Positions 1 through 64,000 of a stretch of DNA of 64,000 nt are shown one piece after another. Location of the stretch: assembly GCA_042577965.1 (NCBI GenBank), contig JBHPDK010000001.1, positions 17,537 through 81,536 of the forward strand. The letters run 5' to 3'. The notes under the pieces are model-generated. The model was not told where the DNA came from, did not search any database, and was given only the letters and a program-made list of their open reading frames with translations. The DNA is from Patescibacteria group bacterium. GTDB taxonomy: Bacteria > Patescibacteriota > Gracilibacteria > UBA1369 > PNNO01. The stretch's first letter is position 1, and each line of letters opens with the position of its first letter. Made by a program: the position numbers and the translations under genes.

Positions 1-10
1 TTTGTTTGAT

Positions 11-802
11 ATGCAGGAAGAAATAAAAATAATGGATGTTAGATTCAATAATGTCTCTATGGACGAAGCTATAGAGTTCATATTCAGTAATTATAAAAAA
101 GGATATATTTGTACCCCAAATCCAGAAATGCTCCTGGAAGCTCAAAAAAATCCACAATTCTTACAAGTTTTAAATAATTCTCTTCTAAACATTGCAGATG
201 GAATCGGAATTTTATGGGCTGTGACACAAATCCATAATAAAAACTCAAAACTAAAAGGTCTTTTAGAACTGCCATTTATTGCCTTAGCTCCTAATAGATT
301 TAAAAAAGTTTTAAAACAAAGAGTAACCGGAACAGATCTACTTCAAAAAATTTGCCTTAAATGTTCTAAAACTCAAACTAGAGTGTTCTTTTTAGGTGCA
401 GCTGAAGGCATAGCTGAAAAAGCAGCACAAAAGCTTACAAAAACATATCCTGGATTAAAAGTAGCTGGAACTTATGCCGGCTCCCCTGCCCTATCAGAAA
501 AATCTAAAATAATCGAAATGATTAATAAAACAGATGCAGAAATTTTATTCGTTGCATACGGCGCTCCAAAACAGGAAATCTGGATATCAGAAACCATCCA
601 TAAGCTAAACAAAATAAAAATTGCAATTGGAATAGGCGGAGCATTCGACTTTATTGCCGGCAAACGAAAAAGAGCTCCAAAATGGATGCAAAAACTTGGC
701 CTCGAGTGGTTATTTAGGCTAATTCAACAACCATCACGTATAAAAAGAATCTATAACGCAACAGTTAAATTCCCAATTGAAGTAATAAAAACTTTAAAAT
801 AA
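11..802 (+). CDS. WecB/TagA/CpsF-family (GT26) glycosyltransferase
   Basis: ORF 2..802, first in-frame ATG at 11. C-terminal hallmark RAPKWMQKLGLEWLFRLIQQPSRIKR and the central FFLGAAEG...FVAYGAPKQEIW are typical of WecG/TagA enzymes. The start could lie upstream of the window. Confidence 0.8.
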   Translation: MQEEIKIMDVRFNNVSMDEAIEFIFSNYKKGYICTPNPEMLLEAQKNPQFLQVLNNSLLNIADGIGILWAVTQIHNKNSKLKGLLELPFIALAPNRFKKVLKQRVTGTDLLQKICLKCSKTQTRVFFLGAAEGIAEKAAQKLTKTYPGLKVAGTYAGSPALSEKSKIIEMINKTDAEILFVAYGAPKQEIWISETIHKLNKIKIAIGIGGAFDFIAGKRKRAPKWMQKLGLEWLFRLIQQPSRIKRIYNATVKFPIEVIKTLK

Positions 803-1087
803 TTATTTTTTCTTAGATCGTCCCTTTTTTTTCATAACTTCTTCGCCTTTTGCCTGTAGATTTTCAATTATTGGCCTAATGTTCTCTATTACTGAACTTG
901 CTAAAGTTAGAGGTTTGTACATAAATTCATTTACTTTTTCTAAAGTATCACGAGCTAAAAAAGTGGCTTTACTGACATCTCTTAAAACCATAATTAAATA
1001 AACAAGCGCGATAGCAAGTAAAATTCCAATAAGCAAAATTACTGCAGTTATTACGATATAAAACAAGTTTTGAGGATTATCAAACAT
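803..1087 (-). CDS. small membrane protein (N-terminal TM helix plus helical tail, DUF948-like)
   Basis: 94-aa ORF with one hydrophobic helix (FYIVITAVILLIGILLAIALVYLIMVL) and a basic tail. Its stop abuts the stop of the convergent GT26 gene. Confidence 0.5.
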   Translation of the reverse strand: MFDNPQNLFYIVITAVILLIGILLAIALVYLIMVLRDVSKATFLARDTLEKVNEFMYKPLTLASSVIENIRPIIENLQAKGEEVMKKKGRSKKK

Positions 1088-1160
1088 AATAAATAAGGTA
1101 AATTACTTATCTATTCTAATTCGAATTATTAATGAAATCAATTAAAACTAAATACGCACA

Positions 1161-1189
1161 TTGAAAAAATGGCTCAAAAATGCTATAAT
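1161..1189 (+). promoter_or_regulatory. sigma70-like promoter (TTGAAA-17 nt-TATAAT, TG-extended -10)
   Basis: TTGAAA at 1161-1166, 17-nt spacer ending in TGC, TATAAT at 1184-1189, 23 nt before the ATG at 1213. Confidence 0.5.
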
Positions 1190-1212
1190 TTAAAGATATT
1201 TAAATAAAAATA

Positions 1213-2226
1213 ATGGGAGAAAAACAAACACCCGGACATGATGAAGAAAGTAATTTGACTCTTAAATTTGAAGAGCTTATTGGTGCAATAAAACCTGCTA
1301 TCCTGGGATTGGATGTTTCTCAAGCTATGCCTCGCATTAAACAAGCTATACGGGCTTATTTTTTAGCTATAGGTAAATCAATGGTAGACATAAAAGGGAA
1401 CGAATCAGTAAGCGATTGGCAAAACCTTGAAATAATAAGTGATTTTCCTGAATTACACGAAATATTTGAATTAGCTGATAACACAATTGCGATAGCAGCA
1501 AAAGAAGATACAATTGTGGTTTATCAGTTTATTGGTAAAAATCGATGGGTGCATTTGATTACTGCGCAAAGCAAATTAAAAGATGTCAAAGATAGTAAAT
1601 CACCATCAGAAGTTACAAACGAATTCTTAGCAAAACTATTAAGAAATCAGGATTCTATGGAAGTTGTTTCGAATTCACTTGAGACTGGCGAAGTAAGTGA
1701 TACTGATTTAAAACGACTCGAGCCTATTGTAAGAAAATTGGTAAATAGAACTGAAAAACTTTCAGAATTGTTTAGAAATTATGAACTAATGAATCAAATA
1801 GCAAGCCGCGTTGAAGCCGGAGAAGTAGATTTTATGCTCACGGACAGATTATTTTTAATTCTTGAAAGACTTACAGGAAATCCGCATTACCAAGAATCGC
1901 AAAAAGAACCAGATACTGAATTGGTACCATATTTTTCAAAATTAAAAGAAATACAGGTACGATTAGTCAGAGAACCTTTAGATACATTAGAAGGATTATT
2001 AGCAGCTATTATGGTTGAATTTAAAAATACAAATCTAAAATTACCTTCTGACAAACGAAAACAAGCATTTGAAGCAGAAGATTTACAATATTTCCGTTGT
2101 AATCCAGAAAATTCAGTTGATGTAAATATTGGTGATAATAAATGCACTATTCAGCTTCTTGAAGACAGAATAGTTATATTTATGAACTTACATGGAGGAG
2201 ACATCATGCTTCCGGTCGCATACTAA
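1213..2226 (+). CDS. hypothetical protein (337 aa)
   Basis: Long ORF behind a consensus promoter. No motif recognised. Confidence 0.6.
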   Translation: MGEKQTPGHDEESNLTLKFEELIGAIKPAILGLDVSQAMPRIKQAIRAYFLAIGKSMVDIKGNESVSDWQNLEIISDFPELHEIFELADNTIAIAAKEDTIVVYQFIGKNRWVHLITAQSKLKDVKDSKSPSEVTNEFLAKLLRNQDSMEVVSNSLETGEVSDTDLKRLEPIVRKLVNRTEKLSELFRNYELMNQIASRVEAGEVDFMLTDRLFLILERLTGNPHYQESQKEPDTELVPYFSKLKEIQVRLVREPLDTLEGLLAAIMVEFKNTNLKLPSDKRKQAFEAEDLQYFRCNPENSVDVNIGDNKCTIQLLEDRIVIFMNLHGGDIMLPVAY

Positions 2227-3662
2227 GTTAATAACTTTTTCAATATCTCATTCACCATTTGAGGATTCCCCTGCCCTTTTGTTTCTTTCATAACCATTCC
2301 AACTAAAAAGCCGAAAGCTTTGTCTTTGCCATTTTTGAAATCGGAAGCCGGGCCTGGATTCGCATCAATTATTTTTTTGCAAATTTCTTCTAGTTCTCCT
2401 GAATCACTTACAACTTTTAGGCCTTTTTCTTCAACTATTTCAGATGGTGAGCGCCCACTTAAATACATTTCATCAAATACTTCTGCTTTTGCCTGATTAT
2501 TTGAGATTTCGCCTTTTTCAACTAATTTAATAAGCTCGCCCATTATTTTTGGAGTAACTTTGGATTCACGAAGAGGAATTTGATCTTCACGAAGTTTTTT
2601 CATTAAAATCGTATTAATAAATGAAACCGCGAGTTTTGGATTATCAATCATTGAGATAACTTCCTCAAAATACTGAGCAATATATAGATCTTCAGTTAAT
2701 ATGCGGATATCATCGGGCAGAAGGCCGAATTCTTTTTCATAACGTTCGCGTTTTTGAGCTGGCATCTCAGGCACTTTAGCTTTAAGTTCAGCCAGTTTTT
2801 CTTTTGGAGTATGAAGCGGCGGAAGATCAGGCTCAGGAAAATATCTATAATCATCACTCCCCTCTTTTTCACGTAAAGTAAAGGTTTTTTGGGAATCATC
2901 AGCCCATCCCATTGTTAAATCTTTTCGAAGTGGCTCATCATTATTCCAAAGAGTAATTTGACGTTCTATTTCATATAAAATCGCTGAGCCAAGCGATCTA
3001 AAAGAGTTTAAATTTTTAATTTCTGCGCGATTATAAAGCTTATCTTCGCCTTTTGGACGGATAGAAACAGAAGCATCAAACCGCATCATGCCTTTTTCCA
3101 TATCAGCATCACTTGATTCGCAAAATCTTAAAATATTCTGAACTTCTTTTGCATATGCCACTGCTTCTTCTGGTGTATGCATATCAGGTTCGCTCACAAT
3201 TTCCATCAACGGAGTTCCACATCTATTATAATCAACTAACGAGCCACCAGGAACATGTGTTAATTTACCTGCATCATCCTCTAAATGAAGGCGTGTAACT
3301 CTAATTGTTTTCTTTTTTCCTGATTCTAAAGTAATTTCAATTGCTCCTTTTTCAGATAAAGGCTCATCAAACTGAGAAATCTGAAATCCTTTTGGAAGAT
3401 CAGGATAAAAATAATTTTTTCTATCAAATTTACAATACTCAGGGATAGTGCAATTAAGTGCTATGGCAGCAATAGTCCCCTTTTTAACAGCTTCTTTATT
3501 AATAACAGGGAGTTGACCCGGGAAACCCATACAAACCTCGCATACGTTAGAATTTGGCTCTTTATCAAAAGAATCATTGTCACACCTGCAGAACATTTTA
3601 GTTTTAGTATTGATCTGCGCGTGAATTTCTAAACCGATAACTGCTTCAAATTCCTGAGACAT
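2223..3662 (-). CDS. gatB: Asp-tRNA(Asn)/Glu-tRNA(Gln) amidotransferase subunit B
   Basis: GLEIHAQINTKTKMFC, GFPGQLPV, LHLEDDAGK and a C-terminal GatB/YqeY-type tail. 479 aa is the typical length. Confidence 0.95.
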   Translation of the reverse strand: MSQEFEAVIGLEIHAQINTKTKMFCRCDNDSFDKEPNSNVCEVCMGFPGQLPVINKEAVKKGTIAAIALNCTIPEYCKFDRKNYFYPDLPKGFQISQFDEPLSEKGAIEITLESGKKKTIRVTRLHLEDDAGKLTHVPGGSLVDYNRCGTPLMEIVSEPDMHTPEEAVAYAKEVQNILRFCESSDADMEKGMMRFDASVSIRPKGEDKLYNRAEIKNLNSFRSLGSAILYEIERQITLWNNDEPLRKDLTMGWADDSQKTFTLREKEGSDDYRYFPEPDLPPLHTPKEKLAELKAKVPEMPAQKRERYEKEFGLLPDDIRILTEDLYIAQYFEEVISMIDNPKLAVSFINTILMKKLREDQIPLRESKVTPKIMGELIKLVEKGEISNNQAKAEVFDEMYLSGRSPSEIVEEKGLKVVSDSGELEEICKKIIDANPGPASDFKNGKDKAFGFLVGMVMKETKGQGNPQMVNEILKKLLT

Positions 3663-3749
3663 AAAAAATAATTAATTCATTATTAATTCTACTAAAAAAT
3701 TGTAGTAAAATAAATCACTAATAAACTTGACAATGCAATGCAATGAAAA

Positions 3750-4247
3750 CTACATGTCGAAGTCTTTATCAAGACTATCAATATGTCTTTGTGTTTCTTC
3801 GTTTTGCTTAGTTAATATTCTATTTGCTATTTTTGCAACTCTTTTATCTCTGTCTTTAGATAATTTTTTCAATATTTTAGTAGTATAACTAGTATAACTA
3901 GTATTACTAGTCATTACTGCAATTTTCACTAATGGGTTTTTATGATTCACTAGAATATTAATTGTTCTTTGACTCAAATTTGATATTTTAGCAATCTTAA
4001 AAACATCTTTAAATTTCATTGATTGAATCACTTTTGTTAATTGATTATCATTTAGCTTTGCCATTTCTCTTTTTATAGAACTCATTTGTTTTTTTTGTAA
4101 ATCTTCATTTTTTTTATATTCATCTTTTAACTCCTGCGCTCCCTTTGTTTCTGTAGTTGTTGGAGCTTTTAGTCTTTCATTTGATTTTTTAAAATTCCAA
4201 ACAGGAAGAGAGTATTCAAATAAGTATAATTTATTAAAATGTTTCAT
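3750..4247 (-). CDS. hypothetical protein (165 aa)
   Basis: ORF only. It contains the in-frame 9-nt tandem repeat listed separately. Confidence 0.45.
   Translation of the reverse strand: MKHFNKLYLFEYSLPVWNFKKSNERLKAPTTTETKGAQELKDEYKKNEDLQKKQMSSIKREMAKLNDNQLTKVIQSMKFKDVFKIAKISNLSQRTINILVNHKNPLVKIAVMTSNTSYTSYTTKILKKLSKDRDKRVAKIANRILTKQNEETQRHIDSLDKDFDM
3881..3916. repeat. 9-nt tandem repeat (tagtataac x2, tagtattac, tagtcatta)
   Basis: Read directly. It is in frame within CDS 3750..4247 and encodes TSNTSYTSYTT. Confidence 0.7.
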
Positions 4248-4258
4248 GATTCTTGTGT

Positions 4259-4429
4259 TTATAAGTTATTTAGTTGATCTTCGAGTTGATTTAATTTAGC
4301 TAAATCTTCATCTTTTGATATTTTTTCTTGTTTGTTTTTAAATAGTTTAACTATTTGCTTAAGTACAACAATTTCTTGCTTTTGTTTAACAATCATGTCT
4401 TCTAAATTTTTTATTTTTGTATTATCCAT
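4259..4429 (-). CDS. small coiled-coil protein (about 56 aa from the internal Met)
   Basis: ORF 4259..4459. MDNTKIKNLEDM is the more plausible start. Heptad-like sequence. Confidence 0.35.
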   Translation of the reverse strand: MDNTKIKNLEDMIVKQKQEIVVLKQIVKLFKNKQEKISKDEDLAKLNQLEDQLNNL

Positions 4430-4455
4430 ATGTATATTATAACATATTGCTACCA

Positions 4456-4614
4456 TCAACGCAATAACCCACTTTCAAATTTAATAATTTTATCAAAATC
4501 CCATTCTTCAACTGCTTGAATAATTTACTGTTCTTCTTTATAAGAATGTTCTATTTGTGGAATAAGTCCGTATGCAGCAGTTTCTACATGTTCAAAACGA
4601 CCAAGTAAACTCAT
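4456..4614 (-). pseudogene. short reading frame interrupted by one in-frame TAA
   Basis: Minus-strand reading gives MSLLGRFEHVETAAYGLIPQIEHSYKEEQ*IIQAVEEWDFDKIIKFESGLLR*. It lies in an otherwise unassigned 160-nt gap. Confidence 0.25.
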
Positions 4615-4622
4615 ATTATTAA

Positions 4623-4961
4623 TTAATTCTCAACTGATCCTACTAATGAATGTAATCCATTAATAGCTTTTCTTACTTCCGCACTAATGTCAGGTGCACT
4701 TTGTTCAAATGGTAATAGCGCTTGAATTGTATCTGTTATTTCTACTGGTCCATCCCAAATTTCAGTAACACTTAATGTTAAATGATCTGGCACAGTCTCT
4801 CTCGTACCAATTATACGTCCAATTTTTTCAGTTAATTTTCCACTTACAGTACCAAGTTTTTCGCCTGCTTCTTGAGCCTGCTCATTTTCCATACCAGCTA
4901 ATTGTTCTGCTACAGGTTTTAGACTATCATTAATTTCCTGAGCAGCGTTTAAATAGATCAT
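4623..4961 (-). CDS. hypothetical acidic helical protein (112 aa)
   Basis: ORF only. Confidence 0.45.
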   Translation of the reverse strand: MIYLNAAQEINDSLKPVAEQLAGMENEQAQEAGEKLGTVSGKLTEKIGRIIGTRETVPDHLTLSVTEIWDGPVEITDTIQALLPFEQSAPDISAEVRKAINGLHSLVGSVEN

Positions 4962-5008
4962 ATTATAAATATGTTATAAAAATAAGATCAAATCCTAATA
5001 AAAATCAC

Positions 5009-5599
5009 TTATTTTGTCAATTTTTTCGCAATTTTATCCACTTTTCCCCTTAACTCTTTTAAACCTTTATTATTTCGTATAGTAAAATCTATTTTTCGTG
5101 GCTTTTTTTGATGTTCAACAATGTTTTTATGCTCCTGTTTTGTGAGGCTTCGCTTTTTGGAACATCTTTCGAAACATGATTTAACGCTAGCATCGATCCA
5201 TAAAATATGGCTGACTTCCATGCCTAATCTTTGCTTATCAAATGTTGTTGATTCCATTGCAACTTTTTCGGGTTTTGCTTTTTGGATCATTTTTCGAATT
5301 TCATTAAAAGCAATTGGCTGAACAAGTTTTTCTAAAATTTTTAATTTAGCAGTGTTATTAAAAACAACTTTTCGGAGCTTCGGCCTGTTTACTTTTCCCT
5401 TTCCTTTAACCAAATATTCTTCACCAAAAAAATCTTTAATTTTTCGCCACCCGTCTTTACCTGGCTCGTATAAATCATGAACAACATCATCTGCATCAAT
5501 TACAAAATACCCATGTTTTTCAAAATATTTCAGAGCTGTTGATTTACCTGAACCAAGATAACCTGTTACTCCCAGTAAAACTTTTGGTTTATATGCCAT
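5009..5599 (-). CDS. coaE: dephospho-CoA kinase
   Basis: P-loop GVTGYLGSGKST at the N-terminus, followed by FVIDADDVVHDLY. About 196 aa. Confidence 0.88.
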   Translation of the reverse strand: MAYKPKVLLGVTGYLGSGKSTALKYFEKHGYFVIDADDVVHDLYEPGKDGWRKIKDFFGEEYLVKGKGKVNRPKLRKVVFNNTAKLKILEKLVQPIAFNEIRKMIQKAKPEKVAMESTTFDKQRLGMEVSHILWIDASVKSCFERCSKKRSLTKQEHKNIVEHQKKPRKIDFTIRNNKGLKELRGKVDKIAKKLTK

Positions 5600-5610
5600 A
5601 GTAAGGCTTG

Positions 5611-6021
5611 TTAAAGTTTTGCACCTAAATCTTTAAGTGCTTTTTTATATATAGTTAAATTAGATTTTGCTTCTTTTGGAGTAATTTTCATCCCGATTTC
5701 GTGTGCAATTTGATTTCGTACTTTATGAGCGCCCCAAACATCATTTAAATTACTAAAAAGCGAAGGAGCTGCTTTTAATTGCTCTCCAACACTACCTTCA
5801 ATTCCTCTGGCTTTTAATGTGTGAGCTAACAGTTTATCAGCATCCAAAATTGCATTATTAGGATTACCATTTGCTTCACGCACAATTCTATTCCAGTGCT
5901 TTTTTATATATGCCTGATCAGCTGTACTTAATACTTTTCGATGAGTTTTTATAAAAACATAAGCAGTAAGTAAAACCGCAAGGCCAATAACAACTAAAAT
6001 GATAATTACAGAAATATCCAT
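5611..6021 (-). CDS. single-pass membrane protein (136 aa)
   Basis: N-terminal TM helix ISVIIILVVIGLAVLLTAYVFI. Abuts the next ORF. Confidence 0.55.
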   Translation of the reverse strand: MDISVIIILVVIGLAVLLTAYVFIKTHRKVLSTADQAYIKKHWNRIVREANGNPNNAILDADKLLAHTLKARGIEGSVGEQLKAAPSLFSNLNDVWGAHKVRNQIAHEIGMKITPKEAKSNLTIYKKALKDLGAKL

Positions 6022-6657
6022 TTATTTTTCTTTTTTAGAGAATTTTCTTAATTTACCTTCATCTTCAGCTTCTTTTGGCATTCCATGATTTTGAACATGA
6101 GTAGAAACCATATCTGAAATAAGCTGTTTTAAGACTTCCTGATCTGTAAAATTCTTTTTTGTCATAAATTTATCCTGATATTTAACAACATTCTTTTCAA
6201 TTCTTTTTGGATTACATGCACTTTTTAAAGTGACTGTTGTTGGACCTCCTAATTTTGCCAAAGTAATATTCCCAAAATTAAATATTGTTGGAATAATTCC
6301 TTTAATCTTATAACTCACACCTTCAATTGACTGATACTCTACCCTGTCACTTGTTCTGTCAAAATATCCTGTCCATTCAACACCTACAATTCCCATGTTT
6401 GTAATTAGCCAACAATCATAATACCAATCCTGAATAACCAATAATAATCTAATAACACCTAAAGCTGCCCATCCAAGATAAATCCAAAACATTTGAGGGA
6501 AGAAGAGCCATAATATGAATGGTAAAGCGCCGTGTAGAGTTATTAATCTTCCAAAATCACGTAGCATAATAAAAACATGGCGATGTCCAACAAAAAAGAT
6601 TTCCTCCTCGTCCTCCAGGTAATCCTGATATAAAACTTTGCGTATACTTAATGACAT
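6022..6657 (-). CDS. membrane protein, possibly bacterial PH-domain (YdbS/YdbT-like)
   Basis: Two central TM helices followed by a beta-rich segment. The family assignment is tentative. Confidence 0.55.
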   Translation of the reverse strand: MSLSIRKVLYQDYLEDEEEIFFVGHRHVFIMLRDFGRLITLHGALPFILWLFFPQMFWIYLGWAALGVIRLLLVIQDWYYDCWLITNMGIVGVEWTGYFDRTSDRVEYQSIEGVSYKIKGIIPTIFNFGNITLAKLGGPTTVTLKSACNPKRIEKNVVKYQDKFMTKKNFTDQEVLKQLISDMVSTHVQNHGMPKEAEDEGKLRKFSKKEK

Positions 6658-6743
6658 ATAGATAGATTATTTACATAAACATAGTAACATTTTTTCAAAA
6701 TAATTAAAGTTTTGGTACAATCAGAGATGATTTAACAAAAATA

Positions 6744-7643
6744 ATGAAAGTAATATTCTTTGGAACACCTGAAATTTCGCTCCCCTTTCTACAAATGCTC
6801 ATTGAAGATCATGAAATTGATGTGGAAGCAGTTGTAACAAAACCAGACAAACCAGTTGGACGAAAACAGGAATTAACTAAGCCTCCGATAAAAAAATTAG
6901 CTGAGGAGCATGATATTAAAGTTTTACAGCCAAAAAAAAACGAAGCAGATTTTGCTGATTTTATAAAAAAACATGATGCTGATTTTAATGTTGTTATTTC
7001 TTATGGTGAAATTTTGCCAACTCCTGTTTTAGAAGCTCCAAAGCACGGATCTGTTAATATTCATTTTTCATTGCTGCCTAAATATCGAGGTGCTGCGCCG
7101 GTTCAAACAGCGCTTTTAAATGGCGATAAAGAAACTGGCATTACAATAATGAAGATGTCTCACAAATTAGATGAAGGAGATATTTATTTAATAAAAAAAA
7201 TTGAGATAACTGATGATGAAAATTCAGAAACATTATTAAAAAGATTGGCTGACCTTGGTGCAATAATGCTTCCTTCAGCTTTGCGTGATATTGCTGATGG
7301 AGTCTTAACTCCCCTGCCCCAGAATGAAGAAAACGCAACTTTTTGTCATAAAATTCAAAAAGAAGATGCAAAGATTGATCCTTTGAATGATTCTGCTGAT
7401 GAAATCATGAATAAATACAGAGCTTTTCAGCCCTGGCCAGGTGTATTTTTTATGTTTAAAGATAAAAGATGCAAATTAATTGAAATTGAAAGAACAGAAA
7501 AAACTGCTGCGCCAGGAGATTTAGTTGAAAATGAAAAAGAATTAGTACTTGGGACAAAAAAAGGCAGTTTGAAAGTAAAAATCCTTCAGCCTGAAGGTAA
7601 AAAGCCAATTGATGATAAAGATTTTATTAATGGCTTTCTTTAA
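6744..7643 (+). CDS. fmt: methionyl-tRNA formyltransferase
   Basis: KVIFFGTPEISLPFLQ and HFSLLPKYRGAAPVQ motifs. 299 aa. Confidence 0.93.
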   Translation: MKVIFFGTPEISLPFLQMLIEDHEIDVEAVVTKPDKPVGRKQELTKPPIKKLAEEHDIKVLQPKKNEADFADFIKKHDADFNVVISYGEILPTPVLEAPKHGSVNIHFSLLPKYRGAAPVQTALLNGDKETGITIMKMSHKLDEGDIYLIKKIEITDDENSETLLKRLADLGAIMLPSALRDIADGVLTPLPQNEENATFCHKIQKEDAKIDPLNDSADEIMNKYRAFQPWPGVFFMFKDKRCKLIEIERTEKTAAPGDLVENEKELVLGTKKGSLKVKILQPEGKKPIDDKDFINGFL

Positions 7644-8958
7644 TAATAAATTTTCCGCAAAGCGCAAAAATCAAAAACAGCAAAGCCATGCCGTGATAGA
7701 GCGAGGCAGTGTAATGATCAAACATTCCAACTACAAAGATTGAAGCTAAAATTGCTAATAATATTGGACCAAAATCTTTAGCTGCTTTTTTCATTTTCAA
7801 AAATACTCCAACTGAAAACCCGACAAATAAAGAAATAAAAGCTAAGGCACCCTGAATTCCCATCTCATTTAACATAAGCATGTACGAATTATGCACAGGC
7901 TGATACTGCCATGGTGCTAATTTAAGTGAGGTAAAGTCAGGTAGATTTAGGGTGAAATTCCCAAGCCCGACTCCGAATGGAGTATGCCAAAACATACTTT
8001 TACTTACATTAAAATAAAATATTCTGTCATTAAAACTTGCTGTATCAGTAAATAAAAATCTGCTTAAAAAAGTTTGTTCTAAATTAAATAAAACTACAAA
8101 AAATAATAAAAATGCAGCAAAAAGAATAATATATTTAAGTGATAACTTGCTTTCTTTAACTGAAAAATAAACAAGCGCAGCTAATAAAAATGCCAGGAAT
8201 GCTCCCCTGCTAAAAGCTAAAATAAACGCAGCAATTAAAACTAACATCACAGGGTAAGCAAAATGTTTTTTTTGTTTAATTTTATAATAAGCTAAAAAGA
8301 TTCCTGTTAATAAATATCCAGCTAAAATATTTGGATGAGGCAGGGTTCCGTATGGTCTAATAATTTTGGCTCCTTCTTCAATATCAATTTTTGCTACGCC
8401 AGCAACATCAGGACCAATAAAAGATTCCCCTAAGAATGAAAGGCCGATTGAGCCCTGGAAAACATACTGAAGAATTGCAATCAAAGCCTGCAATGTAACA
8501 GAAGCTAAAAATACATTCACTAATGTATCTAACTTAACTGTTTTGTTAATAATATAAATATATAAAAGTAAAAATTGAACAATACGAATAACAATATTAA
8601 AAGAAAGCCACTGATCTTCTGCAAACAAAACCGAAAGTTCAGCAAATATCAAAAACAAAAACATGAGCATAAAAATAAATGCATTGCCATAAGTAAATTT
8701 TTCTTTATATTCATGTTTAAAAATTGAAATCGCCCAAAAAACTAATGCAAATAAGAACAAAAAATCAGTTAAATAAATAAAAACCGATGTAAATGGATTA
8801 AAATTCCCTTCTACAAATACTTCAGGTGCGTAAATAATTACATTTATTTGAAAAGGCAGCAAAAATACAAACGCATAAAGAAAGAATTTACTTAAGTTCA
8901 AAGGTGTTATTACCTTGCTTAAGTAGTTAAGATGCTTCTTCAGTTTCTTCTGGTACAT
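7627..8958 (-). CDS. O-antigen ligase-like (Wzy_C) polytopic membrane protein
   Basis: Many TM helices and the Wzy_C-type segment AFSRGAFLAFLLAALVY. Overlaps the fmt 3' end by 17 nt. Confidence 0.75.
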   Translation of the reverse strand: MYQKKLKKHLNYLSKVITPLNLSKFFLYAFVFLLPFQINVIIYAPEVFVEGNFNPFTSVFIYLTDFLFLFALVFWAISIFKHEYKEKFTYGNAFIFMLMFLFLIFAELSVLFAEDQWLSFNIVIRIVQFLLLYIYIINKTVKLDTLVNVFLASVTLQALIAILQYVFQGSIGLSFLGESFIGPDVAGVAKIDIEEGAKIIRPYGTLPHPNILAGYLLTGIFLAYYKIKQKKHFAYPVMLVLIAAFILAFSRGAFLAFLLAALVYFSVKESKLSLKYIILFAAFLLFFVVLFNLEQTFLSRFLFTDTASFNDRIFYFNVSKSMFWHTPFGVGLGNFTLNLPDFTSLKLAPWQYQPVHNSYMLMLNEMGIQGALAFISLFVGFSVGVFLKMKKAAKDFGPILLAILASIFVVGMFDHYTASLYHGMALLFLIFALCGKFIIKESH

Positions 8959-10390
8959 TGATTGCTGGATAAAGTCCTACAACAGGCAATATAGCATTTA
9001 TTTCTTCTTGTGCAATCTTCATTGCATCCTGTGGACTTTTTGTAGCTAAAACCGCGTTAATAGCTTTTAGCATAGAATCAGCATAAACACCTTCATCATA
9101 AACAGGAAGACTTTCTGCAAAACCAATTTGCTCTGCAAATACACCGTAAATTGGGTCAGCTTTTTGATCTTCAATCATATCCCTACGGCTTGTAGGTTTG
9201 TGAGTTTTTTCATTGTAATGCTCAAGAGATTCTTTTTGTGTAAGGAAATATAGAAAATCCCATGCCCAGCCGGTATTTTGCGAAGTTCTAGCAACTGTTT
9301 CAACAAAATAATGAGCATATGCATCGCGCTTTTCTGTTGTCTGAGCAGGATCTTTTATTTGAGGTATAACAGCAATTCGCACACTGTCTGTATCAATAGT
9401 GGTTAAGCCTTTTGCTTTGAGTTCATTAATTTCATCAATGATTTGGTCATACATATTTGAATAACCTAAAATCATCGAAACCTTTCCTCTTGCAAAAGTT
9501 GTTATTTCTTTTGTATCTGAATTTGGATCAGCAAGGTATGCATTCCATGAATAATTTTTTTGTGATGGAGTAGCAAAACTCGTATAAAAGTTTAAAGCAT
9601 CTGCACCTGGATTTATTGGACTTCCATCACTTCCTACTCCCTGTTGCTGCGAGAATATTGCTTTTTGGAAGTTCTGATCATAAAAATCTCCTTCACTTTG
9701 AATCATTAATAAATAAAGAATATCAACAGCTCTTGTTATATTTTCTCCAAATCCCATTGCAATACCCGAAACTTCAAATCTTTCAAAGCTCTGGTCACTT
9801 TTAGTTAATTTAAATACATCGTCTTTAAGAGTTTCCCAGGTTTCTGCTGGTTTGCCTCTTTCTGGGATAGCATCATCGTAATGATCTTTATTATAATAAA
9901 GCGCAAGTGTATCAACAGTCATAGGTAGGGCATAAACCTGATTTTCGCCTGTTTCAGGATTCGCTCTTACCAGATCATCATAAGTTACTGAAACAAATGT
10001 ATCTTCAAAAATCTCTGAAGGAAGCATATTTGTAGGTGCAGGCGATACTTTTTTGTGATTTTTAATAAACCATGTATTTGGAACTGAAAAAATATCAGGC
10101 CCTTCACCTTCTGCAAGTTCATTTAAAATTAAATCATAATACTCCTGCGTATCAGTAAACTGGCGGTAATTCACCTTAACATTAGGAAATTTCGCCCTAT
10201 ATTCCTGAATCAAAGGTTCAATAACCTCAGAATCGTCAAATAGCTTATAATAAGTCAGTTCAACCATGTCCTGGCTCGTTCTGGGCTTAAATTCCTTTGT
10301 TCTAAAACATCCTGCACTAAATGCAATCCCAAAGATCATAAGTAATCCTAAAACAGAGCCGCCAATAATTAGTAATGTTTGTTTATTCAT
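8927..10390 (-). CDS. extracellular solute-binding protein (ABC family-1-like), membrane-anchored
   Basis: N-terminal TM anchor followed by an SBP-like sequence (ELTYYKLFDD..., GPDIFSVPNTWF). No permease or ATPase gene is adjacent. Confidence 0.75.
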   Translation of the reverse strand: MNKQTLLIIGGSVLGLLMIFGIAFSAGCFRTKEFKPRTSQDMVELTYYKLFDDSEVIEPLIQEYRAKFPNVKVNYRQFTDTQEYYDLILNELAEGEGPDIFSVPNTWFIKNHKKVSPAPTNMLPSEIFEDTFVSVTYDDLVRANPETGENQVYALPMTVDTLALYYNKDHYDDAIPERGKPAETWETLKDDVFKLTKSDQSFERFEVSGIAMGFGENITRAVDILYLLMIQSEGDFYDQNFQKAIFSQQQGVGSDGSPINPGADALNFYTSFATPSQKNYSWNAYLADPNSDTKEITTFARGKVSMILGYSNMYDQIIDEINELKAKGLTTIDTDSVRIAVIPQIKDPAQTTEKRDAYAHYFVETVARTSQNTGWAWDFLYFLTQKESLEHYNEKTHKPTSRRDMIEDQKADPIYGVFAEQIGFAESLPVYDEGVYADSMLKAINAVLATKSPQDAMKIAQEEINAILPVVGLYPAINVPEETEEAS

Positions 10391-10428
10391 ACATATATAT
10401 TATACTACAAAATTCGCGCTTAAACAAA

Positions 10429-10457
10429 TTGCAAAATAGCTTTTTTTGTAGTATAAT
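10429..10457 (+). promoter_or_regulatory. sigma70-like promoter (TTGCAA-17 nt-TATAAT)
   Basis: TTGCAA at 10429-10434 and TATAAT at 10452-10457. The downstream leader is nearly identical to the one at 49748-49794. Confidence 0.5.
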
Positions 10458-10486
10458 AGAAGTAGAAATAAATAAAAAAATAAAAT

Positions 10487-10849
10487 ATGGCAGAAGTACC
10501 ACCAGATTCATACGAACAACCTAATGCAGATGAACTAGATGAAATACAAAGAGGTCAGTTTGAAGCATTAGAAGCTCGAAAAGAACAAGAAGAAGCACTG
10601 TATGCTCAGGATATTGGTAATGACGTGGAATGGGCACATGACCATGCGATGAATGTCGTAGATAATGGTGTGCATAATGCCGATCAACCGGATTTTGATT
10701 CTTTACCACCTGATGTTCCTGTGCAAAATTGGGAAGATTATTCAGCTGCTGCTGAAGAAGAAGAAGAAGCACTTCCTGATCAAATATATTCAGAAGATGA
10801 AAGAATGGAGGGTGAAGGTGGGGCTGCAGGCGGTGCATTTGGAGCTTAA
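10487..10849 (+). CDS. highly acidic low-complexity protein (120 aa)
   Basis: ORF behind a consensus promoter. Asp/Glu-rich with a Gly/Ala tail. Overlaps the GT2 stop by 4 nt. Confidence 0.5.
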   Translation: MAEVPPDSYEQPNADELDEIQRGQFEALEARKEQEEALYAQDIGNDVEWAHDHAMNVVDNGVHNADQPDFDSLPPDVPVQNWEDYSAAAEEEEEALPDQIYSEDERMEGEGGAAGGAFGA

Positions 10850-11769
10850 ACTCCTTCTTTTAATCCTTTAAGAAAGTATTTTTTTGAAAGCGCATAATAA
10901 TATAGGGCTGCGTAGCGGTCATTTGATATTTCGCGAATTTTTTTTAATAAAAAGATTGAAATTGGACTTGCAAGCACTCCAAATATGAATTTTTTGAAAT
11001 TTGAAGGAACTTTTTTTAATTCAGGATATTTTTCATGAATTAAATGCGCTGATTTACCAATATTTCGCATTCGCCCTTCAAGGCTCGATTCATCCATTGG
11101 ATGATTATGGTAGCCAATAGCATGTGGATTGTAATAAAGCTTTAAGCCGACTTTTTTTGTTAATCTGTAACCAAGTTCAATATCTTCCCAGCCATACGAA
11201 CTAAAACGTGAATCAAATGGATTTTTTATTAAAAGTGACCTTTTAACAGAAAGGTTTGAAGTATAGAAAAAATTATAATCAGCTGTTTTTTTGCCTTCCA
11301 GTTTTTCAAATGCAAACTGATGGCCCCCAAATTTACCAAAAATTGACGAGCCATTAGTAAGCCAGTACATAAAAGGAGTAATCTCAAGGCGTGGATCCCA
11401 TCCTACAAATCCTAAAACTGCTTCATTTTCAGATGGATGCTTTCTGTGAATTTTTAAATGTTCGCTAATAAAATCAGGCCTAACCAAAATATCATCACCA
11501 ATAAAAATTAGAATTTTGCCTGCTGCATGTTTTAAGCCGTAATTTCTGGCAATCCCCTGCCCCTGATTTTTTTGATACAAGTAATTTATTTGGATTGGGG
11601 ATTTTTTTTGAGCATTTTCAACAACTTCGCTTGTTGAATCTGTGCTTCCGTCATCAACTATAACAATTTCATATTCATCTTTAATGAATTCCTGATCTTT
11701 TAACTTTTTAAGGCATTCTTTTAATGACTCAGCCCTGTTATAAGTTGGAATAACAATTGATACCTGCAC
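10846..11769 (-). CDS. family 2 glycosyltransferase
   Basis: VSIVIPTYNRAESL and VDDGSTD motifs. Confidence 0.9.
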   Translation of the reverse strand: MQVSIVIPTYNRAESLKECLKKLKDQEFIKDEYEIVIVDDGSTDSTSEVVENAQKKSPIQINYLYQKNQGQGIARNYGLKHAAGKILIFIGDDILVRPDFISEHLKIHRKHPSENEAVLGFVGWDPRLEITPFMYWLTNGSSIFGKFGGHQFAFEKLEGKKTADYNFFYTSNLSVKRSLLIKNPFDSRFSSYGWEDIELGYRLTKKVGLKLYYNPHAIGYHNHPMDESSLEGRMRNIGKSAHLIHEKYPELKKVPSNFKKFIFGVLASPISIFLLKKIREISNDRYAALYYYALSKKYFLKGLKEGV

Positions 11770-11777
11770 TTTAAATA

Positions 11778-11812
11778 AAGTTAGTGACGCAGAAATTTTA
11801 CGTCACTAACTT
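11778..11812 (-). terminator. hairpin after ssb (12-bp perfect stem)
   Basis: AAGTTAGTGACG...CGTCACTAACTT, followed on the minus strand by TTATTTAAA. Lies between the ssb stop and the GT2 start. Confidence 0.5.
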
Positions 11813-11844
11813 AAAAAATACCAGTAAAAGCTTTTCGCTGCGCT

Positions 11845-12252
11845 CTACTGCTCAGTTTCTTCCTCATCTTCTTTAGGATCAACAGGATCAATCGAAGCTT
11901 TAGGATTCCCGTCTTTATCTTTTTTAAGATTCAGAAACTTAATATTACGAGCTACAATCTCAGTTAAGTACTTTTTGTCACCTTCTTTGGTTTCGTAACT
12001 GCGGTTTTTCAAAGTGCCTTCCAAATAAATACTTGAACCTTTTTCCAAATATTCACCACAAATTTCACCAAGACGCTTCCATGCAACAACTTTGTGAAAA
12101 TCTGTCGCACTTACCTTTTTACCTTCTTCGTCTTTCCATTGCCTATTAGTAGCAATAGAAAAATTTGCTACAGCTTTACCTGTAGATGTCTCGCGCATAT
12201 CTGGATCTGCTGCGAGATTGCCCATGAGTGTGACTCTGTTTAGACTCCTCAT
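11845..12252 (-). CDS. ssb: single-stranded DNA-binding protein
   Basis: OB-fold N-terminus LNRVTLMGNLAADPDMRETSTGKAVANFSIATNRQW and an acidic C-terminal tail. Confidence 0.92.
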   Translation of the reverse strand: MRSLNRVTLMGNLAADPDMRETSTGKAVANFSIATNRQWKDEEGKKVSATDFHKVVAWKRLGEICGEYLEKGSSIYLEGTLKNRSYETKEGDKKYLTEIVARNIKFLNLKKDKDGNPKASIDPVDPKEDEEETEQ

Positions 12253-12394
12253 AATAATGGGGTTAAAAAATATTACCCCTAGCGTAGCAATTAAAAATTA
12301 AATTATTCTAAAATAAATCTAAAAAAAATAACGTCAAATTTCTTGTGTTTATGAGGAAAATCCAGAATAATAAATCAGACTTTAAAAATTACAT

Positions 12395-13009
12395 ATGTTC
12401 ACAGGCATAGTAAAAGAACTCGGAATTATCAAATCTCTTAAAAAAGAGGCAGATAAATTAATTGCAACTATTGAATCTGACCAAAAATTCAATGTAGATG
12501 ATTCAGTTTCAGTAAATGGAGTTTGCTCGACAGTTATATTAGTTGGCGATGGATCGTTTACTGTTGAATATATGCCGGAAACACTTAAAATCACTGATAT
12601 CACTAAATGGAACGAAGGCGATAAAGTAAACCTGGAACCTCCGCTCACGCTTGGCGATAAATTAAATGGCCATTTTGTTCAGGGGCATGTTGACACAACC
12701 GCCAAAATCACCAAAATCCACAAAAACGAATTTGAAATCGCATTCCCTAAAGAATTCTCAAAATATATAGCAATTAAAGGTTCAATTTCAGTTGATGGCA
12801 TAAGCCTCACAATCTCAAATATCTCAAAAAACACTTTTACTGTCTCATTAATCCCCCATACCCTCAAAAATACTACTCTGGGATTCAAAAACGAGGGTGA
12901 TTTGGTTAATATTGAGGTGGATATGATATCGCGCTATCTAAAAAGGCTGTTTGATGAGCGTGATAAGCAAACCGATTATCAATTCTTAAAAGAAAGAAAT
13001 TTTATATGA
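12395..13009 (+). CDS. ribE: riboflavin synthase
   Basis: MFTGIV start and two internal lumazine-binding repeats (GDKVNLE / GDLVNIE). Confidence 0.9.
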   Translation: MFTGIVKELGIIKSLKKEADKLIATIESDQKFNVDDSVSVNGVCSTVILVGDGSFTVEYMPETLKITDITKWNEGDKVNLEPPLTLGDKLNGHFVQGHVDTTAKITKIHKNEFEIAFPKEFSKYIAIKGSISVDGISLTISNISKNTFTVSLIPHTLKNTTLGFKNEGDLVNIEVDMISRYLKRLFDERDKQTDYQFLKERNFI

Positions 13010-13455
13010 AGCAAAAAATTTCACAAAAATCAGATCTCAATGGCAAGGGCATAAAAGTTGCAATTGTGATGTCAGAATTTAATAAAGAAATTTGTGAAAA
13101 ATTGCTTGAAGAAGCAAAACACGAATTAGATAATTTAAAAGTCAAAAACCCGAAAATCGTTTATGTACCAGGAGCATTAGAAATTCCTGTTGCAACTCAA
13201 AAACTTATTAAAAACAATGAATTTGATGTTATTATTGCTCTTGGAGTTGTGATTAAAGGTGAGACTGATCATTACGAGCATGTATCGAGAGAAAGCACTC
13301 ATGCCCTTACACAAATTGCTGTTCAAACCGGAGTACCTGTTATTCAGGGAATCCTCACAGTTCCAAATAAAGAACTCGCACTCGCACGCGCTTTCCGAGG
13401 CAAAGAATATGCCAGAGCAGCGATCCAAATGGTTCATACATTAAAAAATCTTTAA
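13006..13455 (+). CDS. ribH: 6,7-dimethyl-8-ribityllumazine synthase
   Basis: KVAIVMSEFNKEI and GVVIKGETDHYEHV motifs. 4-nt overlap with ribE. Confidence 0.92.
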   Translation: MKQKISQKSDLNGKGIKVAIVMSEFNKEICEKLLEEAKHELDNLKVKNPKIVYVPGALEIPVATQKLIKNNEFDVIIALGVVIKGETDHYEHVSRESTHALTQIAVQTGVPVIQGILTVPNKELALARAFRGKEYARAAIQMVHTLKNL

Positions 13456-13466
13456 ATAATATTAAT

Positions 13467-14648
13467 ATGAAACTTAATTCTATTAAAAACGCCAAAGTTA
13501 AAGGCCAAACTGTACTTGTTCGTGTTGATTACAATGTGCCTATCGAAAATGGCAAGGTTATGGATGATTCACGTATTGTTGAATCCCTACCTACTCTCGA
13601 ATATTTATTAAAAGAAGGAGCGAAAGTTATTGTTATGTCGCATTTGGGAAGACCTGAAGGAGAAGTTGTTGAAGAATTAATGCTGAATCCTGTTGCTGTG
13701 CGTTTAGGCGAACTTTTAAAAAAAGAAGTTATTAAAGTTGATGATTGCGTTGGAGAAGAAGTTGAAGGCGCAGTTAAAGCATTAGGCGAAGGCAGCATTT
13801 TAATGTTAGAAAATACTCGTTTTAATGAAGGAGAGAAATCAAATGATCATGAATTTGCAAAACAATTAGCAAGTTATGCGGATTTGTATGTGAGCGATGC
13901 TTTTGGAACTGCACACAGGGCCCATGCATCAACTGAAGGCGTAGCACAATTATTGCCATCATATGCAGGATTTTTAATTGAAAAAGAAGTTAAAGCTTTA
14001 ACTCCCCTACTCGGAGATGTTGAAGGGCCTTTTGTTTTATTATTAGGTGGAGCAAAAATCGATACAAAAATCGGCGTAATTAAAGCTTATTTAGAAAAGG
14101 CAGACAAAATTTTATTAGGAGGAGGCCTGGCAAACACTTTTGTAGCTGCTGAAGGTTATAATGTTGGAGAATCTTTATACGAACCTGATAAACTCGAGGT
14201 TGCCCGCGAAATAATGCTCGAAGCTGAAAAACAGAGCTGCGAAATTGTTTTACCCGGCGGATTTATTGTTGCAGATGAAGTCGGAGACAATGTTTTAACA
14301 GCAGACATGGAAATAACAGGAGTTGAAGCTAATATGAAAATGCTTGATATCGGAGTTAAAACTTTATACAAATATTTGGACATATTGCAGGAGGCTAAGG
14401 TGATAATTTGGAATGGCCCGGTAGGATTATACGAAAAAACTCCCTTCTCGCGAGGCACACGCGAAATAGCAGACGCATTACAAAACGTTAAAGGCAAAAC
14501 TTACATCGGCGGCGGCGACACTCTAAGTGCTTTAACGCACTTTGGCTTCGACCGTGACAAATACACACACGTATCAACAGGCGGCGGAGCTATGCTAGAG
14601 TTTTTGGAAGGGAAGGAATTGCCGGGGCTAAAAGTATTGGTAGGTTAG
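13467..14648 (+). CDS. pgk: phosphoglycerate kinase
   Basis: [15 protein letters not shown] and GGGDT motifs. 393 aa. Confidence 0.95.
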
Positions 14649-17600
14649 GCAGCTTTTGGCCTTTTCTTCATAGATTCCCACATATATTTATTATGGGCTT
14701 CAACTTTAACCATGAAATCACTATCATGAGTTCTAATAAAATCGTCAACTTCTGATGTTTTTAGACCTAACTGCTGTTTTAATTTATTTGATAGTTTTGG
14801 ATAAGCAGCAGCTGCTTCAGCTGCTTGTTCTGGTGTTGGTTTTACTCCTTTTTGGAGTTTTGTTCCTTTTGGAATGAGATCTTTAGCTGCTGCATCATAA
14901 GCTGCTTTTCCTAATTCAGGATTTCTCTTTTTAATAAAAGCATGTACATCACTTGTTTCAGCACCAAGTTCTTTTAATTTTTTTGTCAATACTTTATATT
15001 TTTGACCTACTTGAGCTGCTGGTAATTTTCCTTTTGCTGGAATACCAAGTTCTTGACAGGCTTGATAATAGTAGCTGTCATTGCGAGTTAGCGGCCCTGT
15101 TCTTTCATTTAATTTAACAATTTTTTCTTTACTTACCCATTCTCCTTTTCTTCCTTTCTGAATTAATATCTCTACTTTTCCATTTCTTGTTACTCTTGTT
15201 TGATCTGTTATTTTCCATCCATAATCATAATTCCCTTTTGTTCCACCACCGATTACATATCGATCCTTTTTATTTTTTAATTTATCAAAAGCCTTTTCAG
15301 TAGCTGTAGCAGGTTTAGGAGCAGTTGGAGCAGGTTTAGGACGTTTTCCTTTTCCATCCCAAAATTCACGGCCCTTTGCTTTATAGAGTGCTGCCATTTC
15401 TTTATTTTTCTTAGCTGTTTTTGCAACAGTATCTCGGCCAATTGTACCTTTGGCTGTGGTGGTGGGTTGACCAATTCCACCACCTTCTTTTGCCTTAGCA
15501 GCTGGTGGCTTTGGTTTAGATGGTTGAAGTTTTCTGCCATCCTTAATTCTCACTTGTTTATGTCCATCAATTCCTGGTTTTGGTTTTGCAGCTGGAGTTG
15601 GCTTAGCAGGTTTTTTAACTGGTTTTTTTTGAGGTCTTTTAACTTTTGGTCTTCCTTTAACTCCATGAGGATTAGCTTTCTTAACTGTATCTATTGATGC
15701 CTCTCTAACTTCATACCTCTTATTACCACGTTTACCAGCTTTAGCAGCTTTCCCAGTAGGTTTATGACGCACCACTCCACCATGTTTATTTCTCTTCAAC
15801 CTTCTAACTTTAACATATGCTACTTTTTTACCTCCAATGTCTTTCTCAAAAAAACCAACAATTTCCCATTCACGTTTTTGTAGCTTAAGACTTCTAGCAC
15901 TAGGTTTAAGACCAGCCCGTTCACGCCTTGGAAGCTCTATTCTTTGTCTTTTTTTAAAACCACGAGCTTCAAATTTTTCTGCTGCGAGTTCTGCTGAGGA
16001 TTTAATTTTTGGTTTTGCAGCTGGTGCAGGTCTTGTTACCTTAGCAGCTGGAACTGGCTTAGCAGCTGGTTTTGCAGTTGGCTTAGCAGCTGGTTTTGCA
16101 GTTGGTTTAGATGGTTGAAGTTTCCTTCCATCCTTAAATCTCACTTGTTTAGTTGGATCAATAAGTTGTTTTGTCTGCGTTACATTTGCTGCTGGAGCTG
16201 GTTCAAGTTTTGATTTAGGCCTTGCACCTGGTTTTATAGGCTGTTTAACCGGTGGTCTTCCTTGAACTTTCGGAGCAGCTGGTTTTGTTACCTTCACAGG
16301 TGGAACGGGCTTTGGCGTTGCGACGGGCTTTGGCGTTAGAACGGGCTTTGGCGTTGCAATGGGCTTTGGCGGCCCTTTTAATTTTTTACCTACTCTACCT
16401 GCTACTCTTGTGAAAACACCAACTTTACCTGCCTGCCCTGCACCTTTTGCTGCTGCTGCCTCCCCTCCTCCGAATATGGTAGTTACAATATTTAACATAG
16501 CTTTAGCAGCTCCTTTTTCATAATTGCCTTTTTTGAAGTCATCAACTGCCAAAAATGCATCTTCAAATTGTTTCCTTGCATTCCATGCTGTTTTTAAAGA
16601 CCATTTACCTGATCTCGGATCTCGTCCAATAAAAGCCATCATTGCTATCATTGACTTTTCCCAATCAGCTGACATATCAGCTACTCCGCTAAGCATATCA
16701 CTAATACCTTCAAAAGTACCTGCACTTCCCTTAAAGCTTGAACCCAAGTATGAAGTAGTAAATTCTAAACCAGGAATTTTTAATTTTTGAAAATAATTTC
16801 CCATGCTCTCCAAATTCCCTGCAATCTGCTTTCTAAAAAGCCATTTTATACCTTTTGACATATATGGCGCTGCAGCATTATTAAATACAAAACCAAATGC
16901 CTTAGATTGCAAATCGCTTGCAGCTTTAAGCCAACCAGGCTTTTTCACAGCATCACTCACTTTTAATGAAGTGTTGATTCCTGTTTTTAAAGAACTTAAC
17001 ACTTGTGCATTTCTAATATTAATATCCAATATTGAATCAGCATTTACTTTTGCCAAATTATCTACTCCATCAATCAATGGCATAAACAGTGCATTAACCC
17101 GATCTGTAACGTTACCATGTCTAAGTTTTTGAACTTCAAGAGTTCGAATAGAATCATCCATAGATGTTAAAGCCGGATCTATACTCCCTTCAATATATTC
17201 AGTAATTGCTACCCTTTTTACTTTTTTTGCTGTTAATTTTTCATGTATTAATCCAGTATGAATATGTAAGGTTTTCCTCTTCTTCTTTAATATTTCTACA
17301 AAACGTTGTTTTTGCTTCTCTGTCATATTCAACTGCTTTGCAGGAGTTTTAATAAGTTTATCAATTTTATCTGCAGCTTTATCCATAGTATCTCGAGCTT
17401 CTGCTTCTGGATATGTAAATGTATGACCTTTTTTCAACCGATCTAACTGCCTCTGTTTTAATGCCAAAAGTTGCTGCTTTTTATTATTCATCATTTCTTG
17501 CTGCTCATGAAAATAATTGTACATCTTATTATTTTTATTTCCATCTACATCTATACCTCCGGCTTTATAGTATGCAGTTAGATATTTTAGTGACTTTTGT

Positions 17601-18367
17601 CTTGCTTCTATTAACTTTTTTTTTGTTTTTGGAGCAACTTCATTGATTTTTTTACCATGAGCCTCTATATCTTTTTTTCGATTCTCAACTTTAGTTAAAA
17701 GGCTTTTTTTTGCTGCTAATACCCTTTTTTTATATTTATCTTTAATTTTATTATAAAGGGCTGAATTTTTCTTCTTTTGATAAGTTGATAATTTTAAATA
17801 TTTAATTGAAGCTGTTTGTAATTCACCACATGCCGTTAATCCTTGAGCTGCTTCGTTTTGAAGTTTTATTGATTGAGTCTGCATTCTAAGCAATTCCTGC
17901 TGTTGACGTGCTGGACTAGCTAAATTAAAAGTACTGAATTTATCTTTAACCTTTAATGCCCCCTGTTGAAACGCTAACTGTTGTTTCGATAATTCCTTTT
18001 CTTTTCCCTTAACTTCCAAAGCAGCTCTCATTCTTGCATCAATCAATTCCTGCGAAGGAGCATATTTATTAACTATCACATTTGTTTTTGCAATCATTGA
18101 TCTGTGATATTTGCCAAATTCCTCTTTGCTCAAACCTTTAGTAGCATTCTTATCAAATCTGTCTGCAGCCATTAAAAAATACTTCGCAATGTGTTTTTTC
18201 ATAGCAGCTTTTACATCAGGAGGCATGTGATCCATTCTCTTTTTGTATTTTGCAAATGTTGCACTCGTCTCATTTGCAAGTTTTTTCACATTCGGAGTCA
18301 AAACAACGCCTTTTTCAGCTTTCCCCTCAAGTTTCTTTAATTGTTGAGCTGATAATGCTTCTGACAT
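14645..18367 (-). CDS. 1240-aa lysine-rich repeat protein, no signal peptide, function unknown
   Basis: Uninterrupted ORF. N-terminal coiled-coil-like K-rich region, a Gly/Ala-rich central block, Pro/Ala/Lys tandem repeats, and duplicated KQVR(F/I)KDGRKLQPSKP and C-terminal modules. Confidence 0.85.
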   Translation of the reverse strand: MSEALSAQQLKKLEGKAEKGVVLTPNVKKLANETSATFAKYKKRMDHMPPDVKAAMKKHIAKYFLMAADRFDKNATKGLSKEEFGKYHRSMIAKTNVIVNKYAPSQELIDARMRAALEVKGKEKELSKQQLAFQQGALKVKDKFSTFNLASPARQQQELLRMQTQSIKLQNEAAQGLTACGELQTASIKYLKLSTYQKKKNSALYNKIKDKYKKRVLAAKKSLLTKVENRKKDIEAHGKKINEVAPKTKKKLIEARQKSLKYLTAYYKAGGIDVDGNKNNKMYNYFHEQQEMMNNKKQQLLALKQRQLDRLKKGHTFTYPEAEARDTMDKAADKIDKLIKTPAKQLNMTEKQKQRFVEILKKKRKTLHIHTGLIHEKLTAKKVKRVAITEYIEGSIDPALTSMDDSIRTLEVQKLRHGNVTDRVNALFMPLIDGVDNLAKVNADSILDINIRNAQVLSSLKTGINTSLKVSDAVKKPGWLKAASDLQSKAFGFVFNNAAAPYMSKGIKWLFRKQIAGNLESMGNYFQKLKIPGLEFTTSYLGSSFKGSAGTFEGISDMLSGVADMSADWEKSMIAMMAFIGRDPRSGKWSLKTAWNARKQFEDAFLAVDDFKKGNYEKGAAKAMLNIVTTIFGGGEAAAAKGAGQAGKVGVFTRVAGRVGKKLKGPPKPIATPKPVLTPKPVATPKPVPPVKVTKPAAPKVQGRPPVKQPIKPGARPKSKLEPAPAANVTQTKQLIDPTKQVRFKDGRKLQPSKPTAKPAAKPTAKPAAKPVPAAKVTRPAPAAKPKIKSSAELAAEKFEARGFKKRQRIELPRRERAGLKPSARSLKLQKREWEIVGFFEKDIGGKKVAYVKVRRLKRNKHGGVVRHKPTGKAAKAGKRGNKRYEVREASIDTVKKANPHGVKGRPKVKRPQKKPVKKPAKPTPAAKPKPGIDGHKQVRIKDGRKLQPSKPKPPAAKAKEGGGIGQPTTTAKGTIGRDTVAKTAKKNKEMAALYKAKGREFWDGKGKRPKPAPTAPKPATATEKAFDKLKNKKDRYVIGGGTKGNYDYGWKITDQTRVTRNGKVEILIQKGRKGEWVSKEKIVKLNERTGPLTRNDSYYYQACQELGIPAKGKLPAAQVGQKYKVLTKKLKELGAETSDVHAFIKKRNPELGKAAYDAAAKDLIPKGTKLQKGVKPTPEQAAEAAAAYPKLSNKLKQQLGLKTSEVDDFIRTHDSDFMVKVEAHNKYMWESMKKRPKAA
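15513..15560. repeat. 48-nt dispersed direct repeat, copy 1 (inside the 1240-aa gene)
   Basis: ggtttagatggttgaagttttctgccatccttaattctcacttgttta. 45 of 48 positions match copy 2. Confidence 0.85.
16041..16106. repeat. 24-nt tandem repeat (ttagcagctggttttgcagttggc x2 plus a partial unit)
   Basis: Read directly. Encodes KPTAKPAAKPTAKPAAKP. Confidence 0.85.
16104..16151. repeat. 48-nt dispersed direct repeat, copy 2
   Basis: ggtttagatggttgaagtttccttccatccttaaatctcacttgttta. Confidence 0.85.
16305..16376. repeat. 18-nt tandem repeat x4 (acgggctttggcgttnnn)
   Basis: Read directly. Encodes KPIATPKPVLTPKPVATPKPV. Confidence 0.85.
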
Positions 18368-18378
18368 ATTTTTTGTGT

Positions 18379-18693
18379 TTATTTAATATTTTGACTTTCT
18401 TTTTTTGCAATATCACGGTTTAATTCAACATATTTTTTGTGTATTGCTTTATCCATCACTTTTGGAAATTTTTTATTTAAAATAACAGCTTTTAGCATAA
18501 ATCTATTTTGCTTTTTCTTGGCATCCTTAAGTAACTGATGCATTTCATCAAATGCTTCAGAAGGTAAATTTTCAAACCTACCCAATACTCTCTGAATCTC
18601 CTCTTCTGTTAAAAAATAAAGGCTTGAAAGCTCATCTTCAAGCTTTTTCAATCTTTTATCCTGTTCTTTTACTAATTGTAGATATTTATTCAT
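18379..18693 (-). CDS. small helical protein (104 aa), first gene of the operon with the 1240-aa protein
   Basis: ORF 35 nt downstream of a consensus promoter. Its stop lies 11 nt before the 1240-aa start. Confidence 0.6.
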   Translation of the reverse strand: MNKYLQLVKEQDKRLKKLEDELSSLYFLTEEEIQRVLGRFENLPSEAFDEMHQLLKDAKKKQNRFMLKAVILNKKFPKVMDKAIHKKYVELNRDIAKKESQNIK

Positions 18694-18728
18694 TTTTATT
18701 TTTGTTATTTTTTCACAACCACAAGAAT

Positions 18729-18757
18729 ATTATACCATTTCTTGGCATAATCGTCAA
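18729..18757 (-). promoter_or_regulatory. sigma70-like promoter (TTGACG-17 nt-TATAAT, TG-extended)
   Basis: Minus strand reads TTGACGattatgccaagaaatggTATAAT. Confidence 0.55.
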
Positions 18758-18774
18758 CTAAGCAGCGCTAAAAA

Positions 18775-21453
18775 CTATTTCTTCGGCTTAAACTTGCCCT
18801 TTGGTAGTTCTCGCTTCTCCCCTTCTTTTAGTTCCTTTTTCTCTTTAGCTGTGCTCCATCTATTAATCTTATCTTCAACCATTTCGCGCTTTTTAGCGTA
18901 GCGTTCACGAACAACTTTTCTGATTCGATCTGAGCGTCCTTCCTCAACCTCCAATTCTGGTGGAGGAAGGGTATCTAAAGAGAATGTTTTTGAAGGCATT
19001 CCATCAACTAAAAGCCTTGTATAAGCTGTATATTTGCTTAAACTTACAAGATCAGCCGGCAAAACCTCTTCACCATACTGCTGAGACATATACTCTGCAT
19101 CATCAAATCCTATCTGCATTGATAAAATAGTACCAACGTTACCAAATACAGCATCACGCACTTCATCAGGCATTTGTGCTATATACTGATTCGCCATTGT
19201 CAAATTAAGCTTATATTTACGTGCCTCAGAAAGAATTGTTGCAAACGCTTCTGTTGCAAAATTCTGGAACTCATCCACATATAAATAAAAGTCAGTACGG
19301 TCTTTTTCAGGAATATCCGCTCGACTCATCGCATCAATCTGGAATTTAGTAATGAGCATCGAACCTAATAGCGAAGAATTATCCTCACCCAGCTTACCTT
19401 TTGATAGATTAACAATAATAATTTTCTTCTTATCCATTGCAAATCTTAGGTTCACTGTACTCTTAGGTTGCCCCACAATGTTTCTAACAATAGGACTAGA
19501 TAAAAACTGGCCAACTTTATTCATGATCGGTGAAATCGCTTCAATCTTCATTCTATCCTGCATTGGTTCAAACTCTTTTTCCCAAAAGGCTCTTAAAACC
19601 GGATCTTCAAGTTTTCGTACAACTTTTCGTCTATAATCCTTATCCTGTAAAATTCGTGTAATTCCAAGCATTGTTGTATTTGGATAATGCAGCAATGATA
19701 GGATTGTATTCCTTAAAATATGCTCTAAACGCGGCCCCCAACTATCTGCATAAATCTTTTTAAAGATTCCAACAAGACCTGAAGAAATAATTGTATTTAA
19801 TGATGGATCTTTTGTCTCAAGCATATTAAATGCAATCGGGAAGTCGCGATCGGTAGGGTCAAATAAAATAACATCATTAGTTCTGTTTGCAGGTATAAAA
19901 TCCAAAACACTTTCAGCTAAATCTCCATGCGGATCAATAACAGCAACACCTTTACCTGCCTGGATATCGCTAAATATCATATTTTCAAGTAGAGTCGTCT
20001 TACCCATACCGGTTTTACCAATAATGTATACGTGACGCCTTCTATCCAGACCTTTAATTCCAAACGTCTTACGAATTCCTCTAAAATTACTTCTTCCCAT
20101 TAATGTTAAATCATCAGCAAGTTCGCCTTTTGGCTCAGGTAAATCAACAGGTGGCTCAAGTTTACGTGACTTAACCCAGAATATATTTGGGGTAGCAACA
20201 GTTTGATTTGGAAGATGATAAACTGTAGCAAGCTCTTCAACATTTAAAACAAAAGGATCATCAATTACTCTTGAGCGATATTTATCCAAAGCTTCTTTAC
20301 CACTAATATAATTATTTATTTTAAATCCATTAATCTGAGGGATATTAAACTGCTTAAACGAACCTGCAATCTCTCTTAATTTAATCTTAGCGCTTTCCGG
20401 ATTTTTATTTTTTTGCAGATAAAGTATTCTTACATTTGCTTCATATAAAAGCTTAACTACTTTATCCATTGCTGCACCAGCTGAACTCTCGCGTTCATGT
20501 GATTTTGAAGTTAAATCTTCAATATCATCATCAGAGCTTGCACGATCATCAGCTTTAAATGAAATCTTAGTACCTACTTTTAGGCCTTGCAGCCAAAAAA
20601 CAAAATACATAGGGAAGAAAACAACGCGCCATATTTTATTGCGCGTACAGTACATTTTAGTATAAGTCTTTTGAAGCTTCTCAATATTCGCCCAAACACC
20701 TTTATTTACAATCTTCACACATTTAGTAAATAAAATACGCCATTTATCTGATAAAGGCCTTACAACAACCTGTATCCATGCCTGCTCTTCAACATCATTA
20801 AGTTTTGCTAAAGTAGCTGTTACACCTGCAATAGGGTCAACAGCCATACGCGTAATCTTATCTTCAAACTGAACATACCTTTTAATAGGGTAAATTACAG
20901 GATCAGTAAAAGTTAGTTCAGTACCATAAATATTTTTAAATGGATCAAAGTCTTTAAATTCTTTTTTTGGTTGAATTTTTGGAAGATCATTAACAGGCAC
21001 CAAAGCTTCTTCGTTGGCTGGCTTTTCTAAATTTTCACCCATTGAAACCTCCATTTTTTCAATAATCGAATAATCTTTTACTTCTTCAATCTCCACATCA
21101 GGATATTGCGCATAAATCTGCCCTTCAATAAAATTCTTATATTTAACAGGGAAAGCCACATAAAATTTAATATGACTTCCTAAATTAGCTATTTCTAAAC
21201 TAATTCTATCCTGTGTTGTTCCAAATAAAGTTCGCCAAAATCCAAGTTTATGATAAATCCCATGCATTGATGAAAAAATCTGCTCAGCAACAATAGGCCC
21301 TGTTTCGTTCTCTTTACTAACACGCACTTCTAAGACCTGAAATCTTTTAGCAAATTGACGCTGTTTCGCGAGTTTTTGTCTTAATAACTCGAGAAGTACA
21401 AGCGCTGCGTAAACTCCTAATAATATTAGAGCTATCGTAATAAATGTGGTCAT
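18775..21453 (-). CDS. VirD4/TraD/TrwB-like type IV coupling-protein-family P-loop ATPase with a long N-terminal extension
   Basis: N-terminal TM helix. Walker A IIGKTGMGKTTLL at about residue 480, then VIDPHGDL, Walker B YLYVDEFQNF, and LTMANQYIAQM. Confidence 0.8.
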   Translation of the reverse strand: MTTFITIALILLGVYAALVLLELLRQKLAKQRQFAKRFQVLEVRVSKENETGPIVAEQIFSSMHGIYHKLGFWRTLFGTTQDRISLEIANLGSHIKFYVAFPVKYKNFIEGQIYAQYPDVEIEEVKDYSIIEKMEVSMGENLEKPANEEALVPVNDLPKIQPKKEFKDFDPFKNIYGTELTFTDPVIYPIKRYVQFEDKITRMAVDPIAGVTATLAKLNDVEEQAWIQVVVRPLSDKWRILFTKCVKIVNKGVWANIEKLQKTYTKMYCTRNKIWRVVFFPMYFVFWLQGLKVGTKISFKADDRASSDDDIEDLTSKSHERESSAGAAMDKVVKLLYEANVRILYLQKNKNPESAKIKLREIAGSFKQFNIPQINGFKINNYISGKEALDKYRSRVIDDPFVLNVEELATVYHLPNQTVATPNIFWVKSRKLEPPVDLPEPKGELADDLTLMGRSNFRGIRKTFGIKGLDRRRHVYIIGKTGMGKTTLLENMIFSDIQAGKGVAVIDPHGDLAESVLDFIPANRTNDVILFDPTDRDFPIAFNMLETKDPSLNTIISSGLVGIFKKIYADSWGPRLEHILRNTILSLLHYPNTTMLGITRILQDKDYRRKVVRKLEDPVLRAFWEKEFEPMQDRMKIEAISPIMNKVGQFLSSPIVRNIVGQPKSTVNLRFAMDKKKIIIVNLSKGKLGEDNSSLLGSMLITKFQIDAMSRADIPEKDRTDFYLYVDEFQNFATEAFATILSEARKYKLNLTMANQYIAQMPDEVRDAVFGNVGTILSMQIGFDDAEYMSQQYGEEVLPADLVSLSKYTAYTRLLVDGMPSKTFSLDTLPPPELEVEEGRSDRIRKVVRERYAKKREMVEDKINRWSTAKEKKELKEGEKRELPKGKFKPKK

Positions 21454-21467
21454 GTTCTGTTTACTTT

Positions 21468-21926
21468 TTAAGGACTATCGTAAGGTCCCTTTTGATCAGT
21501 CCCCTTTTCCCTATGTAAGTCTAAATAATTTTTAAGAATAAGTGAAGCTGCAATTATATCTGATTCTTTTTTTCGCTTATCTTTTTTCATATCCAGAGAT
21601 GTAATTATACTATCACTTTCCACGCTTGTCAACCTTTCATCCTGATACTTTATTGTGATTTGGAGTTTTTGGCTCAACAGAGCCCCAAAAGCCTCAACTT
21701 TTTTTGTTGTTTTTGTCTTATTTCCTTCCATATTTAAGGGATATCCAAGTACAATTTCTCTTATATTTTCTGCATCACAAATAAGCTTAATTTCACTAAT
21801 AATAAATTCATTTGATTTATTTTCTATTGATGTTCTTCCAAACGCCATTTGCCTTTCTTCATCAGAAACAGCAACGCCAATTCGCTTAGCGCCCCAATCT
21901 AAACCTAAGATCTTGCCTTTTTGCAT
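21468..21926 (-). CDS. ruvX: Holliday junction resolvase-like protein RuvX/YqgF
   Basis: ILGLDWGAKRIGVAVSD N-terminus. 152 aa. Confidence 0.88.
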   Translation of the reverse strand: MQKGKILGLDWGAKRIGVAVSDEERQMAFGRTSIENKSNEFIISEIKLICDAENIREIVLGYPLNMEGNKTKTTKKVEAFGALLSQKLQITIKYQDERLTSVESDSIITSLDMKKDKRKKESDIIAASLILKNYLDLHREKGTDQKGPYDSP

Positions 21927-22375
21927 TATGATTTAGCTTTTATCTCAACTTTAACATTTGCAACCACTTTGTCTGTTAATTTAACTTTAAATTTATGTAC
22001 GCCAACTTTTTTAATTGGCTCTGCAAGCTCAATTTGCTTTTTATCAACTTTAATCTTAGCTTCTTTTTCAAGCGCTTTTACAAGTTCTTTTTCACCAATA
22101 GATCCATATAATGTATCTTTATCAGTTGTTTTAGTTTCAATAGATAAAGTTGTTGATTCAAGAAGACTCACAAGATTTTCAGCTTCCTTGGAAACTTGTT
22201 CTTTTTCTTTAACAATTTTCTCCATTTCTTTTTCAGCCCATTTTAGTCTGTTTGGAGTTGCAGCAAAGGCAAGCCCCTTTGGCTGAAGAAAGTTTCTAAA
22301 ATAACCATCTTTAACTTTTTTAACCTCGCCTCTTTTACCAAGATCTTTAACATTTTTAGTTAATATTACCTGCAT
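21926..22375 (-). CDS. rplI: 50S ribosomal protein L9
   Basis: [36 protein letters not shown]. Confidence 0.92.
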
Positions 22376-22444
22376 GATATTTAAGTTTATTTAATTAAAA
22401 AGCTTAAAAAATATAGAGGAAAAGCGCTCATAAGTAAAGAAAAA

Positions 22445-22630
22445 TTATTCTACGGATTCTTGTTCCTCAGCCAGACCTGCTCTTTTTTTTGCTTCTATTC
22501 TTCGTAATACTTTAATTAATCCGCAGTTTTGTCTTATGTGTTCTATCATTCCAGAATAATAAGATCTTCTGCTGCAGCTAGTTTCTGCCCTTTCTGCTCC
22601 ACTATCTTGCGTTCTATCACATTCTTCCAT
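22445..22630 (-). CDS. questionable 61-aa ORF
   Basis: The only ORF in a roughly 320-nt gap. No SD sequence and no recognisable family. It may be non-coding. Confidence 0.2.
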   Translation of the reverse strand: MEECDRTQDSGAERAETSCSRRSYYSGMIEHIRQNCGLIKVLRRIEAKKRAGLAEEQESVE

Positions 22631-22694
22631 ATTTAAAAAAGTTAATTAATCAGGAAAGAATAATATATTATTATTGAAATTTTGCAATATTTAA

Positions 22695-24476
22695 TTAAAA
22701 GTACCATTCATCCACTCTGCAAAATCTGTCAGCAGGGAAAGCCAGATTATCTAAATTTATTCCCTGCACTTTATTGTCTGAAGCATAGTAATAAACCGGT
22801 CTGTATAAGAAAATCGCTGGGATATCCTCCTGGATTATTTCTGCAAGCCTTTGAAGTTTTGCCTGTTTTTCTTCATCATCAAAAGATTCACGAATAGCTT
22901 CAATTAATGTATCAACTGCAAAGCTTTTATAATTAGAAAGATTAGCTCCATTTTCACCTGTCTGAGTCGAATGCCAGTATCCATAAAGGTCCAGATTGTA
23001 TCCAAGACTTTGTCCAAAAATTAACAAATCATAATCACGGGCTGCAATTTTCTCCTGCAAAGTAGCAGCATCATATAATTCAATATTTAATTTAACACCA
23101 GCTTCACCCCATTTTTCTTCTAAGTAACCAAGTACTGTATTCATTTCTTCATATTTGTAACTTCCTTCCGGATATAAACGCGCAATTAATCTGAATTCTA
23201 AAACCTGACCAGCAACATTTTTTCTAATTACTTCTTCATTAACTGTGCCAACTTCTTCTGTAGCAGCAGAGTCTTCAATTACTTCTTCATCATCATCAGC
23301 TTCAACGCTTGTGATTTCCTCTTCCTCTACATCAGTTTCATCTCCTTCTTCTGAAACAGTGTATTTTTTAAATCCTGCATCATATAAAAGTTCTTTAGCA
23401 TCACCTAAATTAGCAATGTACTTATAATCATCCTGATCAAGGCTTAAAACCGGAGTTTCAACTCTTATTGTATTAGGAAGGATATCCAAAAAAGCATCTT
23501 TATATATAGATTTCTGCAATGCCTGCCTTACTTTTAAGCTTTTCAGTGTAGGATTATCCATATTAATAAACACAGCAAAATATTGCGGAAGCGAATATCC
23601 GTACATTGAAAATCTTGAATCCTGAGAAATTTCATCAATCGCTTCATTCATTACTTTAGGAATCGCATTTAATGTACTTCTGTTTTCAATAAGTTCAGCT
23701 CTTGTTGGATATCCAAAAAATCTAATCTTCTGAAGCTGCGGAAGTTCTTCATAAAATCCATCAAATCTTTCTAATACAATTTGAGTTACACCAGTTAAAC
23801 TTGTTGATAAAGGCTGCGAAACCATGTAAGGGCCTGTGCCAACAGGTGTAAAGTTAAATTCATGATTAAATAAATCATAAATCGGAACTTCACTTAATAA
23901 ATGAGAAGGCAAAACACCAACAGTTGTATTTGTAATAAAAAACGAATTTGGAGCAGTAAGCTTAAATTCAACTGTTTTAAAATCCACTTTTTCAATTTCA
24001 ACTCCTTCAAAATTTGACCTTAATATAGGATTTTGAAAATCCTCACTTTGAATTACAGTTTGAAAAGTATACATAACATCATCAGCATCCAAAATTTCAC
24101 CATCATGAAACTTAATATTATCTTTTATTTTGAATCTATAGGTTAACTGGTTTTCACTTATCGTGATATCAGCCATATCACCTACTATTTTTTTAGTTTC
24201 AGGATCGTATTTTGTAAGACCTTTGAAAATAAGGCTGCTAACATCCCTATCAGGCTCATTAAGATCAGCAAAAACAGGATTTATTCTAAACATAATGTTT
24301 TCAAATCCCTCAGTATAAATACCTTCTTTTGCAGGAGATCCTCCAGAAAAATAAACTTTATCTGTAACAATTTTAGCTCCAAAAATTACAACAAGAGCAA
24401 TCAAAACAACACTAATTATCTTCTCGTGCTTCGTATATGATTTAACAACACGAAGAAATATCGAGGGCTTCTTCAT
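22695..24476 (-). CDS. ABC-type substrate-binding protein, family 5 (peptide/nickel-like), membrane-anchored
   Basis: N-terminal TM anchor and an SBP_bac_5-like sequence. It carries an acidic insertion (EEGDETDVEEEEITSVEADDDEE). No transporter partners are adjacent. Confidence 0.8.
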   Translation of the reverse strand: MKKPSIFLRVVKSYTKHEKIISVVLIALVVIFGAKIVTDKVYFSGGSPAKEGIYTEGFENIMFRINPVFADLNEPDRDVSSLIFKGLTKYDPETKKIVGDMADITISENQLTYRFKIKDNIKFHDGEILDADDVMYTFQTVIQSEDFQNPILRSNFEGVEIEKVDFKTVEFKLTAPNSFFITNTTVGVLPSHLLSEVPIYDLFNHEFNFTPVGTGPYMVSQPLSTSLTGVTQIVLERFDGFYEELPQLQKIRFFGYPTRAELIENRSTLNAIPKVMNEAIDEISQDSRFSMYGYSLPQYFAVFINMDNPTLKSLKVRQALQKSIYKDAFLDILPNTIRVETPVLSLDQDDYKYIANLGDAKELLYDAGFKKYTVSEEGDETDVEEEEITSVEADDDEEVIEDSAATEEVGTVNEEVIRKNVAGQVLEFRLIARLYPEGSYKYEEMNTVLGYLEEKWGEAGVKLNIELYDAATLQEKIAARDYDLLIFGQSLGYNLDLYGYWHSTQTGENGANLSNYKSFAVDTLIEAIRESFDDEEKQAKLQRLAEIIQEDIPAIFLYRPVYYYASDNKVQGINLDNLAFPADRFCRVDEWYF

Positions 24477-24482
24477 AAAGAA

Positions 24483-24698
24483 TTAAGCGAATAAATATAT
24501 AACCGAGCTAAATACAAATAAAATAGCCAAAATAACAGTGAATCTAAACAAAACCTTCTCTGCTCCTCTTTTACTTACATGAAATCCGCCACTTCCACCA
24601 AATGTAGCTGAAAGCCCAGCACTTCTTTGTTGCGAAAGTATAGATAAAATAAGCAAAATTGCTATAACCATTTGAAATATTTGAATAAATTCTTTCAT
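24483..24698 (-). CDS. secG: preprotein translocase subunit SecG
   Basis: Two TM helices flanking SATFGGSGG. 71 aa. Confidence 0.85.
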   Translation of the reverse strand: MKEFIQIFQMVIAILLILSILSQQRSAGLSATFGGSGGFHVSKRGAEKVLFRFTVILAILFVFSSVIYLFA

Positions 24699-24703
24699 AA
24701 ATT

Positions 24704-25072
24704 CTAATGTTTAAAAAATAGATTAGTGGCCCAGTTCACGATTCCCAGAACTATGGCAGCAATAATATACGCTCCTAAGCCGGCAAAATAAAGCCGAACA
24801 TCTCTGAATTCCATAACATTAATCACCCATTGGGTTAAAAACAAAATCACAGCATTAATAACAATTAAAAAGAGCCCAGCTGTAATAATCACAAAAGGCA
24901 GGCTTAAAATCTTCATTAAAGGCTTAACAAAAGCGTTTAGTAAACCAATAATAATTCCTCCAATAATAAAAAGTTTGATTCCTCCCTCACCAGTTACTTC
25001 ATTCAAAAACTCAACAACAATGAATAATGTAACAGCATTAAGAAGAATTCCAATTAAGATGCGTTTTACCAT
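24704..25072 (-). CDS. phage-holin-4/DUF360-type membrane protein
   Basis: Four TM helices. FVKPLMKILSLPFVIITAGLFLIVINA is typical of the family. Confidence 0.7.
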   Translation of the reverse strand: MVKRILIGILLNAVTLFIVVEFLNEVTGEGGIKLFIIGGIIIGLLNAFVKPLMKILSLPFVIITAGLFLIVINAVILFLTQWVINVMEFRDVRLYFAGLGAYIIAAIVLGIVNWATNLFFKH

Positions 25073-25140
25073 ATTTTTTTTCTTTAAGAGTCTTTAATTG
25101 TCGACGAAAAGTATAAGGAAAAAGAGGGGCAAATGCAATG

Positions 25141-25166
25141 TTTAAAATCCATGCCCGGGCATGGAG
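25141..25166 (-). terminator. hairpin after ileS
   Basis: Perfect palindrome TCCATGCCCGGGCATGGA (25148-25165) directly after the TGA stop, followed by TTTT on the minus strand. Confidence 0.5.
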
Positions 25167-25168
25167 AA

Positions 25169-28100
25169 TCATTCTTCTCTTCTCACTCCAATTACAACTT
25201 GCTGGCCTTCAATTTCAACTTTTTCCTCTTTTTCCCATGAAAATTCGCTACCCTGTTGAAGTTCGATTGCCAAAGTTTCGCGCTTTATATAGTCAGCAAA
25301 CTGCGTTACTGCTTTTTCAACTTCTCCCTGGGCTTTTACTTGCAAATAAATACGTTCATAAACCTCGTAATCAGCTTTTTTACGCATATCCTGAACAAAT
25401 CTAACAATTTCACGAGCATAACCTTCATAGCGCAAGTCGTCAGTAATTTTTGTATCAAGAACTACTACAAATCCTGCTTCACCCTGCACATCAAATCCTT
25501 CTTTTCCTTCAAATCCAACTTCAACTTCTTCGTCTTCAAGTATAAACTCCCCTACTTTAACTTTGCCGTCTTCGAGTTCTTTGTAAATACCTTCGCGAGC
25601 ATCCTGGATTATTTTTTGAACATCTTTACCGTATTTTGGTCCAAGTTTTTTAGCATCAGGTTTAATAGTTTTTTGTACAACTTCTCCAACTTCAGTTAAA
25701 ATCTCTAGCTTTTTAACATTTAATTCTTCCAAAATCACATCTTTTTGAGCTAAAACCACATCCGCATTCACACTTTCAGGTAAACCTATCTGTACCTTTG
25801 CTAAAGGTTGCCTTACTTTTATTTGAACTTTTGCTCTTACACCATGACCCAAGTTGACAACGTGACGAACAACTCCAATTTCTTCATTCAGATCTTTATT
25901 TATCATCTTTTTATTCGAAGTTGGCCAATCGCATAAATGAACTGAATCTTCGCTATCTTTATCGTTCTTCGTTAAATTTCTGTAAATTTCATCTGCAACA
26001 AAAGGCATAAAAGGAGCAATAAGTTTCGTGAATTCCTTAAGAACTATATACAAAGTTGCATAAGCTTCGTTTTTATCATTATCATTTTCAGACTTCCAAA
26101 AACGTCTTCGGCTTCGCCTTACATACCAGTTAGAAAGATTATCCACAAAATCCATCATTGGGCGCGTACCTTTGGTTAAATTATAATCATCTAAATGAGA
26201 TGTGCACTGCTCAATTAACTGATGTAGCTCAGATAAAATCCACTGATCCAGCTTATGTTTTGGCTTAAACTCGCCTTCTTTAACTGTATTTGGATCCCAA
26301 TTATCAATGTTTGCATAAGTCACAAAAAAGCTATAGGTGTTCCATAAAGTGAGTAGGAATTTTTTAATAAGTTCATCAACATGCTGTTCACTAAACCTTA
26401 CATCTTCAGCTAAAGGTGCAGTTGATGAGTACATGAAAAATCTTGTAGCATCCACTCCCCTGGTATCAAAAAGCATATTAGGGTCAGGGAAATTCTTTTT
26501 ACGTTTAGATAACTTTTCACCGTCTGCTGCCAGCAAAATCCCATTCACTATAACGTTTTCAAATGCTGGTTTATCAAACAAAATTGTTGCTAAAACATGC
26601 AAAGTATAAAACCATCCACGAGTTTGATCCAATCCCTCAGCAATAAATTGTGCAGGGAAGTTATCTTCAAATAGTTCCTTATTCTCAAAAGGATAATGAA
26701 GCTGCGCATATGGCATTGATCCTGATTCAAACCAGCAATCCAGAACCTCAGGAATTCGCGACATTGTTCCGTCGCATTTTTCACATTTAAACTTAATTTC
26801 ATTTATATATGGGATATGGAGATCAAGATCACCATGACGTTGCGGCAATTTTTCATCGAGCGAATTTTTCTTGAGTTCTTCAACTGAGCCAATTGCCTTA
26901 TGATGCTCGCATTTTTCACATTCCCAAATTGGAATCGGACATCCCCAAAACCTATTACGTGAAATATTCCAATCGCGCACACCTTCAAGCCATTTCCCGA
27001 ATCTTCCATCTTTAATATGTTCTGGTTGCCAGTGAATTTTTTGGTTATTTTTTAATAAACGATCTTTAATATCAGTAACTTTAATGAACCATGCTTTTGT
27101 TGAGTAGTTAAGGAGCGGAGTATCACAGCGCCAGCAATGAGGATACGAGTGCCGATAATTTTCTTTAGTGAAAAGTAACGAATTTTCTTCAAGCCAGTCA
27201 GCAATATTTTGATCCTGACCTTTAACAAACTTGCCTGCCCAAGGCTCAACTTCGTCTTTAAAAGTTCCGTCTCCATTAACATGCTGCAAAACTTCAAGCC
27301 CATGTTTTTGGCCGGCATTCAAATCATCTTCACCAAATGCAGGAGCAATATGAACAACACCGGTTCCATCTTCAGTCGATACAAAATCCTCTAAAATAAT
27401 TACATATGCCTTATTCTCAAGCTTGCCCTCATAAAATGGAAACAAAGGTTTGTACTCTTTTCCTTCAAGAGTTTTTGGATCAACATCTTCTAGAATTTTG
27501 TGATCACTATCCCCCATCACTTTTTCAACCAAATCCTTAGCTAAAATATATTTATCATCTCCAGCCTGAACTTTTACATATTTAACTTCAGGACCAAGCG
27601 CAAGTGCAACGTTTCCTGGCAAAGTCCATGGGGTTGTTGTCCAGGCAAGAATATAAGTACCAGGCTCATCTTTTAATTCAAATTTTGCAATTATCGAAAG
27701 ATCTGTTACATCTTTATAACCCTGGGTTACCTCAAAATTCGATAAAGGAGTCTCACATCGAGGACAGATATGCATACTTTTATGACCCTGATAAACCATA
27801 TCTTTATCCCAAATTTGCTTAAACACCCACCAAATCGACTCCATATAATTAGTTTCTAAAGTCGCATAAGTTTCACTATGGTCTACCCATCTTCCAATAC
27901 GATTTAAAAGCTTCTCCCATTCATTTGTATATGTAAACACGCTTTCACGGCATTTTTCATTAAAATTTTCTATTCCAAATTTTTCAATATCTTTTCTTCC
28001 TGAAATTTCGAGATTTTTTTCAATTTCATATTCAACAGGCAGACCATGACAGTCCCAACCATTTGTTCGGGGAACATAATAGCCTTTCATGGTCCAATAT

Positions 28101-28327
28101 CTTGTAACTGCATCTTTTAAAGCATTAGCAAGAATATGACCATAATGAGGAAGCCCGTTTGCAAACGGAGGCCCATCAAAAAACACATATTTCTTTTCTT
28201 TTTTTCTGCGTGCAACAGACTCTTCAAAAATATGCTGATCTTCCCAGAATTTAAGCATGTTTTGCTCCATTTCAGGGAAGGATTGTTTTGCATCCACATC
28301 TTTAAATGATTTTTTATTTGAATTCAT
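25169..28327 (-). CDS. ileS: isoleucyl-tRNA synthetase (long, type-2-like)
   Basis: PPFANGLPHYGH (HIGH region) and KLSKRKKN (KMSKS region). 1052 aa. Confidence 0.97.
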   Translation of the reverse strand: MNSNKKSFKDVDAKQSFPEMEQNMLKFWEDQHIFEESVARRKKEKKYVFFDGPPFANGLPHYGHILANALKDAVTRYWTMKGYYVPRTNGWDCHGLPVEYEIEKNLEISGRKDIEKFGIENFNEKCRESVFTYTNEWEKLLNRIGRWVDHSETYATLETNYMESIWWVFKQIWDKDMVYQGHKSMHICPRCETPLSNFEVTQGYKDVTDLSIIAKFELKDEPGTYILAWTTTPWTLPGNVALALGPEVKYVKVQAGDDKYILAKDLVEKVMGDSDHKILEDVDPKTLEGKEYKPLFPFYEGKLENKAYVIILEDFVSTEDGTGVVHIAPAFGEDDLNAGQKHGLEVLQHVNGDGTFKDEVEPWAGKFVKGQDQNIADWLEENSLLFTKENYRHSYPHCWRCDTPLLNYSTKAWFIKVTDIKDRLLKNNQKIHWQPEHIKDGRFGKWLEGVRDWNISRNRFWGCPIPIWECEKCEHHKAIGSVEELKKNSLDEKLPQRHGDLDLHIPYINEIKFKCEKCDGTMSRIPEVLDCWFESGSMPYAQLHYPFENKELFEDNFPAQFIAEGLDQTRGWFYTLHVLATILFDKPAFENVIVNGILLAADGEKLSKRKKNFPDPNMLFDTRGVDATRFFMYSSTAPLAEDVRFSEQHVDELIKKFLLTLWNTYSFFVTYANIDNWDPNTVKEGEFKPKHKLDQWILSELHQLIEQCTSHLDDYNLTKGTRPMMDFVDNLSNWYVRRSRRRFWKSENDNDKNEAYATLYIVLKEFTKLIAPFMPFVADEIYRNLTKNDKDSEDSVHLCDWPTSNKKMINKDLNEEIGVVRHVVNLGHGVRAKVQIKVRQPLAKVQIGLPESVNADVVLAQKDVILEELNVKKLEILTEVGEVVQKTIKPDAKKLGPKYGKDVQKIIQDAREGIYKELEDGKVKVGEFILEDEEVEVGFEGKEGFDVQGEAGFVVVLDTKITDDLRYEGYAREIVRFVQDMRKKADYEVYERIYLQVKAQGEVEKAVTQFADYIKRETLAIELQQGSEFSWEKEEKVEIEGQQVVIGVRREE

Positions 28328-28404
28328 GTGAGTGGGATTTTAGTAAATACACACTGCGTACTTAACCATCCGATTCATGCTGCGCATTCATACGCATGTT
28401 TAAG

Positions 28405-28637
28405 CACAAAAAACGCCTTTCTGGGTTCAAGGACGAACTTCTAACTGGTCCGCGGTACCACCTTGATTCCTATAAAAGGCACTTAATTTGATTTTTTACA
28501 ATGTTTTCTCATTGAAGGGTTCTATTTTCGCTAATTTATTGATAGCGATTTCTTCCCTCTGCGTGGCCAATTGGCGCTTAAAAGAGTGATAACTCTTCTA
28601 TATTTCTTACGCATTTACCGTTAGGTGCATTTGCACT
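28405..28637 (-). promoter_or_regulatory. T-box leader (tRNA-sensing riboswitch) of ileS
   Basis: Minus strand reads AATCAAGGTGGTACCGCGGACC (core at 28451-28462), matching the T-box consensus GGTGGTACCGCG. Downstream is a hairpin CG(T)CCTT...AAGGCG plus T6 (28409-28436). AUC codons occur upstream (GAAATCGC, CTATCAA). Confidence 0.8.
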
Positions 28638-28643
28638 CTATGT

Positions 28644-28671
28644 ATTGTAGCACATTTGGCTTAGAATGCAA
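28644..28671 (-). promoter_or_regulatory. promoter of the ileS leader (TTGCAT-16 nt-TACAAT, TG-extended)
   Basis: Minus strand reads TTGCATtctaagccaaatgtgcTACAAT. Confidence 0.5.
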
Positions 28672-28747
28672 TAGGATTTGGAAAAACCAAATAGGTTTAT
28701 TGCTCTCCTGCTTGACAAACTACAATAAAGATGTATTCTTCTAATGG

Positions 28748-28775
28748 AAAAGTATTTTCGCGAGGATACTTTTTT
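28748..28775 (+). terminator. terminator-like hairpin upstream of the GC-rich ORF
   Basis: AAAAGTAT-10 nt-ATACTTTT followed by TTG. There is no upstream plus-strand gene for it to terminate. Confidence 0.3.
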
Positions 28776-28941
28776 GTTCTTTAAAAAATAATCTTCATTT
28801 TTCACAGGGAGTGCTTTGCTATGGACTATCAGTCCAGCTAAAACTGTGGCTGATCTAGCCATAGTGGAGCAGCTCTTTGTGAGCGTGGATGTGATGAAAT
28901 GAACAACAAGCGTCCCAAGAGGACAGGAAGCTGAGGATAGC

Positions 28942-29829
28942 ATGTTTACGAAACTGATGATGTGCGTGGCCGCGATGATGATGGTAGTGAGCCTTCCGCG
29001 AGCAGCTACGGCTACGCCCGCCAAGAAGCCGCTGGAGCTGACGGATATCAGTCTCAAAGGTTTGCCTGCAGCATGGCAGGCGAGGTACCCGAAACTGAAA
29101 GTTCTCAGGGCAAGTCTTCTGGCCCTGAAGAAGCAAGATAGTGCGGCTGAAAAAGAGTTGAACAAGGCCAAGAAGAAGCTTCAGAAGAACGAGTCGAAGG
29201 TCAAGAATCTGAAGTCGGACCTCTACCAGTATACCAACTTGCTGAAGTGCTTGCTGATTCCTCCGAAAATCCGCAAGTGGCATCCCTTCGCCAAGTGCAC
29301 CAAGCGCAAGCTCAACAGGAGCAAAGTCAGAGCGGGGTACCTGATTGGGCAAGAGGTGTACGCGGTCTTTTCCCTGCGAACAGCAACTTCTGACAAGGCA
29401 TTCGCCCAAAAAGCCAAAGTATGGTTCAAGTCAGAAATTACCACGAACCGGAAGGGGATCGCCTACTGGCAGGAGTTCATGCGGGCAGTACAGCAGGAGA
29501 TGAAGCTCATTCAGAAGAATGCGTATGAACTGGACGAGCGGAAAGACAACCTGAAGTATGCAAAGTTGGAGATCAAAACGGCAAAGAAGAAGATCTCCAT
29601 CTGTCTGAAAACTCTCCAGGAGATCAAAAAAAGCATGCCAAAAATCAAGAAGGAGATCAGGCAGGAGCGAAGACGAGTCTTGCTCGCAAAAAAGGTGCGC
29701 AAGCTGATGATGCCGCTCATCAAGCTCGAAGGCGCAAAGCTTCAGGCCACCATGAAAAAAACGCTACGCAGGCTGAAGCCCAAGGTGAGACGCCAGATCC
29801 TCAAGAAGATGCGCGGCTTCGATCCGTAG
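28942..29829 (+). CDS. secreted lysine-rich coiled-coil protein encoded in a GC-rich island
   Basis: 295-aa ORF with GAGGA 4 nt before the ATG. Signal-peptide-like MFTKLMMCVAAMMMVVSLPRAATA. Codon usage is AAG/CTG/GAG-rich, unlike the neighbours. Confidence 0.7.
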   Translation: MFTKLMMCVAAMMMVVSLPRAATATPAKKPLELTDISLKGLPAAWQARYPKLKVLRASLLALKKQDSAAEKELNKAKKKLQKNESKVKNLKSDLYQYTNLLKCLLIPPKIRKWHPFAKCTKRKLNRSKVRAGYLIGQEVYAVFSLRTATSDKAFAQKAKVWFKSEITTNRKGIAYWQEFMRAVQQEMKLIQKNAYELDERKDNLKYAKLEIKTAKKKISICLKTLQEIKKSMPKIKKEIRQERRRVLLAKKVRKLMMPLIKLEGAKLQATMKKTLRRLKPKVRRQILKKMRGFDP

Positions 29830-29925
29830 CATCACACATCCACAAAAGACAGGGTGAAGAAGTTCCGAAAATCAAGTGCAGCAATTGCACATCGATATCG
29901 GACAAAAACTTCTTCGCCCTCCAAC

Positions 29926-31290
29926 CTATTTAAAATCCTCCACCAATTTCTCTGCCATTCCAACGTATTTTTCAGGAGTCAGCTTTTTAAGACGTTCAAT
30001 TTCTCGTTTTGGAAGGCCTGATTTATTTAAAAATTTTGTGATTTCGGTTTTACCAATGGCTTTTCCGCGTGTGAGCTCTTTTAATTTTTCATATGGATTC
30101 TCGAGTTTATATCTTCGCATTACTGTTTGGATTGGCTCAGCCAGAACTTCCCAGGCATTTTTTAAGTCATCTTTTAATGCTTTTAAGTTGATTTGAAGTT
30201 TTCCGAGCCCTTTAATAGTGCTTCTGTATGCGATCATGCTGTATCCAAAAGCCACACCAATATTTCGTTGAACAGTTGAATCAGTGAGGTCGCGTTGCAT
30301 CCTTGCAATTGGTAACTTACTCGAAAAATGTTCAAACATTGCATTTGCCATTCCTAAATTCCCCTCAGAATTTTCAAAATCAATAGGATTCACCTTGTGC
30401 GGCATTGCAGAAGATCCAATCTCACCTTTTTTAGTCGTTTGTTTAAAAAATCCAAGTGAAATATAAGTCCAGATATCGCGGTTAAAATCAAGCAAAATCG
30501 TATTTATTCGTTTCATTGCATCAAAAATCTCAGCCATATAATCATGGCATTCAATTTGAGTTGAATAAGGCGCAAATTCAAGGCCAAGAGATTCAACAAA
30601 CTTTTGATTTACCTGCGGCCAGTCAATTTTAGGATACGCCACGCTGTGAGCGTTATAATTACCTACTGCCCCATTAAATTTTGCACGAATTCTAACTATC
30701 ATTAAAGAACCTAATTGTTTTTTAAGACGATCCACAACATTTATAAACTCTTTACCCATTGTTGTAGGGCTTGCTGGCTGACCATGAGTTCGTGAAAGCA
30801 TTGCAGCACCTTTATATTTACCTGCCAATTCATGCATTTTAGTCATAACACCTGTTAAAAGAGGAACCATTTCATCATCAACAGCAGTCTGAACCATTAA
30901 AGCATAAGCAGTATTGTTGATATCTTCAGAAGTGCATGCAAAATGAATAAACTCAAAATATTTTTCAAGGCCACTGCCCTTCATTGTTTCTTTAATATAA
31001 TATTCAACTGCTTTTACATCATGATTTGTTGTTTTTTCGATATCTTTGATTCTCTGTGCAGCAACAAGATCAAAAGTATTATAAAGTTCTTGTAAATCTT
31101 TAACCTGAAGAGGCGTTAAAACTTTTGTACCAGGCAATTTAAGCTTATTGCAAAGGTAAATAAACCATTCAACTTCAACTACAATTCTGTAGCGTTGAAG
31201 AGCTGCTTCGCTAAAATATCCGCGAAGCTCATCAACTTTGTCAGTATATCTTCCATCAATTGGAGAAAGGGCAAATAATGGGTCTAGCAT
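29926..31290 (-). CDS. purB: adenylosuccinate lyase
   Basis: Signature SSAMPHKVNPIDFEN. 454 aa. Confidence 0.95.
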   Translation of the reverse strand: MLDPLFALSPIDGRYTDKVDELRGYFSEAALQRYRIVVEVEWFIYLCNKLKLPGTKVLTPLQVKDLQELYNTFDLVAAQRIKDIEKTTNHDVKAVEYYIKETMKGSGLEKYFEFIHFACTSEDINNTAYALMVQTAVDDEMVPLLTGVMTKMHELAGKYKGAAMLSRTHGQPASPTTMGKEFINVVDRLKKQLGSLMIVRIRAKFNGAVGNYNAHSVAYPKIDWPQVNQKFVESLGLEFAPYSTQIECHDYMAEIFDAMKRINTILLDFNRDIWTYISLGFFKQTTKKGEIGSSAMPHKVNPIDFENSEGNLGMANAMFEHFSSKLPIARMQRDLTDSTVQRNIGVAFGYSMIAYRSTIKGLGKLQINLKALKDDLKNAWEVLAEPIQTVMRRYKLENPYEKLKELTRGKAIGKTEITKFLNKSGLPKREIERLKKLTPEKYVGMAEKLVEDFK

Positions 31291-31295
31291 AGTAT

Positions 31296-31745
31296 TTAAA
31301 ATTTAGATTTTATAGTTTTAATATGTTCTTTTACTTTTTCAAGAAGCTCTTTATCAGTATTAGCTAAAACGCGAATCGCTGCCATTGCTGCATTTTTTGG
31401 ATCAACCACAGTCATAACAGGCGTATCACTCGGCATCATTAATGAAGAATTCACATTTACCATCATGTCATCTTTGCCTTTAAAAGGTGGGCACGCAATA
31501 ACAGGATGCACTGAATTAGCCGCACAAACACCAGATAAACCATTAGAGCGCCCTGCAATTGTAATGTAACAAATCGCTTCAGGATCATTATTGTAATCTG
31601 TAACAATATCCATAACTCTTTCAGGAACTTTGTGAGCAGAAGCTACCCTAATATCATAAGGGATCTTCCATTCATCTAAGATTTTTGTGATTTTTTCAGC
31701 GAATCCTTTATCAGATTCTGAGCCTAAAATTATTGGAACTAACAT
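31296..31745 (-). CDS. purE: AIR carboxylase, class II PurE type
   Basis: GSESD and SAHK motifs. AGRSNGLSG...PVIACPP matches the class II (PAICS-like AGRSNGLGP...PVISCPP) pattern rather than the class I AGGAAHLPG. Confidence 0.88.
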   Translation of the reverse strand: MLVPIILGSESDKGFAEKITKILDEWKIPYDIRVASAHKVPERVMDIVTDYNNDPEAICYITIAGRSNGLSGVCAANSVHPVIACPPFKGKDDMMVNVNSSLMMPSDTPVMTVVDPKNAAMAAIRVLANTDKELLEKVKEHIKTIKSKF

Positions 31746-31756
31746 AATATTTTTGA

Positions 31757-32725
31757 TTAAGACATATATTTATGTAAATTATTTTCAAGCCGAGACATTA
31801 CATCACCAACCTGCGCATCAAATGTCTGGCCAGTAATTAATTCATATGCTTCAATGTATCTTCGCGCTGCTTCAACTCTAATCTCATCAGGAACCTGCGG
31901 GATCTCCCCTTCTCCTATAAACCCCTTATCTGCAAGCCATTCACGAACATATTCTTTATCGATTTTCTTTTGCTCTTCACCTGCTTCTAAACGTTTTTCA
32001 TATTCATCAGCAAACCAGAATCTAGAAGAATCAGGAGTATGAATTTCATCAATTAAAATAATCTCTCCTTCAGGAGTTTTTCCGAATTCATATTTTGTAT
32101 CAACAAGAATAATCCCCTGTTTTGCTGCAATTTCAACTCCTCTTTCAAAAAGGCGCATACTAACATCAGCCATAAAATCAAAATCTTCTTCAGTAATCTT
32201 GCCTTGATCTAAAATTTCTTCTTTTGAAGCTGAAACATCGTGATCACCATGAGCTGCTTTAGTTGAAGGAGTCAAAATTGGTTTATCAAACTTTTGATTT
32301 TTTTGAAGACATTCTGGAAGTTCATTTCCACAGAAATTTCGAACTCCTTTTTCGTAGTTATACCAGGCAGAAGTTGTTGTAACACCAGTTATATATCCAC
32401 GAACAACCATTTCAACTGGCATTGCCTGGCATTGTTTTACAACAATCGCATTTGGATCAGGAACTTCAATCATATGATTACCTACGATATCATTGGTTTT
32501 TTCAAACCAAAAAGTTGCCATTTGATTTAAAACCTGACCTTTAAATGGAATGTTGGTAATAACACGATCAAAAGCTGATAATCGATCTGAAATCACAATT
32601 ATCCGGCGATCACCCTGAGTATAATTATCGCGAACCTTACCTATATATTCTTCACCAAGATTGTCAAAATGCACTCCTTCTAAACAATTTGGGAGTTGCT
32701 GAGTTATTTCTTCTTTAGAAAGCAT
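31757..32725 (-). CDS. purC: SAICAR synthetase (long form)
   Basis: YIGKVRDNY and LIDEIHTPDSSRFW motifs. 322 aa. Confidence 0.92.
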   Translation of the reverse strand: MLSKEEITQQLPNCLEGVHFDNLGEEYIGKVRDNYTQGDRRIIVISDRLSAFDRVITNIPFKGQVLNQMATFWFEKTNDIVGNHMIEVPDPNAIVVKQCQAMPVEMVVRGYITGVTTTSAWYNYEKGVRNFCGNELPECLQKNQKFDKPILTPSTKAAHGDHDVSASKEEILDQGKITEEDFDFMADVSMRLFERGVEIAAKQGIILVDTKYEFGKTPEGEIILIDEIHTPDSSRFWFADEYEKRLEAGEEQKKIDKEYVREWLADKGFIGEGEIPQVPDEIRVEAARRYIEAYELITGQTFDAQVGDVMSRLENNLHKYMS

Positions 32726-32825
32726 GATTTTAAGTAAGTTAATTGTGTACTTTAAATTTACTTTAAATTATTAAACTTATCAACTATACTTCGGGTGGTT
32801 TTTTTAAGGCTTTTAACTTTTAAAC

Positions 32826-34133
32826 ATGAATGATTTGAAATTTTCGCAGGCTCAGGTCTCGGCTGTGCTCGGTACCCAATGGGGTGATGAAGGTAAAGGT
32901 AAGCTTGTAGATATTTTAGCTGAGAGCGCTGATGTTATTATTAGGGCTGCTGGAGGAGCAAATGCTGGTCATACAATTTATGTTCCCAATAAAGAAAACC
33001 CTGAAGAAACAACAAAATTTATTTTTCACCTTATTCCAAGTGGATGTTTTCATGAAGGCAAAGAGATCATGCTAGGAAACGGACTTGTGATTCATTTGGG
33101 AACTTTAATGGAGGAACTTGATACTTTGAAAAACCATGGAATAGATTTAACCGGGAAATTATATATTTCTGATCGTGCACATATTGTTTTTGGATATCAT
33201 ATGAAAATTGATGGACTTGAAGAAGAAAGAAAAGGTGATAAAAAGGTTGGAACTACTTTAAGAGGAATCGGCCCTGCTTATCAGGATAAAATCGCGCGAA
33301 GAGGAGTGCGTATTGGCGAACTTTTAGATTTTGATAAGTTCAGTGAACATGTACGCGCAACATTCATTCAGCTTCAAAGAATGTACCCAGATTTAAAACA
33401 CGATATTGATAAAGAACTTGAAGAAATAAGAAAATTGCTTGGATTCTTACGGCCATTTATTACTGACACTGCACTTTACGTTAACAAAGCAATTGATGAT
33501 GGCCGCAAAGTTTTGGTTGAGGGTGCAAATGGTACTCATCTCGACATAGACCACGGCACATACCCTTTTGTTACATCATCTAATCCAACAGGTGGAGGCC
33601 TACACACAGGTACAGGAATTGGTTTAAATAAAATCACAGATGTTATTGGGATAATGAAAGCTTATACAACAAGAGTTGGAGCAGGTGTGTTCCCTACTGA
33701 GCTCGACAATGAACTTGGCGAAACAATTAGAGAAAAAGGCGGTGAATACGGTGCAACCACTGGCAGACCTCGAAGATGCGGTTGGTTTGATGCTGTAGTT
33801 GGCCGCTACGCAGTAAGGATTAATGGCCTAACAGCTGTTAATTTAACCAAACTGGATGTTCTTGATGATCTTCCTCATATAAAAATCTGCACAGGCTATA
33901 AATATAAAGGAAAGCCAATGGATTCAATGCCTTCAACAATCGACCAATATGAAGATTTAGAACTCGAATATATTGAAATGGATGGCTGGATTAAAGATAC
34001 TTCAGAAGCACGCAAATTCGAAGACTTACCTGAAAAAGCTCAAAAATACGTTCTTAAATTAGAAGAGCTTATAGGCTGCCCTGTTAAATATATTGGTGTT
34101 GGAATGCGAAGAGATCAGATGATCTTACGCTAA
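32826..34133 (+). CDS. purA: adenylosuccinate synthetase
   Basis: GTQWGDEGKGK and GRPRRCGW motifs. Confidence 0.95.
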   Translation: MNDLKFSQAQVSAVLGTQWGDEGKGKLVDILAESADVIIRAAGGANAGHTIYVPNKENPEETTKFIFHLIPSGCFHEGKEIMLGNGLVIHLGTLMEELDTLKNHGIDLTGKLYISDRAHIVFGYHMKIDGLEEERKGDKKVGTTLRGIGPAYQDKIARRGVRIGELLDFDKFSEHVRATFIQLQRMYPDLKHDIDKELEEIRKLLGFLRPFITDTALYVNKAIDDGRKVLVEGANGTHLDIDHGTYPFVTSSNPTGGGLHTGTGIGLNKITDVIGIMKAYTTRVGAGVFPTELDNELGETIREKGGEYGATTGRPRRCGWFDAVVGRYAVRINGLTAVNLTKLDVLDDLPHIKICTGYKYKGKPMDSMPSTIDQYEDLELEYIEMDGWIKDTSEARKFEDLPEKAQKYVLKLEELIGCPVKYIGVGMRRDQMILR

Positions 34134-36575
34134 CTCGCGCATGTTTTTAAGAAATCTTCTTTTGAATTTAAATGTTACCTGCAGAGTCGTCCAAAAATCT
34201 CTAAAACCTCTACGTCTTGGCCACTCATTTGGCCTTAAATGATTATTAAAATAATACATTGCTTCAGCTCGTGAATTTGGCAAAGGAATGCCTTTTCTTA
34301 GATTTCTAATAAATGGTTTTGACCCACCTGGACCGTTACGCCAGTATAAATACATTACTCTTATCCATGAGCTTCTCATTCTACCTGACATTGAATCTAT
34401 TCTGTCAAAAATACTGTCAATTGATTCAAGGCTTCTCATTCTTCTTGAATAACCAAACATAAATACATTAAACATTGCACATCTTTGAAAAGGTGTAGCA
34501 AGTCCTGGCATTGGAGCGCTAAAATCTATTTTCATCATTTTTTCTACATCAATTCCGTGTTTTGCTAATTGTCTTCTGTAGAATCTTGCTCTTCTGGAAT
34601 TTCCAAAATATTTTTTTTGTGCATTTTTCCATACTCCGCTTAAAATCTGAAATTCTCCTGCTGCTGAAGAAAGTCCAACTTTATAAGTTCTGCCTGATTT
34701 TTTTCTATTAAAACAATAAGCGTTATTACCGGATTCCACATATCCAACAGCGTCGCATAAAGCAGTATGTTTTTTATAATGCCTCCTGGCAACTCCTGAC
34801 ATTTCTGCAGTATATCGATACGCATCTCTCATTTTATATTTTGATTGTAAAATATCTAACCTTTGATTAATACCCATTGTTGCTATTCTGTATGCATCGC
34901 GCCTGACTGATTTATACCAATTTGCATGCTCCTGAGACAATCTGTTACCTACTCTAACGGTGAATGGTATGCTGCCTCTTGCAATAAGATCACGTTCTGA
35001 TGCATCAGATATATAACGAGCACTTTCTCTTGGTAATTTACCATTAGTCATTCTAGGAGCCGGTGTTCTGGGTTCTGGGACCACATCAGTAAATCCTGTT
35101 GGCTTAAATATCGCAGTAACAGGATATTTTTTTAGATCATATTCTTTAATTTTTTGTTTGCCTTTTGTATTGCCAAACCAGCTAGCTACTTTTATTATTC
35201 TCTGGCTTTTATTTACCCAACCTAAAACCATTACTCCATGACATGCAGTAACACGATCTGCCTTTGTTCTAGTATTAATCCATATTTTATCACCTGGTTG
35301 TATTTTATCTAAATGTTTAGCTCTGGCATATTTACCTGAAATTCTGCAATCATATCTGCTTTTATCAGTTTCTGGTTTAAGTCCTTTTTTTGGATCTCCC
35401 CCTACAAAAGCATAAGATATATCAGCATATGGAGTGCTTTTACTTGTTATACCTGCAATTGCCCATATTCTATCAACCCAGTCACCACAATTTTTCGCAT
35501 ATATATGATTTTCAGGCTTCATTATAAAATTCGCTACTTTTGTCAGTCGTGCTTGTATAGATAAACCTTTAAGGCTGCCAATTTTATCTCTAACTTCCCT
35601 GATTTTAGCTAATTTGATTGGAAGCTTTTTACCAGTAAATGTTCTTTGTTTTTCATATCTCTTAAAAAATGCCTCATCTTCCTGTGCATATTTTGATTTT
35701 GCATATTTTGCATAAGAATCTTTATCAATTTCCGCATATTTTTTACCAACCTTTTTTCTAAATTTTTTTGTAATATCTGGCTGATTGTTATGAAATGCCC
35801 ACTGATCTTTTGAATGAATTTCAATATAACCAAAATTATCGTAACAACCATTCTTGCCTTTATTTTGACCTTTCAGGCCGATTCTTCTTAAACTGGTTCT
35901 TTTTCGACTGGGATTACCACCTTCATGTTTTGTCATTCCCCTCCATTCAGCTTTTGCCATATCAGCCCATCCCCACTTCATTTCTGCATCATTGTTTCCT
36001 AAAAAATTTACTGTATAAAAAGTATTTGGTTTAAACTTTGAATAAATAGCATCACTTCTCCACTCTTTTGGATTCAACTTAAATGTACCTTTTATTTGAG
36101 TCGTAAAAGCAGCTATTGTAATTCCAGGATACTTATCTTCAAGTTTTTCAATAAATCCAATTGGAGCAATTTTAATTCTTTCTCTTAACGTTTTTACGGA
36201 GTCAAGCCCTTTAGCAAAGGCTTCAACACTTTTAATATATTGTAATGAATCAGTAAGCTTTTTAGTGGAATCTTTTACTCGATCTTTTTCAGATTTTAAT
36301 TTTTTATCCAATTGAGCTTTCTTATCTTTTGCTTTCGCTTTATCACCGGATTCAAATTTGTGGCCAGTTTTAGCTGATAGTTTAGCTCTGTCTTTGGCTT
36401 TTTTAGCTTTTAATTCAGCTGCTTCTGCGTCTTTTTTAGCTTTTAATTTTTCCGCTGCTGTTTTTGGCCTTCTTGCAGCTCTTTTAGCTTTTTCTGCATC
36501 GCTAAGTTTAGAAGATTTTTTTAAATCTTTTGGATCTTTAAATATAAGCCTGTTTTCGTTAAAATTTATGTTCAT
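34125..36575 (-). CDS. 816-aa basic protein with putative NlpC/P60-like and SLT-like cell-wall hydrolase domains, no signal peptide
   Basis: K-rich coiled-coil N-terminus. NCGDWVDRIW...IQPGDKIWIN...ACHGVMVLGW shows a Cys/His papain-like pattern. VESGNNAYCFN...SAAGEFQILSGVW shows an ES...G-x-x-Q pattern typical of lytic transglycosylases. Confidence 0.8.
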   Translation of the reverse strand: MNINFNENRLIFKDPKDLKKSSKLSDAEKAKRAARRPKTAAEKLKAKKDAEAAELKAKKAKDRAKLSAKTGHKFESGDKAKAKDKKAQLDKKLKSEKDRVKDSTKKLTDSLQYIKSVEAFAKGLDSVKTLRERIKIAPIGFIEKLEDKYPGITIAAFTTQIKGTFKLNPKEWRSDAIYSKFKPNTFYTVNFLGNNDAEMKWGWADMAKAEWRGMTKHEGGNPSRKRTSLRRIGLKGQNKGKNGCYDNFGYIEIHSKDQWAFHNNQPDITKKFRKKVGKKYAEIDKDSYAKYAKSKYAQEDEAFFKRYEKQRTFTGKKLPIKLAKIREVRDKIGSLKGLSIQARLTKVANFIMKPENHIYAKNCGDWVDRIWAIAGITSKSTPYADISYAFVGGDPKKGLKPETDKSRYDCRISGKYARAKHLDKIQPGDKIWINTRTKADRVTACHGVMVLGWVNKSQRIIKVASWFGNTKGKQKIKEYDLKKYPVTAIFKPTGFTDVVPEPRTPAPRMTNGKLPRESARYISDASERDLIARGSIPFTVRVGNRLSQEHANWYKSVRRDAYRIATMGINQRLDILQSKYKMRDAYRYTAEMSGVARRHYKKHTALCDAVGYVESGNNAYCFNRKKSGRTYKVGLSSAAGEFQILSGVWKNAQKKYFGNSRRARFYRRQLAKHGIDVEKMMKIDFSAPMPGLATPFQRCAMFNVFMFGYSRRMRSLESIDSIFDRIDSMSGRMRSSWIRVMYLYWRNGPGGSKPFIRNLRKGIPLPNSRAEAMYYFNNHLRPNEWPRRRGFRDFWTTLQVTFKFKRRFLKNMRELA

Positions 36576-36684
36576 TTTTGGTAATTATATCTAGATATTA
36601 TAGCATTTTTTAGCCAAAAAATCTAATTTAAACTTGTAATTCCTGCGAATTCCAATAAAATTGTCTTGCTATCAAATTTTTTAA

Positions 36685-36775
36685 GGGCAAGTGGCGGAAT
36701 TGGTAGACGCGCTAGGTTGAGGGCCTAGTCTCCGTTTATTTGGAGGTGGAGGTTCAAGTCCTCTCTTGCCCACCA
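36685..36775 (+). tRNA. tRNA-Leu (anticodon GAG), CCA encoded
   Basis: GGGCAAGTGGCGGAATTGGTAGACGCGCTAGGTTGAGGGCCTAG... Cloverleaf with a long variable arm. Acceptor GGGCAAG/CTTGCCC. Anticodon loop TTGAGGG. Confidence 0.92.
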
Positions 36776-36866
36776 CCAGAGCGAAGCGCACAAAGTGCGC
36801 GGAGCTCTCTGGAACGAACGAAGTGAGTGAAGCGGAAAGTAAAACTTTCGAGCTCTTTTTTGTAAT
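36776..36866 (+). repeat. GC-rich hairpin element, tRNA-Leu 3' flank
   Basis: CCAGAG...GCGCACAAAGTGCGC...CTCTGG, then GAACGAAGTGAGTGAAGCGGAAAGT and a GAAAGT/ACTTTC stem plus T6. Shares sub-motifs with 37860-37920 and 61171-61284. Confidence 0.7.
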
Positions 36867-36879
36867 TTATTTTTAATTA

Positions 36880-36909
36880 TTGCCTTATATATATAGATTG
36901 TTGTATAAT
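36880..36909 (+). promoter_or_regulatory. sigma70-like promoter (TTGCCT-18 nt-TATAAT)
   Basis: TTGCCT at 36880-36885 and TATAAT at 36904-36909, preceded by TG. 26 nt before the ATG at 36936. Confidence 0.45.
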
Positions 36910-36935
36910 TCGGTCTCATTTCTAACCATATAAAA

Positions 36936-37589
36936 ATGCTTAAAAAACTCTTATTTCTCACTTTGCCAATTGCGGCTTTAGCTGTTATAACAATGCAAAC
37001 AGCAAGTGCTGACTATTATGATTGTCAGGGTAATGTAAGACCAGGCAGTCCTGGGCCATCACAATGCCATTTATTTACTGATCCACCTGCAGCTGATCAG
37101 CCGCAAAACGTAACTCCTAATTATGAACCTTCAATTACTATTACTCCGATTTGTAGGGATAATAATTGCGGAAACAGACCACAGGAAATCACTCCAACTC
37201 CACAACCACAAAGAATAGTTCCGCAGCCACGGCCACAGGAAATAATTCCTGAGCCTGTAGATTCAAGTGTTCATATCAGAAACACAAGAAAATACTGCGT
37301 TCGTAACTATTGTTATTTCATTTTTGAAGTCTGTTACAGTGACGGACATTGTGAAGAAAGATCAGAAAGAGTTGAAAGAGATGAATATGAACAACAAAAT
37401 AATTATGAACACCGCGAAGTTGAACCTGTTTGCAGAGACTGGCGTGGATGTTTAAATAATTACACTTATAATTATTTCTACGATCGATATTACAGACCTT
37501 ATAATAATGATTGCGGATATAGAGATCGAAATTGTATTTATAGAGGAATTCATTTTGGCGGATATCATAATGGATACTGGCATTACTAA
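36936..37589 (+). CDS. secreted Cys/Pro/Tyr-rich protein (217 aa)
   Basis: Signal peptide MLKKLLFLTLPIAALAVITMQTASA. 12 Cys. PQ-rich repeats (RPQEITPTPQPQRIVPQPRPQEIIPEP). Tyr-rich tail. Confidence 0.75.
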   Translation: MLKKLLFLTLPIAALAVITMQTASADYYDCQGNVRPGSPGPSQCHLFTDPPAADQPQNVTPNYEPSITITPICRDNNCGNRPQEITPTPQPQRIVPQPRPQEIIPEPVDSSVHIRNTRKYCVRNYCYFIFEVCYSDGHCEERSERVERDEYEQQNNYEHREVEPVCRDWRGCLNNYTYNYFYDRYYRPYNNDCGYRDRNCIYRGIHFGGYHNGYWHY

Positions 37590-37608
37590 ACTAAATTAAA
37601 TACGGCTT

Positions 37609-37645
37609 AAAAGAGAGGTTTAATATAAAAACCTCTCTTTTTTTA
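37609..37645 (+). terminator. rho-independent terminator
   Basis: AAGAGAGGTT-9 nt-AACCTCTCTT followed by a T run. Confidence 0.8.
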
Positions 37646-37686
37646 TTGCAAATCTGCTCAAAAAATGATAAAAAGATTCTTGCAAT

Positions 37687-37762
37687 AGAGACGAGATTTA
37701 TCGAGTCTCTCGTGAGCGAATAGTACAATCGCGAGCGTAGCATGAGCCAGCCTTTGGCTGGC
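37687..37762 (+). repeat. GC-rich triple-hairpin element, tRNA-Val 5' flank
   Basis: AGAGACGAGATTTATCGAGTCTCT + GAGCGAATAGTACAATCGCGAGC + GCCAGCCTTTGGCTGGC. Colinear with the element at 55307-55388. Confidence 0.75.
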
Positions 37763-37782
37763 GAATTCCTTTTTAAAATTTT

Positions 37783-37859
37783 GGGCGATTAGCTCAGTTG
37801 GCTAGAGCACCTGGTTTACACCCAGGGGGTCGTAGGTTCGACTCCTACATCGCCCACCA
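37783..37859 (+). tRNA. tRNA-Val (anticodon TAC), CCA encoded
   Basis: GGGCGATTAGCTCAGTTGGCTAGAGCACCTGGTTTACACCCAGG...ATCGCCCACCA. 77 nt. Confidence 0.93.
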
Positions 37860-37920
37860 CAGAGACGCGACTAAAAGGAGCGGCTCTTTTGGAGTGAGCG
37901 TCAGCGAACGAAGCGGAAAC
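37860..37920 (+). repeat. GC-rich hairpin element, tRNA-Val 3' flank
   Basis: CAGAGACGCGACTAAAAGGAGCGGCTCTTTTGGAGTGAGCGTCAGCGAACGAAGCGGAAAC. Shares AGAGACG, AGTGAG and GAACGAAGCGGAAA with other copies. Confidence 0.7.
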
Positions 37921-37922
37921 TA

Positions 37923-39554
37923 CTAGGCTATCTCCTTCTCCTGAATCTGATATTTCTCAGGAACAGGCGAAAGTAATGATTTTTTTGTATCCTGTGTGGC
38001 TCGAAAAGATAATCTCCATGGAAAAATAAACTTTTCAGCTCTTTCTTCGAGTCTAACTTTCCAGTGTTTATCAGGTAATGGAAGCTGTTTTTGCTTGAGT
38101 ATGGCAAGTTCACGGGCCTGAATATTATATGGACGCTTTGTTTTCTTACATAATAAAAATTTACCTTTCAAATCATCGCTTTTAACATCCATGCTTATCA
38201 TTGAACCATTATAAATAAGATCCGGAGCATATTCATTTTCAGCGCTCTTATCCATCCATTCAAATCCTAATTTTTCAGCTAATTCCTGATCCACATAAAA
38301 ATATTCATGCGCCATGGAGTTATTTAAAGCATGAGGGCTACAATATGGAGGAAAAAACTGGCCCCATTCTCCCCTTTTCTTCATATCTTCGATTATTTGT
38401 TCAACTAAAATTTTATAATCTTTTTCGCAGTATTGTTTATTTAAAATGCAGAATTTTTTTCTTTTAAGACCAATGCATCCAAAACAGTGTTCACAGCCTG
38501 GGCAACTATCACAATAAGTTAAATATCTGCAATTATTCCAGCAGTCAAAACACATCCGAATATAATAAACATTATAGCCGCAACTATTTGAGTGGTAGCA
38601 AAGCTCCCCAGGATCACCCCAAAGATCAAAATCCAGACAATTTTTACATTTTCTTAAGCTGGAACTGTTCATGCAATCCTGACTATATTCAACAATATAA
38701 GAATTAAGGCAATTTTGAGAAAAGCTAACATCACTACCAGTACAATTTTCGCAGCCCACAATATTGGAATATTTATGGATGTATGATTCTCTTAGTTTTT
38801 CTAATTGCTCATAACAATGCTCAATAGTTTCATTAGTAAGCGGCTGAAGTTCTTTAATTCTCTTTTCATATTCTTCTTTAGTTAACTGTTCATTCAAAAC
38901 ACAATACTGCTTGCCAACAAGGCCCGTACACATAAAACAATTTTTGCATCTGCGGCAGTCATATAAAAACTGGCTGTCAGTACAATTAGTGCAATAAGCA
39001 CTAAAATCAAGATTATAACAGGTGCGACAACTAACAATCTGATAACATAAAGTACATTCATGAGCTATGCTCATATCCATGCATGTTTTTGAACGTTCAG
39101 TATTAATTGAATAGAGACAATCCTCGTTATCACCAGAAGCAAAAATCATATAGCAATCCTTACAATGATTGGAACAATTAACATATGGTGAATTCTCCAT
39201 AGTACTATCACATGCGATGCTCATACGCGGAACCTGAAGTTGCAATTTTCTAAATTGTTTAAAGAACGATTCATCAGGATTATATTCTGCCTCTGGCACA
39301 TCAAATTCCTCTTTCCACCAAAGATCATGCCTATAAACCTTAAATGGCGACTCTTGTGGAAACTGGCTAATAATCTTTTCACCTGTCATGTCACACTTTC
39401 GCCAAAAAACATTAATTTCATTTCTAAAAGCATAATGAAAAAAACGAGTCTGCTCAGGAGTTTGACCATGCAGAGGCACATCAAACTTCTTATGCAAATC
39501 TAAATAAGCGAAGTCATATTCCGGTTTTGCGTTTAAATCAATTTTTAAGCGCAT
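37923..39554 (-). CDS. 543-aa cysteine-rich protein with two tandem Cys-repeat modules, no signal peptide
   Basis: 39 Cys by my count. Two blocks of closely spaced C-x2-C / C-x-x-x-C units. Each block ends in G-L-x-x-K-x-(Y/F)-C-(V/I)-L-N-x-Q...(E/K)(E/D)Y. Confidence 0.8.
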   Translation of the reverse strand: MRLKIDLNAKPEYDFAYLDLHKKFDVPLHGQTPEQTRFFHYAFRNEINVFWRKCDMTGEKIISQFPQESPFKVYRHDLWWKEEFDVPEAEYNPDESFFKQFRKLQLQVPRMSIACDSTMENSPYVNCSNHCKDCYMIFASGDNEDCLYSINTERSKTCMDMSIAHECTLCYQIVSCRTCYNLDFSAYCTNCTDSQFLYDCRRCKNCFMCTGLVGKQYCVLNEQLTKEEYEKRIKELQPLTNETIEHCYEQLEKLRESYIHKYSNIVGCENCTGSDVSFSQNCLNSYIVEYSQDCMNSSSLRKCKNCLDFDLWGDPGELCYHSNSCGYNVYYIRMCFDCWNNCRYLTYCDSCPGCEHCFGCIGLKRKKFCILNKQYCEKDYKILVEQIIEDMKKRGEWGQFFPPYCSPHALNNSMAHEYFYVDQELAEKLGFEWMDKSAENEYAPDLIYNGSMISMDVKSDDLKGKFLLCKKTKRPYNIQARELAILKQKQLPLPDKHWKVRLEERAEKFIFPWRLSFRATQDTKKSLLSPVPEKYQIQEKEIA

Positions 39555-39564
39555 AATTTATAAA

Positions 39565-40329
39565 TTACAGCACAATCGCAAACCTAACTCCAATATTCGC
39601 ATAATAAGTTGCAGGATCATGATCAAGCACACATGAAAGCCCTCCTAATGGTGCGTGGCCAACAGTTAACTGATTTTTAGTTCCAACAAGCCCTGTGCTG
39701 GTCCATTCGTAAGTTTCAGTTTCACCGTTGTATGGGAAAAATACAGTATCAATAAAGTTTGTAGCAGGTCTTACTACTACTTTTCCTGGCAACCCGGCTT
39801 TTTTTATTTCTTTTTGCAAAGCAGCAATTACATATTCATTAATATTATTATATGACCATGCATATCTGGTTTTGCCTGATGACAATTCAAGCTCTAAATC
39901 GTCTTTTGCTTCAATAAATTCATAAGATTCTAAAAATTCTTTTTCATTTTTATCTAAACCCTGCTGTTCGCCTTTTTTACTACCATATAATTGAATTTCA
40001 TTTAAAAAATCAGGTTTTTGAAGCAATTCATATAAAATAAATCTTCCTCCATAATTTTTATGATCTTTAGTAATAGAATCTTTATATTCAGGCTTCCAGA
40101 ATTTGTTTTTATTCGGATACATTTTTTCAAAATACGAATCATCCAAAGGCAAGTCTTTCAGGGCTGGAATAGCAACAAGTTCAAATCCAAATTGTTCTTT
40201 AAATATATTTAATTGATCTAAAGTAATTTTAGGCTCCTGAAAACTGCAATTAAAATCTTTTTGAAAAATTTCTTTTAGTTTTGTGTTTATTAATGCTTTT
40301 TTCTCATTAGTAGCTTCAGCTATACTCAT
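39565..40329 (-). CDS. hypothetical protein (254 aa), upstream partner of the Cys-rich protein
   Basis: ORF ending 10 nt before the start of the 543-aa ORF. Confidence 0.65.
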   Translation of the reverse strand: MSIAEATNEKKALINTKLKEIFQKDFNCSFQEPKITLDQLNIFKEQFGFELVAIPALKDLPLDDSYFEKMYPNKNKFWKPEYKDSITKDHKNYGGRFILYELLQKPDFLNEIQLYGSKKGEQQGLDKNEKEFLESYEFIEAKDDLELELSSGKTRYAWSYNNINEYVIAALQKEIKKAGLPGKVVVRPATNFIDTVFFPYNGETETYEWTSTGLVGTKNQLTVGHAPLGGLSCVLDHDPATYYANIGVRFAIVL

Positions 40330-40449
40330 ATTTAAAAATTAATTCTATTACCTTGTATTTATAACATATATGCTTAAAAACCAGTAGTTTTTTTAACGAA
40401 TATTAACTATAATAATCTTTGGTAACTATTTATCTTTAACTTAAATAAA

Positions 40450-41847
40450 ATGAAGAAATTTCTCGCATCACTTGCAGTGCTCTCAATCATATTTACTTTT
40501 ACAGCCTGTACATCAAATATAACCAAATCCAAAAATTACGAAACTCACAATTTAAAATATCTTGTTAATTTAACTCATGCAGAAGGTGATAAAACGCTAC
40601 TTGTTGAAGATTTAAAAGCATCTCTTACAAACAGATTAAATAAATTTGAAGTTGCTCAAGTAGAAATAACAGAAGTAGATGAAGGTGATCTAAAATATCT
40701 TTTAGTTAAATTTGGAACAATTGATGATGTTGTTGAAATTAAAAAGCGGCTCTCGCAAAATTCCACATTTTCAATTAAAAAGAAGATAACAGATGAGTCT
40801 GATTATGAAACAGAATTAAAAGAAAAAGCGCAAAATAATCTGGATTCTATTTTAGGAGGTGAAAATTTTGAACTGGCTGCACAAAATGAAGTATTGGAAG
40901 ATCCAGAAAGAGTTTTTTATTCAATTTCTGACTGGATGTACAAAGATGAAATAAAAGATGTTTTTGCAGATGTTCTATTTGATTTGGAGCAAAACCAGGT
41001 TCATTCAAGCCTTATTGAATACAATGAAAGACCATTTGCTCTTGCTAATCCAATTAAAATTGCAAGTATTGCAAAGCTTTTTGATAAAGAAGATGTTGAA
41101 CAAACTATTAGCCATACAAAATCAGTTACTGTAAGCCACATTTTAATAAGTTACAAAGGTGTTGCAGGAATGAGTGAATCAATTTCACGCACAAAAGAAG
41201 AAGCAGAAACTCTTGCCAATGAAATATTAGACAGATTAAATAATGGTGAAAATTTTTCTAAACTTGCATTAGATTATTCTGATGATTCTACAAATAGTTC
41301 AACTGGTGGTGCACTTGTCGGTCCGGCAGGAGAAGGTAAATATGTTGAACAATTTGAAAACGCTGCACTTGCCTTAAATGAAGTTGATGAATTAAGCTCC
41401 GTAACTGAATCGCCTTTTGGATTCCATATTATTCAAGCACGCGAAGTTGCGCAGGCTTATGAAGAAACCAATGAAACAATGCAGGCTAAATTTGGTGTTA
41501 TTTTTTATGCACTTAGGCCTGTGGAATGGGCATTAACTGATTTAGAAGGTGAATTTATTACAAGTGTGGATATTATATTTGATAATGAATATGATCCTTT
41601 TTTGGTTTTAAAACTTAATGATGAAGGCAGAAGACTTTTAAAAGAACTAAGCGGTACTAATGGGGACATTTTAGGAATTTTTTCAGGAGATGAATTAATT
41701 ACAAGTTTTACAGTTAAAGAAATACTTGAAAATGGAGAATTTAAAATCTTAAGTCCAAACAACACAGAAGAAGCAGATAATATCCAAGAAAAATTATTAC
41801 TAAAACCTTTACCAGTTCCAATAATTTTTATTGAAGAGTTAGCTTAA
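40450..41847 (+). CDS. PrsA/SurA-like parvulin peptidyl-prolyl isomerase, probable lipoprotein
   Basis: Signal sequence ending FTFTAC. Parvulin block VSHILISYKG...GGALVGPAGEGKYVEQFENAA...SPFGFHIIQ. Confidence 0.8.
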   Translation: MKKFLASLAVLSIIFTFTACTSNITKSKNYETHNLKYLVNLTHAEGDKTLLVEDLKASLTNRLNKFEVAQVEITEVDEGDLKYLLVKFGTIDDVVEIKKRLSQNSTFSIKKKITDESDYETELKEKAQNNLDSILGGENFELAAQNEVLEDPERVFYSISDWMYKDEIKDVFADVLFDLEQNQVHSSLIEYNERPFALANPIKIASIAKLFDKEDVEQTISHTKSVTVSHILISYKGVAGMSESISRTKEEAETLANEILDRLNNGENFSKLALDYSDDSTNSSTGGALVGPAGEGKYVEQFENAALALNEVDELSSVTESPFGFHIIQAREVAQAYEETNETMQAKFGVIFYALRPVEWALTDLEGEFITSVDIIFDNEYDPFLVLKLNDEGRRLLKELSGTNGDILGIFSGDELITSFTVKEILENGEFKILSPNNTEEADNIQEKLLLKPLPVPIIFIEELA

Positions 41848-42685
41848 AAGACTCAAGTGCTTCGTTTAGAGCTTTTGAAGGGATTACATAGCTTGTCCCC
41901 TGCTCTATTGTATCAAAATCCAAAGTTAAGCCAACAAGCTCGCCACCTAAATTAACAAGAGGCCCACAACTTAAATTACTGTCGATTTCATAATCAATTG
42001 AAATAAATTCAGAAGGGAATGTTCTTAAATATTCACGCACTTCTGTTAATTCAGGGACAAAGGAAACAATTCCTGATTTAGCTTTATTAAAAGAACCAAG
42101 TGATAAAACTCTCTGGCCGGTTTTAACTGGTTTTTCATTAAAACTTAAAGTATTAAAATAATTAAATTCATCATCAGTCTGAATTCTTAATAAGGCAATA
42201 TCATCAAGGGTATCTCTATAAACAACCTGAGCATTTAAAGCTGTTCCGTCATCCATAATTGCAAACCAGGAATTTCTGTTTTGAACAAATGAATTGCAGG
42301 TTGCAAGTATTCCGTCTGTTGTTAATAAAACTCCTGAACCAGCAAGACTTTGATTATTTTTTACAGATTTCTGCGGGCTGTATCCCAAATAAAACAAATC
42401 ACTGTTTATTGGTTTAAAGTCTATAGCTGCCTGTTTTGTATCTGAAATCATTATTAATGAACCTGATGCATTTTCAATTGCTTCAAGTGTTGATGATTCT
42501 TCAACATATATTTTCTCTTCAATAACTTTTTTAACAATTGGGAATTCTTCTTCCTGCTTTTCTGTAAGCTGGCCGAAAAGATACGCAATTAAATATTCGT
42601 TTGTTAATGCGCCTCCAACAAGCCCGGTTATCAAACCAATTGTAGCAGTTAAAACAATAATTTTAGTCCAGGGGATTTTTTTCAT
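41828..42685 (-). CDS. HtrA/trypsin-like (S1C) domain protein, TM-anchored, no PDZ domain
   Basis: GSGVLLTTDGILATCNSFV, DDIALLRI and NLSCGPLVNLGGELVGL align to the DegP His, Asp and Ser boxes. The His position reads Ser. Confidence 0.7.
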   Translation of the reverse strand: MKKIPWTKIIVLTATIGLITGLVGGALTNEYLIAYLFGQLTEKQEEEFPIVKKVIEEKIYVEESSTLEAIENASGSLIMISDTKQAAIDFKPINSDLFYLGYSPQKSVKNNQSLAGSGVLLTTDGILATCNSFVQNRNSWFAIMDDGTALNAQVVYRDTLDDIALLRIQTDDEFNYFNTLSFNEKPVKTGQRVLSLGSFNKAKSGIVSFVPELTEVREYLRTFPSEFISIDYEIDSNLSCGPLVNLGGELVGLTLDFDTIEQGTSYVIPSKALNEALESFKLTLQ

Positions 42686-42738
42686 AGCGGTTAAGATTTT
42701 AACTTCAAGAAATTGTTAATGCAAGCTATACTCTAATT

Positions 42739-43299
42739 ATGACTAAGGCGGAAATAAGAAAAAGAATAAAAGCAAAGAGAGATAAACTAAAGTTTGAGCA
42801 AAAAAAGAAAATGGATCAAAAAATCTGTGACAAACTCCATAAAAGCAAATATTGGAAGCAGGCCCGGACCATTTTAATTTATGTTTCACATAAAAACGAA
42901 GTAGATACAAATCATTTGATATTAATGTATATAAATGAAAAACATATTATCGTTCCAAAAACAAATCCTAAAAATCATACACTTACTCTGCATAAAATTA
43001 ATTCGCTTGATGATCTTGAAGAAAAAAACTATGGAATTCTGGAACCTAAACCAAAAACCAAAAAAATTAAACCTGATCAAATAGATTTAGCAATTATTCC
43101 AGGTATTGCATTCGACAAAAAAGGCCACAGAATCGGCTTTGGCAAAGCTTATTATGACCGTTTAAATAAAAACCTTAAATGCCCTAAACTTGGGCTTGCA
43201 TATGGATTTCAAATCATTGACAATATCCCTGCGCAGTCACATGATATTCCACTTGATTTGATTCTGACTGAAGAAAAAACCATTAAAATTACAACTTAA
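42739..43299 (+). CDS. 5-formyltetrahydrofolate cyclo-ligase
   Basis: [23 protein letters not shown] motif. 186 aa. Confidence 0.85.
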
Positions 43300-43310
43300 A
43301 TCTATTTATT

Positions 43311-44555
43311 ATGAGTGCTCTATCAAAAACCGACCCTAAAGTATACGACATTCTTCAAAAAGAAACAGAAAGGCAAGCACATGGACTTGAACTGATTCCA
43401 TCTGAAAACTATGCTTCTGCAGCTGTTATGGAAGCTACAGGTTCAATTTTCACTAATAAATACTCGGAGGGGTATCCTGGCAAAAGATATTATGGAGGTC
43501 AGGAATATGTTGATATGGTAGAGCAACTTGCAATTGATAGAGCAAAGGAATTATTTGGAGTTGATCATGCGAATGTTCAGCCTTATTCAGGTAGTCCGGC
43601 TAATGCAGCAGTATATTTAGGGCTTCTTGAAATTGGAGACACAATCATGGGTCTTAAACTGGATCATGGAGGGCATATCACACATGGTTTGCCTATTAGT
43701 TATTCAGGCAAAACATTTAATTGTATTGCATATGAAGTTGAAAAAGAAACCGGAAGATTAAATTTGGATGCAATTCGCGAACTCGCAAAAAAACATAAAC
43801 CTAAATTAATTATTACAGGTTATACTGCATATCCACGAGCAATTGATTTTAAAGGATTTAAAGAAATTTGTGACGAAGTAGGAGCAATTGGAATGGCGGA
43901 TATTGCTCATATTGCCGGATTAATTGCTGGAGGCGTACATGAAAGCCCTGTGCCTTATTTTGATGTAATAACAACTACTACACATAAAACTTTAAGAGGG
44001 CCGCGTGGCGCAATGATAATGTGTAAAAAAGAACTTGCTAAAGATATAGACCGCGCGGTGTTCCCTGGCTTTCAGGGCGGCCCGCATGATAATACTACAG
44101 CAGCTAAAGCCGTTGCATTTGGTGAAGCATTAAAACCTGAATTTAAAGATTATTCTGCGCAGATTGTTAATAATGCAAGAGCACTTGCTGCAAAATTAAC
44201 TGAATATGGTTTTGACTTAGTAACAGGAGGAACTGACAATCATTTAATTTTAATAGATTTAACTAACAAAGAAATTCCAGGTAAAGTTGCACAGGAAGCT
44301 TTGGATAAAGCAGGGATGACTCTTAATAAAAACACTGTACCTTTTGATCCACGATCACCATTCGATCCAAGTGGAATCCGTTTAGGAACCCCTGCTCTTA
44401 CAACACGTGGAATGAAAGAAGTAGAAATGCATCAGGTTGCAACATTTATGGCAAAAGCACTTGAAAAATACGAAGATGAAGATCATTTGAAAAAAATTAA
44501 GGGCGAAGTAAAAGATCTTTGCAAAAACTTTCCTGTTCCTGGAATTAAAATTTAA
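43311..44555 (+). CDS. glyA: serine hydroxymethyltransferase
   Basis: LIPSENY and [10 protein letters not shown] (PLP lysine) motifs. Confidence 0.96.
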
Positions 44556-46138
44556 GATGTTCTTTTTATTACAATAATTGTAATATCATCCATCTGCTTA
44601 TAATCTCCTATGAATTCTTTTACATTCTTTAAAATAGAATTTCTTATTTCGCTTGCAGTTGCCAAGTCACCAAACTGCTGTAAGCTGGCTTTAAATCTGT
44701 CCATTCCATAATTTTCTTTTTGAGATTTCCATGCTTCTGGAATTCCATCACTATACAAAACAAGAGTATCCCCTACTTCTAATGGTGCAATCTGCTCTTC
44801 AATCATCTTTGTGATATCCGGAAACATTCCAAGTGCAATTCCTCCTCCTTTTAAAAGCTGAACATCTTTGGTTTTTACATTAAAATGAAGCATTTGTTCA
44901 TGCCCTGCATTAACGTAATTAAGTTGTTTAGCTGTTTTATTCCAATTCAAAAGACATAAAGTAATAAACATATTCGCCGGAGACTTAACTTTAAGTACTT
45001 TATTAACGTCAATTACAACATCCTTAAGATTTGGATTTGCAGTATTACTAAAAAACATTGCATTTGCAATAGATCCGAGTATTCCTGAAGGAACACCGTG
45101 GCCAGTTACATCCCCAACATAAAACATCGTATTTTCTTCATCTCTTTTTAAGAAATCATAAACATCTCCACCAATTTCTTCTGCAGGTACAATCCCTGCA
45201 GAAATATCAAGACCTTCCATTAAAGGAAGCTTTTTAGGGATATTTTGTTCCTGAATCTTTTGCGCTACCTCAAGCTCTTTTGCTACACGTTCTTTATAAA
45301 CAAGGGCTTTGGTGCTCTTATCCAGATCAACTGCCATCTGATTAAATGCATTACCTAAAATTTCAAGCTCATCATGCGTACTAATTTTAATTCTGTGCTG
45401 AAAATCTCCCTGACCAATTATTCCAGCACCTTGAGTTAAAGTCTTAATAGGTTTAGTTATTCTATTAGATACAATAATTATCAAAAACAAACCAATAACA
45501 ACTCCAAGTAATGATAGAATCAAAATTCTGATCGCTCCTTGCTTTATTAATTCATCTAAATTTGCATAATTAACATGATAAGTAACTGCAAACTGATCCT
45601 GTGTCGGGAAAACCAGATATTGAATTCTTTCTAATTCTCCAATAGGTTCAACAGGTTTTTCATTCTCATCCACATATTGAATTTGATTTTCAACTTCCGA
45701 AGCTTCAACCTTTTTAAGAAAAACAAGTCGTCCATCCAAAGTTAAAACCGAAGGATTATGTGCTTTTATCTGTTTAAGTAATGCAGAATCATTAATTACT
45801 CTCGCAGGACCATCATATTGTTTTTCTTTTTCTTCTTCCGAGTCATAAAGAAGCTCAGCATTATAGTCAAAAACCTGTATCAAATCAATATCCTGAGTTC
45901 TTGAAAAATTAGCTGCCATCTCTCTATTAAAATAAATAAAGCCTTTTTGAGCTAAATATAAATTGTAATCATTAATAATATTGTTTGATGTAAGCTCACC
46001 AAATGATCTTGTTTGAAAGAAAATATATGAAGTTAATTCTTTTTGTTGTTCTCTAATCAATAAAAACGCTGCAGCACCAAATAGTCCTATAATTAGGAGT
46101 GTTATTACTGCTATTAATTTCGTTTTAATTGAATACAT
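44552..46138 (-). CDS. membrane sensor with HAMP domain and PP2C/SpoIIE-type phosphatase domain
   Basis: Two TM helices flanking a roughly 180-aa extracytoplasmic region. HAMP ([25 protein letters not shown]...[12 protein letters not shown]). PP2C motifs [18 protein letters not shown] and LYSDGIPE. Confidence 0.85.
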
Positions 46139-46141
46139 ATA

Positions 46142-47683
46142 TTAATTTTTGGTTACTTCACATGCTAATATATATCCATCCAACCTTGGATGAAATTGAA
46201 TACCAATTCTGATTCCATAAACAACTTCAGTTTCAAATAATGGTACACCAATTATTTCTTCTTCAGTAATTATCTGCATAATTTCATGAAACTGAGAAAG
46301 CCTTTTTTCCTGATCAAGATTACGCAAACTTAAATCAATTAACTGATCAACCTTTTTACTGGAAAATGCACCACCATTAAATTTACCCTCAGAATGTACT
46401 ACATTTTCCAAAAATCCTGCTGAATCACCTATTTCACTTCTCCATCCTAATAAATACATTTCTGATTCTTTTTTAAATATCTTCTCTCTTAAATCTTCAA
46501 AAGGAATATAATGAATATTTGTAGTAATTCCAATTTCATTAAATTGCAGTTTTAAAAATTCACCAATTACTTCTGCTCCCAAAACCATATCAATTGAAAC
46601 AGAAGGTCTTTTAAATGGATCATATTCCCGCACAACCTTCTTCGCTTCATTTATATTTTGCTCCTTAGTTTCAATATCAGGATTAAATCCAAAAATCCCA
46701 TTACTTACAAATTGATTTGAAGGAGTTGCATATCCATTTGAAAACTCAACAAACGCCTGTTTATCAAATGCTATTGAAATAGCTTCGCGAATCCTATCAT
46801 CATTAAATAAATCAGAATTAAAATTAAACATTAAGAAATTAACCTCTAAACTCGGTAAAGATAAAACATTAACTGCACCTTGATTCTGCAATTCTTCTGC
46901 GAAAGTAGGTGGAACATTTGCTAAAATTTGAATATCACCGTTTTTAATTGCATCAAGCCGTGAAAACCTATTTTCAATAGTCTGAATAAATACATATTTA
47001 TAATAAGGAAGTCCATTCCAATATTCATCGAATCTTTCTAATGCAAGTTCATTTTCCTGCTCAGCACTATATTTATAAGGAGCTGTTCCAACTGGTTTAT
47101 CAAACTTTGTTTGTTCAGACGGAAATATCAAAACAGTTGCAATTCTGTTTACAAGAATCGGATCAGGTTCTTTTGTATGAAATCTTATTTTTAAATCATC
47201 AATTTTCTCAACTTCTTCAATAGACTGCAGAAGATCTTTTAACTCAGATTTATTATGATTTTTAGCTCTATTAAAGCTTGCAATAATGTCATCAGCTTCA
47301 AAAGTAGAACCATCATGAAACAAAACATCAGGTCTTAAATTAAATTCCCAAATAGTGTCATGCACACGACCCCACGAAAGCGCCAAGCCTGGCTTTATCT
47401 GAAGATTTCTATCAGTTGCAACCAATGATTCATATACATTTAAAATTCTTGATCTTGTTACAGGATTAAACATAACTGGATCAAGACTCTCATAATTAGA
47501 TGCGTAAGCGATTTTCAAGGTCTTATTTGATATTGCAGTTTCATTTTGTACTGCAGGCCAATATTCACTCAAATACTCATTTCTAAAGCTTTCAAATTCT
47601 TTTTGAAAAAACAAATATATAAGCAGGAAGCTTATTAAAGCGAAAAGTCCTATGAAGAATATCAGCTTAAGTAAGATTTTCAT
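46142..47683 (-). CDS. ABC-type substrate-binding protein, family 5, membrane-anchored
   Basis: N-terminal TM anchor and an SBP_bac_5-like sequence. Its stop is 3 nt before the phosphatase start. Confidence 0.82.
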   Translation of the reverse strand: MKILLKLIFFIGLFALISFLLIYLFFQKEFESFRNEYLSEYWPAVQNETAISNKTLKIAYASNYESLDPVMFNPVTRSRILNVYESLVATDRNLQIKPGLALSWGRVHDTIWEFNLRPDVLFHDGSTFEADDIIASFNRAKNHNKSELKDLLQSIEEVEKIDDLKIRFHTKEPDPILVNRIATVLIFPSEQTKFDKPVGTAPYKYSAEQENELALERFDEYWNGLPYYKYVFIQTIENRFSRLDAIKNGDIQILANVPPTFAEELQNQGAVNVLSLPSLEVNFLMFNFNSDLFNDDRIREAISIAFDKQAFVEFSNGYATPSNQFVSNGIFGFNPDIETKEQNINEAKKVVREYDPFKRPSVSIDMVLGAEVIGEFLKLQFNEIGITTNIHYIPFEDLREKIFKKESEMYLLGWRSEIGDSAGFLENVVHSEGKFNGGAFSSKKVDQLIDLSLRNLDQEKRLSQFHEIMQIITEEEIIGVPLFETEVVYGIRIGIQFHPRLDGYILACEVTKN

Positions 47684-47832
47684 TTATTTTTTTATATTTA
47701 TTTCTATCTTATATATTTTACCATAATTGTGCACTACAGGCAATGACTTACCGAGTAACTTTAATTAAAGATTCGCTGACAAAAGCCATTACATACTTAC
47801 CGAGTAAGTCGAATAACTTTTTTACTCACAAA

Positions 47833-49668
47833 CTATTCGTCTCGTTTTAAAATAGACATAAACGCCTCCTGTGGAATTTCGACATTCCCTACTTTTTTTA
47901 ATCTTTTTTTACCTTCTTTTTGCTTCTTTAAAAGTTTGTCTTTTCGGGTGCGGTCTCCGCCATATAATTTGGCAGTTACATCTTTTCGTAAAGCTTTTAA
48001 AGTTTCACGTGCGATTATCTTTGAGTGAATTGCAGCCTGCAGCGCAACTTCGTACTGCGTACGAGGTATTAATTTTTTTAGCTTTTTAACAATTGATACA
48101 CCTGTATGGTAAGAATCTCTTCTATGAACAATAACAGACAAAGCTTCGACTATATTGCTTCCAACTAAAATATCCAGTTTCACAAGATCCTCCTCCCTAT
48201 ATTCCAAATAATCATAATTCATTGAAGCATAACCGGATGTTCCGCTTTTAAGAGCATCATAAAAATCAATAACAATTGAAGCCAAAGGAATCTCAAAAGT
48301 CAAAATAACACGATCCTGATCAATATATTGCATATTCTTATTAACTCCCCTTCTGTCCTGAACCAGTTTCATCACAACTCCCACATAATCTTTTGGAGTT
48401 ATTACTTCAAGTTTCATCCATGGCTCTTTAATGGCTGTAAGTTTCGCAGGATCCGGCAATTGAGCCGGACTTGAAATGAATTTTTCAGATCCATCATTCA
48501 TAACTGCAATATATGAAACTGAAGGCGAAGTTATTATTAAACTTAAATTATATTCGCGTTCAAGTCTTTCCTGTACGATTTCCATATGAAGCATTCCCAA
48601 AAATCCGCATCTAAATCCGAATCCTAATGCGCCTGATTGTTCAGGTTCAAACGATAAAGCAGAATCATTTATTTGAAGTTTAGAAAGCGCATCGCGTAAA
48701 AGTGGATAATCATCGCCATCAGTACAAAATATACCTGCAAATACATAAGGCTTTACTTCTGTGTATCCTTCTAAAGGTTTAGCACCTTCCAAATCAACTC
48801 GTTCATCTCCTGTTTGCCAGATAGTGTCACCAACTCTAGCCTCAGCAACTGTTTTTAAACCAGTGACAATATAACCAACCTCTCCGGGTTTGAGTTCATC
48901 GGCAGGGCGATATTCTGGCTTAAAATAACCACATTCCATAACTTCAATTTCTTTTTTTGTATGCAATAAATGGACTTTTTCTCCTTTTTTAATCCCACCG
49001 CTCATCACCCTTACATATGCCACCACTCCTTTATATGAATCATAAACTGAATCAAAGATTAATGCCTTAAATTCATCAGAAGTTGTTGATTCTTTTGGGG
49101 GAGGAACGCGTTTAATCACTTCTTCTAAAACAGCTTCGATATTTGTTCCCTCTTTAGCTGAAACAGCAATTATTTCTTCTTTTGGGATTCCAAGTGCATT
49201 TTCAATTTCCATAGACACTTTTTCAACATCTGCAGAAGCTAAATCAATTTTGTTTATAACAGGAATAACTTCTAAATTATGTTCAATTGCCATATAACAA
49301 TTAGCAAGAGTTTGAGCCTGAATTCCCTGGCTGGCATCAACTATTAAAATAGCTCCTTCACAAGCCGCTAAACTACGTGAAACCTCATAACTAAAATCAA
49401 CATGCCCGGGAGTATCAATTAAATTAAGAATATAATCCTCTCCGTCATGATGCCAGTCCATTCTAACTGGTTGAAGTTTAATTGTGATTCCCCTCTCCTG
49501 TTCCAGTTCCATTGTGTCTAAATGTTGACCATGTTTCATATCACGCTTTTCAACTGTTTTTGTTATTTCAAGAAAGCGATCAGCCAAAGTGGATTTTCCG
49601 TGATCTATATGCGCAATAATGCAAAAATTTCTGATATTTTGTATAATTTTTTTGTTCAAGTCGATCAA
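47833..49668 (-). CDS. lepA: elongation factor 4
   Basis: IIAHIDHGKSTLADR and DTPGHVDF motifs plus the LepA C-terminal region. 611 aa. Confidence 0.96.
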   Translation of the reverse strand: MIDLNKKIIQNIRNFCIIAHIDHGKSTLADRFLEITKTVEKRDMKHGQHLDTMELEQERGITIKLQPVRMDWHHDGEDYILNLIDTPGHVDFSYEVSRSLAACEGAILIVDASQGIQAQTLANCYMAIEHNLEVIPVINKIDLASADVEKVSMEIENALGIPKEEIIAVSAKEGTNIEAVLEEVIKRVPPPKESTTSDEFKALIFDSVYDSYKGVVAYVRVMSGGIKKGEKVHLLHTKKEIEVMECGYFKPEYRPADELKPGEVGYIVTGLKTVAEARVGDTIWQTGDERVDLEGAKPLEGYTEVKPYVFAGIFCTDGDDYPLLRDALSKLQINDSALSFEPEQSGALGFGFRCGFLGMLHMEIVQERLEREYNLSLIITSPSVSYIAVMNDGSEKFISSPAQLPDPAKLTAIKEPWMKLEVITPKDYVGVVMKLVQDRRGVNKNMQYIDQDRVILTFEIPLASIVIDFYDALKSGTSGYASMNYDYLEYREEDLVKLDILVGSNIVEALSVIVHRRDSYHTGVSIVKKLKKLIPRTQYEVALQAAIHSKIIARETLKALRKDVTAKLYGGDRTRKDKLLKKQKEGKKRLKKVGNVEIPQEAFMSILKRDE

Positions 49669-49724
49669 TTATTATTTATATCTTGAGAGATTTTAGCAAA
49701 TGAGTAATGGTTTGTAAATCATTC

Positions 49725-49753
49725 TTGAAATAAATTCGTTTTTTTGGTATAAT
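49725..49753 (+). promoter_or_regulatory. sigma70-like promoter (TTGAAA-17 nt-TATAAT, TG-extended)
   Basis: TTGAAAtaaattcgtttttttggTATAAT. Confidence 0.55.
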
Positions 49754-49794
49754 AAATAGAAATAAATAAAATATAAAAATAAAATTTTACGCTA

Positions 49795-50235
49795 ATGCAA
49801 GCCAAAGTCCCACAAAATGTACAAATGGCTGACAAAATCGTTGGTCCGCTTACTTTGCGCCACATGATTATAATTGGTGCTGGAGGTGGATTTGCATACC
49901 TTATATATACAATTCTATCAAGAAGTTATTATTGGGAAGTTTGGATTCTTCCTGTTGGAATTATAGTTGGATTAACACTTCTGATTGCATTTGTGAAAAT
50001 TTATAATGTTGGATTCGGTAAGTTTGTAATTCTTTTTTTAGAATATATATTTTTACCAAGAAAAAGACACTGGCTTAAATCAAGTGCAGAAATTATAGGG
50101 ATGAAGCCAATCCAAGTTGAAAAAAAAGGAATTAAAAAGAAAACCAAAGATAAAGGAGCCCAGACAGAAAAAACAATCAGAGAAATTGATGATATAACAA
50201 AAATTCTCGACACTTACGGCCGGGATAATAACTAA
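49795..50235 (+). CDS. PrgI-family (VirB3-like) membrane protein
   Basis: VPQNVQMADKIVGPLTLRHMIIIG followed by two TM helices, as in PrgI-family T4SS proteins. 146 aa. Confidence 0.65.
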   Translation: MQAKVPQNVQMADKIVGPLTLRHMIIIGAGGGFAYLIYTILSRSYYWEVWILPVGIIVGLTLLIAFVKIYNVGFGKFVILFLEYIFLPRKRHWLKSSAEIIGMKPIQVEKKGIKKKTKDKGAQTEKTIREIDDITKILDTYGRDNN

Positions 50236-50246
50236 AAATCAACAAC

Positions 50247-51065
50247 ATGCCAGAAGCAACAAAAACAAAAAAAGATGAAAAACTGAAATCAAATGATAAA
50301 GCAGTTAAACAAGCTAAAAAAGGTGCTGCTGCATCAAGTTCTCAGCTTTTTATGAAAATAGCTGAAATACGTGATGATACTGTTGTACTAAAAAACGGTG
50401 GTGTAAGAGCAATTATAAAAGTTTCGAGTATTAACTTTAATTTAAAATCTGAAGATGAACAAAACGCAATTATTTACTCTTATCAGGGATTCCTTAATTC
50501 AATCGAATTCCCTGTTCAGGTTGTTGTTAGATCCAAAAAACTTGATATAGATAATTATATAGATAGTTTAAATGATTTAGGAGAAAAACAAACCAATGCA
50601 CTTTTACAAAGGCAAACTTATGAATATATGGATTATATTCAACGACTAGTAGAATATGCAGATATTATGGAAAAAGAATTCTATGTAGTTGTTCCTTTTG
50701 ATCCTTTTAGATCAGTTAAACCAAACATAATTCAGAGATTCTTCCAAAATATGTCGCCTAAAGATACGTTTACTGAGTTCAGTAAACGTCACAAAGAATT
50801 TATGCTGCTTAAGAAAAATCTTAATCAAAGAGTAAATACAGTAAAAAGTGGCCTTGAAAACACAGGACTGCAGGTTGAACAACTTAATACAAAAAATTTA
50901 ATAGAATTATTTTACGAAATTTACAATCCATTATCAGCGCGAACTCAGAAATTCGAAGATATTGAAGAAATAAACATTAAGATCGATGATGATATTCTGG
51001 ATGCAGCAATGAATGAAGAATTAGGAAACGAAGAAGGAGGCGAAGAAGGCACTACAGAAGCTTAA
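50247..51065 (+). CDS. 272-aa protein resembling only the N-terminal domain of VirB4/TraC-type ATPases
   Basis: FMKIAEIRDDTVVLKNGGVRAIIKVSSINFNLKSEDEQNAIIYSYQGFLNSIEFPVQVVV...FYVVVPF matches my recollection of VirB4 N-termini. No P-loop is present. It ends in an acidic tail 56 nt before the 5S gene. Confidence 0.7.
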   Translation: MPEATKTKKDEKLKSNDKAVKQAKKGAAASSSQLFMKIAEIRDDTVVLKNGGVRAIIKVSSINFNLKSEDEQNAIIYSYQGFLNSIEFPVQVVVRSKKLDIDNYIDSLNDLGEKQTNALLQRQTYEYMDYIQRLVEYADIMEKEFYVVVPFDPFRSVKPNIIQRFFQNMSPKDTFTEFSKRHKEFMLLKKNLNQRVNTVKSGLENTGLQVEQLNTKNLIELFYEIYNPLSARTQKFEDIEEINIKIDDDILDAAMNEELGNEEGGEEGTTEA

Positions 51066-51120
51066 GGATTTTTATGTTGCGAATAACCTTGGTGCCCACT
51101 TTCGGAATACACTAAAAACC

Positions 51121-51244
<124 letters not shown>

Positions 51245-51385
51245 AGCTTTTAATTTTCAAAAATCCAACTAAAACAGTTATTCATACAAATTGCTAGTCA
51301 TTGCAATTAAACAAGTATCGATACTCAGTCTCTTACAAGCATGCGACTAAGCATCAACACCTGAAAAATTGCTAAAGTAAGTTCA

Positions 51386-54383
<2,998 letters not shown>

Positions 54384-54386
54384 AAA

Positions 54387-54414
54387 GTGAACTTACTTAA
54401 ATAACTAGCAATTT
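54387..54414 (-). other. 23S leader half of a leader-trailer processing stem
   Basis: Plus-strand 54388-54398 and 54406-54414 are the exact reverse complement of 51366-51385 (helices of 11 and 9 bp with a 7-nt bulge). This brackets the mature 23S. Confidence 0.7.
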
Positions 54415-54425
54415 GTAAAAATAAC

Positions 54426-54487
54426 AAATTGCATTAAATAAATTGCATTTATATATTTAACTACTATATATAAATTATAAATTGCAT
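54426..54487. repeat. three direct copies of AAATTGCAT in the 23S upstream region
   Basis: Copies at 54426-54434, 54440-54448 and 54479-54487. Confidence 0.7.
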
Positions 54488-54537
54488 ATAATTTATATAT
54501 TTTTTGTTGGATCTAATTTTCAATGAGCATTTTAACT

Positions 54538-54568
54538 AAAAAAAAAGTGTGTACCTGCTGCACACACT
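54538..54568 (-). terminator. rho-independent terminator
   Basis: Minus strand reads AGTGTGT-9 nt-ACACACT followed by a long T run. Lies between the 77-aa gene and the 23S upstream region. Confidence 0.75.
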
Positions 54569-54714
54569 CTTTCGACCTAAAAGTTGCGTAACTTTTTACG
54601 TTTTTAAGTAAAAGAGTATGTACAGGTTTTTTCGCATAAAAAAGCTAAAAATGATTAATTAGCTTTTGGATTATATAGAATCAAACTGGCAAAGTCAAGC
54701 CGTTTTTGAAAGCT

Positions 54715-54948
54715 CTATTCTTTACAATTGCATCCTTTAATTTTGACTTCTTTATCTTCGGCACTACACTGAGATACTTGGCAACTTCCAAATTCGCAAG
54801 ATGTCGTACAATTTAATGTAGAACCAGCTGCAAGCAAAATGGCAAATATTAAGCCTTTTCTACTCGCTAATAAATTCAGTAAAGTGCCATTATTTTCAGC
54901 ACCTGTTTGAGGAGATTCTGAATAATCTCTTCTATCTAATTTAGACAT
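54715..54948 (-). CDS. small secreted cysteine-rich peptide precursor (77 aa)
   Basis: Hydrophobic segment GLIFAILLAAGS, then a 31-aa tail CTTSCEFGSCQVSQCSAEDKEVKIKGCNCKE with 6 Cys. Confidence 0.5.
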   Translation of the reverse strand: MSKLDRRDYSESPQTGAENNGTLLNLLASRKGLIFAILLAAGSTLNCTTSCEFGSCQVSQCSAEDKEVKIKGCNCKE

Positions 54949-55014
54949 AATAAATATGGTTAATATTAGTTAAGATACTATTCTAGCATATTTTTAAATA
55001 ATGTCAACCCTTAT

Positions 55015-55275
55015 TTATTCTGGTGGAGCAAAGAAGATTGGACCGAATACAGTACGCATAAAAGTCTGCAATGTATCAGTAATATATAATAAGGTAATAA
55101 TAAAAATTATAACTCCTAATAAAAGAATAAATGTGTAAGTGCCTCCTGAACCCAAATACTTTTCTGCAAAAGGAATATTGCCAGTGAAATCTTTAATCTT
55201 TGCTCTATATATTATAAAAAGGAACGAAAGTGGAAATCCAATAAGTGCAAATATAACTTTATTCATTGTGGCCAA
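55015..55275 (-). CDS. small two-TM membrane protein (86 aa)
   Basis: Two hydrophobic helices. ORF only. Confidence 0.5.
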   Translation of the reverse strand: MATMNKVIFALIGFPLSFLFIIYRAKIKDFTGNIPFAEKYLGSGGTYTFILLLGVIIFIITLLYITDTLQTFMRTVFGPIFFAPPE

Positions 55276-55300
55276 AGGTTAATATACCTTTGTTTATTAT

Positions 55301-55388
55301 ACCACCAGAGACGAACTTATGCGAGTCTCTAGCGAGCGAAAACATATCGCGAGCTTTAAGTGTGAGTCCGTCTTTGACGGACTCACTC
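55301..55388 (+). repeat. GC-rich triple-hairpin element, solo copy not next to a tRNA
   Basis: ACCACCAGAGACGAACTTATGCGAGTCTCT + AGCGAGCGAAAACATATCGCGAGC + GAGTCCGTCTTTGACGGACTC. Colinear with 37687-37762. Confidence 0.75.
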
Positions 55389-55413
55389 AACAATGAATAA
55401 GAGTTGTTTAAAT

Positions 55414-55899
55414 TTATAATTGGCTTGATTCTAATTCCCTTTTCTTTGATCGTGCATCCTCAGCTTGTTCTTGAGCCCATGTTACAGCTGCAGAACATCC
55501 TGCTTCAGTTTTACCATCATTGCTTCCAATAGCTACTTCCTTTTTTGCGAGTGCACCTGCTTCTGCTGAGCTCGCTTCTTCTTCCCAGGTTGTACATGCC
55601 TGAGCAGCTTCACTAAATCTTCGGCTTTCAACATTTCTTGCTGAATCATTCACATCTGACTGATTTAAAGCTCTATATCTTTTTACACGGTTTTTACAAT
55701 CTCCTGCGTATTTATCAACAAGGGCTTTTCTTGTTTTCCCGTCTTTTTTACCGTGGCATTTTTCCATTGGATGAGCTTTACAGCCTCCAGCTATAGCAGC
55801 GATTAACAATAAGGCAAAAGCTTGGGCCATTAATCCAGGGCCAGAACTTCTCCTTTTTGGAGCTTCAGCTTGTGTGCTTTGTGTTGGTAATCTTTCCAT
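55414..55899 (-). CDS. secreted, possibly lipid-anchored Ala/charge-rich protein (161 aa)
   Basis: Signal-like MAQAFALLLIAAIAGGC, with an alternative start at 55830. 5 Cys. Somewhat higher GC than the surroundings. Confidence 0.55.
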   Translation of the reverse strand: MERLPTQSTQAEAPKRRSSGPGLMAQAFALLLIAAIAGGCKAHPMEKCHGKKDGKTRKALVDKYAGDCKNRVKRYRALNQSDVNDSARNVESRRFSEAAQACTTWEEEASSAEAGALAKKEVAIGSNDGKTEAGCSAAVTWAQEQAEDARSKKRELESSQL

Positions 55900-56037
55900 G
55901 GTTTAATTTGGTTAATATTAAGTAAGGAGTATATTGTGCCAGATTTACTCAAATTTGTCAACCCCTTTTTATTATTAAATTTATAGGGTTTTCTTGCACG
56001 TTTTCTAAAAAAAAAGTAGGATAGATAAGGTTTGATA

Positions 56038-57927
56038 ATGAAAGATATGGAATCAAGGTTAAAGGGCTTTTTCAAGCGTAAATGGGTTAAATATGGAATA
56101 ATTGCAGCTATTGCAATTGGTATAGCTTACTTTGCTTTTTCTGGAGGCGAAGAACAAGAATATGTGCTTGCAGAAGTTGTTAAAGGAGACATTGTTCAAA
56201 CTGTTTCAGTTACCGGAAGTATTAAGGCTGATCCTTCTTTGGATCTGCATTTTCAAAAAACAGGAACCGTTAATAATATTAATGTTAATGAAGGAGAGAC
56301 AGTTGAAAAAGGTGATCTTTTAGCTACTATTGAAAACCAATCACTTTCTTTGGAAGTTGATAGAATGAAAGCAAATTATGACTATGCTGTAGCGCAGTAT
56401 AATCAAACAGCAGCAGGTGCAAAATATGAAGAAATTTTAATTGCGCAGGCTGATTTACTAAGTGCAGAAGCTGGTTTAAAAGCTGCTGAAGTTGAACTTG
56501 CAAACACTGAGTCATTAGGAGATGCAAACATTGATTTAGCACAGTTAGATTTTGATAAAGCAGAAAAAGATTTTGAAAACACAAAAGATCTGGCTGAAAA
56601 AGAAATTGAGAAGCTTAATTTAGCTGGTGACAATACTCAAACCGTGGCTATTGAAAGTGCTTATTCTAGTGCACTACTTCAAATGGATGCTCTTTTTACA
56701 GAAATTCAAGACGCACTATTTTTAGCTGAAAATACTTTAGGTGTTAGAGGTACTGGATATTTATATTTGGGTCAAACAACAAAAAACCAGTTAATATTGA
56801 AATATCACGTTCCAGCTGCTGATGATTATGAGAATGCTGCAGATCTTTATAGAGCATTAGGAAACACTCCTACTAATGAAGAAATGGACATTGTTATTGC
56901 TAAAGCTCTAAATGCAGCTGATAACACTTCTTTGCTTCTTTCACAAATTGGCATTGCTTTAGAAGCAATCCCAATGACAAGGAGTGATCTTGATGCTTTA
57001 ATTGCAGAAAATTCAAATCAGGCTACAAAGCTTTCACAATCTGCTCTTCAGCTACATGACACATATTCTACAATTCTTACCTTAACTATTGGCTCTGAGC
57101 AGGATATAGAAACACTGAAGCTTTCTTATCAATTACAAATTGATCAGGCTGAAAGCTCTTTAGATCAAGCTGAATTTAATTTAGAACAAGCTATGCTTAA
57201 TGCAGAAATTGCTGATCAGAATACACAGGCAATGGTGGCACTTAAAACAGCTGCAGTTGATACAGCTAAAGCAACTTTAAGTTTAAAAAAATCCCCAGCC
57301 AGATTAGTTGATTTAGCTCCACTTTCAGCTCAGATTTCACAAGCTGATATAGCTCTTAAATTAGCGCAGAAGGCACTTAATGACAGCAAGCTTTATGCTC
57401 CAATAGATGGCCTTATAACCTTTATATATGGAAAAGTAGGAGAAAACATTTCGTTAACAGAAACTTCCCTATCCCCTTTTCTTTCAATGCAGGCAGACAA
57501 TTTAATTGTTGAAGCAAATGTTCCTGAAACAGATGTGGTAAAACTTGAACCTGGTGACTCCGTTGCAATGACAATTGATGCATTTGACTTTACTGAAAAA
57601 CTTTATGGAGAAGTTATCTATATTGATCGTGCTGAAACAATTATTCAGGGAGTTATTTATTACGAAATCAAAACCGCATTTGAAATAGATGATCCAAGAC
57701 TTAAATCAGGTATGACAGCTAATCTAGAAATCGTTACTGATAAAAAAGAAGATGTACTTATAATCCCTTCAAGGGCAGTTAAGTTTGAAAATTCTCTTCG
57801 TTATGTTGAAGTGCTGAATGGTGGTCCTAAAAAAGTTCAAATCGAAACCGGATTAGAAAGTGATCAATATATGGAGATTACTTCAGGGCTTAAACAAGGA
57901 GATAAAATCATTACATTTGTTAAATAA
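56038..57927 (+). CDS. HlyD/MacA-family membrane-fusion (periplasmic adaptor) protein with an unusually long helical region
   Basis: N-terminal TM helix and lipoyl-like motifs (GSIKADPSLDLHF..., YAPIDGLITFIYGKVGENI). 631-aa ORF. ATG at 56038 with AAGG 8 nt upstream. Confidence 0.88.
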   Translation: MKDMESRLKGFFKRKWVKYGIIAAIAIGIAYFAFSGGEEQEYVLAEVVKGDIVQTVSVTGSIKADPSLDLHFQKTGTVNNINVNEGETVEKGDLLATIENQSLSLEVDRMKANYDYAVAQYNQTAAGAKYEEILIAQADLLSAEAGLKAAEVELANTESLGDANIDLAQLDFDKAEKDFENTKDLAEKEIEKLNLAGDNTQTVAIESAYSSALLQMDALFTEIQDALFLAENTLGVRGTGYLYLGQTTKNQLILKYHVPAADDYENAADLYRALGNTPTNEEMDIVIAKALNAADNTSLLLSQIGIALEAIPMTRSDLDALIAENSNQATKLSQSALQLHDTYSTILTLTIGSEQDIETLKLSYQLQIDQAESSLDQAEFNLEQAMLNAEIADQNTQAMVALKTAAVDTAKATLSLKKSPARLVDLAPLSAQISQADIALKLAQKALNDSKLYAPIDGLITFIYGKVGENISLTETSLSPFLSMQADNLIVEANVPETDVVKLEPGDSVAMTIDAFDFTEKLYGEVIYIDRAETIIQGVIYYEIKTAFEIDDPRLKSGMTANLEIVTDKKEDVLIIPSRAVKFENSLRYVEVLNGGPKKVQIETGLESDQYMEITSGLKQGDKIITFVK

Positions 57928-57969
57928 CAGGCACGAAGCAAAGCAAAGTGCCCTAATCTTAAAGAAGAA

Positions 57970-58656
57970 GTGAATAAAAAAAAAGAACCTTTATTATATA
58001 CAAAGGATATTACTAAAAGTTATGGCTCTGATGGTTTAAAAACTCAGGTTCTTAAAGGTTGTAATATTGAAATCTATGAAGGCGAATTTGTTACTATAAT
58101 GGGCTCTTCAGGAAGCGGCAAATCTACTTTAATGCATATTTTGGGATTCTTGGATTTACCGGATTCCGGTGAATATGTTTTTGAAGGTAAAAACACAAAA
58201 CACTTTAGTGAAGATAAACTAGCAGAAATAAGAAACACTAAAGTTGGATTTGTGTTTCAGTCTTTTAATCTTTTACCGCGGACCTCTGCTTTAGATAATG
58301 TGCGCCTTCCAATGATTTATGCCGGTGTTAAAGAATCTGAACAAATAGCACGCGCAAAAAAAGCGCTTGAATCGGTTGGTCTTGGCCATCGGCTTAATAA
58401 TTTATCAAATGAACTTTCAGGTGGTGAGCAGCAAAGAGTTGCTGTAGCACGTGCTTTGGTAAATAAGCCGCGAATTATTCTAGCTGATGAACCAACTGGT
58501 AATTTAGACAGTGCATCTACTCATGAAATGATGAAAGTATTCAGTAAATTAAATAAAGAAGGTCATACATTAGTAATAGTAACTCACGAGCACGATGTAG
58601 CAGAGCATGCTCAAAGATCTATTAAAATGGAGGATGGAGTCTGCCAAGCCTGTTAA
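57970..58656 (+). CDS. ABC transporter ATP-binding protein (MacB/LolD type)
   Basis: [30 protein letters not shown] and [11 protein letters not shown] motifs. GTG start. Confidence 0.93.
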
Positions 58657-58672
58657 CCTTTAGCGCGAATCT

Positions 58673-59905
58673 ATGAATATATTGCTGACAATTAAAATAG
58701 CGATTCGCGGACTTCTTGTAAATAAAATGCGTGCTTTTTTAACTATACTTGGAACTATTATTGGTGTTTCAGGAATTATTGTAATTGTTTCAGTTGGTAA
58801 CGGTGCAGAATCTTTAATTGTAAGTCAAATCGAATCTATTGGTACAAACATAGTTGGAGTGTTACCTGGAGGTGGTGATGAAGATGAACCACCAGCTGCT
58901 TTGTTTGGCATAGTTGTAACAACATTAAATAATGATGATATTTATAGTCTTAAAGAAATCCCTCATATTGAAAGTGTTTCAGGTTACAACCGTGAAGTTA
59001 TGCAGATAGTTTATAAAAACAGAAAAACAGAAGCTACAGTTAATGGTGTATTTCCTGAGTATCCTTTAGTTGTAGATGCTGTTTTAAAAGAAGGTAGATT
59101 CTTCACAACTTCAGAAGACGCTTCTCTATCAAAAGTAGTAGTAATTGGACATGAAGTTAAACAAACACTTTTTGGAGATGGGAATGCAATTGGAGAAAAA
59201 ATTAAAATCAGAAATCATTCCTTTAAAATAATTGGTTGTTTTCATCAAAGAGGAACAATTGGTTTTGTTAATGCTGATAGTCATATATATATCCCCTCCC
59301 AAACAATGCAAAAACTAATTTTAGGTATAAATCATATTGCAATGGCAAGAATTAAAGTTGATGATGCAAAAAATGTCCCAAATGTTATTTCATCAATTAA
59401 AGATATTCTTCGGGCCAGGCATGGAATTGATAATCCTGCAGATGATGATTTTAGTGTACAAAGTCAGTCTCAGGGGCTTGAAACAATAAGTAATGTGACA
59501 GGTAGTATTAAGATGTTTTTAACTGCAATTGCAGCTATTGCTTTAATAGTTGGAGGAATTGGTATTATGAATGTCATGTATATTTCAGTAACTGAAAGAA
59601 CTCATGAAATTGGACTAAGAAAGGCACTCGGAGCGCAACAAAATGATATACTCAAACAATTTTTAGTTGAAGCCGTAGCAATTACTGGCTTAGGAGGATT
59701 AATAGGAATTATTCTAGGTTTTATAGTCTCCTGTTTAATTTCAATTGTTATTAACCAATTAGGCTTTTCATGGGAGTGTATAGTAACAATAGATTCAGTT
59801 GTAATTGCATCAATGGTTATTGTGGGAATTGGAGTCATTTTTGGGTATGCCCCTGCATCAAAAGCATCTAAAAAACGGGCAATAGAAGCCCTACGTTACG
59901 AATAA
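58673..59905 (+). CDS. ABC transporter permease, MacB_PCD + FtsX type
   Basis: TM1 followed by a large extracytoplasmic domain and a C-terminal FtsX 3-TM bundle (ERTHEIGLRKALGA). Confidence 0.9.
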   Translation: MNILLTIKIAIRGLLVNKMRAFLTILGTIIGVSGIIVIVSVGNGAESLIVSQIESIGTNIVGVLPGGGDEDEPPAALFGIVVTTLNNDDIYSLKEIPHIESVSGYNREVMQIVYKNRKTEATVNGVFPEYPLVVDAVLKEGRFFTTSEDASLSKVVVIGHEVKQTLFGDGNAIGEKIKIRNHSFKIIGCFHQRGTIGFVNADSHIYIPSQTMQKLILGINHIAMARIKVDDAKNVPNVISSIKDILRARHGIDNPADDDFSVQSQSQGLETISNVTGSIKMFLTAIAAIALIVGGIGIMNVMYISVTERTHEIGLRKALGAQQNDILKQFLVEAVAITGLGGLIGIILGFIVSCLISIVINQLGFSWECIVTIDSVVIASMVIVGIGVIFGYAPASKASKKRAIEALRYE

Positions 59906-59907
59906 TT

Positions 59908-61170
59908 ATGATAAATTTTAATGAAATAAAATTAGTATTCGATCTTGCAATCCAAGGCCTAAAAACAAATAAAGGCCGAACTATATTAACTACGCTTGGT
60001 ATAGTAATAGGAATTGCAACAATAGTAATAGTTTTATCTGCTGGTCGTGCTTTAGAAACTTTTGTTTTAGATGAGATTGAAACATTTGGAGCAGACACAA
60101 TTGAAATAGAAATTAAAATCCCTAATGTTTCTGATTTTGAAATGGTATCGAGCATGGTAGGCGGAGCAGAAGTTACAACTTTAAAAATTGAAGATTTTGA
60201 GGCTGTAAAACGGCTTGAAAATGTTGATGATTATTATGCTGGAATCTTAGGACAATTTAAGAGCGTTTATAAAAACAATGTGAAAAGAGCCTTTATTTTC
60301 GGTGCAACTCCTTCAATGTTTGAAATTGACAAAGATTTAAAAGTTGAAAAAGGTAGATTTTATAATGAGCGAGAAGATAAATCTCAAGCACAGGTGGTTG
60401 TTCTAGGGCCCGAAGTAGCAGATGATTTATTTAATGGAGAAGATCCAATTGGTAAATCAATAAAAATAAACCGAATGAGCTTTAAAGTTATTGGCGTTAC
60501 AGAGGCAAGAGGTTCATATGCCTATTTTAATTGGGATAAAATGATTTATATGCCTCTTCGAACAACTCAAAGAAAACTTCTGGGTATTGATCATGTTATA
60601 TATGGATTTGTTACTGTTTATGATACAGAAAGAACAGCTGAAACAGTGCAGGATATGACAAATATAATGAGTCAAAGACACAGTGTTCTACCTGATGATA
60701 TAGATAAACACGACTTTAGAGTAGTAAGCATGAAGGAAGCTATGGATATTATTGGAACTGTTACCTTTGGAATGACTTTACTTGTACTGGCTATTGCTGG
60801 TATTTCTTTAATTGTTGGAGGTGTTGGAATTGTGAATATTATGTATTTGAGTGTATTAGAAAGGACTCGTGAAATTGGCCTAAGAAAAGCCATTGGAGCA
60901 CCTAACTCAATAATAAAAGCCCAGTTTTTAACTGAAGCTATTGTTATTACCGGTGTTGGAGGAATTATTGGTATTATTATTGGGAGTGCGATTGTCTTTG
61001 CAATTGGCATTGGTGCCAGACTTCAGGGTTTTGATTTTGGATTAACAATTACTCTTGATTCAATACTTGTTTCATTTGGTGCAGCAATTGTTTTTGGGAT
61101 TTTATTTGGACTCTACCCTGCCCGAAAAGCCGCAGGCCTAAAACCTGTGGATGCACTTAGGTGGGAATAA
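59908..61170 (+). CDS. second ABC transporter permease, MacB_PCD + FtsX type
   Basis: Same architecture (ERTREIGLRKAIGA). Paralogous to the preceding gene. Confidence 0.9.
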   Translation: MINFNEIKLVFDLAIQGLKTNKGRTILTTLGIVIGIATIVIVLSAGRALETFVLDEIETFGADTIEIEIKIPNVSDFEMVSSMVGGAEVTTLKIEDFEAVKRLENVDDYYAGILGQFKSVYKNNVKRAFIFGATPSMFEIDKDLKVEKGRFYNEREDKSQAQVVVLGPEVADDLFNGEDPIGKSIKINRMSFKVIGVTEARGSYAYFNWDKMIYMPLRTTQRKLLGIDHVIYGFVTVYDTERTAETVQDMTNIMSQRHSVLPDDIDKHDFRVVSMKEAMDIIGTVTFGMTLLVLAIAGISLIVGGVGIVNIMYLSVLERTREIGLRKAIGAPNSIIKAQFLTEAIVITGVGGIIGIIIGSAIVFAIGIGARLQGFDFGLTITLDSILVSFGAAIVFGILFGLYPARKAAGLKPVDALRWE

Positions 61171-61284
61171 ATCCGCTCCGCGCACTTTATACGCTACGCC
61201 TCTCGGCCTTTGGCCTCGAGATTAATTCTCTTCCTACTCGTTGAGTCCCTTAAAAGGGCCTCACTCGTAGCAAGTAGAATTGAA
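61171..61284 (-). repeat. GC-rich hairpin element, tRNA-Ile 3' flank
   Basis: Minus strand reads ...CTACGAGTGAGGCCCTTTTAAGGGACTCAACGAGTAG...CTCGAGGCCAAAGGCCGAGAG...AAAGTGCGCGGAGC. Shares AAAGTGCGCGGAGC and GAGTGAG with the tRNA-Leu flank. Confidence 0.7.
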
Positions 61285-61361
61285 TGGTGGGCTTGCGTGG
61301 ACTTGAACCACGGACCTCGTCGTTATCAGCGACGCGCTCTAACCAGCTGAGCTACAAGCCC
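61285..61361 (-). tRNA. tRNA-Ile (anticodon GAT), CCA encoded
   Basis: GGGCTTGTAGCTCAGCTGGTTAGAGCGCGTCGCTGATAACGACGAGGTCCGTGGTTCAAGTCCACGCAAGCCCACCA. Confidence 0.93.
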
Positions 61362-61428
61362 ATAATAATTTCTAATCAGCCAGATCATTTTGCCAAATAA
61401 ATATGTTATTTGCAAGTGGATTTTGATT

Positions 61429-63393
61429 ATGTATTATGTATCTATGAAACTTATTTCAATATTCAAAAAAGAAAAGCAGATTATCTATATTTCGCTTATT
61501 TTAGCCTTATGGGCGCTTGTTATATTTGTTAAATATGGAGGCCAAAGCCTTTTAATACACTATTTGTGGCCTTTTATTATTGCTGGCAGTGTTATTCTTC
61601 TTTTTAATAAAAAATGGCTTAAAAATAAAGTTAGTTGGATTCATATTTTGGCAATTCTTGGACTTGGTGCTTTTTTATTAACTTTTGTGTTCGATCTATC
61701 CCCTTCTAATGGCTCACTTGAGCTAATAAATGTAGGTTTTGGTATTTTGTTGGCAATTACTCTAAGTAATATTAAATGGGAAGAAAAAACATTCAAGTGG
61801 CTTTTTGCAGGCATTATTTTAGTTGTATGTTTACTGGATATCTGGGGAATTATTTCGTATGCTAGCGGACATCCTTTTAATAGATTAGTTGGACCTTTAA
61901 TTAAGCCAAACGAGGCTTTTTCAGGCTTTCCAAATTTAGCTGCGAATCTTAATTTATTGGCTTTATTGCCTGCTTTTTACTTTTTTACTAATGCAAAATA
62001 TAAATCTAAATTACTGTCTTTAAGTGTGATTGTGGCGAATGTAATAATTGTAACAAGTTTGATATTAACCTATTCAAGAGCAGCCTGGTTTGCGGCAATA
62101 GCTGTTTTTGGCATATCGATTGTTGTTTTAGGAGTTAAATTTTGGAAAAATCGTAAAATAATAATTAAATATGTACTAAGTACTGCTTTAATCCTACTAC
62201 TGAGTATTGCTTTATTTATAGGGATAAACAACCTGCGTTCATACAATGAAAGTACTATAGCTGTAGGTGAAAAAATTGCTTTTCAGTCAGAAGATGAAGG
62301 CAGTTCAGTAAGTGAAAGAATTGCATCAGTTGAAAGAAGTGTGAAAATGGCCATTGATCATCCATTAACTGGAGTTGGAGCTGGAAGCTTTAATTATGTC
62401 TCGCAAAGCTTTGAACAAAAATTTTATACACTTTCAAGCTATCCATACAGCTTACCATTCAAACTATTAGCTGAACATGGTTTTATTGCCTTTTCATTAA
62501 TATTGATATGGATAGTCGGCTTGCTAATATTGGCTTTAAATAAACCTTCAGAGTACAAATTAATTGCAGTATTAACGGCTATACTTTTATTCATACATCA
62601 TTGTATGGATAACAATTTTGACTTTTTTGCAGCAAGCTTTCCCCTCTTTTTATTACTTGGAATGGCATGGCCGGAATTAAAAACTAAATCATTAATAAAG
62701 AACTTTTGGGTAGTATCAATGATAGTAATTTTAACAATTTCAGGCATACTATTTGTGGGTCACGAGGCTTATTATGGCATGTACTATATCAAAGGAAGAA
62801 ACGCAGCAGGATCAGAAAATCACGAACAAGGAGTTATAAATTATGAGAAGTCATTTAATTTGATATTTAATAGAGATGCAAGATTAGCTGCAGCTAATAG
62901 CTCATACGAATTGTACAAAACTTTTGATCAAGAAAAATACCTTGAACAAGCCAAAAAATATGCTACAGACTATTTAATTTATGACAATCCATTAGATAAA
63001 CGCGCAGCTCTTTATATGGCTAAATTCTATTCTGAACAAAATGTTTATTCTAGATGTGGAATTTTCGTGGAATTAGCGCGAAAACATGGTGGCCAAAATG
63101 ACTTCGAAACTGACTATTTTGAGCTCCTTTGTACAAATGATTTGATCAAAAAACAGGAGTTAATAGAAAATCTCATTCCAAAGCTTGAAAATTATTATGA
63201 ATTACTAAAAGTTAATACCCATATGACTGTGCTTACGGATAATCCTAAATTTGCAGTTAAAATACTTAATTTGATTTCTGATGAGTTCCCTCAGTATCTC
63301 CCATTCTTTTACGATATGCAGAAATTAGCTATTCTAGAAACAGAAAAATTCCATAATAAATATGGAATAGAAGCGGAAATTGAGTTTGAATAA
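61429..63393 (+). CDS. O-antigen ligase-like (Wzy_C) membrane protein with a soluble helical C-terminal domain
   Basis: Many TM helices and YSRAAWFAAIAVFG. C-terminal roughly 200-aa helical-repeat-like region. The start is ambiguous (61429 or 61444). Confidence 0.78.
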   Translation: MYYVSMKLISIFKKEKQIIYISLILALWALVIFVKYGGQSLLIHYLWPFIIAGSVILLFNKKWLKNKVSWIHILAILGLGAFLLTFVFDLSPSNGSLELINVGFGILLAITLSNIKWEEKTFKWLFAGIILVVCLLDIWGIISYASGHPFNRLVGPLIKPNEAFSGFPNLAANLNLLALLPAFYFFTNAKYKSKLLSLSVIVANVIIVTSLILTYSRAAWFAAIAVFGISIVVLGVKFWKNRKIIIKYVLSTALILLLSIALFIGINNLRSYNESTIAVGEKIAFQSEDEGSSVSERIASVERSVKMAIDHPLTGVGAGSFNYVSQSFEQKFYTLSSYPYSLPFKLLAEHGFIAFSLILIWIVGLLILALNKPSEYKLIAVLTAILLFIHHCMDNNFDFFAASFPLFLLLGMAWPELKTKSLIKNFWVVSMIVILTISGILFVGHEAYYGMYYIKGRNAAGSENHEQGVINYEKSFNLIFNRDARLAAANSSYELYKTFDQEKYLEQAKKYATDYLIYDNPLDKRAALYMAKFYSEQNVYSRCGIFVELARKHGGQNDFETDYFELLCTNDLIKKQELIENLIPKLENYYELLKVNTHMTVLTDNPKFAVKILNLISDEFPQYLPFFYDMQKLAILETEKFHNKYGIEAEIEFE

Positions 63394-63816
63394 CTATAAT
63401 CCAAAAAAGAATTTTTTCGCTTCCAATGCATGAGCTAATAATTCATCTTCACCCATATGCGATAATCGATCGATCATCTTTTCAATTTCATTAAAACGTG
63501 GTGATAAATCAATCTCTGTACCCACATCCTGAGCATCTATCTCCTTTAGTCTTTTTTTATATAACAAATTTATCAAAATTAAATTAATTCTTATTTCTCT
63601 AGTTTCACCTTCAATTTCAAAAGTATGTATTACCTTAAATGGCTTAAACCTTTTGTCTATTTTAAGTGCATATTCAGATAGATAACTACTAATTGCTTCA
63701 GTCAATACATAAATATGAAGCCGAATTGTTTCAGCTTCATCGGGGCCTTCTTCATGGCCTCTTAAATGTTCTTCATATTCAACATCAACCTCATCTGTCT
63801 CAATGTTATTTCTCAT
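63394..63816 (-). CDS. hypothetical acidic protein (140 aa)
   Basis: ORF only. Confidence 0.5.
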   Translation of the reverse strand: MRNNIETDEVDVEYEEHLRGHEEGPDEAETIRLHIYVLTEAISSYLSEYALKIDKRFKPFKVIHTFEIEGETREIRINLILINLLYKKRLKEIDAQDVGTEIDLSPRFNEIEKMIDRLSHMGEDELLAHALEAKKFFFGL

Positions 63817-63863
63817 AAAATATTTATGTCAAATCAAGTGTAGCATCAAAAATTAAAATTCTT

Positions 63864-63940
63864 TGGTGGAGCTAAAGGGATTCGAACCCTTGACCTCCTC
63901 GGTGCAAGCGAGGCGCTCTAGCCAACTGAGCTATAGCCCC
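63864..63940 (-). tRNA. tRNA-Ala (anticodon TGC), CCA encoded
   Basis: GGGGCTATAGCTCAGTTGGCTAGAGCGCCTCGCTTGCACCGAGG...TAGCTCCACCA, with the G3:U70 identity pair. Confidence 0.94.
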
Positions 63941-64000
63941 AAATTGTTTTTATTCTTCGTGTTCTGAATGTTCGGTTTGTTCATGTTTCATTTCTTCTTT

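Follow-up and report, generated by a model that had tools for sequence, protein, structure and literature searches.

The window (the whole 64,000-nucleotide stretch of DNA analysed) carries on its minus strand a gene for a giant protein of 1240 aa (positions 14645–18367, stop codon included) and, 11 nt ahead of it, a gene for a helical protein of 104 aa (18379–18693, minus strand). This ORF pair had been called in the original prediction together with a near-consensus promoter, and both were found as described. The promoter is of the sigma-70 type (TTGACG-17-TATAAT with an extended -10 element, TGGTATAAT; 18729–18757, minus strand), drives both genes, and matches 11 of the 12 consensus positions in addition to the extended -10 TG; only two promoter-like sites with at least 11/12 consensus positions occurred in 8.5 kb, of which it is one. 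Each of the nine cassettes checked (the window, L001, L002 and L083–L088) had an extended -10 promoter ahead of its small gene. Upstream of the pair lies the gene for a TM-anchored ATPase of the VirD4/TrwB/TraG type (18775–21453, minus strand; DUF8128 and T4CP domains according to Pfam and NCBIfam), considered here as genomic context only; its earlier designation as VirD4/TraD-like was correct. In the window and in L001 there is no downstream partner gene, and pgk converges on the stop codon of the giant gene. The GC content was mildly raised in the repeat-coding part only (0.389 versus 0.349). Insertion as a mobile element is not supported: no direct or inverted repeats flank the cassette, and an integrase is absent from the window locus.

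The giant protein is extremely rich in lysine (16.8%) and has a net charge of +155, as had been noted from the sequence. Its maximum Kyte–Doolittle hydrophobicity over 19 aa is only 0.91; consequently, it has neither a TM helix nor a signal peptide, which likewise agrees with the earlier reading. Three regions were distinguished. The conserved N-terminal module (aa 1–660; 16388–18367, minus strand) defines the family and comprises a helical head (aa ~1–120), coiled-coil hairpins (aa ~150–475) and a Gly-rich amphipathic segment (aa ~480–660). The long coiled-coil-like N-terminal part that had been proposed was reproduced by AlphaFold2 as an entirely alpha-helical structure with very long helices, at moderate confidence (pTM 0.62, pLDDT 69; low pLDDT in the Gly-rich part). 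In the Foldseek comparison of this model with the PDB, nothing was found at E < 0.1 and the TM-scores were below 0.2, with the coiled coils of SMC, MukB and Rad50 ranking first. The Gly-rich, partly hydrophobic segment (16388–16930, minus strand) contains family-conserved motifs (MMAFIGRDP..G.WS); in most relatives it approaches the hydrophobicity of a TM helix (KD 1.3–1.9), whereas in the window member it is modestly hydrophobic (KD 0.91).

The second region is a polycationic, low-complexity middle (aa 661–1019; 15311–16387, minus strand) with a net charge of +8 to +15 per 50 aa in 50-aa windows, alignable with the homologue P0002 in short pieces only. It consists of Pro/Ala/Lys tandem repeats, which are visible at the DNA level, a basic Arg/Lys block and two copies of KQVR(F/I)KDGRKLQPSKP, which correspond to a 72-nt repeat with 85% identity (15511–15582 and 16102–16173); repeats of both kinds had been noted earlier. 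The third region, a C-terminal folded domain (aa 1020–1240; 14648–15310, minus strand), was modelled with pLDDT 86.7 and pTM 0.74 as a beta-barrel module (aa 1025–1092) followed by a helical bundle, in which jackhmmer recovered the two helical-module copies foreseen earlier (aa 1093–1160 and 1179–1223). Of the two beta-like modules claimed, the one at aa 1025–1092 was statistically supported, whereas the supposed first copy (aa ~796–905) was not detected as homologous by jackhmmer. The beta-module is present two to four times in P0002, P0005, P0007 and P0044. It resembles chromodomain and Tudor barrels (rmsd 2.7–3.3 Å over ~45 residues, prob 0.5–0.7), a similarity that is local and not significant (E > 0.4). 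Sequence comparison of the giant and its partner with Pfam, NCBIfam and the PDB yielded sub-threshold noise only (BRCT, a HopBF1 kinase fragment, TF_AP-2), and the absence of a catalytic motif from the window member was correctly predicted.

The word-indexed homologue search returned only two relatives for the giant and two for the partner, and with the C-terminal module it returned nothing, missing even the near-identical relative P0001; an exhaustive HMMER search was needed to reveal the family. In this search, 97 representative clusters shared the N-terminal ~660 aa, aligned in the same order. The family giants are unannotated proteins, mostly of 1000–2900 aa, and most of them are neutral or acidic, unlike the window member. 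A homologue of the small helical partner (~100 aa), itself a member of an unannotated family, was found directly upstream of all 13 giants examined, at 11 loci (HMM E-values from 1e-20 to 4e-37). The partnership between the 104-aa protein and the giant, which had been proposed in the form of a chaperone or adaptor, thus stands as that of an obligate partner gene. Neither the N-terminal module nor the partner had a relative in Pfam, PHROG, PADLOC or the PDB, nor the partner in NCBIfam, and no NTPase, nuclease or known sensor domain was found in the module. Judged by sequence, the locus appears to be a cassette of a previously undescribed, polymorphic family of giant proteins of Patescibacteria (Peregrinibacteria-type lineages). 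At locus L085, three cassettes stand in tandem.

The C-termini of the family were of different kinds. Among the 33 members scanned, Pfam domains of the types Pkinase (five members), GGDEF (two), Fic (two), Peptidase_C2 (a calpain-type protease; one) and Metallophos (a metallophosphoesterase; one) were identified, and the kinase catalytic motifs could be read directly in L085. The homologues therefore combine a constant N-terminal region with unrelated, exchangeable C-terminal domains, which is the arrangement that characterises polymorphic effectors. In the relatives, moreover, a downstream gene of ~180 aa co-varies with the C-terminal type. Giants P0006 and P0015 have the same type of C-terminus (38% identity along 739 aa), and the proteins of 179 and 180 aa encoded downstream of them are homologous (E = 2e-24); the downstream proteins of two kinase-type giants are also homologous (E = 1e-12), whereas that of a GGDEF-type giant is of a different kind. 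By locus, the downstream genes of L084 and L088 match each other, as do those of L085a and L085b, and that of L087 is distinct. The window member has neither an enzymatic domain nor a downstream partner. No LXG, PAAR, RHS, TPS or MuF domain was detected in the 33 members with Pfam or NCBIfam, nor a BID or XVIPCD domain with Pfam, and no secretion apparatus adjoined the cassette at any locus examined.

The pair evolves much faster than the neighbouring genes: identity to relatives was 55% for the small protein and 36–47% for the giant, compared with 77–87% for the neighbours. The giant gene differs from its 99.3%-identical relative at 27 nucleotides, all of which lie in a strain-variable patch (aa 445–530; 16757–17057, minus strand), where 13 codon changes were synonymous and 12 non-synonymous. 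The ATPase, with 14 synonymous and no non-synonymous changes at the strain level, is under strict purifying selection, unlike the pair. Length polymorphism of the repeats, sought as originally suggested, was not seen between the window and L002, which differed by SNPs only. The interval between the ATPase gene and pgk is a variable genomic slot among relatives: in genomes with a 74–85% identical ATPase and the same synteny, it contains unrelated genes or is empty. Since close relatives with the same synteny lack the window cassette, it is accessory rather than core.

Because a conserved helical front of 660 aa and a partner of ~105 aa are combined with an exchangeable rear end, the locus looks like an effector cassette. 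The explanation that we prefer, with doubt and confidence in equal measure, is that it represents a self-promoted two-gene cassette of a new polymorphic, effector-like giant family, whose window member would be exported with a non-enzymatic, polycationic cargo. By analogy with polymorphic effectors of the LXG–Lap, Rhs and CDI types, the N-terminal module would act together with the small partner as a delivery or targeting unit; its Gly-rich amphipathic segment may insert into a membrane, and the unit would export the C-terminal cargo and bring it to a host or a neighbouring bacterium. Export of the giant is thus suggested by this analogy. The downstream gene, where present, would encode an inhibitor or immunity factor. 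The cargo of the window member is non-enzymatic: strongly cationic Pro/Ala/Lys linkers resembling those of histone H1 and HBHA, together with a predicted barrel of the chromo/Tudor/SH3-like type and a bundle of helices. It most likely binds a polyanion, e.g., nucleic acid or an anionic cell-envelope polymer; a binder of this kind would have no need of an immunity-like gene downstream, which would account for the absence of one here. A more far-reaching version is put forward only tentatively, namely that in the ~660-aa module and the ~105-aa partner Patescibacteria possess a new device for export or targeting, and that the family is the first effector repertoire to be recognised in these epibionts, directed onto or into host bacteria, possibly via the T4SS/T4CP machinery, which otherwise lacks substrates. 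That repertoire would include kinases, Fic AMPylators, diguanylate cyclases, proteases and the polycationic binder of the window.

It should be taken into account that neither a signal peptide, nor a recognised secretion-associated domain, nor an adjacent secretion apparatus was found, and that domains of the kinase, GGDEF, Fic and phosphoesterase types commonly serve as outputs of intracellular signalling or abortive infection as well; both points speak against export. The family could accordingly be an intracellular conflict or signalling system, e.g., a novel anti-phage or abortive-infection module, in which the giant would be a cytoplasmic sensor or scaffold with a C-terminus acting in the producer, the partner and the ~180-aa protein would serve as regulator and antitoxin, and the window member would be an intracellular nucleic-acid binder. 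We consider this rather unlikely, yet it is the most serious of the alternatives. Secretion signals and adjacent secretion genes are absent, as such a system would have it; kinase, Fic, GGDEF, protease and phosphoesterase domains are common in defence effectors, and a variable slot and fast evolution suit defence islands. The cassette of L088, furthermore, adjoins an Eco47II-type restriction–modification pair and an SMC_N/AAA_21 gene, and AAA_21/ABC-like genes are located near those of L084 and L090. Most cassettes, however, are set among housekeeping rather than defence genes, and a search with 5027 PADLOC models (PADLOC-DB 2.0) gave no match except a weak one of the kinase domain of P0023 to mad6, so that a known defence system was rejected. 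The lack of an NTPase, nuclease or known sensor domain in the N-terminal module also weighs against this possibility; GGDEF domains and a non-enzymatic polycationic cargo are atypical of abortive infection, and the near-TM hydrophobicity of the Gly-rich segment would be left unexplained.

In the original prediction, a T4SS-like machine transported the giant, which the neighbouring VirD4/TraD-like ATPase would recruit, and the 104-aa protein served as chaperone or adaptor of the giant. Of the idea of a transported or host-contact factor, the effector-like part is upheld by the family architecture (constant N-terminus, exchangeable enzymatic C-termini, co-varying downstream gene), whereas the link with the T4SS ATPase is not, and recruitment by the ATPase now seems improbable. 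In the window, L001 and L002, the ATPase and the pair do adjoin and share a strand, but conservation of this linkage in relatives, the lack of which had been named beforehand as refuting the idea, was not observed: the ATPase is a core gene across Patescibacteria, and the pair was found within 10 kb of it at only 2 of 82 ATPase loci, both belonging to the closest relatives of the window, and was missing from the syntenic genomes mentioned above. Conversely, none of the eight other family loci contained an ATPase homologue. The adjacency is thus specific to the lineage of the window, and genomes whose ATPases are 87% identical show no more than 47–55% identity in the pair, with strict purifying selection acting on the ATPase and not on the pair. 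No VirB4 or VirB6 genes were found in the window. Conservation within the family is confined to the N-terminal part, whereas the signals of VirB/D4 substrates are located at the C-terminus. The basic C-terminal tail noted earlier does exist, but with a charge of +3 it lies below the protein's own background (+4.3) and is not kept in the family; over 77 members, the mean tail charge was +0.6 against a background of +0.4, with no family-wide positive tail, and the tail was therefore rejected as a secretion signal. Recruitment by the ATPase would be in keeping with the T4SS_pilin gene located 7.5 kb from the cassette of L089 and with the Fic-type cargo, which is reminiscent of the Bartonella Bep effectors. 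It would also suit the thousands of orphan T4CP homologues of Patescibacteria, where T4SS/T4CP genes lack a known substrate (PMC12102498). According to the same study, however, these homologues are mostly unlinked to virB4 and may have been exapted for other functions, and in the only strain tested the t4cp gene was reported to be dispensable for epibiotic growth (PMC12102498).

The composition of the window protein would also fit a strongly expressed, cytoplasmic, nucleoid-associated protein of the histone-H1 type that binds and compacts the cell's own DNA: a net charge of +155, Pro/Ala/Lys repeats like those of H1, HupB-CTD and AlgP, a predicted chromo/Tudor-like barrel, a near-consensus promoter and no export signal. 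Such a structural role is nevertheless quite improbable, as the protein is missing from close relatives with the same synteny, most of its homologues are neutral or acidic and enzyme-bearing, no HU, Hc1 or other DNA-binding core was detected in it with Pfam and NCBIfam, and it evolves rapidly, with non-synonymous patches at the strain level. A prophage remnant, with a tail tape-measure protein and an upstream assembly chaperone, is effectively refuted: the length and helicity of the giant, the Gly-rich hydrophobic stretch in its middle and the small gene ahead of it would suit this reading, and tape-measure proteins are among the non-significant Foldseek matches (E 0.14–0.45), but PHROG matches were zero for the giant, the partner and the relatives, tblastn against 50,697 phage records found nothing, the Foldseek viral search gave coiled-coil noise only, phage structural genes occurred at none of the 11 loci, and kinase/Fic/GGDEF C-termini and tandem cassettes are foreign to tape-measure proteins.

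Patescibacteria, which account for a large part of bacterial diversity, have an epibiotic lifestyle, and no described effector used by them on their hosts was found. Under the effector reading, which we favour, the cassette family offers concrete, sequence-defined effector candidates for the few cultivable systems; if it acts intracellularly, it would represent a novel type of modular system for conflict or signalling. In either case, the N-terminal module and the partner represent two protein families without annotation that, like the new small beta-barrel repeat, can now be given names and looked for elsewhere.

Comparison with known systems revealed partial similarities. With XaxAB/YaxAB, the ClyA-type binary alpha-pore-forming toxins, the giant shares long coiled-coil helices and a hydrophobic segment; the matches, however, were not significant and reflect generic coiled coil only (XaxB profile, E = 0.013 over 70 residues; XaxB/YaxAB in the Foldseek lists at E 3.8–8), size and domain order differ, and a second toxin subunit of comparable size is lacking. 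HBHA and Hlp are surface-located proteins that lack a signal peptide and bind sulfated glycans; the H1-like tails (HupB C-terminal domain, Hc1, AlgP) and mycobacterial HBHA resemble the giant in their Pro/Ala/Lys repeats (AKPAAKPTAKP...) and very high positive charge, whereas the giant has no homologous core domain, and its repeats are linkers in a 1240-aa multi-module protein of a mostly non-basic family. The VirB/VirD4 T4SS effectors (Bartonella Beps with Fic and BID; Xanthomonas/Stenotrophomonas XVIPCD toxins) are similar in the Fic and kinase domains of some family members, in the VirD4-like ATPase adjoining the gene in the window lineage and in the immunity-like downstream genes of relatives, but their signals (BID, basic tail, XVIPCD) are C-terminal, whereas here no C-terminal signal is conserved and the ATPase linkage is not kept.

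Parallels were also found among the polymorphic systems. Those of the Rhs/CDI/MuF type (sensu Zhang, Aravind et al. 2012) follow the same general logic: hypervariable tips are attached to a constant N-terminal part for delivery, the downstream gene co-varies (here in relatives), recombination drives diversification, and cassettes occur in tandem or as orphans. The present family differs in that RHS/YD, TPS/FHA, PAAR and MuF domains are all absent, several C-termini are enzymes of the signalling type and not classic toxins, and in the window member the tip is non-enzymatic and no immunity gene accompanies it. From the LXG/Lap1/Lap2 proteins of type VIIb secretion in Firmicutes, the family differs in lacking LXG, WXG100, DUF3130 and DUF3958 homology (a WXG100/Lap relationship of the partner was rejected, as neither the giant, the partner nor 11 partner homologues gave such a match), in an N-terminal module of ~660 aa with a Gly-rich segment versus ~200 aa, in a neighbouring ATPase of the T4CP rather than the EssC type, and in cargo that leans to kinase, Fic and GGDEF domains rather than nucleases and NADases. 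The arrangement of an LXG effector with small upstream partners and a downstream cognate gene (PMC13622651, citing Whitney 2017) is nonetheless paralleled here: both have a conserved helical N-terminus joined to an effector domain that varies at the C-terminus, at least one small helical partner encoded directly upstream (for all 13 giants here, an analogy of arrangement only), a small cognate gene downstream (here in relatives) and, often, several cassettes per genome.

The 1240-aa giant protein (14645-18367, minus strand) is encoded 11 nt past the stop codon of the gene for its 104-aa partner (18379-18693, minus strand), as stated in the original prediction, and the promoter proposed there, TTGACG-17-TATAAT, was found at 18757-18729 of the minus strand, 18 nt past the stop codon of the ATPase gene, and carries an extended -10 TG. 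It was one of only two sites scoring at least 11/12 against the sigma-70 consensus in 8.5 kb, in which promoter-like sites overall were not more frequent than in shuffled sequence. The giant contained 16.8% Lys and had a net charge of +155; its highest 19-aa Kyte-Doolittle window was only 0.91, and therefore it has neither a signal peptide nor a TM helix, which agrees with the earlier description. The Pro/Ala/Lys arrays were seen at the DNA level, the KQVR(F/I)KDGRKLQPSKP copies corresponded to a 72-nt duplication at the same level, and the two C-terminal helical modules proved to be genuine repeats. As for the two beta-modules claimed, the one at aa 1025-1092 was statistically supported, whereas the second copy was not. 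The Pfam scan was empty for this protein and no enzyme domain was found in its C-terminal half, which is consistent with the reported absence of a catalytic motif.

Word-indexed searches with the pair returned almost no relatives. When a profile of the 660 N-terminal residues was used in an exhaustive HMMER search, 97 representative clusters were recovered (73 at E < 1e-10), most of them proteins of 1000-2900 aa in which the module was aligned in the same order. None of the 97 clusters had an informative name; the taxon labels were only Candidatus Peregrinibacteria, Patescibacteria group and, for one MAG, Nitrospirota, and the GC content of the host contigs ranged from 34% to 61%. Past residue ~700, the family members were mutually unrelated except within small groups, and a Pfam scan of 33 members identified Pkinase (5), GGDEF (2), Fic (2), calpain-type Peptidase_C2 (1), Metallophos (1) and a KIF2A-like N-terminal barrel (1). 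The kinase catalytic-loop motifs could be read directly in two giants of locus L085. Most members were neutral or acidic, and strongly basic proteins formed only a small subclade (P0001, P0002, P0005, P0007, P0011, P0012, P0033, P0035 and P0044). A DnaJ-like helix was noted at the end of basic-subclade relatives, with HPD in P0044 (aa ~1051-1091) and HTD in the C-terminus of P0007; the Pfam DnaJ match of these C-termini was weak (E = 0.049). It should be noted that the motif R-L-V-[YF]-F-A-x-E-x-P-x-L-S opens at least 24 of 95 family members (including P0006, P0017, P0023, P0025 and P0029) right before the conserved module, that the giant of the window begins directly after the position of this motif, and that the motif also starts an otherwise unrelated 263-aa ORF beside the L085 cassettes (L085:72-863, minus strand); it could be a targeting signal.

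A gene encoding 97-119 aa was located directly upstream of the giant gene in every locus fetched (L083-L090), and the small proteins formed one family (HMM E-values from 1e-20 to 4e-37), whose profile matched no other ORF in 82 ATPase loci, in L083-L088 or in the window. In all nine cassettes checked (the window, its nearest relatives L001 and L002, and L083-L088), the small gene was preceded by an extended -10 promoter (TGTGGTAtAAT or AAATGGTAtAAT), often with a good -35 element; thus, the strong-promoter operon described for the window is a trait of the family. In five cassettes, the giant gene was followed by a gene encoding ~180-200 aa, and the classes of its products tracked the C-terminus of the giant: P0006 and P0015 shared a C-terminal region (38% identity, 739 aa) and had homologous downstream proteins (E = 2e-24), as did both kinase-type giants (E = 1e-12), whereas the downstream protein of the GGDEF-type giant was of a different class. 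This gene was absent from the window and L001, because pgk converges directly on the stop codon of the giant gene. Three cassettes were arranged in tandem at L085:1007-14870, where giants 1 and 2 end in protein-kinase-like domains and are followed by homologous genes for 179 and 203 aa. A tyrosine recombinase (Xer/integrase-type) gene split by a LAGLIDADG-domain intein lay just upstream of the P0006 cassette (L084:5431-7617), and a T4SS_pilin (PF18895) gene was found ~7.5 kb downstream of the P0044 cassette, past ftsZ and ftsA (L089:18783-19136, minus strand).

The ATPase gene (18775-21453, minus strand) encodes a protein of 892 aa that has a TM helix at the N-terminal end and hits to TrwB_AAD_bind, T4SS-DNA_transf and TraG-D_C, as well as DUF8128 according to precomputed annotations. 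A perfect 12/12 sigma-70 consensus, TTGACA-17-TATAAT, is located within the ruvX coding region ~150 nt upstream of its start (21604-21632, minus strand) and is likely an internal promoter for the ATPase. The ATPase is encoded by a core gene: scanning species-representative genomes gave 80 loci, from Peregrinibacteria, Falkowbacteria, Parcubacteria, Saccharibacteria and others, at identities of 53-85% across the ATPase domain. The linkage on which the original prediction was built was not conserved: in the 10 kb around the ATPase, single-sequence phmmer and the family HMM detected homologues of either member of the pair only in L001 and L002, and an ATPase homologue was absent from eight other family loci. 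The original prediction had itself named a lack of conserved ATPase linkage among relatives as grounds for refuting it. Where the ATPase was 74-85% identical, the order ruvX-ATPase-[slot]-pgk-ribH-ribE-ssb-GT2 was kept in whole or in part, and the slot contained unrelated genes (L003-L006, L008 and L010) or was empty (L007 and L009). This slot (14648-18775 in the window, where it holds the cassette) is hypervariable in the lineage, with RidA/ThrC-like genes in L004, L006 and L008 and other hypothetical genes in L003, L005 and L010. Between the window and L001, identity was 87% for the ATPase, 77-85% for its neighbours, 55% for the small protein and 36-47% for the giant. No VirB4, VirB6 or pilus genes were found within the 64-kb window. 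A published analysis noted that t4cp was non-essential in the single strain tested and that it may have been exapted for other functions (PMC12102498).

Comparison of the window with L002 (99.3% DNA identity; 4645-21726) revealed differences limited to patches. Forty differences, among them a 9-bp indel at 18711-18719, fell in the small gene and its promoter, where 16 codon changes were synonymous and 8 non-synonymous. In the giant gene, a patch of 300 bp (16757-17057, aa 445-530) contained 13 synonymous and 12 non-synonymous changes, and fmt (6744-7643) contained 17 and 10, respectively. The ATPase gene had 14 synonymous changes and no non-synonymous ones; of the ten other genes compared, nine showed no difference in DNA sequence and one had a single difference. 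This pattern suggests that segments were imported by recombination and that selection on the pair is relaxed or diversifying, an artefact of a population-consensus assembly being the alternative; the ATPase, unlike the pair, appears to be under strict purifying selection. The window itself is a low-GC (35%) chromosomal stretch with housekeeping genes (pgk, ribH/E, ssb, ruvX, rplI, ileS and lepA). Its 23S and 5S rRNA genes (51125-54381, minus strand) were accompanied by no 16S rRNA gene anywhere in the 64 kb, and the rRNA operon is therefore unlinked. The large ORFs at 34125-36575 (816 aa) and 37923-39554 (543 aa), both on the minus strand, had no Pfam match at E <= 1e-5. An extremely acidic 120-aa ORF (net charge -30; 10487-10849, plus strand) lies between the GT2 and SBP genes, a position it keeps in most of the listed relatives with this synteny (L001-L005, L008 and L009); being 24-31% identical to its L001 counterpart, it was the fastest-evolving gene of the block.

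According to the AlphaFold2 model based on a 44-sequence family alignment, aa 1-680 of the giant are all-helical (pTM 0.62, mean pLDDT 69) and comprise a confident helical head (aa ~10-120), very long helices (aa 152-196, 202-268, 280-312 and 388-473; pLDDT up to 96), in line with the coiled-coil-like N-terminal part noted earlier, and a poorly predicted Gly-rich region (aa ~480-660). The latter contains the motifs that are best conserved across the family, e.g., MMAFIGRDP..G.WS, and its hydrophobicity is near-TM (1.3-1.9) in most members. The C-terminal 221 aa were predicted as a confident fold (pLDDT 86.7, pTM 0.74), in which a beta module of three strands precedes a helical bundle. Over ~45 residues, the beta part could be superposed at 2.7-3.3 A on barrels of the chromodomain, Tudor and SAWADEE types, a local match with E > 0.4. 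This ~65-aa module (consensus ...GDxIxIxR..G..E.GW.I...G.v.V.K....K.V.K..IL..NpkGP) occurs 2-4 times in the other basic members P0002, P0005, P0007 and P0044, with weak SH3_2 and UPF1_1B matches in P0007. In the window's giant, the C-terminal half combines Pro/Ala/Lys linkers with a net charge of +8 to +15 per 50 aa, an Arg/Lys block and the domain formed by the barrel and the helical bundle. Judged by its composition and class of fold, it would most simply be a cargo that binds polyanions, either nucleic acid or anionic polymers of the wall.

The family is built like polymorphic effector/toxin systems: the N-terminal module is constant, the small helical partner is obligate, the tips are swappable and the downstream gene co-varies with them, and the cassettes also occur in tandem, differ in genomic location and evolve fast. 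The nearest analogy in arrangement is provided by LXG toxins with Lap targeting factors, to which the cassette has no homology. Based on this architecture and arrangement, we favour, with about even confidence, a reading in which the N-terminal region and the partner would act as a delivery module taking variable cargo to another cell; its weak point is that no secretion signal or adjacent secretion apparatus was found for the cassettes. An intracellular defence or signalling system, with which the set of domains is compatible, as are the restriction-modification genes next to the L088 cassette, is a possible but distinctly less probable explanation, and no match to known defence models was obtained. 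Transport as a substrate of the coupling ATPase, the function originally proposed, is improbable and persists only as a possible route, and a housekeeping nucleoid protein is unlikely. With the N-terminal model, Foldseek retrieved nothing significant from PDB or BFVD; the lists consisted of SMC/Rad50-type coiled coils and, lower down, non-significant tape-measure and YaxAB/XaxB proteins (the XaxB profile match was marginal, E = 0.013, and limited to the coiled coil); a tape-measure remnant is very improbable.

No family in Pfam, NCBIfam, PHROG or PADLOC and no relative in PDB corresponded to the N-terminal module, to the partner or to the small barrel repeat, and the literature search found no paper describing them. 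The kind of system is already known, but its implementation and host phylum are new.

Follow-up and report, generated by a model that had tools for sequence, protein, structure and literature searches.

Probable components of a chromosomal type IV secretion system, dispersed in a Gracilibacteria chromosome, and an unlinked murein-hydrolase candidate

Three components of a chromosomal type IV secretion system (T4SS) are very probably encoded in the DNA analyzed here: a VirD4/T4CP-type ATPase, a PrgI/VirB3-family membrane protein and a TrsD-family protein, which would belong to the MPF-FATA-derived T4SS that is near-universal in Patescibacteria and which are dispersed in the style of Gracilibacteria. 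The window, by which we mean the whole stretch of 64,000 nucleotides, is part of a Peribacteria/Peregrinibacteria-type chromosome (class Gracilibacteria, CPR); the class Gracilibacteria includes both the Peregrinibacteria and the Peribacteria. The best 80 genome loci with relatives of TrsD are without exception in Peribacteria, Peregrinibacteria, Gracilibacteria or unclassified Patescibacteria MAGs, and at the DNA level only weak matches were obtained, in sediment and marine metagenomes. The proposal of the earlier note, a chromosomal, non-conjugative and dispersed T4SS-like toolkit of a host-dependent bacterium, agrees with published work on the T4SS of Patescibacteria (PMC12102498, PMC10633639, PMC12857230); the T4SS part of the finding has already been published (PMC12102498) and is not new.

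All four open reading frames to which that note had drawn attention were found, with coordinates exactly as claimed (Table 1). Its statement that they do not form an operon holds, apart from the adjacency of the genes of PrgI and TrsD, which have a spacer of 11 nt. As had also been claimed, VirB6, VirB8, a relaxase and a full VirB4 are absent from the window at Pfam sensitivity, with nearly all of its ORFs scanned. It counts against the T4SS explanation that the window carries no gene for a VirB4 ATPase, VirB6, VirB8 or a pilin and thus falls short of demonstrating a complete machine in this genome.

Table 1. Positions of the genes, protein modules and promoter-like sites in the window.
Feature	Position	Strand	Basis or context
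1240-aa basic signal-less repeat-containing orphan, downstream of ATPase	14645-18367	-	variable slot
104-aa helical basic ORF travelling with the giant gene	18379-18693	-	L086 comparison
Promoter-like site of 104-aa ORF, 11/12 consensus match	18729-18757	-	upstream of ORF
VirD4/T4CP-type coupling-protein-like ATPase, 892 aa	18775-21453	-	Pfam, NCBIfam
Perfect sigma-70-like promoter match, 12/12, consensus match only	21604-21632	-	in ruvX 3' part, upstream of ATPase start
816-aa basic signal-less murein-hydrolase candidate	34125-36575	-	profile and structure work
816-aa protein, lytic-transglycosylase/lysozyme-like module C (invariant Glu-Ser near residue 614)	34128-34958	-	
816-aa protein, NlpC/P60-like Cys-His module B (Cys362, His445)	35076-35588	-	
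816-aa protein, conserved module A, no function assigned	35616-36218	-	
816-aa protein, K-rich N-terminus	36219-36575	-	
Sigma-70-like promoter match, 11/12, extended -10, consensus match only	49725-49753	+	upstream of PrgI-TrsD
PrgI/VirB3-family small membrane protein, 146 aa, two TM helices	49795-50235	+	PF12666
TrsD-family protein (standalone VirB4 N-terminal-region homologue), 272 aa	50247-51065	+	NCBIfam, homologues

The PrgI-TrsD unit

PrgI (a VirB3 homologue forming a two-helix membrane hairpin) and the soluble TrsD constitute a conserved two-gene unit. The assignment of the first protein to the PrgI family was correct, with 35.4 bits against PF12666 (cut-off 27) and two hydrophobic helices (TM-like segments 24-42 and 46-82). 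The second is acidic, lacks a P-loop and aligns to positions 94-242 of the 894 of NCBIfam VirB4_plasma (E 1.9e-12), and PF26593 (TraC-like) is the precomputed Pfam family on its homologues. Its match to the curated NCBIfam TrsD family (E 4.9e-8) reaches 33 bits, far under the cut-off of 200, which is a second point against the T4SS explanation. This ORF had been described as VirB4-N-like; the homology to the VirB4 N-terminus stands, but the protein is not a fragment, since the 120 homologues listed, out of 2,366, are all of 235-281 aa and 59-83% identical (mean column identity 69% in 18 sequences).

Of 82 loci, 77 have a PrgI homologue immediately 5' of TrsD and 70 have lepA. On one side of the unit lies lepA, which serves as a comparison for the conservation of the ATPase and TrsD (identity approximately 80-86% among the closest loci). 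On the other side lie the 5S-23S rRNA genes, which come after TrsD in many loci including the window, where only 60 nt separate the end of the 272-aa ORF from the 5S rRNA gene. It should be noted that, in the search for a promoter of the unit, the count of sigma-70-like sites was not above that in shuffles.

A standalone TrsD-like protein directly after PrgI is likewise a feature of the pGO1/pSK41-type MPF-FATA modules, in which the order is PrgI/TrsC - TrsD - TrsE/VirB4 - hydrolase - VirD4. In tblastn searches approximately 70% of the window TrsD aligned to Firmicutes plasmid proteins at 26-32% identity (E values as low as 7e-18), and each plasmid gene lay between one for PrgI and one for DUF87/VirB4. 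In the plasmids, unlike the window, TrsD is followed by a DUF87/VirB4 ATPase of 636-657 aa, and the same cluster includes VirD4 and a hydrolase of the lysozyme or M23 type; the window ATPase has only the P-loop in common with the plasmid VirB4s. By analogy with VirB3-VirB4 of conjugative systems and with Firmicutes plasmids, where the order is PrgI-TrsD-VirB4, TrsD would be kept at the membrane by PrgI, and the pair would then dock a separately encoded VirB4 ATPase, outside the window, to form a cytoplasmic-membrane platform.

TrsD is the commonest T4SS component in Patescibacteria (Quinonero-Coronel et al. 2025, PMC12102498), where T4CP genes are mostly far from virB4 and relaxases are almost absent; in Gracilibacteria TrsD and VirB3 are located away from virB4 and VirB6 is undetectable (PMC12102498), as in the window. 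The component families VirB3/PrgI, TrsD and VirD4-type T4CP, the chromosomal location of the genes, the absence of a relaxase and the remote T4CP are all common to the window and the chromosomal T4SS of Patescibacteria, from which the three core genes show no essential difference. Most other Patescibacteria classes have one cluster, VirB6-VirB3-TrsD-VirB4-VirB2, whereas the window keeps only VirB3-TrsD together, abutting the 5S/23S rRNA genes. The T4SS of Southlakia epibionticum corresponds to SEML1_0006-0019 (Wang et al. 2023, PMC10633639), and its genes are reported to be essential (PMC10633639, PMC12857230). Because a relaxase is missing, and because Saccharibacteria need the homologous genes for epibiotic growth, the machine would most likely serve host-cell interaction (protein export or other transfer) rather than conjugation.

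The 816-aa hydrolase candidate

The 816-aa protein had been proposed as a two-domain wall hydrolase belonging to the T4SS. Direct sequence searches of Pfam, NCBIfam and the PDB gave no match for it, but deeper profile and structure work upheld the hydrolase assignment at the superfamily level. A profile search gave 180 matches which split into three modules, the PDB profile matches, which fell on the catalytic motif, were with C-type lysozymes, and for an AF2 model with a pLDDT of 93 the top six Foldseek matches were all lytic transglycosylases. On these results, together with the Pfam families of the relatives, the protein is a genuine candidate for a multi-module peptidoglycan hydrolase, lineage-specific and unlinked to the T4SS genes.

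Its membership of the T4SS was not borne out. Like PrgK (pCF10) and TraG (pIP501), the large protein joins a module resembling lytic transglycosylases to a papain-like Cys-His module (CHAP or NlpC/P60), but in reversed order, the Cys-His module first and the LT-like module last. It differs further in having no N-terminal membrane anchor, in its extra K-rich N-terminus and extra conserved module A, in giving no direct Pfam SLT or CHAP match and in the location of its gene outside a T4SS cluster, between purA and tRNA-Leu and not near any T4SS gene. We lean slightly towards a hydrolase that is independent of the T4SS, either an own-wall autolysin or a lytic weapon which reaches the host wall by another route, and that is no VirB1/PrgK analogue. 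Besides the domain order, the missing anchor and the gene location, syntenic and adjoining purA in L005 as well, this is favored by rapid evolution (54% identity in a relative whose ATPase is 88% identical; only six close full-length relatives) and by the shuffling of its modules with other domains (Glucosaminidase, M23, Muramidase), as is seen in wall hydrolases generally; in P0245 and P0246 a Glucosaminidase domain takes the place of module C. VirB1 homologues of Patescibacteria are, moreover, mostly not associated with virB4 (PMC12102498). On the other side, a signal-less and anchor-less wall hydrolase needs an export route, for which the T4SS is one candidate, and one relative of module B carries a T4SS_pilin domain.

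The T4CP-type ATPase

The earlier call of a T4CP-like ATPase was correct: Pfam scores are above the gathering cut-offs for TrwB_AAD_bind (32.4 bits; cut-off 20.5), T4SS-DNA_transf (27.1; 20.1), TraG-D_C (27.2; 22) and DUF87, and the top NCBIfam matches are T4CP families (TraD, CD1115 VirD4-like). Among 13 homologues, neither the Walker A motif (G479-K-T-G-M-G-K485-T) nor the Walker B motif (Y723-L-Y-V-D-E728) varies. These three Pfam signatures other than DUF87, the P-loop and an N-terminal membrane helix (residues 1-26) are common to the TrwB/VirD4/TraD coupling proteins and the window ATPase. Unlike them, the latter has, after the TM helix and ahead of an ATPase domain that begins near residue 470, the approximately 250-aa DUF8128 (PF26449, precomputed Pfam), a Patescibacteria-specific N-domain, and approximately 190 further residues; it also has no relaxase or oriT partner and lies in the housekeeping context rplI-ruvX. 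More than 2,700 homologues were found, of which the 120 listed share 60-88% identity and an identical domain set.

The ATPase may feed substrates to the T4SS machine or be exapted elsewhere. We entertain, without favoring it, the possibility that it works apart from PrgI and TrsD as an exapted FtsK/HerA/VirD4-like translocase put to another use, such as membrane DNA or protein handling, so that the two systems share ancestry only. Approximately 29 kb separate the gene from PrgI-TrsD, and it always follows rplI-ruvX (order rplI-ruvX-ATPase-[variable]-pgk in four relatives); in 80 loci no T4CP- or VirB4-like ATPase was found less than 10 kb from TrsD. Published genomes have approximately two T4CP homologues each, only 148 of 5,713 being near virB4 (PMC12102498); the T4CP homologue of Southlakia is reported as non-essential, and exaptation has been raised (PMC12102498). 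The phage-derived family phrog_5156 also matches most of the architecture (E 1.5e-72). However, bona fide systems often have T4CP genes far from virB4 (PMC12102498), and the conservation of the ATPase indicates that the protein matters while being silent on its role.

Conservation of the three genes

The genes for the ATPase, PrgI and TrsD are conserved about as well as the neighboring housekeeping genes, and are under strong purifying selection and off any mobile element. Their identity of 60-88% across the listed relatives and fixed chromosomal positions, the latter in some 80 species, indicate conserved working genes and not remnants, and the notion of a "fragmented" system fails also on TrsD being a complete family member. 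It is most improbable, and essentially refuted by the conservation data, that they were left behind by a decaying integrated conjugative element, with the 272-aa ORF as a truncated VirB4: a VirB4 ATPase domain is indeed missing after this ORF, as is a relaxase, but the uniform length and identity of the listed TrsD homologues, the standalone TrsD proteins of intact plasmid systems, the constant position and the lack of integrase or mobile-element genes near the T4SS genes all argue against it.

The 1240-aa protein

Both giant proteins (1240 aa and 816 aa) are, as had been noted, basic and without a Sec signal, with no hydrophobic segment, a pI of 10.2 and 22% K+R. That they are T4SS substrates is speculation based on composition alone, and the expectation that K-rich N-termini mark exporter substrates found no support. 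Pfam, NCBIfam and PHROG searches gave no match for the 1240-aa protein, and its membership of the T4SS is not supported. L087, L003 and L004 lack the gene; they are relatives with ATPases 83%, 82% and 64% identical to that of the window, and a counterpart (1457 aa) is present only in the closest relative, L086, where the C-terminal approximately 190 aa alone are shared (46% identity). The 1240-aa protein evolves fast and is a passenger in a slot of variable content. In L086, too, a 104-aa ORF lies upstream of the giant gene, and the accompanying ORF of the window is 56% identical to it.

Genomic Location of the T4SS-Type Genes

All four ORFs which an earlier note had proposed as a dispersed T4SS-like toolkit, i.e., a T4CP-like ATPase, a PrgI-family protein, a VirB4 N-domain-like ORF (here TrsD) and a two-domain wall hydrolase (the 816-aa protein), are present in the window (see table). 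The window has a G+C content of about 33%, is filled with housekeeping genes (gatB, coaE, fmt, ssb, ribE/ribH, pgk, rplI, ruvX, secG, ileS, purB/E/C/A, glyA, and lepA) and has RNA genes which include a 5S-23S rRNA pair and four tRNAs. Its proteins have their closest relatives in MAGs that carry the label Candidatus Peribacteria, Peregrinibacteria, Gracilibacteria, or Patescibacteria, and the window is therefore a CPR chromosome segment of the GTDB class Gracilibacteria that uses the standard code. Neither an integrase nor a relaxase nor any other mobile-element gene turned up in the window, and the scanned ORFs gave no further match to T4SS families (VirB4, VirB6/PrgH, VirB8/PrgL, pilin, relaxase), in agreement with the earlier reading that VirB6/PrgH, VirB8/PrgL, a relaxase and a full VirB4 are not visible here.

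Features of the window and modules of the 816-aa protein
Feature	Position	Strand	Remarks
1240-aa protein	14645-18367	-	
104-aa ORF	18379-18693	-	beside the 1240-aa gene
Promoter-like site	18729-18757	-	
VirD4/T4CP-type ATPase	18775-21453	-	892 aa
SecG	24483-24698	-	between ileS and SBP_bac_5 gene
'Phage_holin_4_2' family protein	24704-25072	-	four TM; between ileS and SBP_bac_5 gene
ileS	25169-28327	-	
T-box leader-like match	28426-28615	-	full model covered; 36.6 bits vs gathering score 93, E 4.6e-6
816-aa protein	34125-36575	-	candidate murein hydrolase
816-aa protein, module A	residues ~120-320		function unknown
816-aa protein, module B	residues ~330-500		Cys362 and His445 invariant
816-aa protein, module C	residues 540-816		lysozyme/lytic-transglycosylase-like
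543-aa ORF	37923-39554	-	Cys-rich, many CxxC-like repeats, no family match
PrgI	49795-50235	+	146 aa
TrsD	50247-51065	+	272 aa
5S and 23S rRNA genes	within 51125-63940	-	
86-aa ORF	55015-55275	-	two TM helices, no family match; adjoins 23S gene
HlyD/MacB-type ABC transporter operon	56032-61170	+	beyond 5S/23S
tRNA-Ile	61285-61361	-	
Wzy_C membrane protein	61390-63393	+	
tRNA-Ala	63864-63940	-	

Identity and Conservation of the PrgI-TrsD Unit

The assignment of the first gene of the pair to the PrgI family is sound, since the protein exceeds the PF12666 cut-off (35.4 bits vs. 27) and has TM-like segments at residues 24-42 and 46-82, predicted to form a two-helix hairpin. TrsD starts 11 nt past PrgI and is followed by the 5S rRNA gene, virB4 not being adjacent. 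TrsD matches positions 94-242 of the 894 of the NCBIfam model VirB4_plasma (E 1.9e-12) and, with 33 bits against a cut-off of 200 (E 4.9e-8), the NCBIfam TrsD/TraD model, while its homologues carry the Pfam domain PF26593 'TraC-like'. A search covering 5.8 billion proteins returned 2,366 homologues; all of the best 120 fall in the range of 235-281 aa, with identities of 59-83%, and mean column identity in an alignment of 18 sequences is 69%. The resemblance to the N-terminal region of VirB4 on which the earlier note had remarked is thus genuine, but the ORF is a complete TrsD and not a VirB4 fragment: a VirB4, whole or truncated, is ruled out, as the 272 residues contain neither a Walker A motif nor a P-loop and every listed homologue is just as short. 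TrsD is by nature a protein in its own right, akin to the N-terminal region of VirB4. In Firmicutes plasmids identified by tblastn a TrsD-like gene, in some cases annotated 'TrsD/TraD family conjugative transfer protein' (trsD) and in others unannotated, is flanked by the PrgI gene on one side and by the gene for a DUF87/VirB4 ATPase (636-657 aa) on the other, and further downstream are hydrolases of the lysozyme or M23 type and a VirD4-like gene; PrgI-TrsD-VirB4 is therefore the ancestral gene order. It should be noted that the label 'terminase large subunit' of phrog_2666 seems misleading for what resembles a VirB4-like family, because profile positions 5-89 match TrsD and positions 301-363 match the P-loop of the window ATPase.

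The position of the pair was addressed by scanning the TrsD alignment against one genome per species, which identified 210 relatives. The best 80 loci all derive from the Peribacteria/Peregrinibacteria/Gracilibacteria/Patescibacteria group. A PrgI homologue is located directly upstream of TrsD in 77 of 82 loci, most commonly with gaps of -3 to +12 nt, and lepA is present in 70 loci. TrsD is followed by the 5S/23S rRNA genes, which is the arrangement of the window, or else by a variable ORF specific to the lineage. Within 10 kb of TrsD, 80 related loci showed no T4CP- or VirB4-like ATPase. No RNA runs holding the PrgI-TrsD stretch were found. From the ATPase through to PrgI-TrsD, the window is collinear with the complete 1.37-Mb chromosome OY969931.1. 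That the pair stays at a fixed site while virB4 lies elsewhere shows that PrgI-TrsD is a unit kept together by selection. The ATPase, PrgI, and TrsD are core chromosomal genes under strong constraint and not remnants; the notion of a "fragmented" system is contradicted by their fixed positions, their high identity and the full-length TrsD.

In at least eight related genomes TrsD is followed by a member of a family of 680-750 aa that lacks Pfam domains and TM segments, e.g., at 10894-13074 in L001 and downstream of TrsD in L017-L026 (all loci of relatives); this family is absent from the window. The ORF at 56032-57927 was considered as the corresponding gene beyond the rRNA genes and rejected: it belongs to a MacB ABC transporter operon, in which it encodes an HlyD-type protein, and has no relationship to the 726-aa protein found after TrsD in L001. 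The 543-aa ORF of the window has homologues (30% identity, E ~1e-70) directly downstream of TrsD in two relatives, L030 and L032. It was discarded as a missed T4SS part, having neither P-loop nor TM segment nor family match, and the location of its homologues beside TrsD is probably a coincidence of variable slots.

The Window in the Light of the Known Patescibacteria T4SS

The system to which these genes belong has been described in a survey of 3,035 Patescibacteria genomes (Quinonero-Coronel et al., 2025; PMC12102498), in which VirB4 forms a monophyletic clade nested in MPF-FATA, VirB3/PrgI is widespread and relaxases are almost absent. The canonical cluster is VirB6-VirB3-TrsD-VirB4-VirB2, and TrsD and VirB3 associate with virB4 except in the Gracilibacteria (4.7% of VirB3 genes there), where VirB6 is undetectable (PMC12102498). 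The location of the window PrgI away from virB4 agrees with this exception, and since both the components and the Gracilibacteria layout are published, the toolkit is an instance of the described system. The T4SS genes are indeed dispersed, as the earlier note had it, but membership of the hydrolase and of the 1240-aa protein is unsupported. The T4SS part is thus already known, the window being a clean example of the Gracilibacteria layout, with PrgI-TrsD together beside rRNA genes and virB4 elsewhere, and not a new kind of system; what is new is the hydrolase, a modest lead. Overall, what the earlier note observed is for the most part right, and its interpretation holds in part.

By analogy with VirB3-VirB4 and with the order of the genes on the plasmids, PrgI would tether TrsD to the membrane and the pair may dock a VirB4 ATPase encoded elsewhere, in a machine that would serve host interaction and not conjugation. 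Epibiotic growth of Southlakia, the one species tested, reportedly requires the T4SS cluster (Wang et al., 2023, PMC10633639; reviewed in 2025, PMC12857230).

A Divergent Coupling-Protein-Like ATPase

The ATPase passes the Pfam cut-offs for TrwB_AAD_bind (32.4 vs. 20.5), T4SS-DNA_transf (27.1 vs. 20.1), and TraG-D_C (27.2 vs. 22), as well as DUF87, and its Walker A (G479KTGMGKT) and Walker B (Y723LYVDE728) motifs are intact and invariant in 13 homologues, which bears out its earlier description as T4CP-like. Its best NCBIfam matches are coupling-protein families (SXT TraD, CD1115 VirD4-like, TOL TraD); as it scores far below the cut-offs of the equivalog-level T4CP models, its sequence assigns it to a divergent T4CP subfamily. 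Matches to PDB sequences are to TrwB and DotL and are confined to the P-loop, and phrog_5156 (function unknown) matches residues 205-879 (E 1.5e-72). The predicted N-terminal anchor is one strong hydrophobic helix (residues 1-26), a second hydrophobic stretch at about 275-292 being under the TM threshold, and homologues carry a PF26449/DUF8128 domain at the N-terminus. The listed homologues are 60-88% identical, comparable with lepA (80-86% in the closest loci). The possibility that the ATPase is the missing half of VirB4 was rejected, as only the P-loop is common with plasmid VirB4/DUF87 and the best profiles are T4CP families; between its N-domain and TrsD there is no relationship (hhalign probability 0.3).

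The neighbours of the ATPase gene are rplI, ruvX, and pgk, with no relaxase or T4SS partner gene alongside, and the order rplI-ruvX-ATPase-[variable slot]-pgk-ribH-ribE-ssb is kept in relatives whose ATPases are 88%, 83%, 82%, and 64% identical. Among the 5,713 VirD4-type T4CPs of the Patescibacteria survey only 148 are near virB4, and in Southlakia the PrgI, TrsD, and VirB6 homologues are essential and the T4CP homologue is not (PMC12102498). A plausible, if somewhat doubtful, explanation is that the DUF8128-T4CP ATPase is independent of the PrgI/TrsD machine and has a separate role rather than feeding it.

A Candidate Murein Hydrolase and the Substrate Hypothesis

The 816-aa protein has no direct family match in Pfam or NCBIfam and no PDB sequence match. 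Only six close relatives were found, including one beside purA in OY969931.1, which is syntenic; since these are 41-55% identical, even where one lies on a contig with an 88%-identical ATPase, the protein is evolving at a far higher rate than the T4SS genes. When 1.84 billion representatives were searched with a profile, 180 hits were obtained, which were resolved into three modules. Two of the 62 module B relatives score against Pfam NLPC_P60 at E ≤ 0.001; in others there are fusions to Peptidase_M23, Muramidase, Glucosaminidase, or Amidase_6 domains and in one case to a T4SS pilin domain. A low-confidence model of the whole protein (pLDDT 64) yielded no significant Foldseek hit, CHAP domains being among the top ones at E 0.5-0.9. 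Module C has no Pfam match; compared with PDB chains, a profile of 15 sequences hit only C-type lysozymes (E 0.085-0.8), the alignment falling exactly on the catalytic 'ES.YN...ST..G.FQI..W' motif, of which Glu-Ser, Asn, Gly, and Gln are invariant in the 15 sequences. With the AF2 model of this domain (pLDDT 93, pTM 0.90) the six best Foldseek hits were three entries for MltE, two for Slt, and one for Slt70 (probability 0.97-0.57, E 0.05-0.5), and two relatives of the protein, P0245 and P0246, have a Pfam Glucosaminidase domain in place of module C. As these sub-threshold lines on modules B and C agree together, the protein is most likely a murein hydrolase, predicted to combine peptidase and glycan-cleaving activities.

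The wall hydrolase of the earlier note therefore stands as the most likely reading; its PrgK/VirB1-type membership of the T4SS is unsupported. With respect to PrgK/TraG the domain order is reversed, one module is additional, the N-terminus is K-rich, and there is no hydrophobic segment and hence no N-terminal membrane anchor. Furthermore, the 816-aa gene lies outside any T4SS gene cluster, between purA and tRNA-Leu as in locus L005 of a relative, and not near a T4SS gene. For these reasons T4SS membership is not supported, although a VirB1-like role would be conceivable. This family of anchor-less, signal-less, three-module hydrolases, with modules outside Pfam, is the sole lead beyond the literature and, if T4SS-dependent, would bear on what the Patescibacteria T4SS exports.

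The 1240-aa protein has no family match in Pfam, NCBIfam, or PHROG, and no homology to the 816-aa protein was found. Its gene, together with the 104-aa ORF, takes up the variable slot that separates the ATPase from pgk and is preceded by a promoter-like site of its own. A counterpart (1457 aa) is present only in the closest relative, L086, and has in common the C-terminal ~190 residues, at 46% identity, and a repeated module, and nothing else; the 104-aa ORF is 56% identical to its equivalent there, and three other relatives have unrelated genes in the slot. The only link between the 1240-aa protein and the ATPase is their adjacency in two genomes. A phage origin of either giant was dismissed, as neither matches PHROG.

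Both giants are basic and without Sec signals, as had been noted, neither having a hydrophobic segment and both showing a pI of 10.2 and 22% K+R. The suggestion that their K-rich N-termini are as expected for substrates has no support; characterised VirB/D4 substrates are recognised via C-terminal signals or chaperones, and no K-rich N-terminal helix is known to mark them. The hypothesis of the giants as substrates is unsupported, and we consider it very unlikely that the Patescibacteria T4SS/T4CP exports the 816-aa hydrolase, and perhaps the 1240-aa protein, for breaching or remodelling the wall of the host cell; if it did, the 816-aa and perhaps the 1240-aa protein would be the first candidate effectors of this system.

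Other Features of the Window

The rRNA operon is broken up over 51125-63940, and the 16S gene is absent from the window. The 86-aa ORF resembles small pilin- or holin-like proteins in size and topology. The 'Phage_holin_4_2' family protein is a core membrane protein and not a prophage holin, because its arrangement with SecG between ileS and the SBP_bac_5 gene is kept in relatives. The T-box leader-like match, although below its gathering score, sits in a G+C-rich gap of 614 nt directly upstream of ileS, the expected site for an Ile T-box riboswitch.

Follow-up and report, generated by a model that had tools for sequence, protein, structure and literature searches.

The window is a 64-kb stretch of DNA from a tiny uncultured Peregrinibacteria (CPR/Patescibacteria) bacterium. 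A GC-rich cassette of about 1.2 kb is found at positions 28685–29925 (+ strand) of the window, in the slot between the housekeeping genes ileS and purB, where it extends from the ileS promoter region to the purB stop codon. A sequence-only reading of the same DNA had named these two flanking genes, and both assignments are correct; each feature that it listed is present in the DNA at its given position. The cassette is about 50% G+C, compared with 35% for the 64-kb window. A profile in 200-nt windows gives values of 0.45–0.56 over positions 28800–29900 and 0.30–0.40 on either side, which confirms the abrupt change of composition that had been described; three hand counts of G+C offered in its support (39/60, 28/60 and 20/60) are exact on recount. 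Over the whole 64 kb, the 23S rRNA gives the only other run of 300-nt windows with a GC content of at least 0.44 that is longer than a few hundred bases. Other GC peaks are a few windows long and are located at tRNA genes or within ordinary genes. At the left border, homology to a relative with an empty slot (L007) stops at about position 28682. Homology of the cassette to its ortholog in another lineage extends from the −35 box through the end of the terminator stem.

The cassette has an open reading frame at positions 28942–29829 (+ strand) with a predicted product of 295 aa. Its GC content at codon positions 1, 2 and 3 is 0.48, 0.34 and 0.72, respectively. All other open reading frames of at least 150 aa in the window have a GC3 of 0.15–0.32 with three exceptions, i.e. 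two antisense frames within the island and a spurious one within the 23S rRNA. The codon preferences are foreign, as the sequence-only reading had stated: AAG is used 37 times and AAA 18 times (the background AAG fraction is 0.19), CTG and CTC together 26 times and TTA not at all (background fraction 0.09), and ATC accounts for 11 of 15 codons (background fraction 0.10). In composition and codon usage the cassette thus differs sharply from the host genome, in the manner of a genomic islet.

The ortholog is located beside purB in another Peregrinibacteria lineage; its protein is 47% identical and its GC3 is 0.52. Alignment of the two reading frames shows identities of 0.63, 0.65 and 0.47 at the three codon positions, indels that are multiples of three, and dN and dS values of 0.44 and about 2.4. 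The codon-position pattern, the in-frame indels and a dN/dS below 1 indicate that 28942–29829 is a real coding gene. The antisense open reading frames of the island are not conserved in the ortholog.

The two proteins (P0001 and P0002) are the only members of their family among about 15 billion proteins. A word-indexed search of 5.8 billion clusters gave no significant match beyond the ortholog, and an exhaustive profile search of 1.8 billion cluster representatives returned two proteins only, those of the window and the ortholog. No homolog was detected with back-translated patterns in GTDB genomes and IMG/VR, or by tblastn in phages and plasmids. Pfam, PHROGs, NCBIfam, PADLOC and PDB sequences gave no significant match to the protein, in agreement with the remark that no motif was recognized in it. 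By these searches the protein is a lineage-restricted orphan. Amino acid positions 205–279 show repeated sub-threshold matches to ribosomal protein S15 (E-values 0.03–0.3), e.g. 14.7 bits with TIGR00952 where the cut-off is 63.65, and E-values of 0.09–0.3 with PDB S15 chains. An S15-like RNA binder was considered and rejected, since the profile matches are non-significant and the K/R-rich helices account for them adequately. S15 with its autoregulated leader does resemble the cassette in that a basic helical protein is combined with a structured 5′ leader; however the cassette protein has a signal peptide-like N-terminus and is three times longer, and the sequence match is not significant.

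Lysine makes up 19% of the protein, whose net charge is about +52. Its N-terminus, MFTKLMMCVAAMMMVVSLPRAATA (positions 28942–29013, + strand), is signal-peptide-like, as had been noted from the sequence alone. The hydropathy maximum of the protein is at residues 5–19 and is followed by P-x-A-A-T-A, a pattern that both orthologs keep. Judged by eye and by rule, the segment has the three parts (n, h and c) of a signal peptide, and residues −3 and −1 are small: K4, an h-region of 14 residues (L5–L18), P19 at position −6, and A22-T23-A24, with alanine at −3 and −1. The ortholog has SLPTQAAAA as the counterpart of the c-region. The protein is therefore probably exported through a cleavable Sec signal, as far as these N-terminal features can tell. 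Lysines at +4 and +5 and the overall net charge of +52 are unfavourable to Sec export, the latter being an unusual value for a Sec substrate. The secreted effector proposed by the sequence-only reading is a putative role.

AlphaFold2 models of both orthologs display long helices at residues 43–105 and 194–276 (pLDDT 70–91), which bears out the earlier description of a K/E/L-rich, coiled-coil-like product. The heptad a and d positions of these two helices are 83% and 70% hydrophobic, compared with about 40% overall, as is typical of coiled coils. The modelled helices probably form an antiparallel coiled coil. Between them is a helical middle domain with two conserved cysteines. Foldseek searches of PDB and viral structures gave generic coiled coils only (E-values of at least 0.004). 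Skp/OmpH, the coiled-coil arms of EnvC, PcsB and RipA, and SMC-type coiled coils resemble the cassette protein in its predicted long antiparallel helices and basic character, along with the signal-peptide-like N-terminus; the Foldseek matches in this comparison have E-values of 0.01 or worse. The cassette protein differs from these in that it has no catalytic or partner domain and that its charge of +52 is far beyond theirs. An exported polycation of this kind would be expected to bind polyanionic surfaces, e.g. the cell's own wall polymers, the envelope of a host cell or extracellular DNA.

Upstream of the reading frame a sigma-70-type promoter, TTGACA-16 nt-TATTCT, is predicted at positions 28712–28739 (+ strand). 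It is the sole promoter-like site found by the scan of positions 28300–30100 and its position is conserved relative to L004. The ortholog promoter is TTGACG-17 nt-TATAAT, with a TG upstream. The predicted transcript has at its 5′ extremity an AU-rich hairpin of 13 bp followed by a U-run (positions 28746–28775, + strand). A terminator-like hairpin had been reported here (28748–28775), and one is indeed present upstream of the reading frame; however it is an insertion specific to the window relative to L001, L003 and L004, and the ortholog is without it. Attenuation and a cap-like stabilization of the 5′ end are possible roles of this hairpin. The hairpin is followed by an A/U- and pyrimidine-rich stretch, GUUCUUUAAAAAAUAAUC (positions 28776–28793, + strand), which has about 83% identity to the ortholog. 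The prediction for the ortholog has the CUCUUU of this stretch paired to the Shine-Dalgarno sequence (p about 0.7), but no such pairing is found in the window. The Shine-Dalgarno sequence of the window, GAGGA, is read at positions 28933–28937 (+ strand), 4 nt 5′ of the ATG, and the corresponding region in the ortholog is AAGGAGGA. A leader peptide was also considered, but the short open reading frames of the leader show no conservation from one species to the other.

Downstream, a long nested hairpin is located at positions 29851–29920, between the reading frame and the convergent purB. It folds on both strands, with an MFE of −32.4 kcal/mol (z = −7.7) on the + strand and −33.2 kcal/mol (z = −6.4) on the − strand; a T-rich tail is present on the purB (−) strand only. 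The outer stem, AACTTCTTCGCCC, is kept in the ortholog with pair-preserving changes. As predicted from the fold, this hairpin also terminates purB. The cassette, with a predicted promoter, a leader of about 195 nt, a Shine-Dalgarno sequence, an open reading frame and a 3′ hairpin, is by these predictions a complete transcription unit.

The 5′ untranslated region contains a 96-nt hairpin of 41 bp at positions 28794–28889 (+ strand), defined by folding and by alignment with the ortholog. Its MFE is −48.3 kcal/mol (z = −6.8) and that of the antisense sequence −31.3; the comparable values in the ortholog are −44.5 (z = −6.8) and −22.8. The sense hairpin is 17–22 kcal/mol more stable than the antisense because it has 8–9 G-U pairs. 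In the comparison of these two sequences, 36 of the 41 pairs are invariant, four show a wobble change, one is compensatory and none is broken, and all six stem substitutions preserve the pairing. The mean column identity of the 130-nt leader alignment (A5), hairpin included, is 91%. By BLASTN the leaders are 89% identical over 126 nt, compared with 47% identity of the encoded proteins. On its stability, its strand bias and this conservation, in a pair of sequences whose synonymous sites are saturated, the leader hairpin appears to be a functional element that would act on the + strand. It is the most constrained feature of the cassette and is absent from the account given by the sequence-only reading.

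The hairpin is a single unbranched helix and has no multi-stem ligand pocket. It provides at least 20 bp of near-continuous double-stranded RNA on the sense strand, as is characteristic of an RNase III-type substrate or a 5′ stabilizer. No Rfam covariance model matches leader positions 28776–28905 (+ strand) at E-values up to 10. A covariance model of the hairpin found no further example in 194 kb of related Peregrinibacteria loci, and BLASTN found no second copy in the same 194 kb. Exact 16–18-mers of both hairpin arms match GTDB genomes, JGI metagenomes and IMG/VR at chance level, and none of these matches extends beyond 25 nt or fits the covariance model.

Long stable hairpins between promoter and ribosome-binding site are also found in the ompA-type 5′ stabilizer, in leaders of S-layer genes and in the RNase III-processed rnc and pnp leaders. 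The cassette hairpin resembles these in that it precedes a gene for an exported protein (here a presumed one). RNase III requires roughly 20 bp, and the 41 bp of the cassette hairpin are well over this length. It differs from the ompA, S-layer, rnc and pnp leaders in that its sequence (about 90%) is conserved as well as its structure, and in that it matches no Rfam family. The hairpin probably works at the mRNA level, where it could be a 5′ stabilizer or an RNase III-type processing or control element that sets the amount of protein.

The window keeps the purB–ileS gene order of its relatives. Among the relatives compared, the cassette is carried by the window and L001 only, and both known copies are 4–8 nt from the purB stop codon. 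In L007 the slot is empty, L006 and L017 have a GNAT gene there, and L008 has three unrelated open reading frames. L008 is the sister of L001 (94% aa identity) and yet has no cassette. The presence/absence polymorphism at the ileS-purB junction that the sequence-only reading had proposed to look for is thus found, with four loci lacking the cassette. As judged from these loci, the content of the purB–ileS slot turns over among close relatives. The species tree of the window, L006, L007 and the pair L001 and L008 is close to a polytomy. A recombination tract was considered and rejected; the C-terminal end of the window purB resembles L001 no more than it does L006 or L007. No tRNA was found near the slot, and the cassette borders in the window show no integrase, transposase, tRNA or direct repeats, consistent with the earlier statement that mobility genes are not present. 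An HNH-like gene adjoins the ortholog copy; it has native codons and has paralogs elsewhere.

A 9-nt inverted repeat had been proposed to bracket the segment. The two arms, AAATAGGTT (positions 28689–28697) and AACCTATTT (positions 29923–29931), are exact as given, and the right arm overlaps the purB stop codon at 29926–29928 and is constrained by the coding end of purB. As a boundary the repeat does not hold up: shuffling yields a repeat of 9 nt or longer in 1.4% of cases, 4% of equally spaced zone pairs of the window have one, and the ortholog lacks the repeat. Most likely a product of chance and without a counterpart in the ortholog, it gives no evidence of a mobile element, and its arms are not counted as part of the cassette. 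The repeat, the long strand-specific hairpin and the HNH-like gene beside the ortholog copy might together suggest a transposable element or MITE, or an integron-type cassette with the hairpin as its recombination site. A MITE or IS is contradicted by the lack of a target-site duplication at the borders, of a transposase and of further copies (BLASTN and covariance model in the 194 kb of Peregrinibacteria DNA; scans of GTDB, JGI and IMG/VR). An integron attC site is contradicted by the position of the hairpin, which is between promoter and Shine-Dalgarno sequence and not 3′ of the reading frame, by the lack of GTTRRRY core sites, and by the lack of an integrase or cassette array in the 64-kb window; the native codons of the HNH gene and its paralogs elsewhere also speak against a mobile element. 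A mobile element of either type is very improbable. An assembly chimera, or a structured non-coding RNA with a chance open frame, has as little to recommend it. The exact window protein is known from one contig only, and a GC content of about 50% equals that of the rRNA of this genome. However five independent assemblies of the ortholog have the same cassette–purB junction, and flanking synteny is intact, so the artefact that had been offered as an alternative is very unlikely. An RNA with a chance frame would not have its third codon position least conserved, its indels in frame and its signal peptide conserved, and Rfam has no match. The cassette is a compositional curiosity and very probably not an artefact.

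The location of the protein and the age of the cassette admit other readings. The hydrophobic N-terminus might be a membrane anchor, with a cytoplasmic cationic coiled coil that binds nucleic acid, possibly its own leader hairpin in an autoregulatory manner. By the positive-inside rule, which is well established, the high charge and the K/R residues right after the hydrophobic segment would leave most of the protein on the cytoplasmic side. S15, to which the sub-threshold matches point, binds RNA and regulates its own synthesis, and the leader hairpin is conserved in sequence too. However a hydrophobic core of 14 residues is short for a transmembrane helix, a conserved P...A-x-A motif of signal peptidase type follows it, and the weak S15 E-values are adequately explained by K/R-rich helices; an anchor is unlikely. 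A more serious competitor is an ancient resident gene, ancestral to the five-species clade and lost three times, whose GC-ending codons are kept by selection for a GC-rich mRNA. Structure, resistance to AU-directed RNases, avoidance of poly-A (with 19% lysine) and slow translation are suggested reasons for such an mRNA, and the 5′ hairpin would be part of the same design. The two copies have the same position and architecture, and at synonymous sites they have reached the same saturation as the pur genes; between the two copies the residual same-codon excess is 0.14, compared with 0.12–0.26 in housekeeping genes. From the shared position and this housekeeping-like divergence it follows that vertical descent with losses fits as well as two gains. 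GC3 is raised in both copies although the model described below predicts decay, and both reading frames fold more stably than synonymous-codon shuffles (z = −2.0 and −4.0, compared with +0.3 for purB and +0.5 for purA), but these z-scores are modest and were obtained with windows that overlap. Against an ancient resident, at least three independent losses are required, as is coexistence with the GNAT gene that is apparently ancestral to the slot; the GC3 values of the two copies are very unlike, and avoidance of poly-A leaves the CTG, ATC, ACG and CCG preferences unexplained. This descent is possible but doubtful.

On the sequence comparisons, the most likely reading is that the cassette was acquired horizontally into a variable slot. 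In a two-state decay model, a neutral relic from the common ancestor would have a GC3 of 0.555 at most, and the window reading frame is at 0.71–0.72. Neutral decay thus cannot explain this GC3 if the gene is ancestral. Recent acquisition had been proposed by the sequence-only reading; what stands is a foreign insert in a variable slot with a GC3 too high for a neutral relic, and the recency is not demonstrable, given an ortholog of 47% identity at the same site with saturated synonymous sites. The same reading had held that low-GC relatives with the same gene and the same composition would speak against it, and the ortholog goes part of the way, being in the same place with a raised GC3. No donor of any kind, the suggested higher-GC host or neighbour included, turned up in the searches of about 15 billion proteins and of phages, plasmids, IMG/VR and GTDB. 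The cassette resembles genomic islets of the Lawrence-Ochman type that contain ORFans, in its abrupt break of GC content and codon usage, its intergenic position among housekeeping genes, its patchy spread and its lack of homologs. It differs from the usual islets in having no tRNA, integrase, repeats or donor, in the reversed direction (GC-rich DNA in an AT-rich genome), in the second, highly diverged copy at the same site in another lineage, and in a GC3 above the neutral amelioration limit if the gene is ancestral. Taken together, the cassette appears to be a genuine accessory element with its own expression signals and a presumed exported orphan polycation, which most likely entered horizontally from a more GC-rich source; the probability of this is put at about 0.55.

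A bolder proposal is that the GC-rich codons are held by selection on an unusually stable mRNA and that the leader hairpin is recognized by a dedicated factor, possibly the cassette's own polycationic product. In its extreme version the message would be adapted to a more GC-rich host of the episymbiont, in which it would be expressed or to which it would be delivered. The two versions, taken jointly, are a long shot. If either were true, the cassette would represent a novel regulatory pair of RNA and protein that is specific to CPR bacteria.

An attached mode of life on other microbes is presumed for CPR/Patescibacteria, and the accessory genes that mediate it are almost all orphans. The cassette is known from two lineages only and its wider importance is uncertain, but it is a compact and clearly bounded example in which an orphan, probably exported and extremely cationic protein is combined with a leader RNA whose conservation far exceeds that of the protein. 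A GC3 of 0.72 in a genome where the value is about 0.2 exceeds what neutral decay would leave if the gene has the age suggested by its synonymous divergence, and this poses a defined evolutionary question. Whether the answer is selection on the mRNA or repeated transfer out of a hidden GC-rich reservoir bears on the detection of transfer by composition in reduced, AT-rich genomes.

The segment at positions 28685–29925 is a genuine accessory gene cassette of a CPR bacterium with clean boundaries, and the genes flanking it were correctly identified as ileS and purB. In 200-nt windows the GC content rises from 0.32–0.38 to 0.45–0.56 over ~28800–29900 and returns to 0.35–0.40 within purB; the whole window has 34.9%. 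The sequence-only reading had counted 39/60, 28/60 and 20/60 G+C by hand in three segments, and a recount gives exactly these values. Among 300-nt windows of at least 0.44 GC, all other runs longer than a few hundred bases belong to the 23S rRNA gene; what peaks remain are short and fall at tRNA genes or within ordinary genes. The 23S and 5S rRNA genes are adjacent (51125–54381, minus strand); no 16S gene is detected across the 64-kb window at the Rfam gathering threshold, thus the rRNA operon appears unlinked.

The GC excess is almost entirely at third codon positions of the 295 aa open reading frame (28942–29829, plus strand), where GC1/2/3 is 0.48/0.34/0.72. GC3 of ileS, purB, purE, purC and purA is 0.20–0.26, and all other real open reading frames of at least 150 aa in the window stay at or below 0.32. 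The foreign codon usage that had been claimed is borne out, as codons rare in the background prevail: CTG (16) and CTC (10) against no TTA, AAG (37) against AAA (18) for lysine, and ATC for 11 of 15 isoleucines.

Searches of 5.8 billion protein clusters (word-indexed) and of 1.8 billion representatives (exhaustive profile) both return two proteins only, the window protein and a single ortholog of 300 aa with 47% identity. The ortholog is present in five contigs, assembled independently and from different samples; in each it is convergent to purB-purE-purC with purA beyond, and the adjacent PurB is 83% identical to that of the window. Its open reading frame is also raised in GC (0.43–0.51 vs 0.29–0.39 nearby; GC3 0.52). 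Identity between the two reading frames by codon position is 0.63/0.65/0.47, all indels are in frame, dN is 0.44 with a saturated dS of ~2.4, and the antisense open reading frames (177 and 184 aa) have no conserved counterpart in the ortholog. On this comparison it is a real protein-coding gene under purifying selection, with a rate of evolution about fourfold that of the adjacent genes (pur genes in the same comparison: dN 0.09–0.19, dS 0.9–1.4).

Similarity between the window and the ortholog locus starts at the −35 box and stops at the terminator stem. The predicted promoter, TTGACA-16 nt-TATTCT (28712–28739, plus strand), has a weaker −10 box than its ortholog counterpart, TTGACG-17 nt-TATAAT with an upstream TG. 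An AU-rich 13-bp hairpin with a U-run (28746–28775, plus strand) adjoins the −10 box on its 3′ side; it is an insertion found only in the window and could lower expression in this lineage, by premature termination or in another way. A conserved A/U-rich stretch separates it from a 41-bp leader hairpin (28794–28889, plus strand), which is followed by a Shine-Dalgarno GAGGA at 28933–28937 (plus strand). A 3′ hairpin (29851–29920) folds at about −32 kcal/mol on each strand and has its T-rich tail on the purB strand, therefore the cassette appears to provide the purB terminator.

No other feature of the locus is as constrained as the leader hairpin. Its minimum free energy is −48.3 kcal/mol (z = −6.8) in the window and −44.5 (z = −6.8) in the ortholog; the antisense strands reach only −31.3 and −22.8 because 8–9 pairs are G-U. 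Of its 41 pairs, 36 are invariant, four show wobble changes, one is compensatory (C-G to U-A) and none is broken, and the other differences between the two species are confined to the bulge and loop. The 130-nt leader alignment has 91% mean column identity (BLASTN, 89% over 126 nt), although the reading frame behind it is only 47% identical with saturated synonymous sites. With two sequences covariation statistics have no power; the evidence for the hairpin is its stability, its strand asymmetry, its conservation and the lack of pair-breaking changes. The hairpin matches no Rfam family.

In GTDB, purB has its nearest relatives (73–87% identity) in MAGs of Peregrinibacteria/Peribacteria and other Patescibacteria, among which the content of the ileS–purB junction varies. 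One relative (L007) has an otherwise empty slot of ~100 nt plus the ileS T-box leader; L008 has three unrelated open reading frames, one of which matches HD domains in Pfam weakly and below threshold; and L006 (6366–6854) and the more distant L017 (6374–6889) have a GNAT acetyltransferase gene directly after purB. The GNAT gene was probably the ancestral occupant, and the window, L007 and L008 have lost it or had it replaced. On the left, homology of the window to the empty-slot relative L007 ends at ~28682, just beyond the ileS promoter. By eye this promoter is TTGCAT-16 nt-TGCTACAAT (~28672 to 28645, minus strand), ~40 nt from the divergent cassette promoter. In the T-box leader (28426–28615, minus strand) the canonical AAGGUGGUACCGCG motif is present, as is a terminator; its score of 36.6 bits (E = 4.6e-6) against the Rfam gathering score of 93 marks it as a divergent CPR T-box that standard annotation would overlook. 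Directly after ileS is a holin-like gene of 122 aa with four TM segments (PF04020, E = 1e-19; 24704–25072, minus strand), which appears to be resident rather than part of a prophage, as it has the same position in L006 and L007.

The gene next upstream of the ortholog is not ileS but an HNH-like gene of 279 aa (16–855, plus strand, in contig L004). Its codons are native (GC3 0.28), and paralogs with 43% identity to it sit between purA and purC in L006 (2448–3392, minus strand) and L008 (~2466–3215, minus strand), also with native codon usage. Members of this family (~280–315 aa) have no match in Pfam or NCBIfam and occupy differing intergenic sites around the pur cluster, depending on the relative; the window lacks them at these sites. 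The gene is probably multi-copy, since every ortholog contig breaks there, and probably mobile.

The suggested assembly artefact is very unlikely, since the junction recurs across the ortholog assemblies and synteny on the flanks is intact. The 9-nt inverted repeat proposed as its border is present, but it is at chance level: repeats of at least 9 nt occur in 1.4% of shuffles and in 4% of zone pairs with the same spacing. It also runs into coding sequence, and the ortholog does not have it. MITE, IS and integron readings are rejected, as repeats and a recombinase are lacking and the leader hairpin has no further copy in 194 kb of related loci or in scans of GTDB, JGI metagenomes and IMG/VR.

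Horizontal entry is favored, with a probability of about 0.55–0.6, because of the foreign composition, the patchy distribution and the GNAT gene as likely ancestral occupant. In a tree of concatenated PurC-E-B-A, the ortholog contig L001 is sister to L008 (94% aa identity) and the window groups with L006 (88%). The cassette is missing from the nearest relatives of its carriers; deeper branching of these lineages and L007 is near a polytomy (dN 0.08–0.11). A two-state GC/AT decay model calibrated on 1053 conserved pur codons gives an equilibrium GC3 of 0.19 and a per-lineage decay factor of 0.45 since the window–L001 split. A neutral relic of the common ancestor would have a GC3 of at most 0.555 today, even from a 100% start; the ortholog (0.48–0.52) is within this limit and the window copy (0.71–0.72) exceeds it. 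A resident gene whose mRNA is kept GC-rich by selection is an unlikelier explanation. In its support, both reading frames fold more stably than synonymous-codon shuffles (z −2.0 and −4.0; purB +0.3, purA +0.5), but the effect is modest. While horizontal entry is the preferred reading, the simple recent acquisition first proposed is opposed by the common position and architecture of the two copies, by their comparable divergence, and by the lack of a donor in the clusters, representatives, GTDB, IMG/VR, phages and plasmids searched. Their residual same-codon excess (0.14) is in the range of the pur genes (0.12–0.26), which suggests that they diverged at about the time of their hosts, or within some reservoir that is comparably deep.

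The N-terminus, MFTKLMMCVAAMMMVVSLPRAATA, is signal-peptide-like, as claimed: its n-h-c organisation is that of signal peptidase I substrates, and the ortholog retains this organisation despite differing residues. The mature part has 20% Lys and 7% Arg (pI 10.5), with a net charge of +52 (+50 in the ortholog). AlphaFold2 predicts an identical architecture for both proteins (mean pLDDT 58–59), with long helices at 43–105 and 194–276 (pLDDT 70–91) and a helical, low-confidence middle region containing two conserved cysteines. The heptad character noted earlier holds, as a/d positions are 83% and 70% hydrophobic in the two long helices. No significant homology is found in Pfam, PHROGs, NCBIfam, PADLOC or PDB sequences, and Foldseek matches to PDB and viral models are all generic coiled coils without significance. 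Extreme positive charge and lysines at +4 and +5 past the putative cleavage site make export less certain than the motif implies, and a membrane-tethered cytoplasmic nucleic-acid binder is a minority alternative. An exported product would be a polycationic coiled coil that may bind anionic surfaces, with its expression possibly controlled by the leader hairpin.

The cassette belongs to a known category, compositional islets in variable slots. What is new is an orphan protein family, of which two members are known, together with a conserved leader hairpin. The cassette departs from an ordinary islet in how large and persistent its codon anomaly is, and in having a leader much more conserved than its gene.
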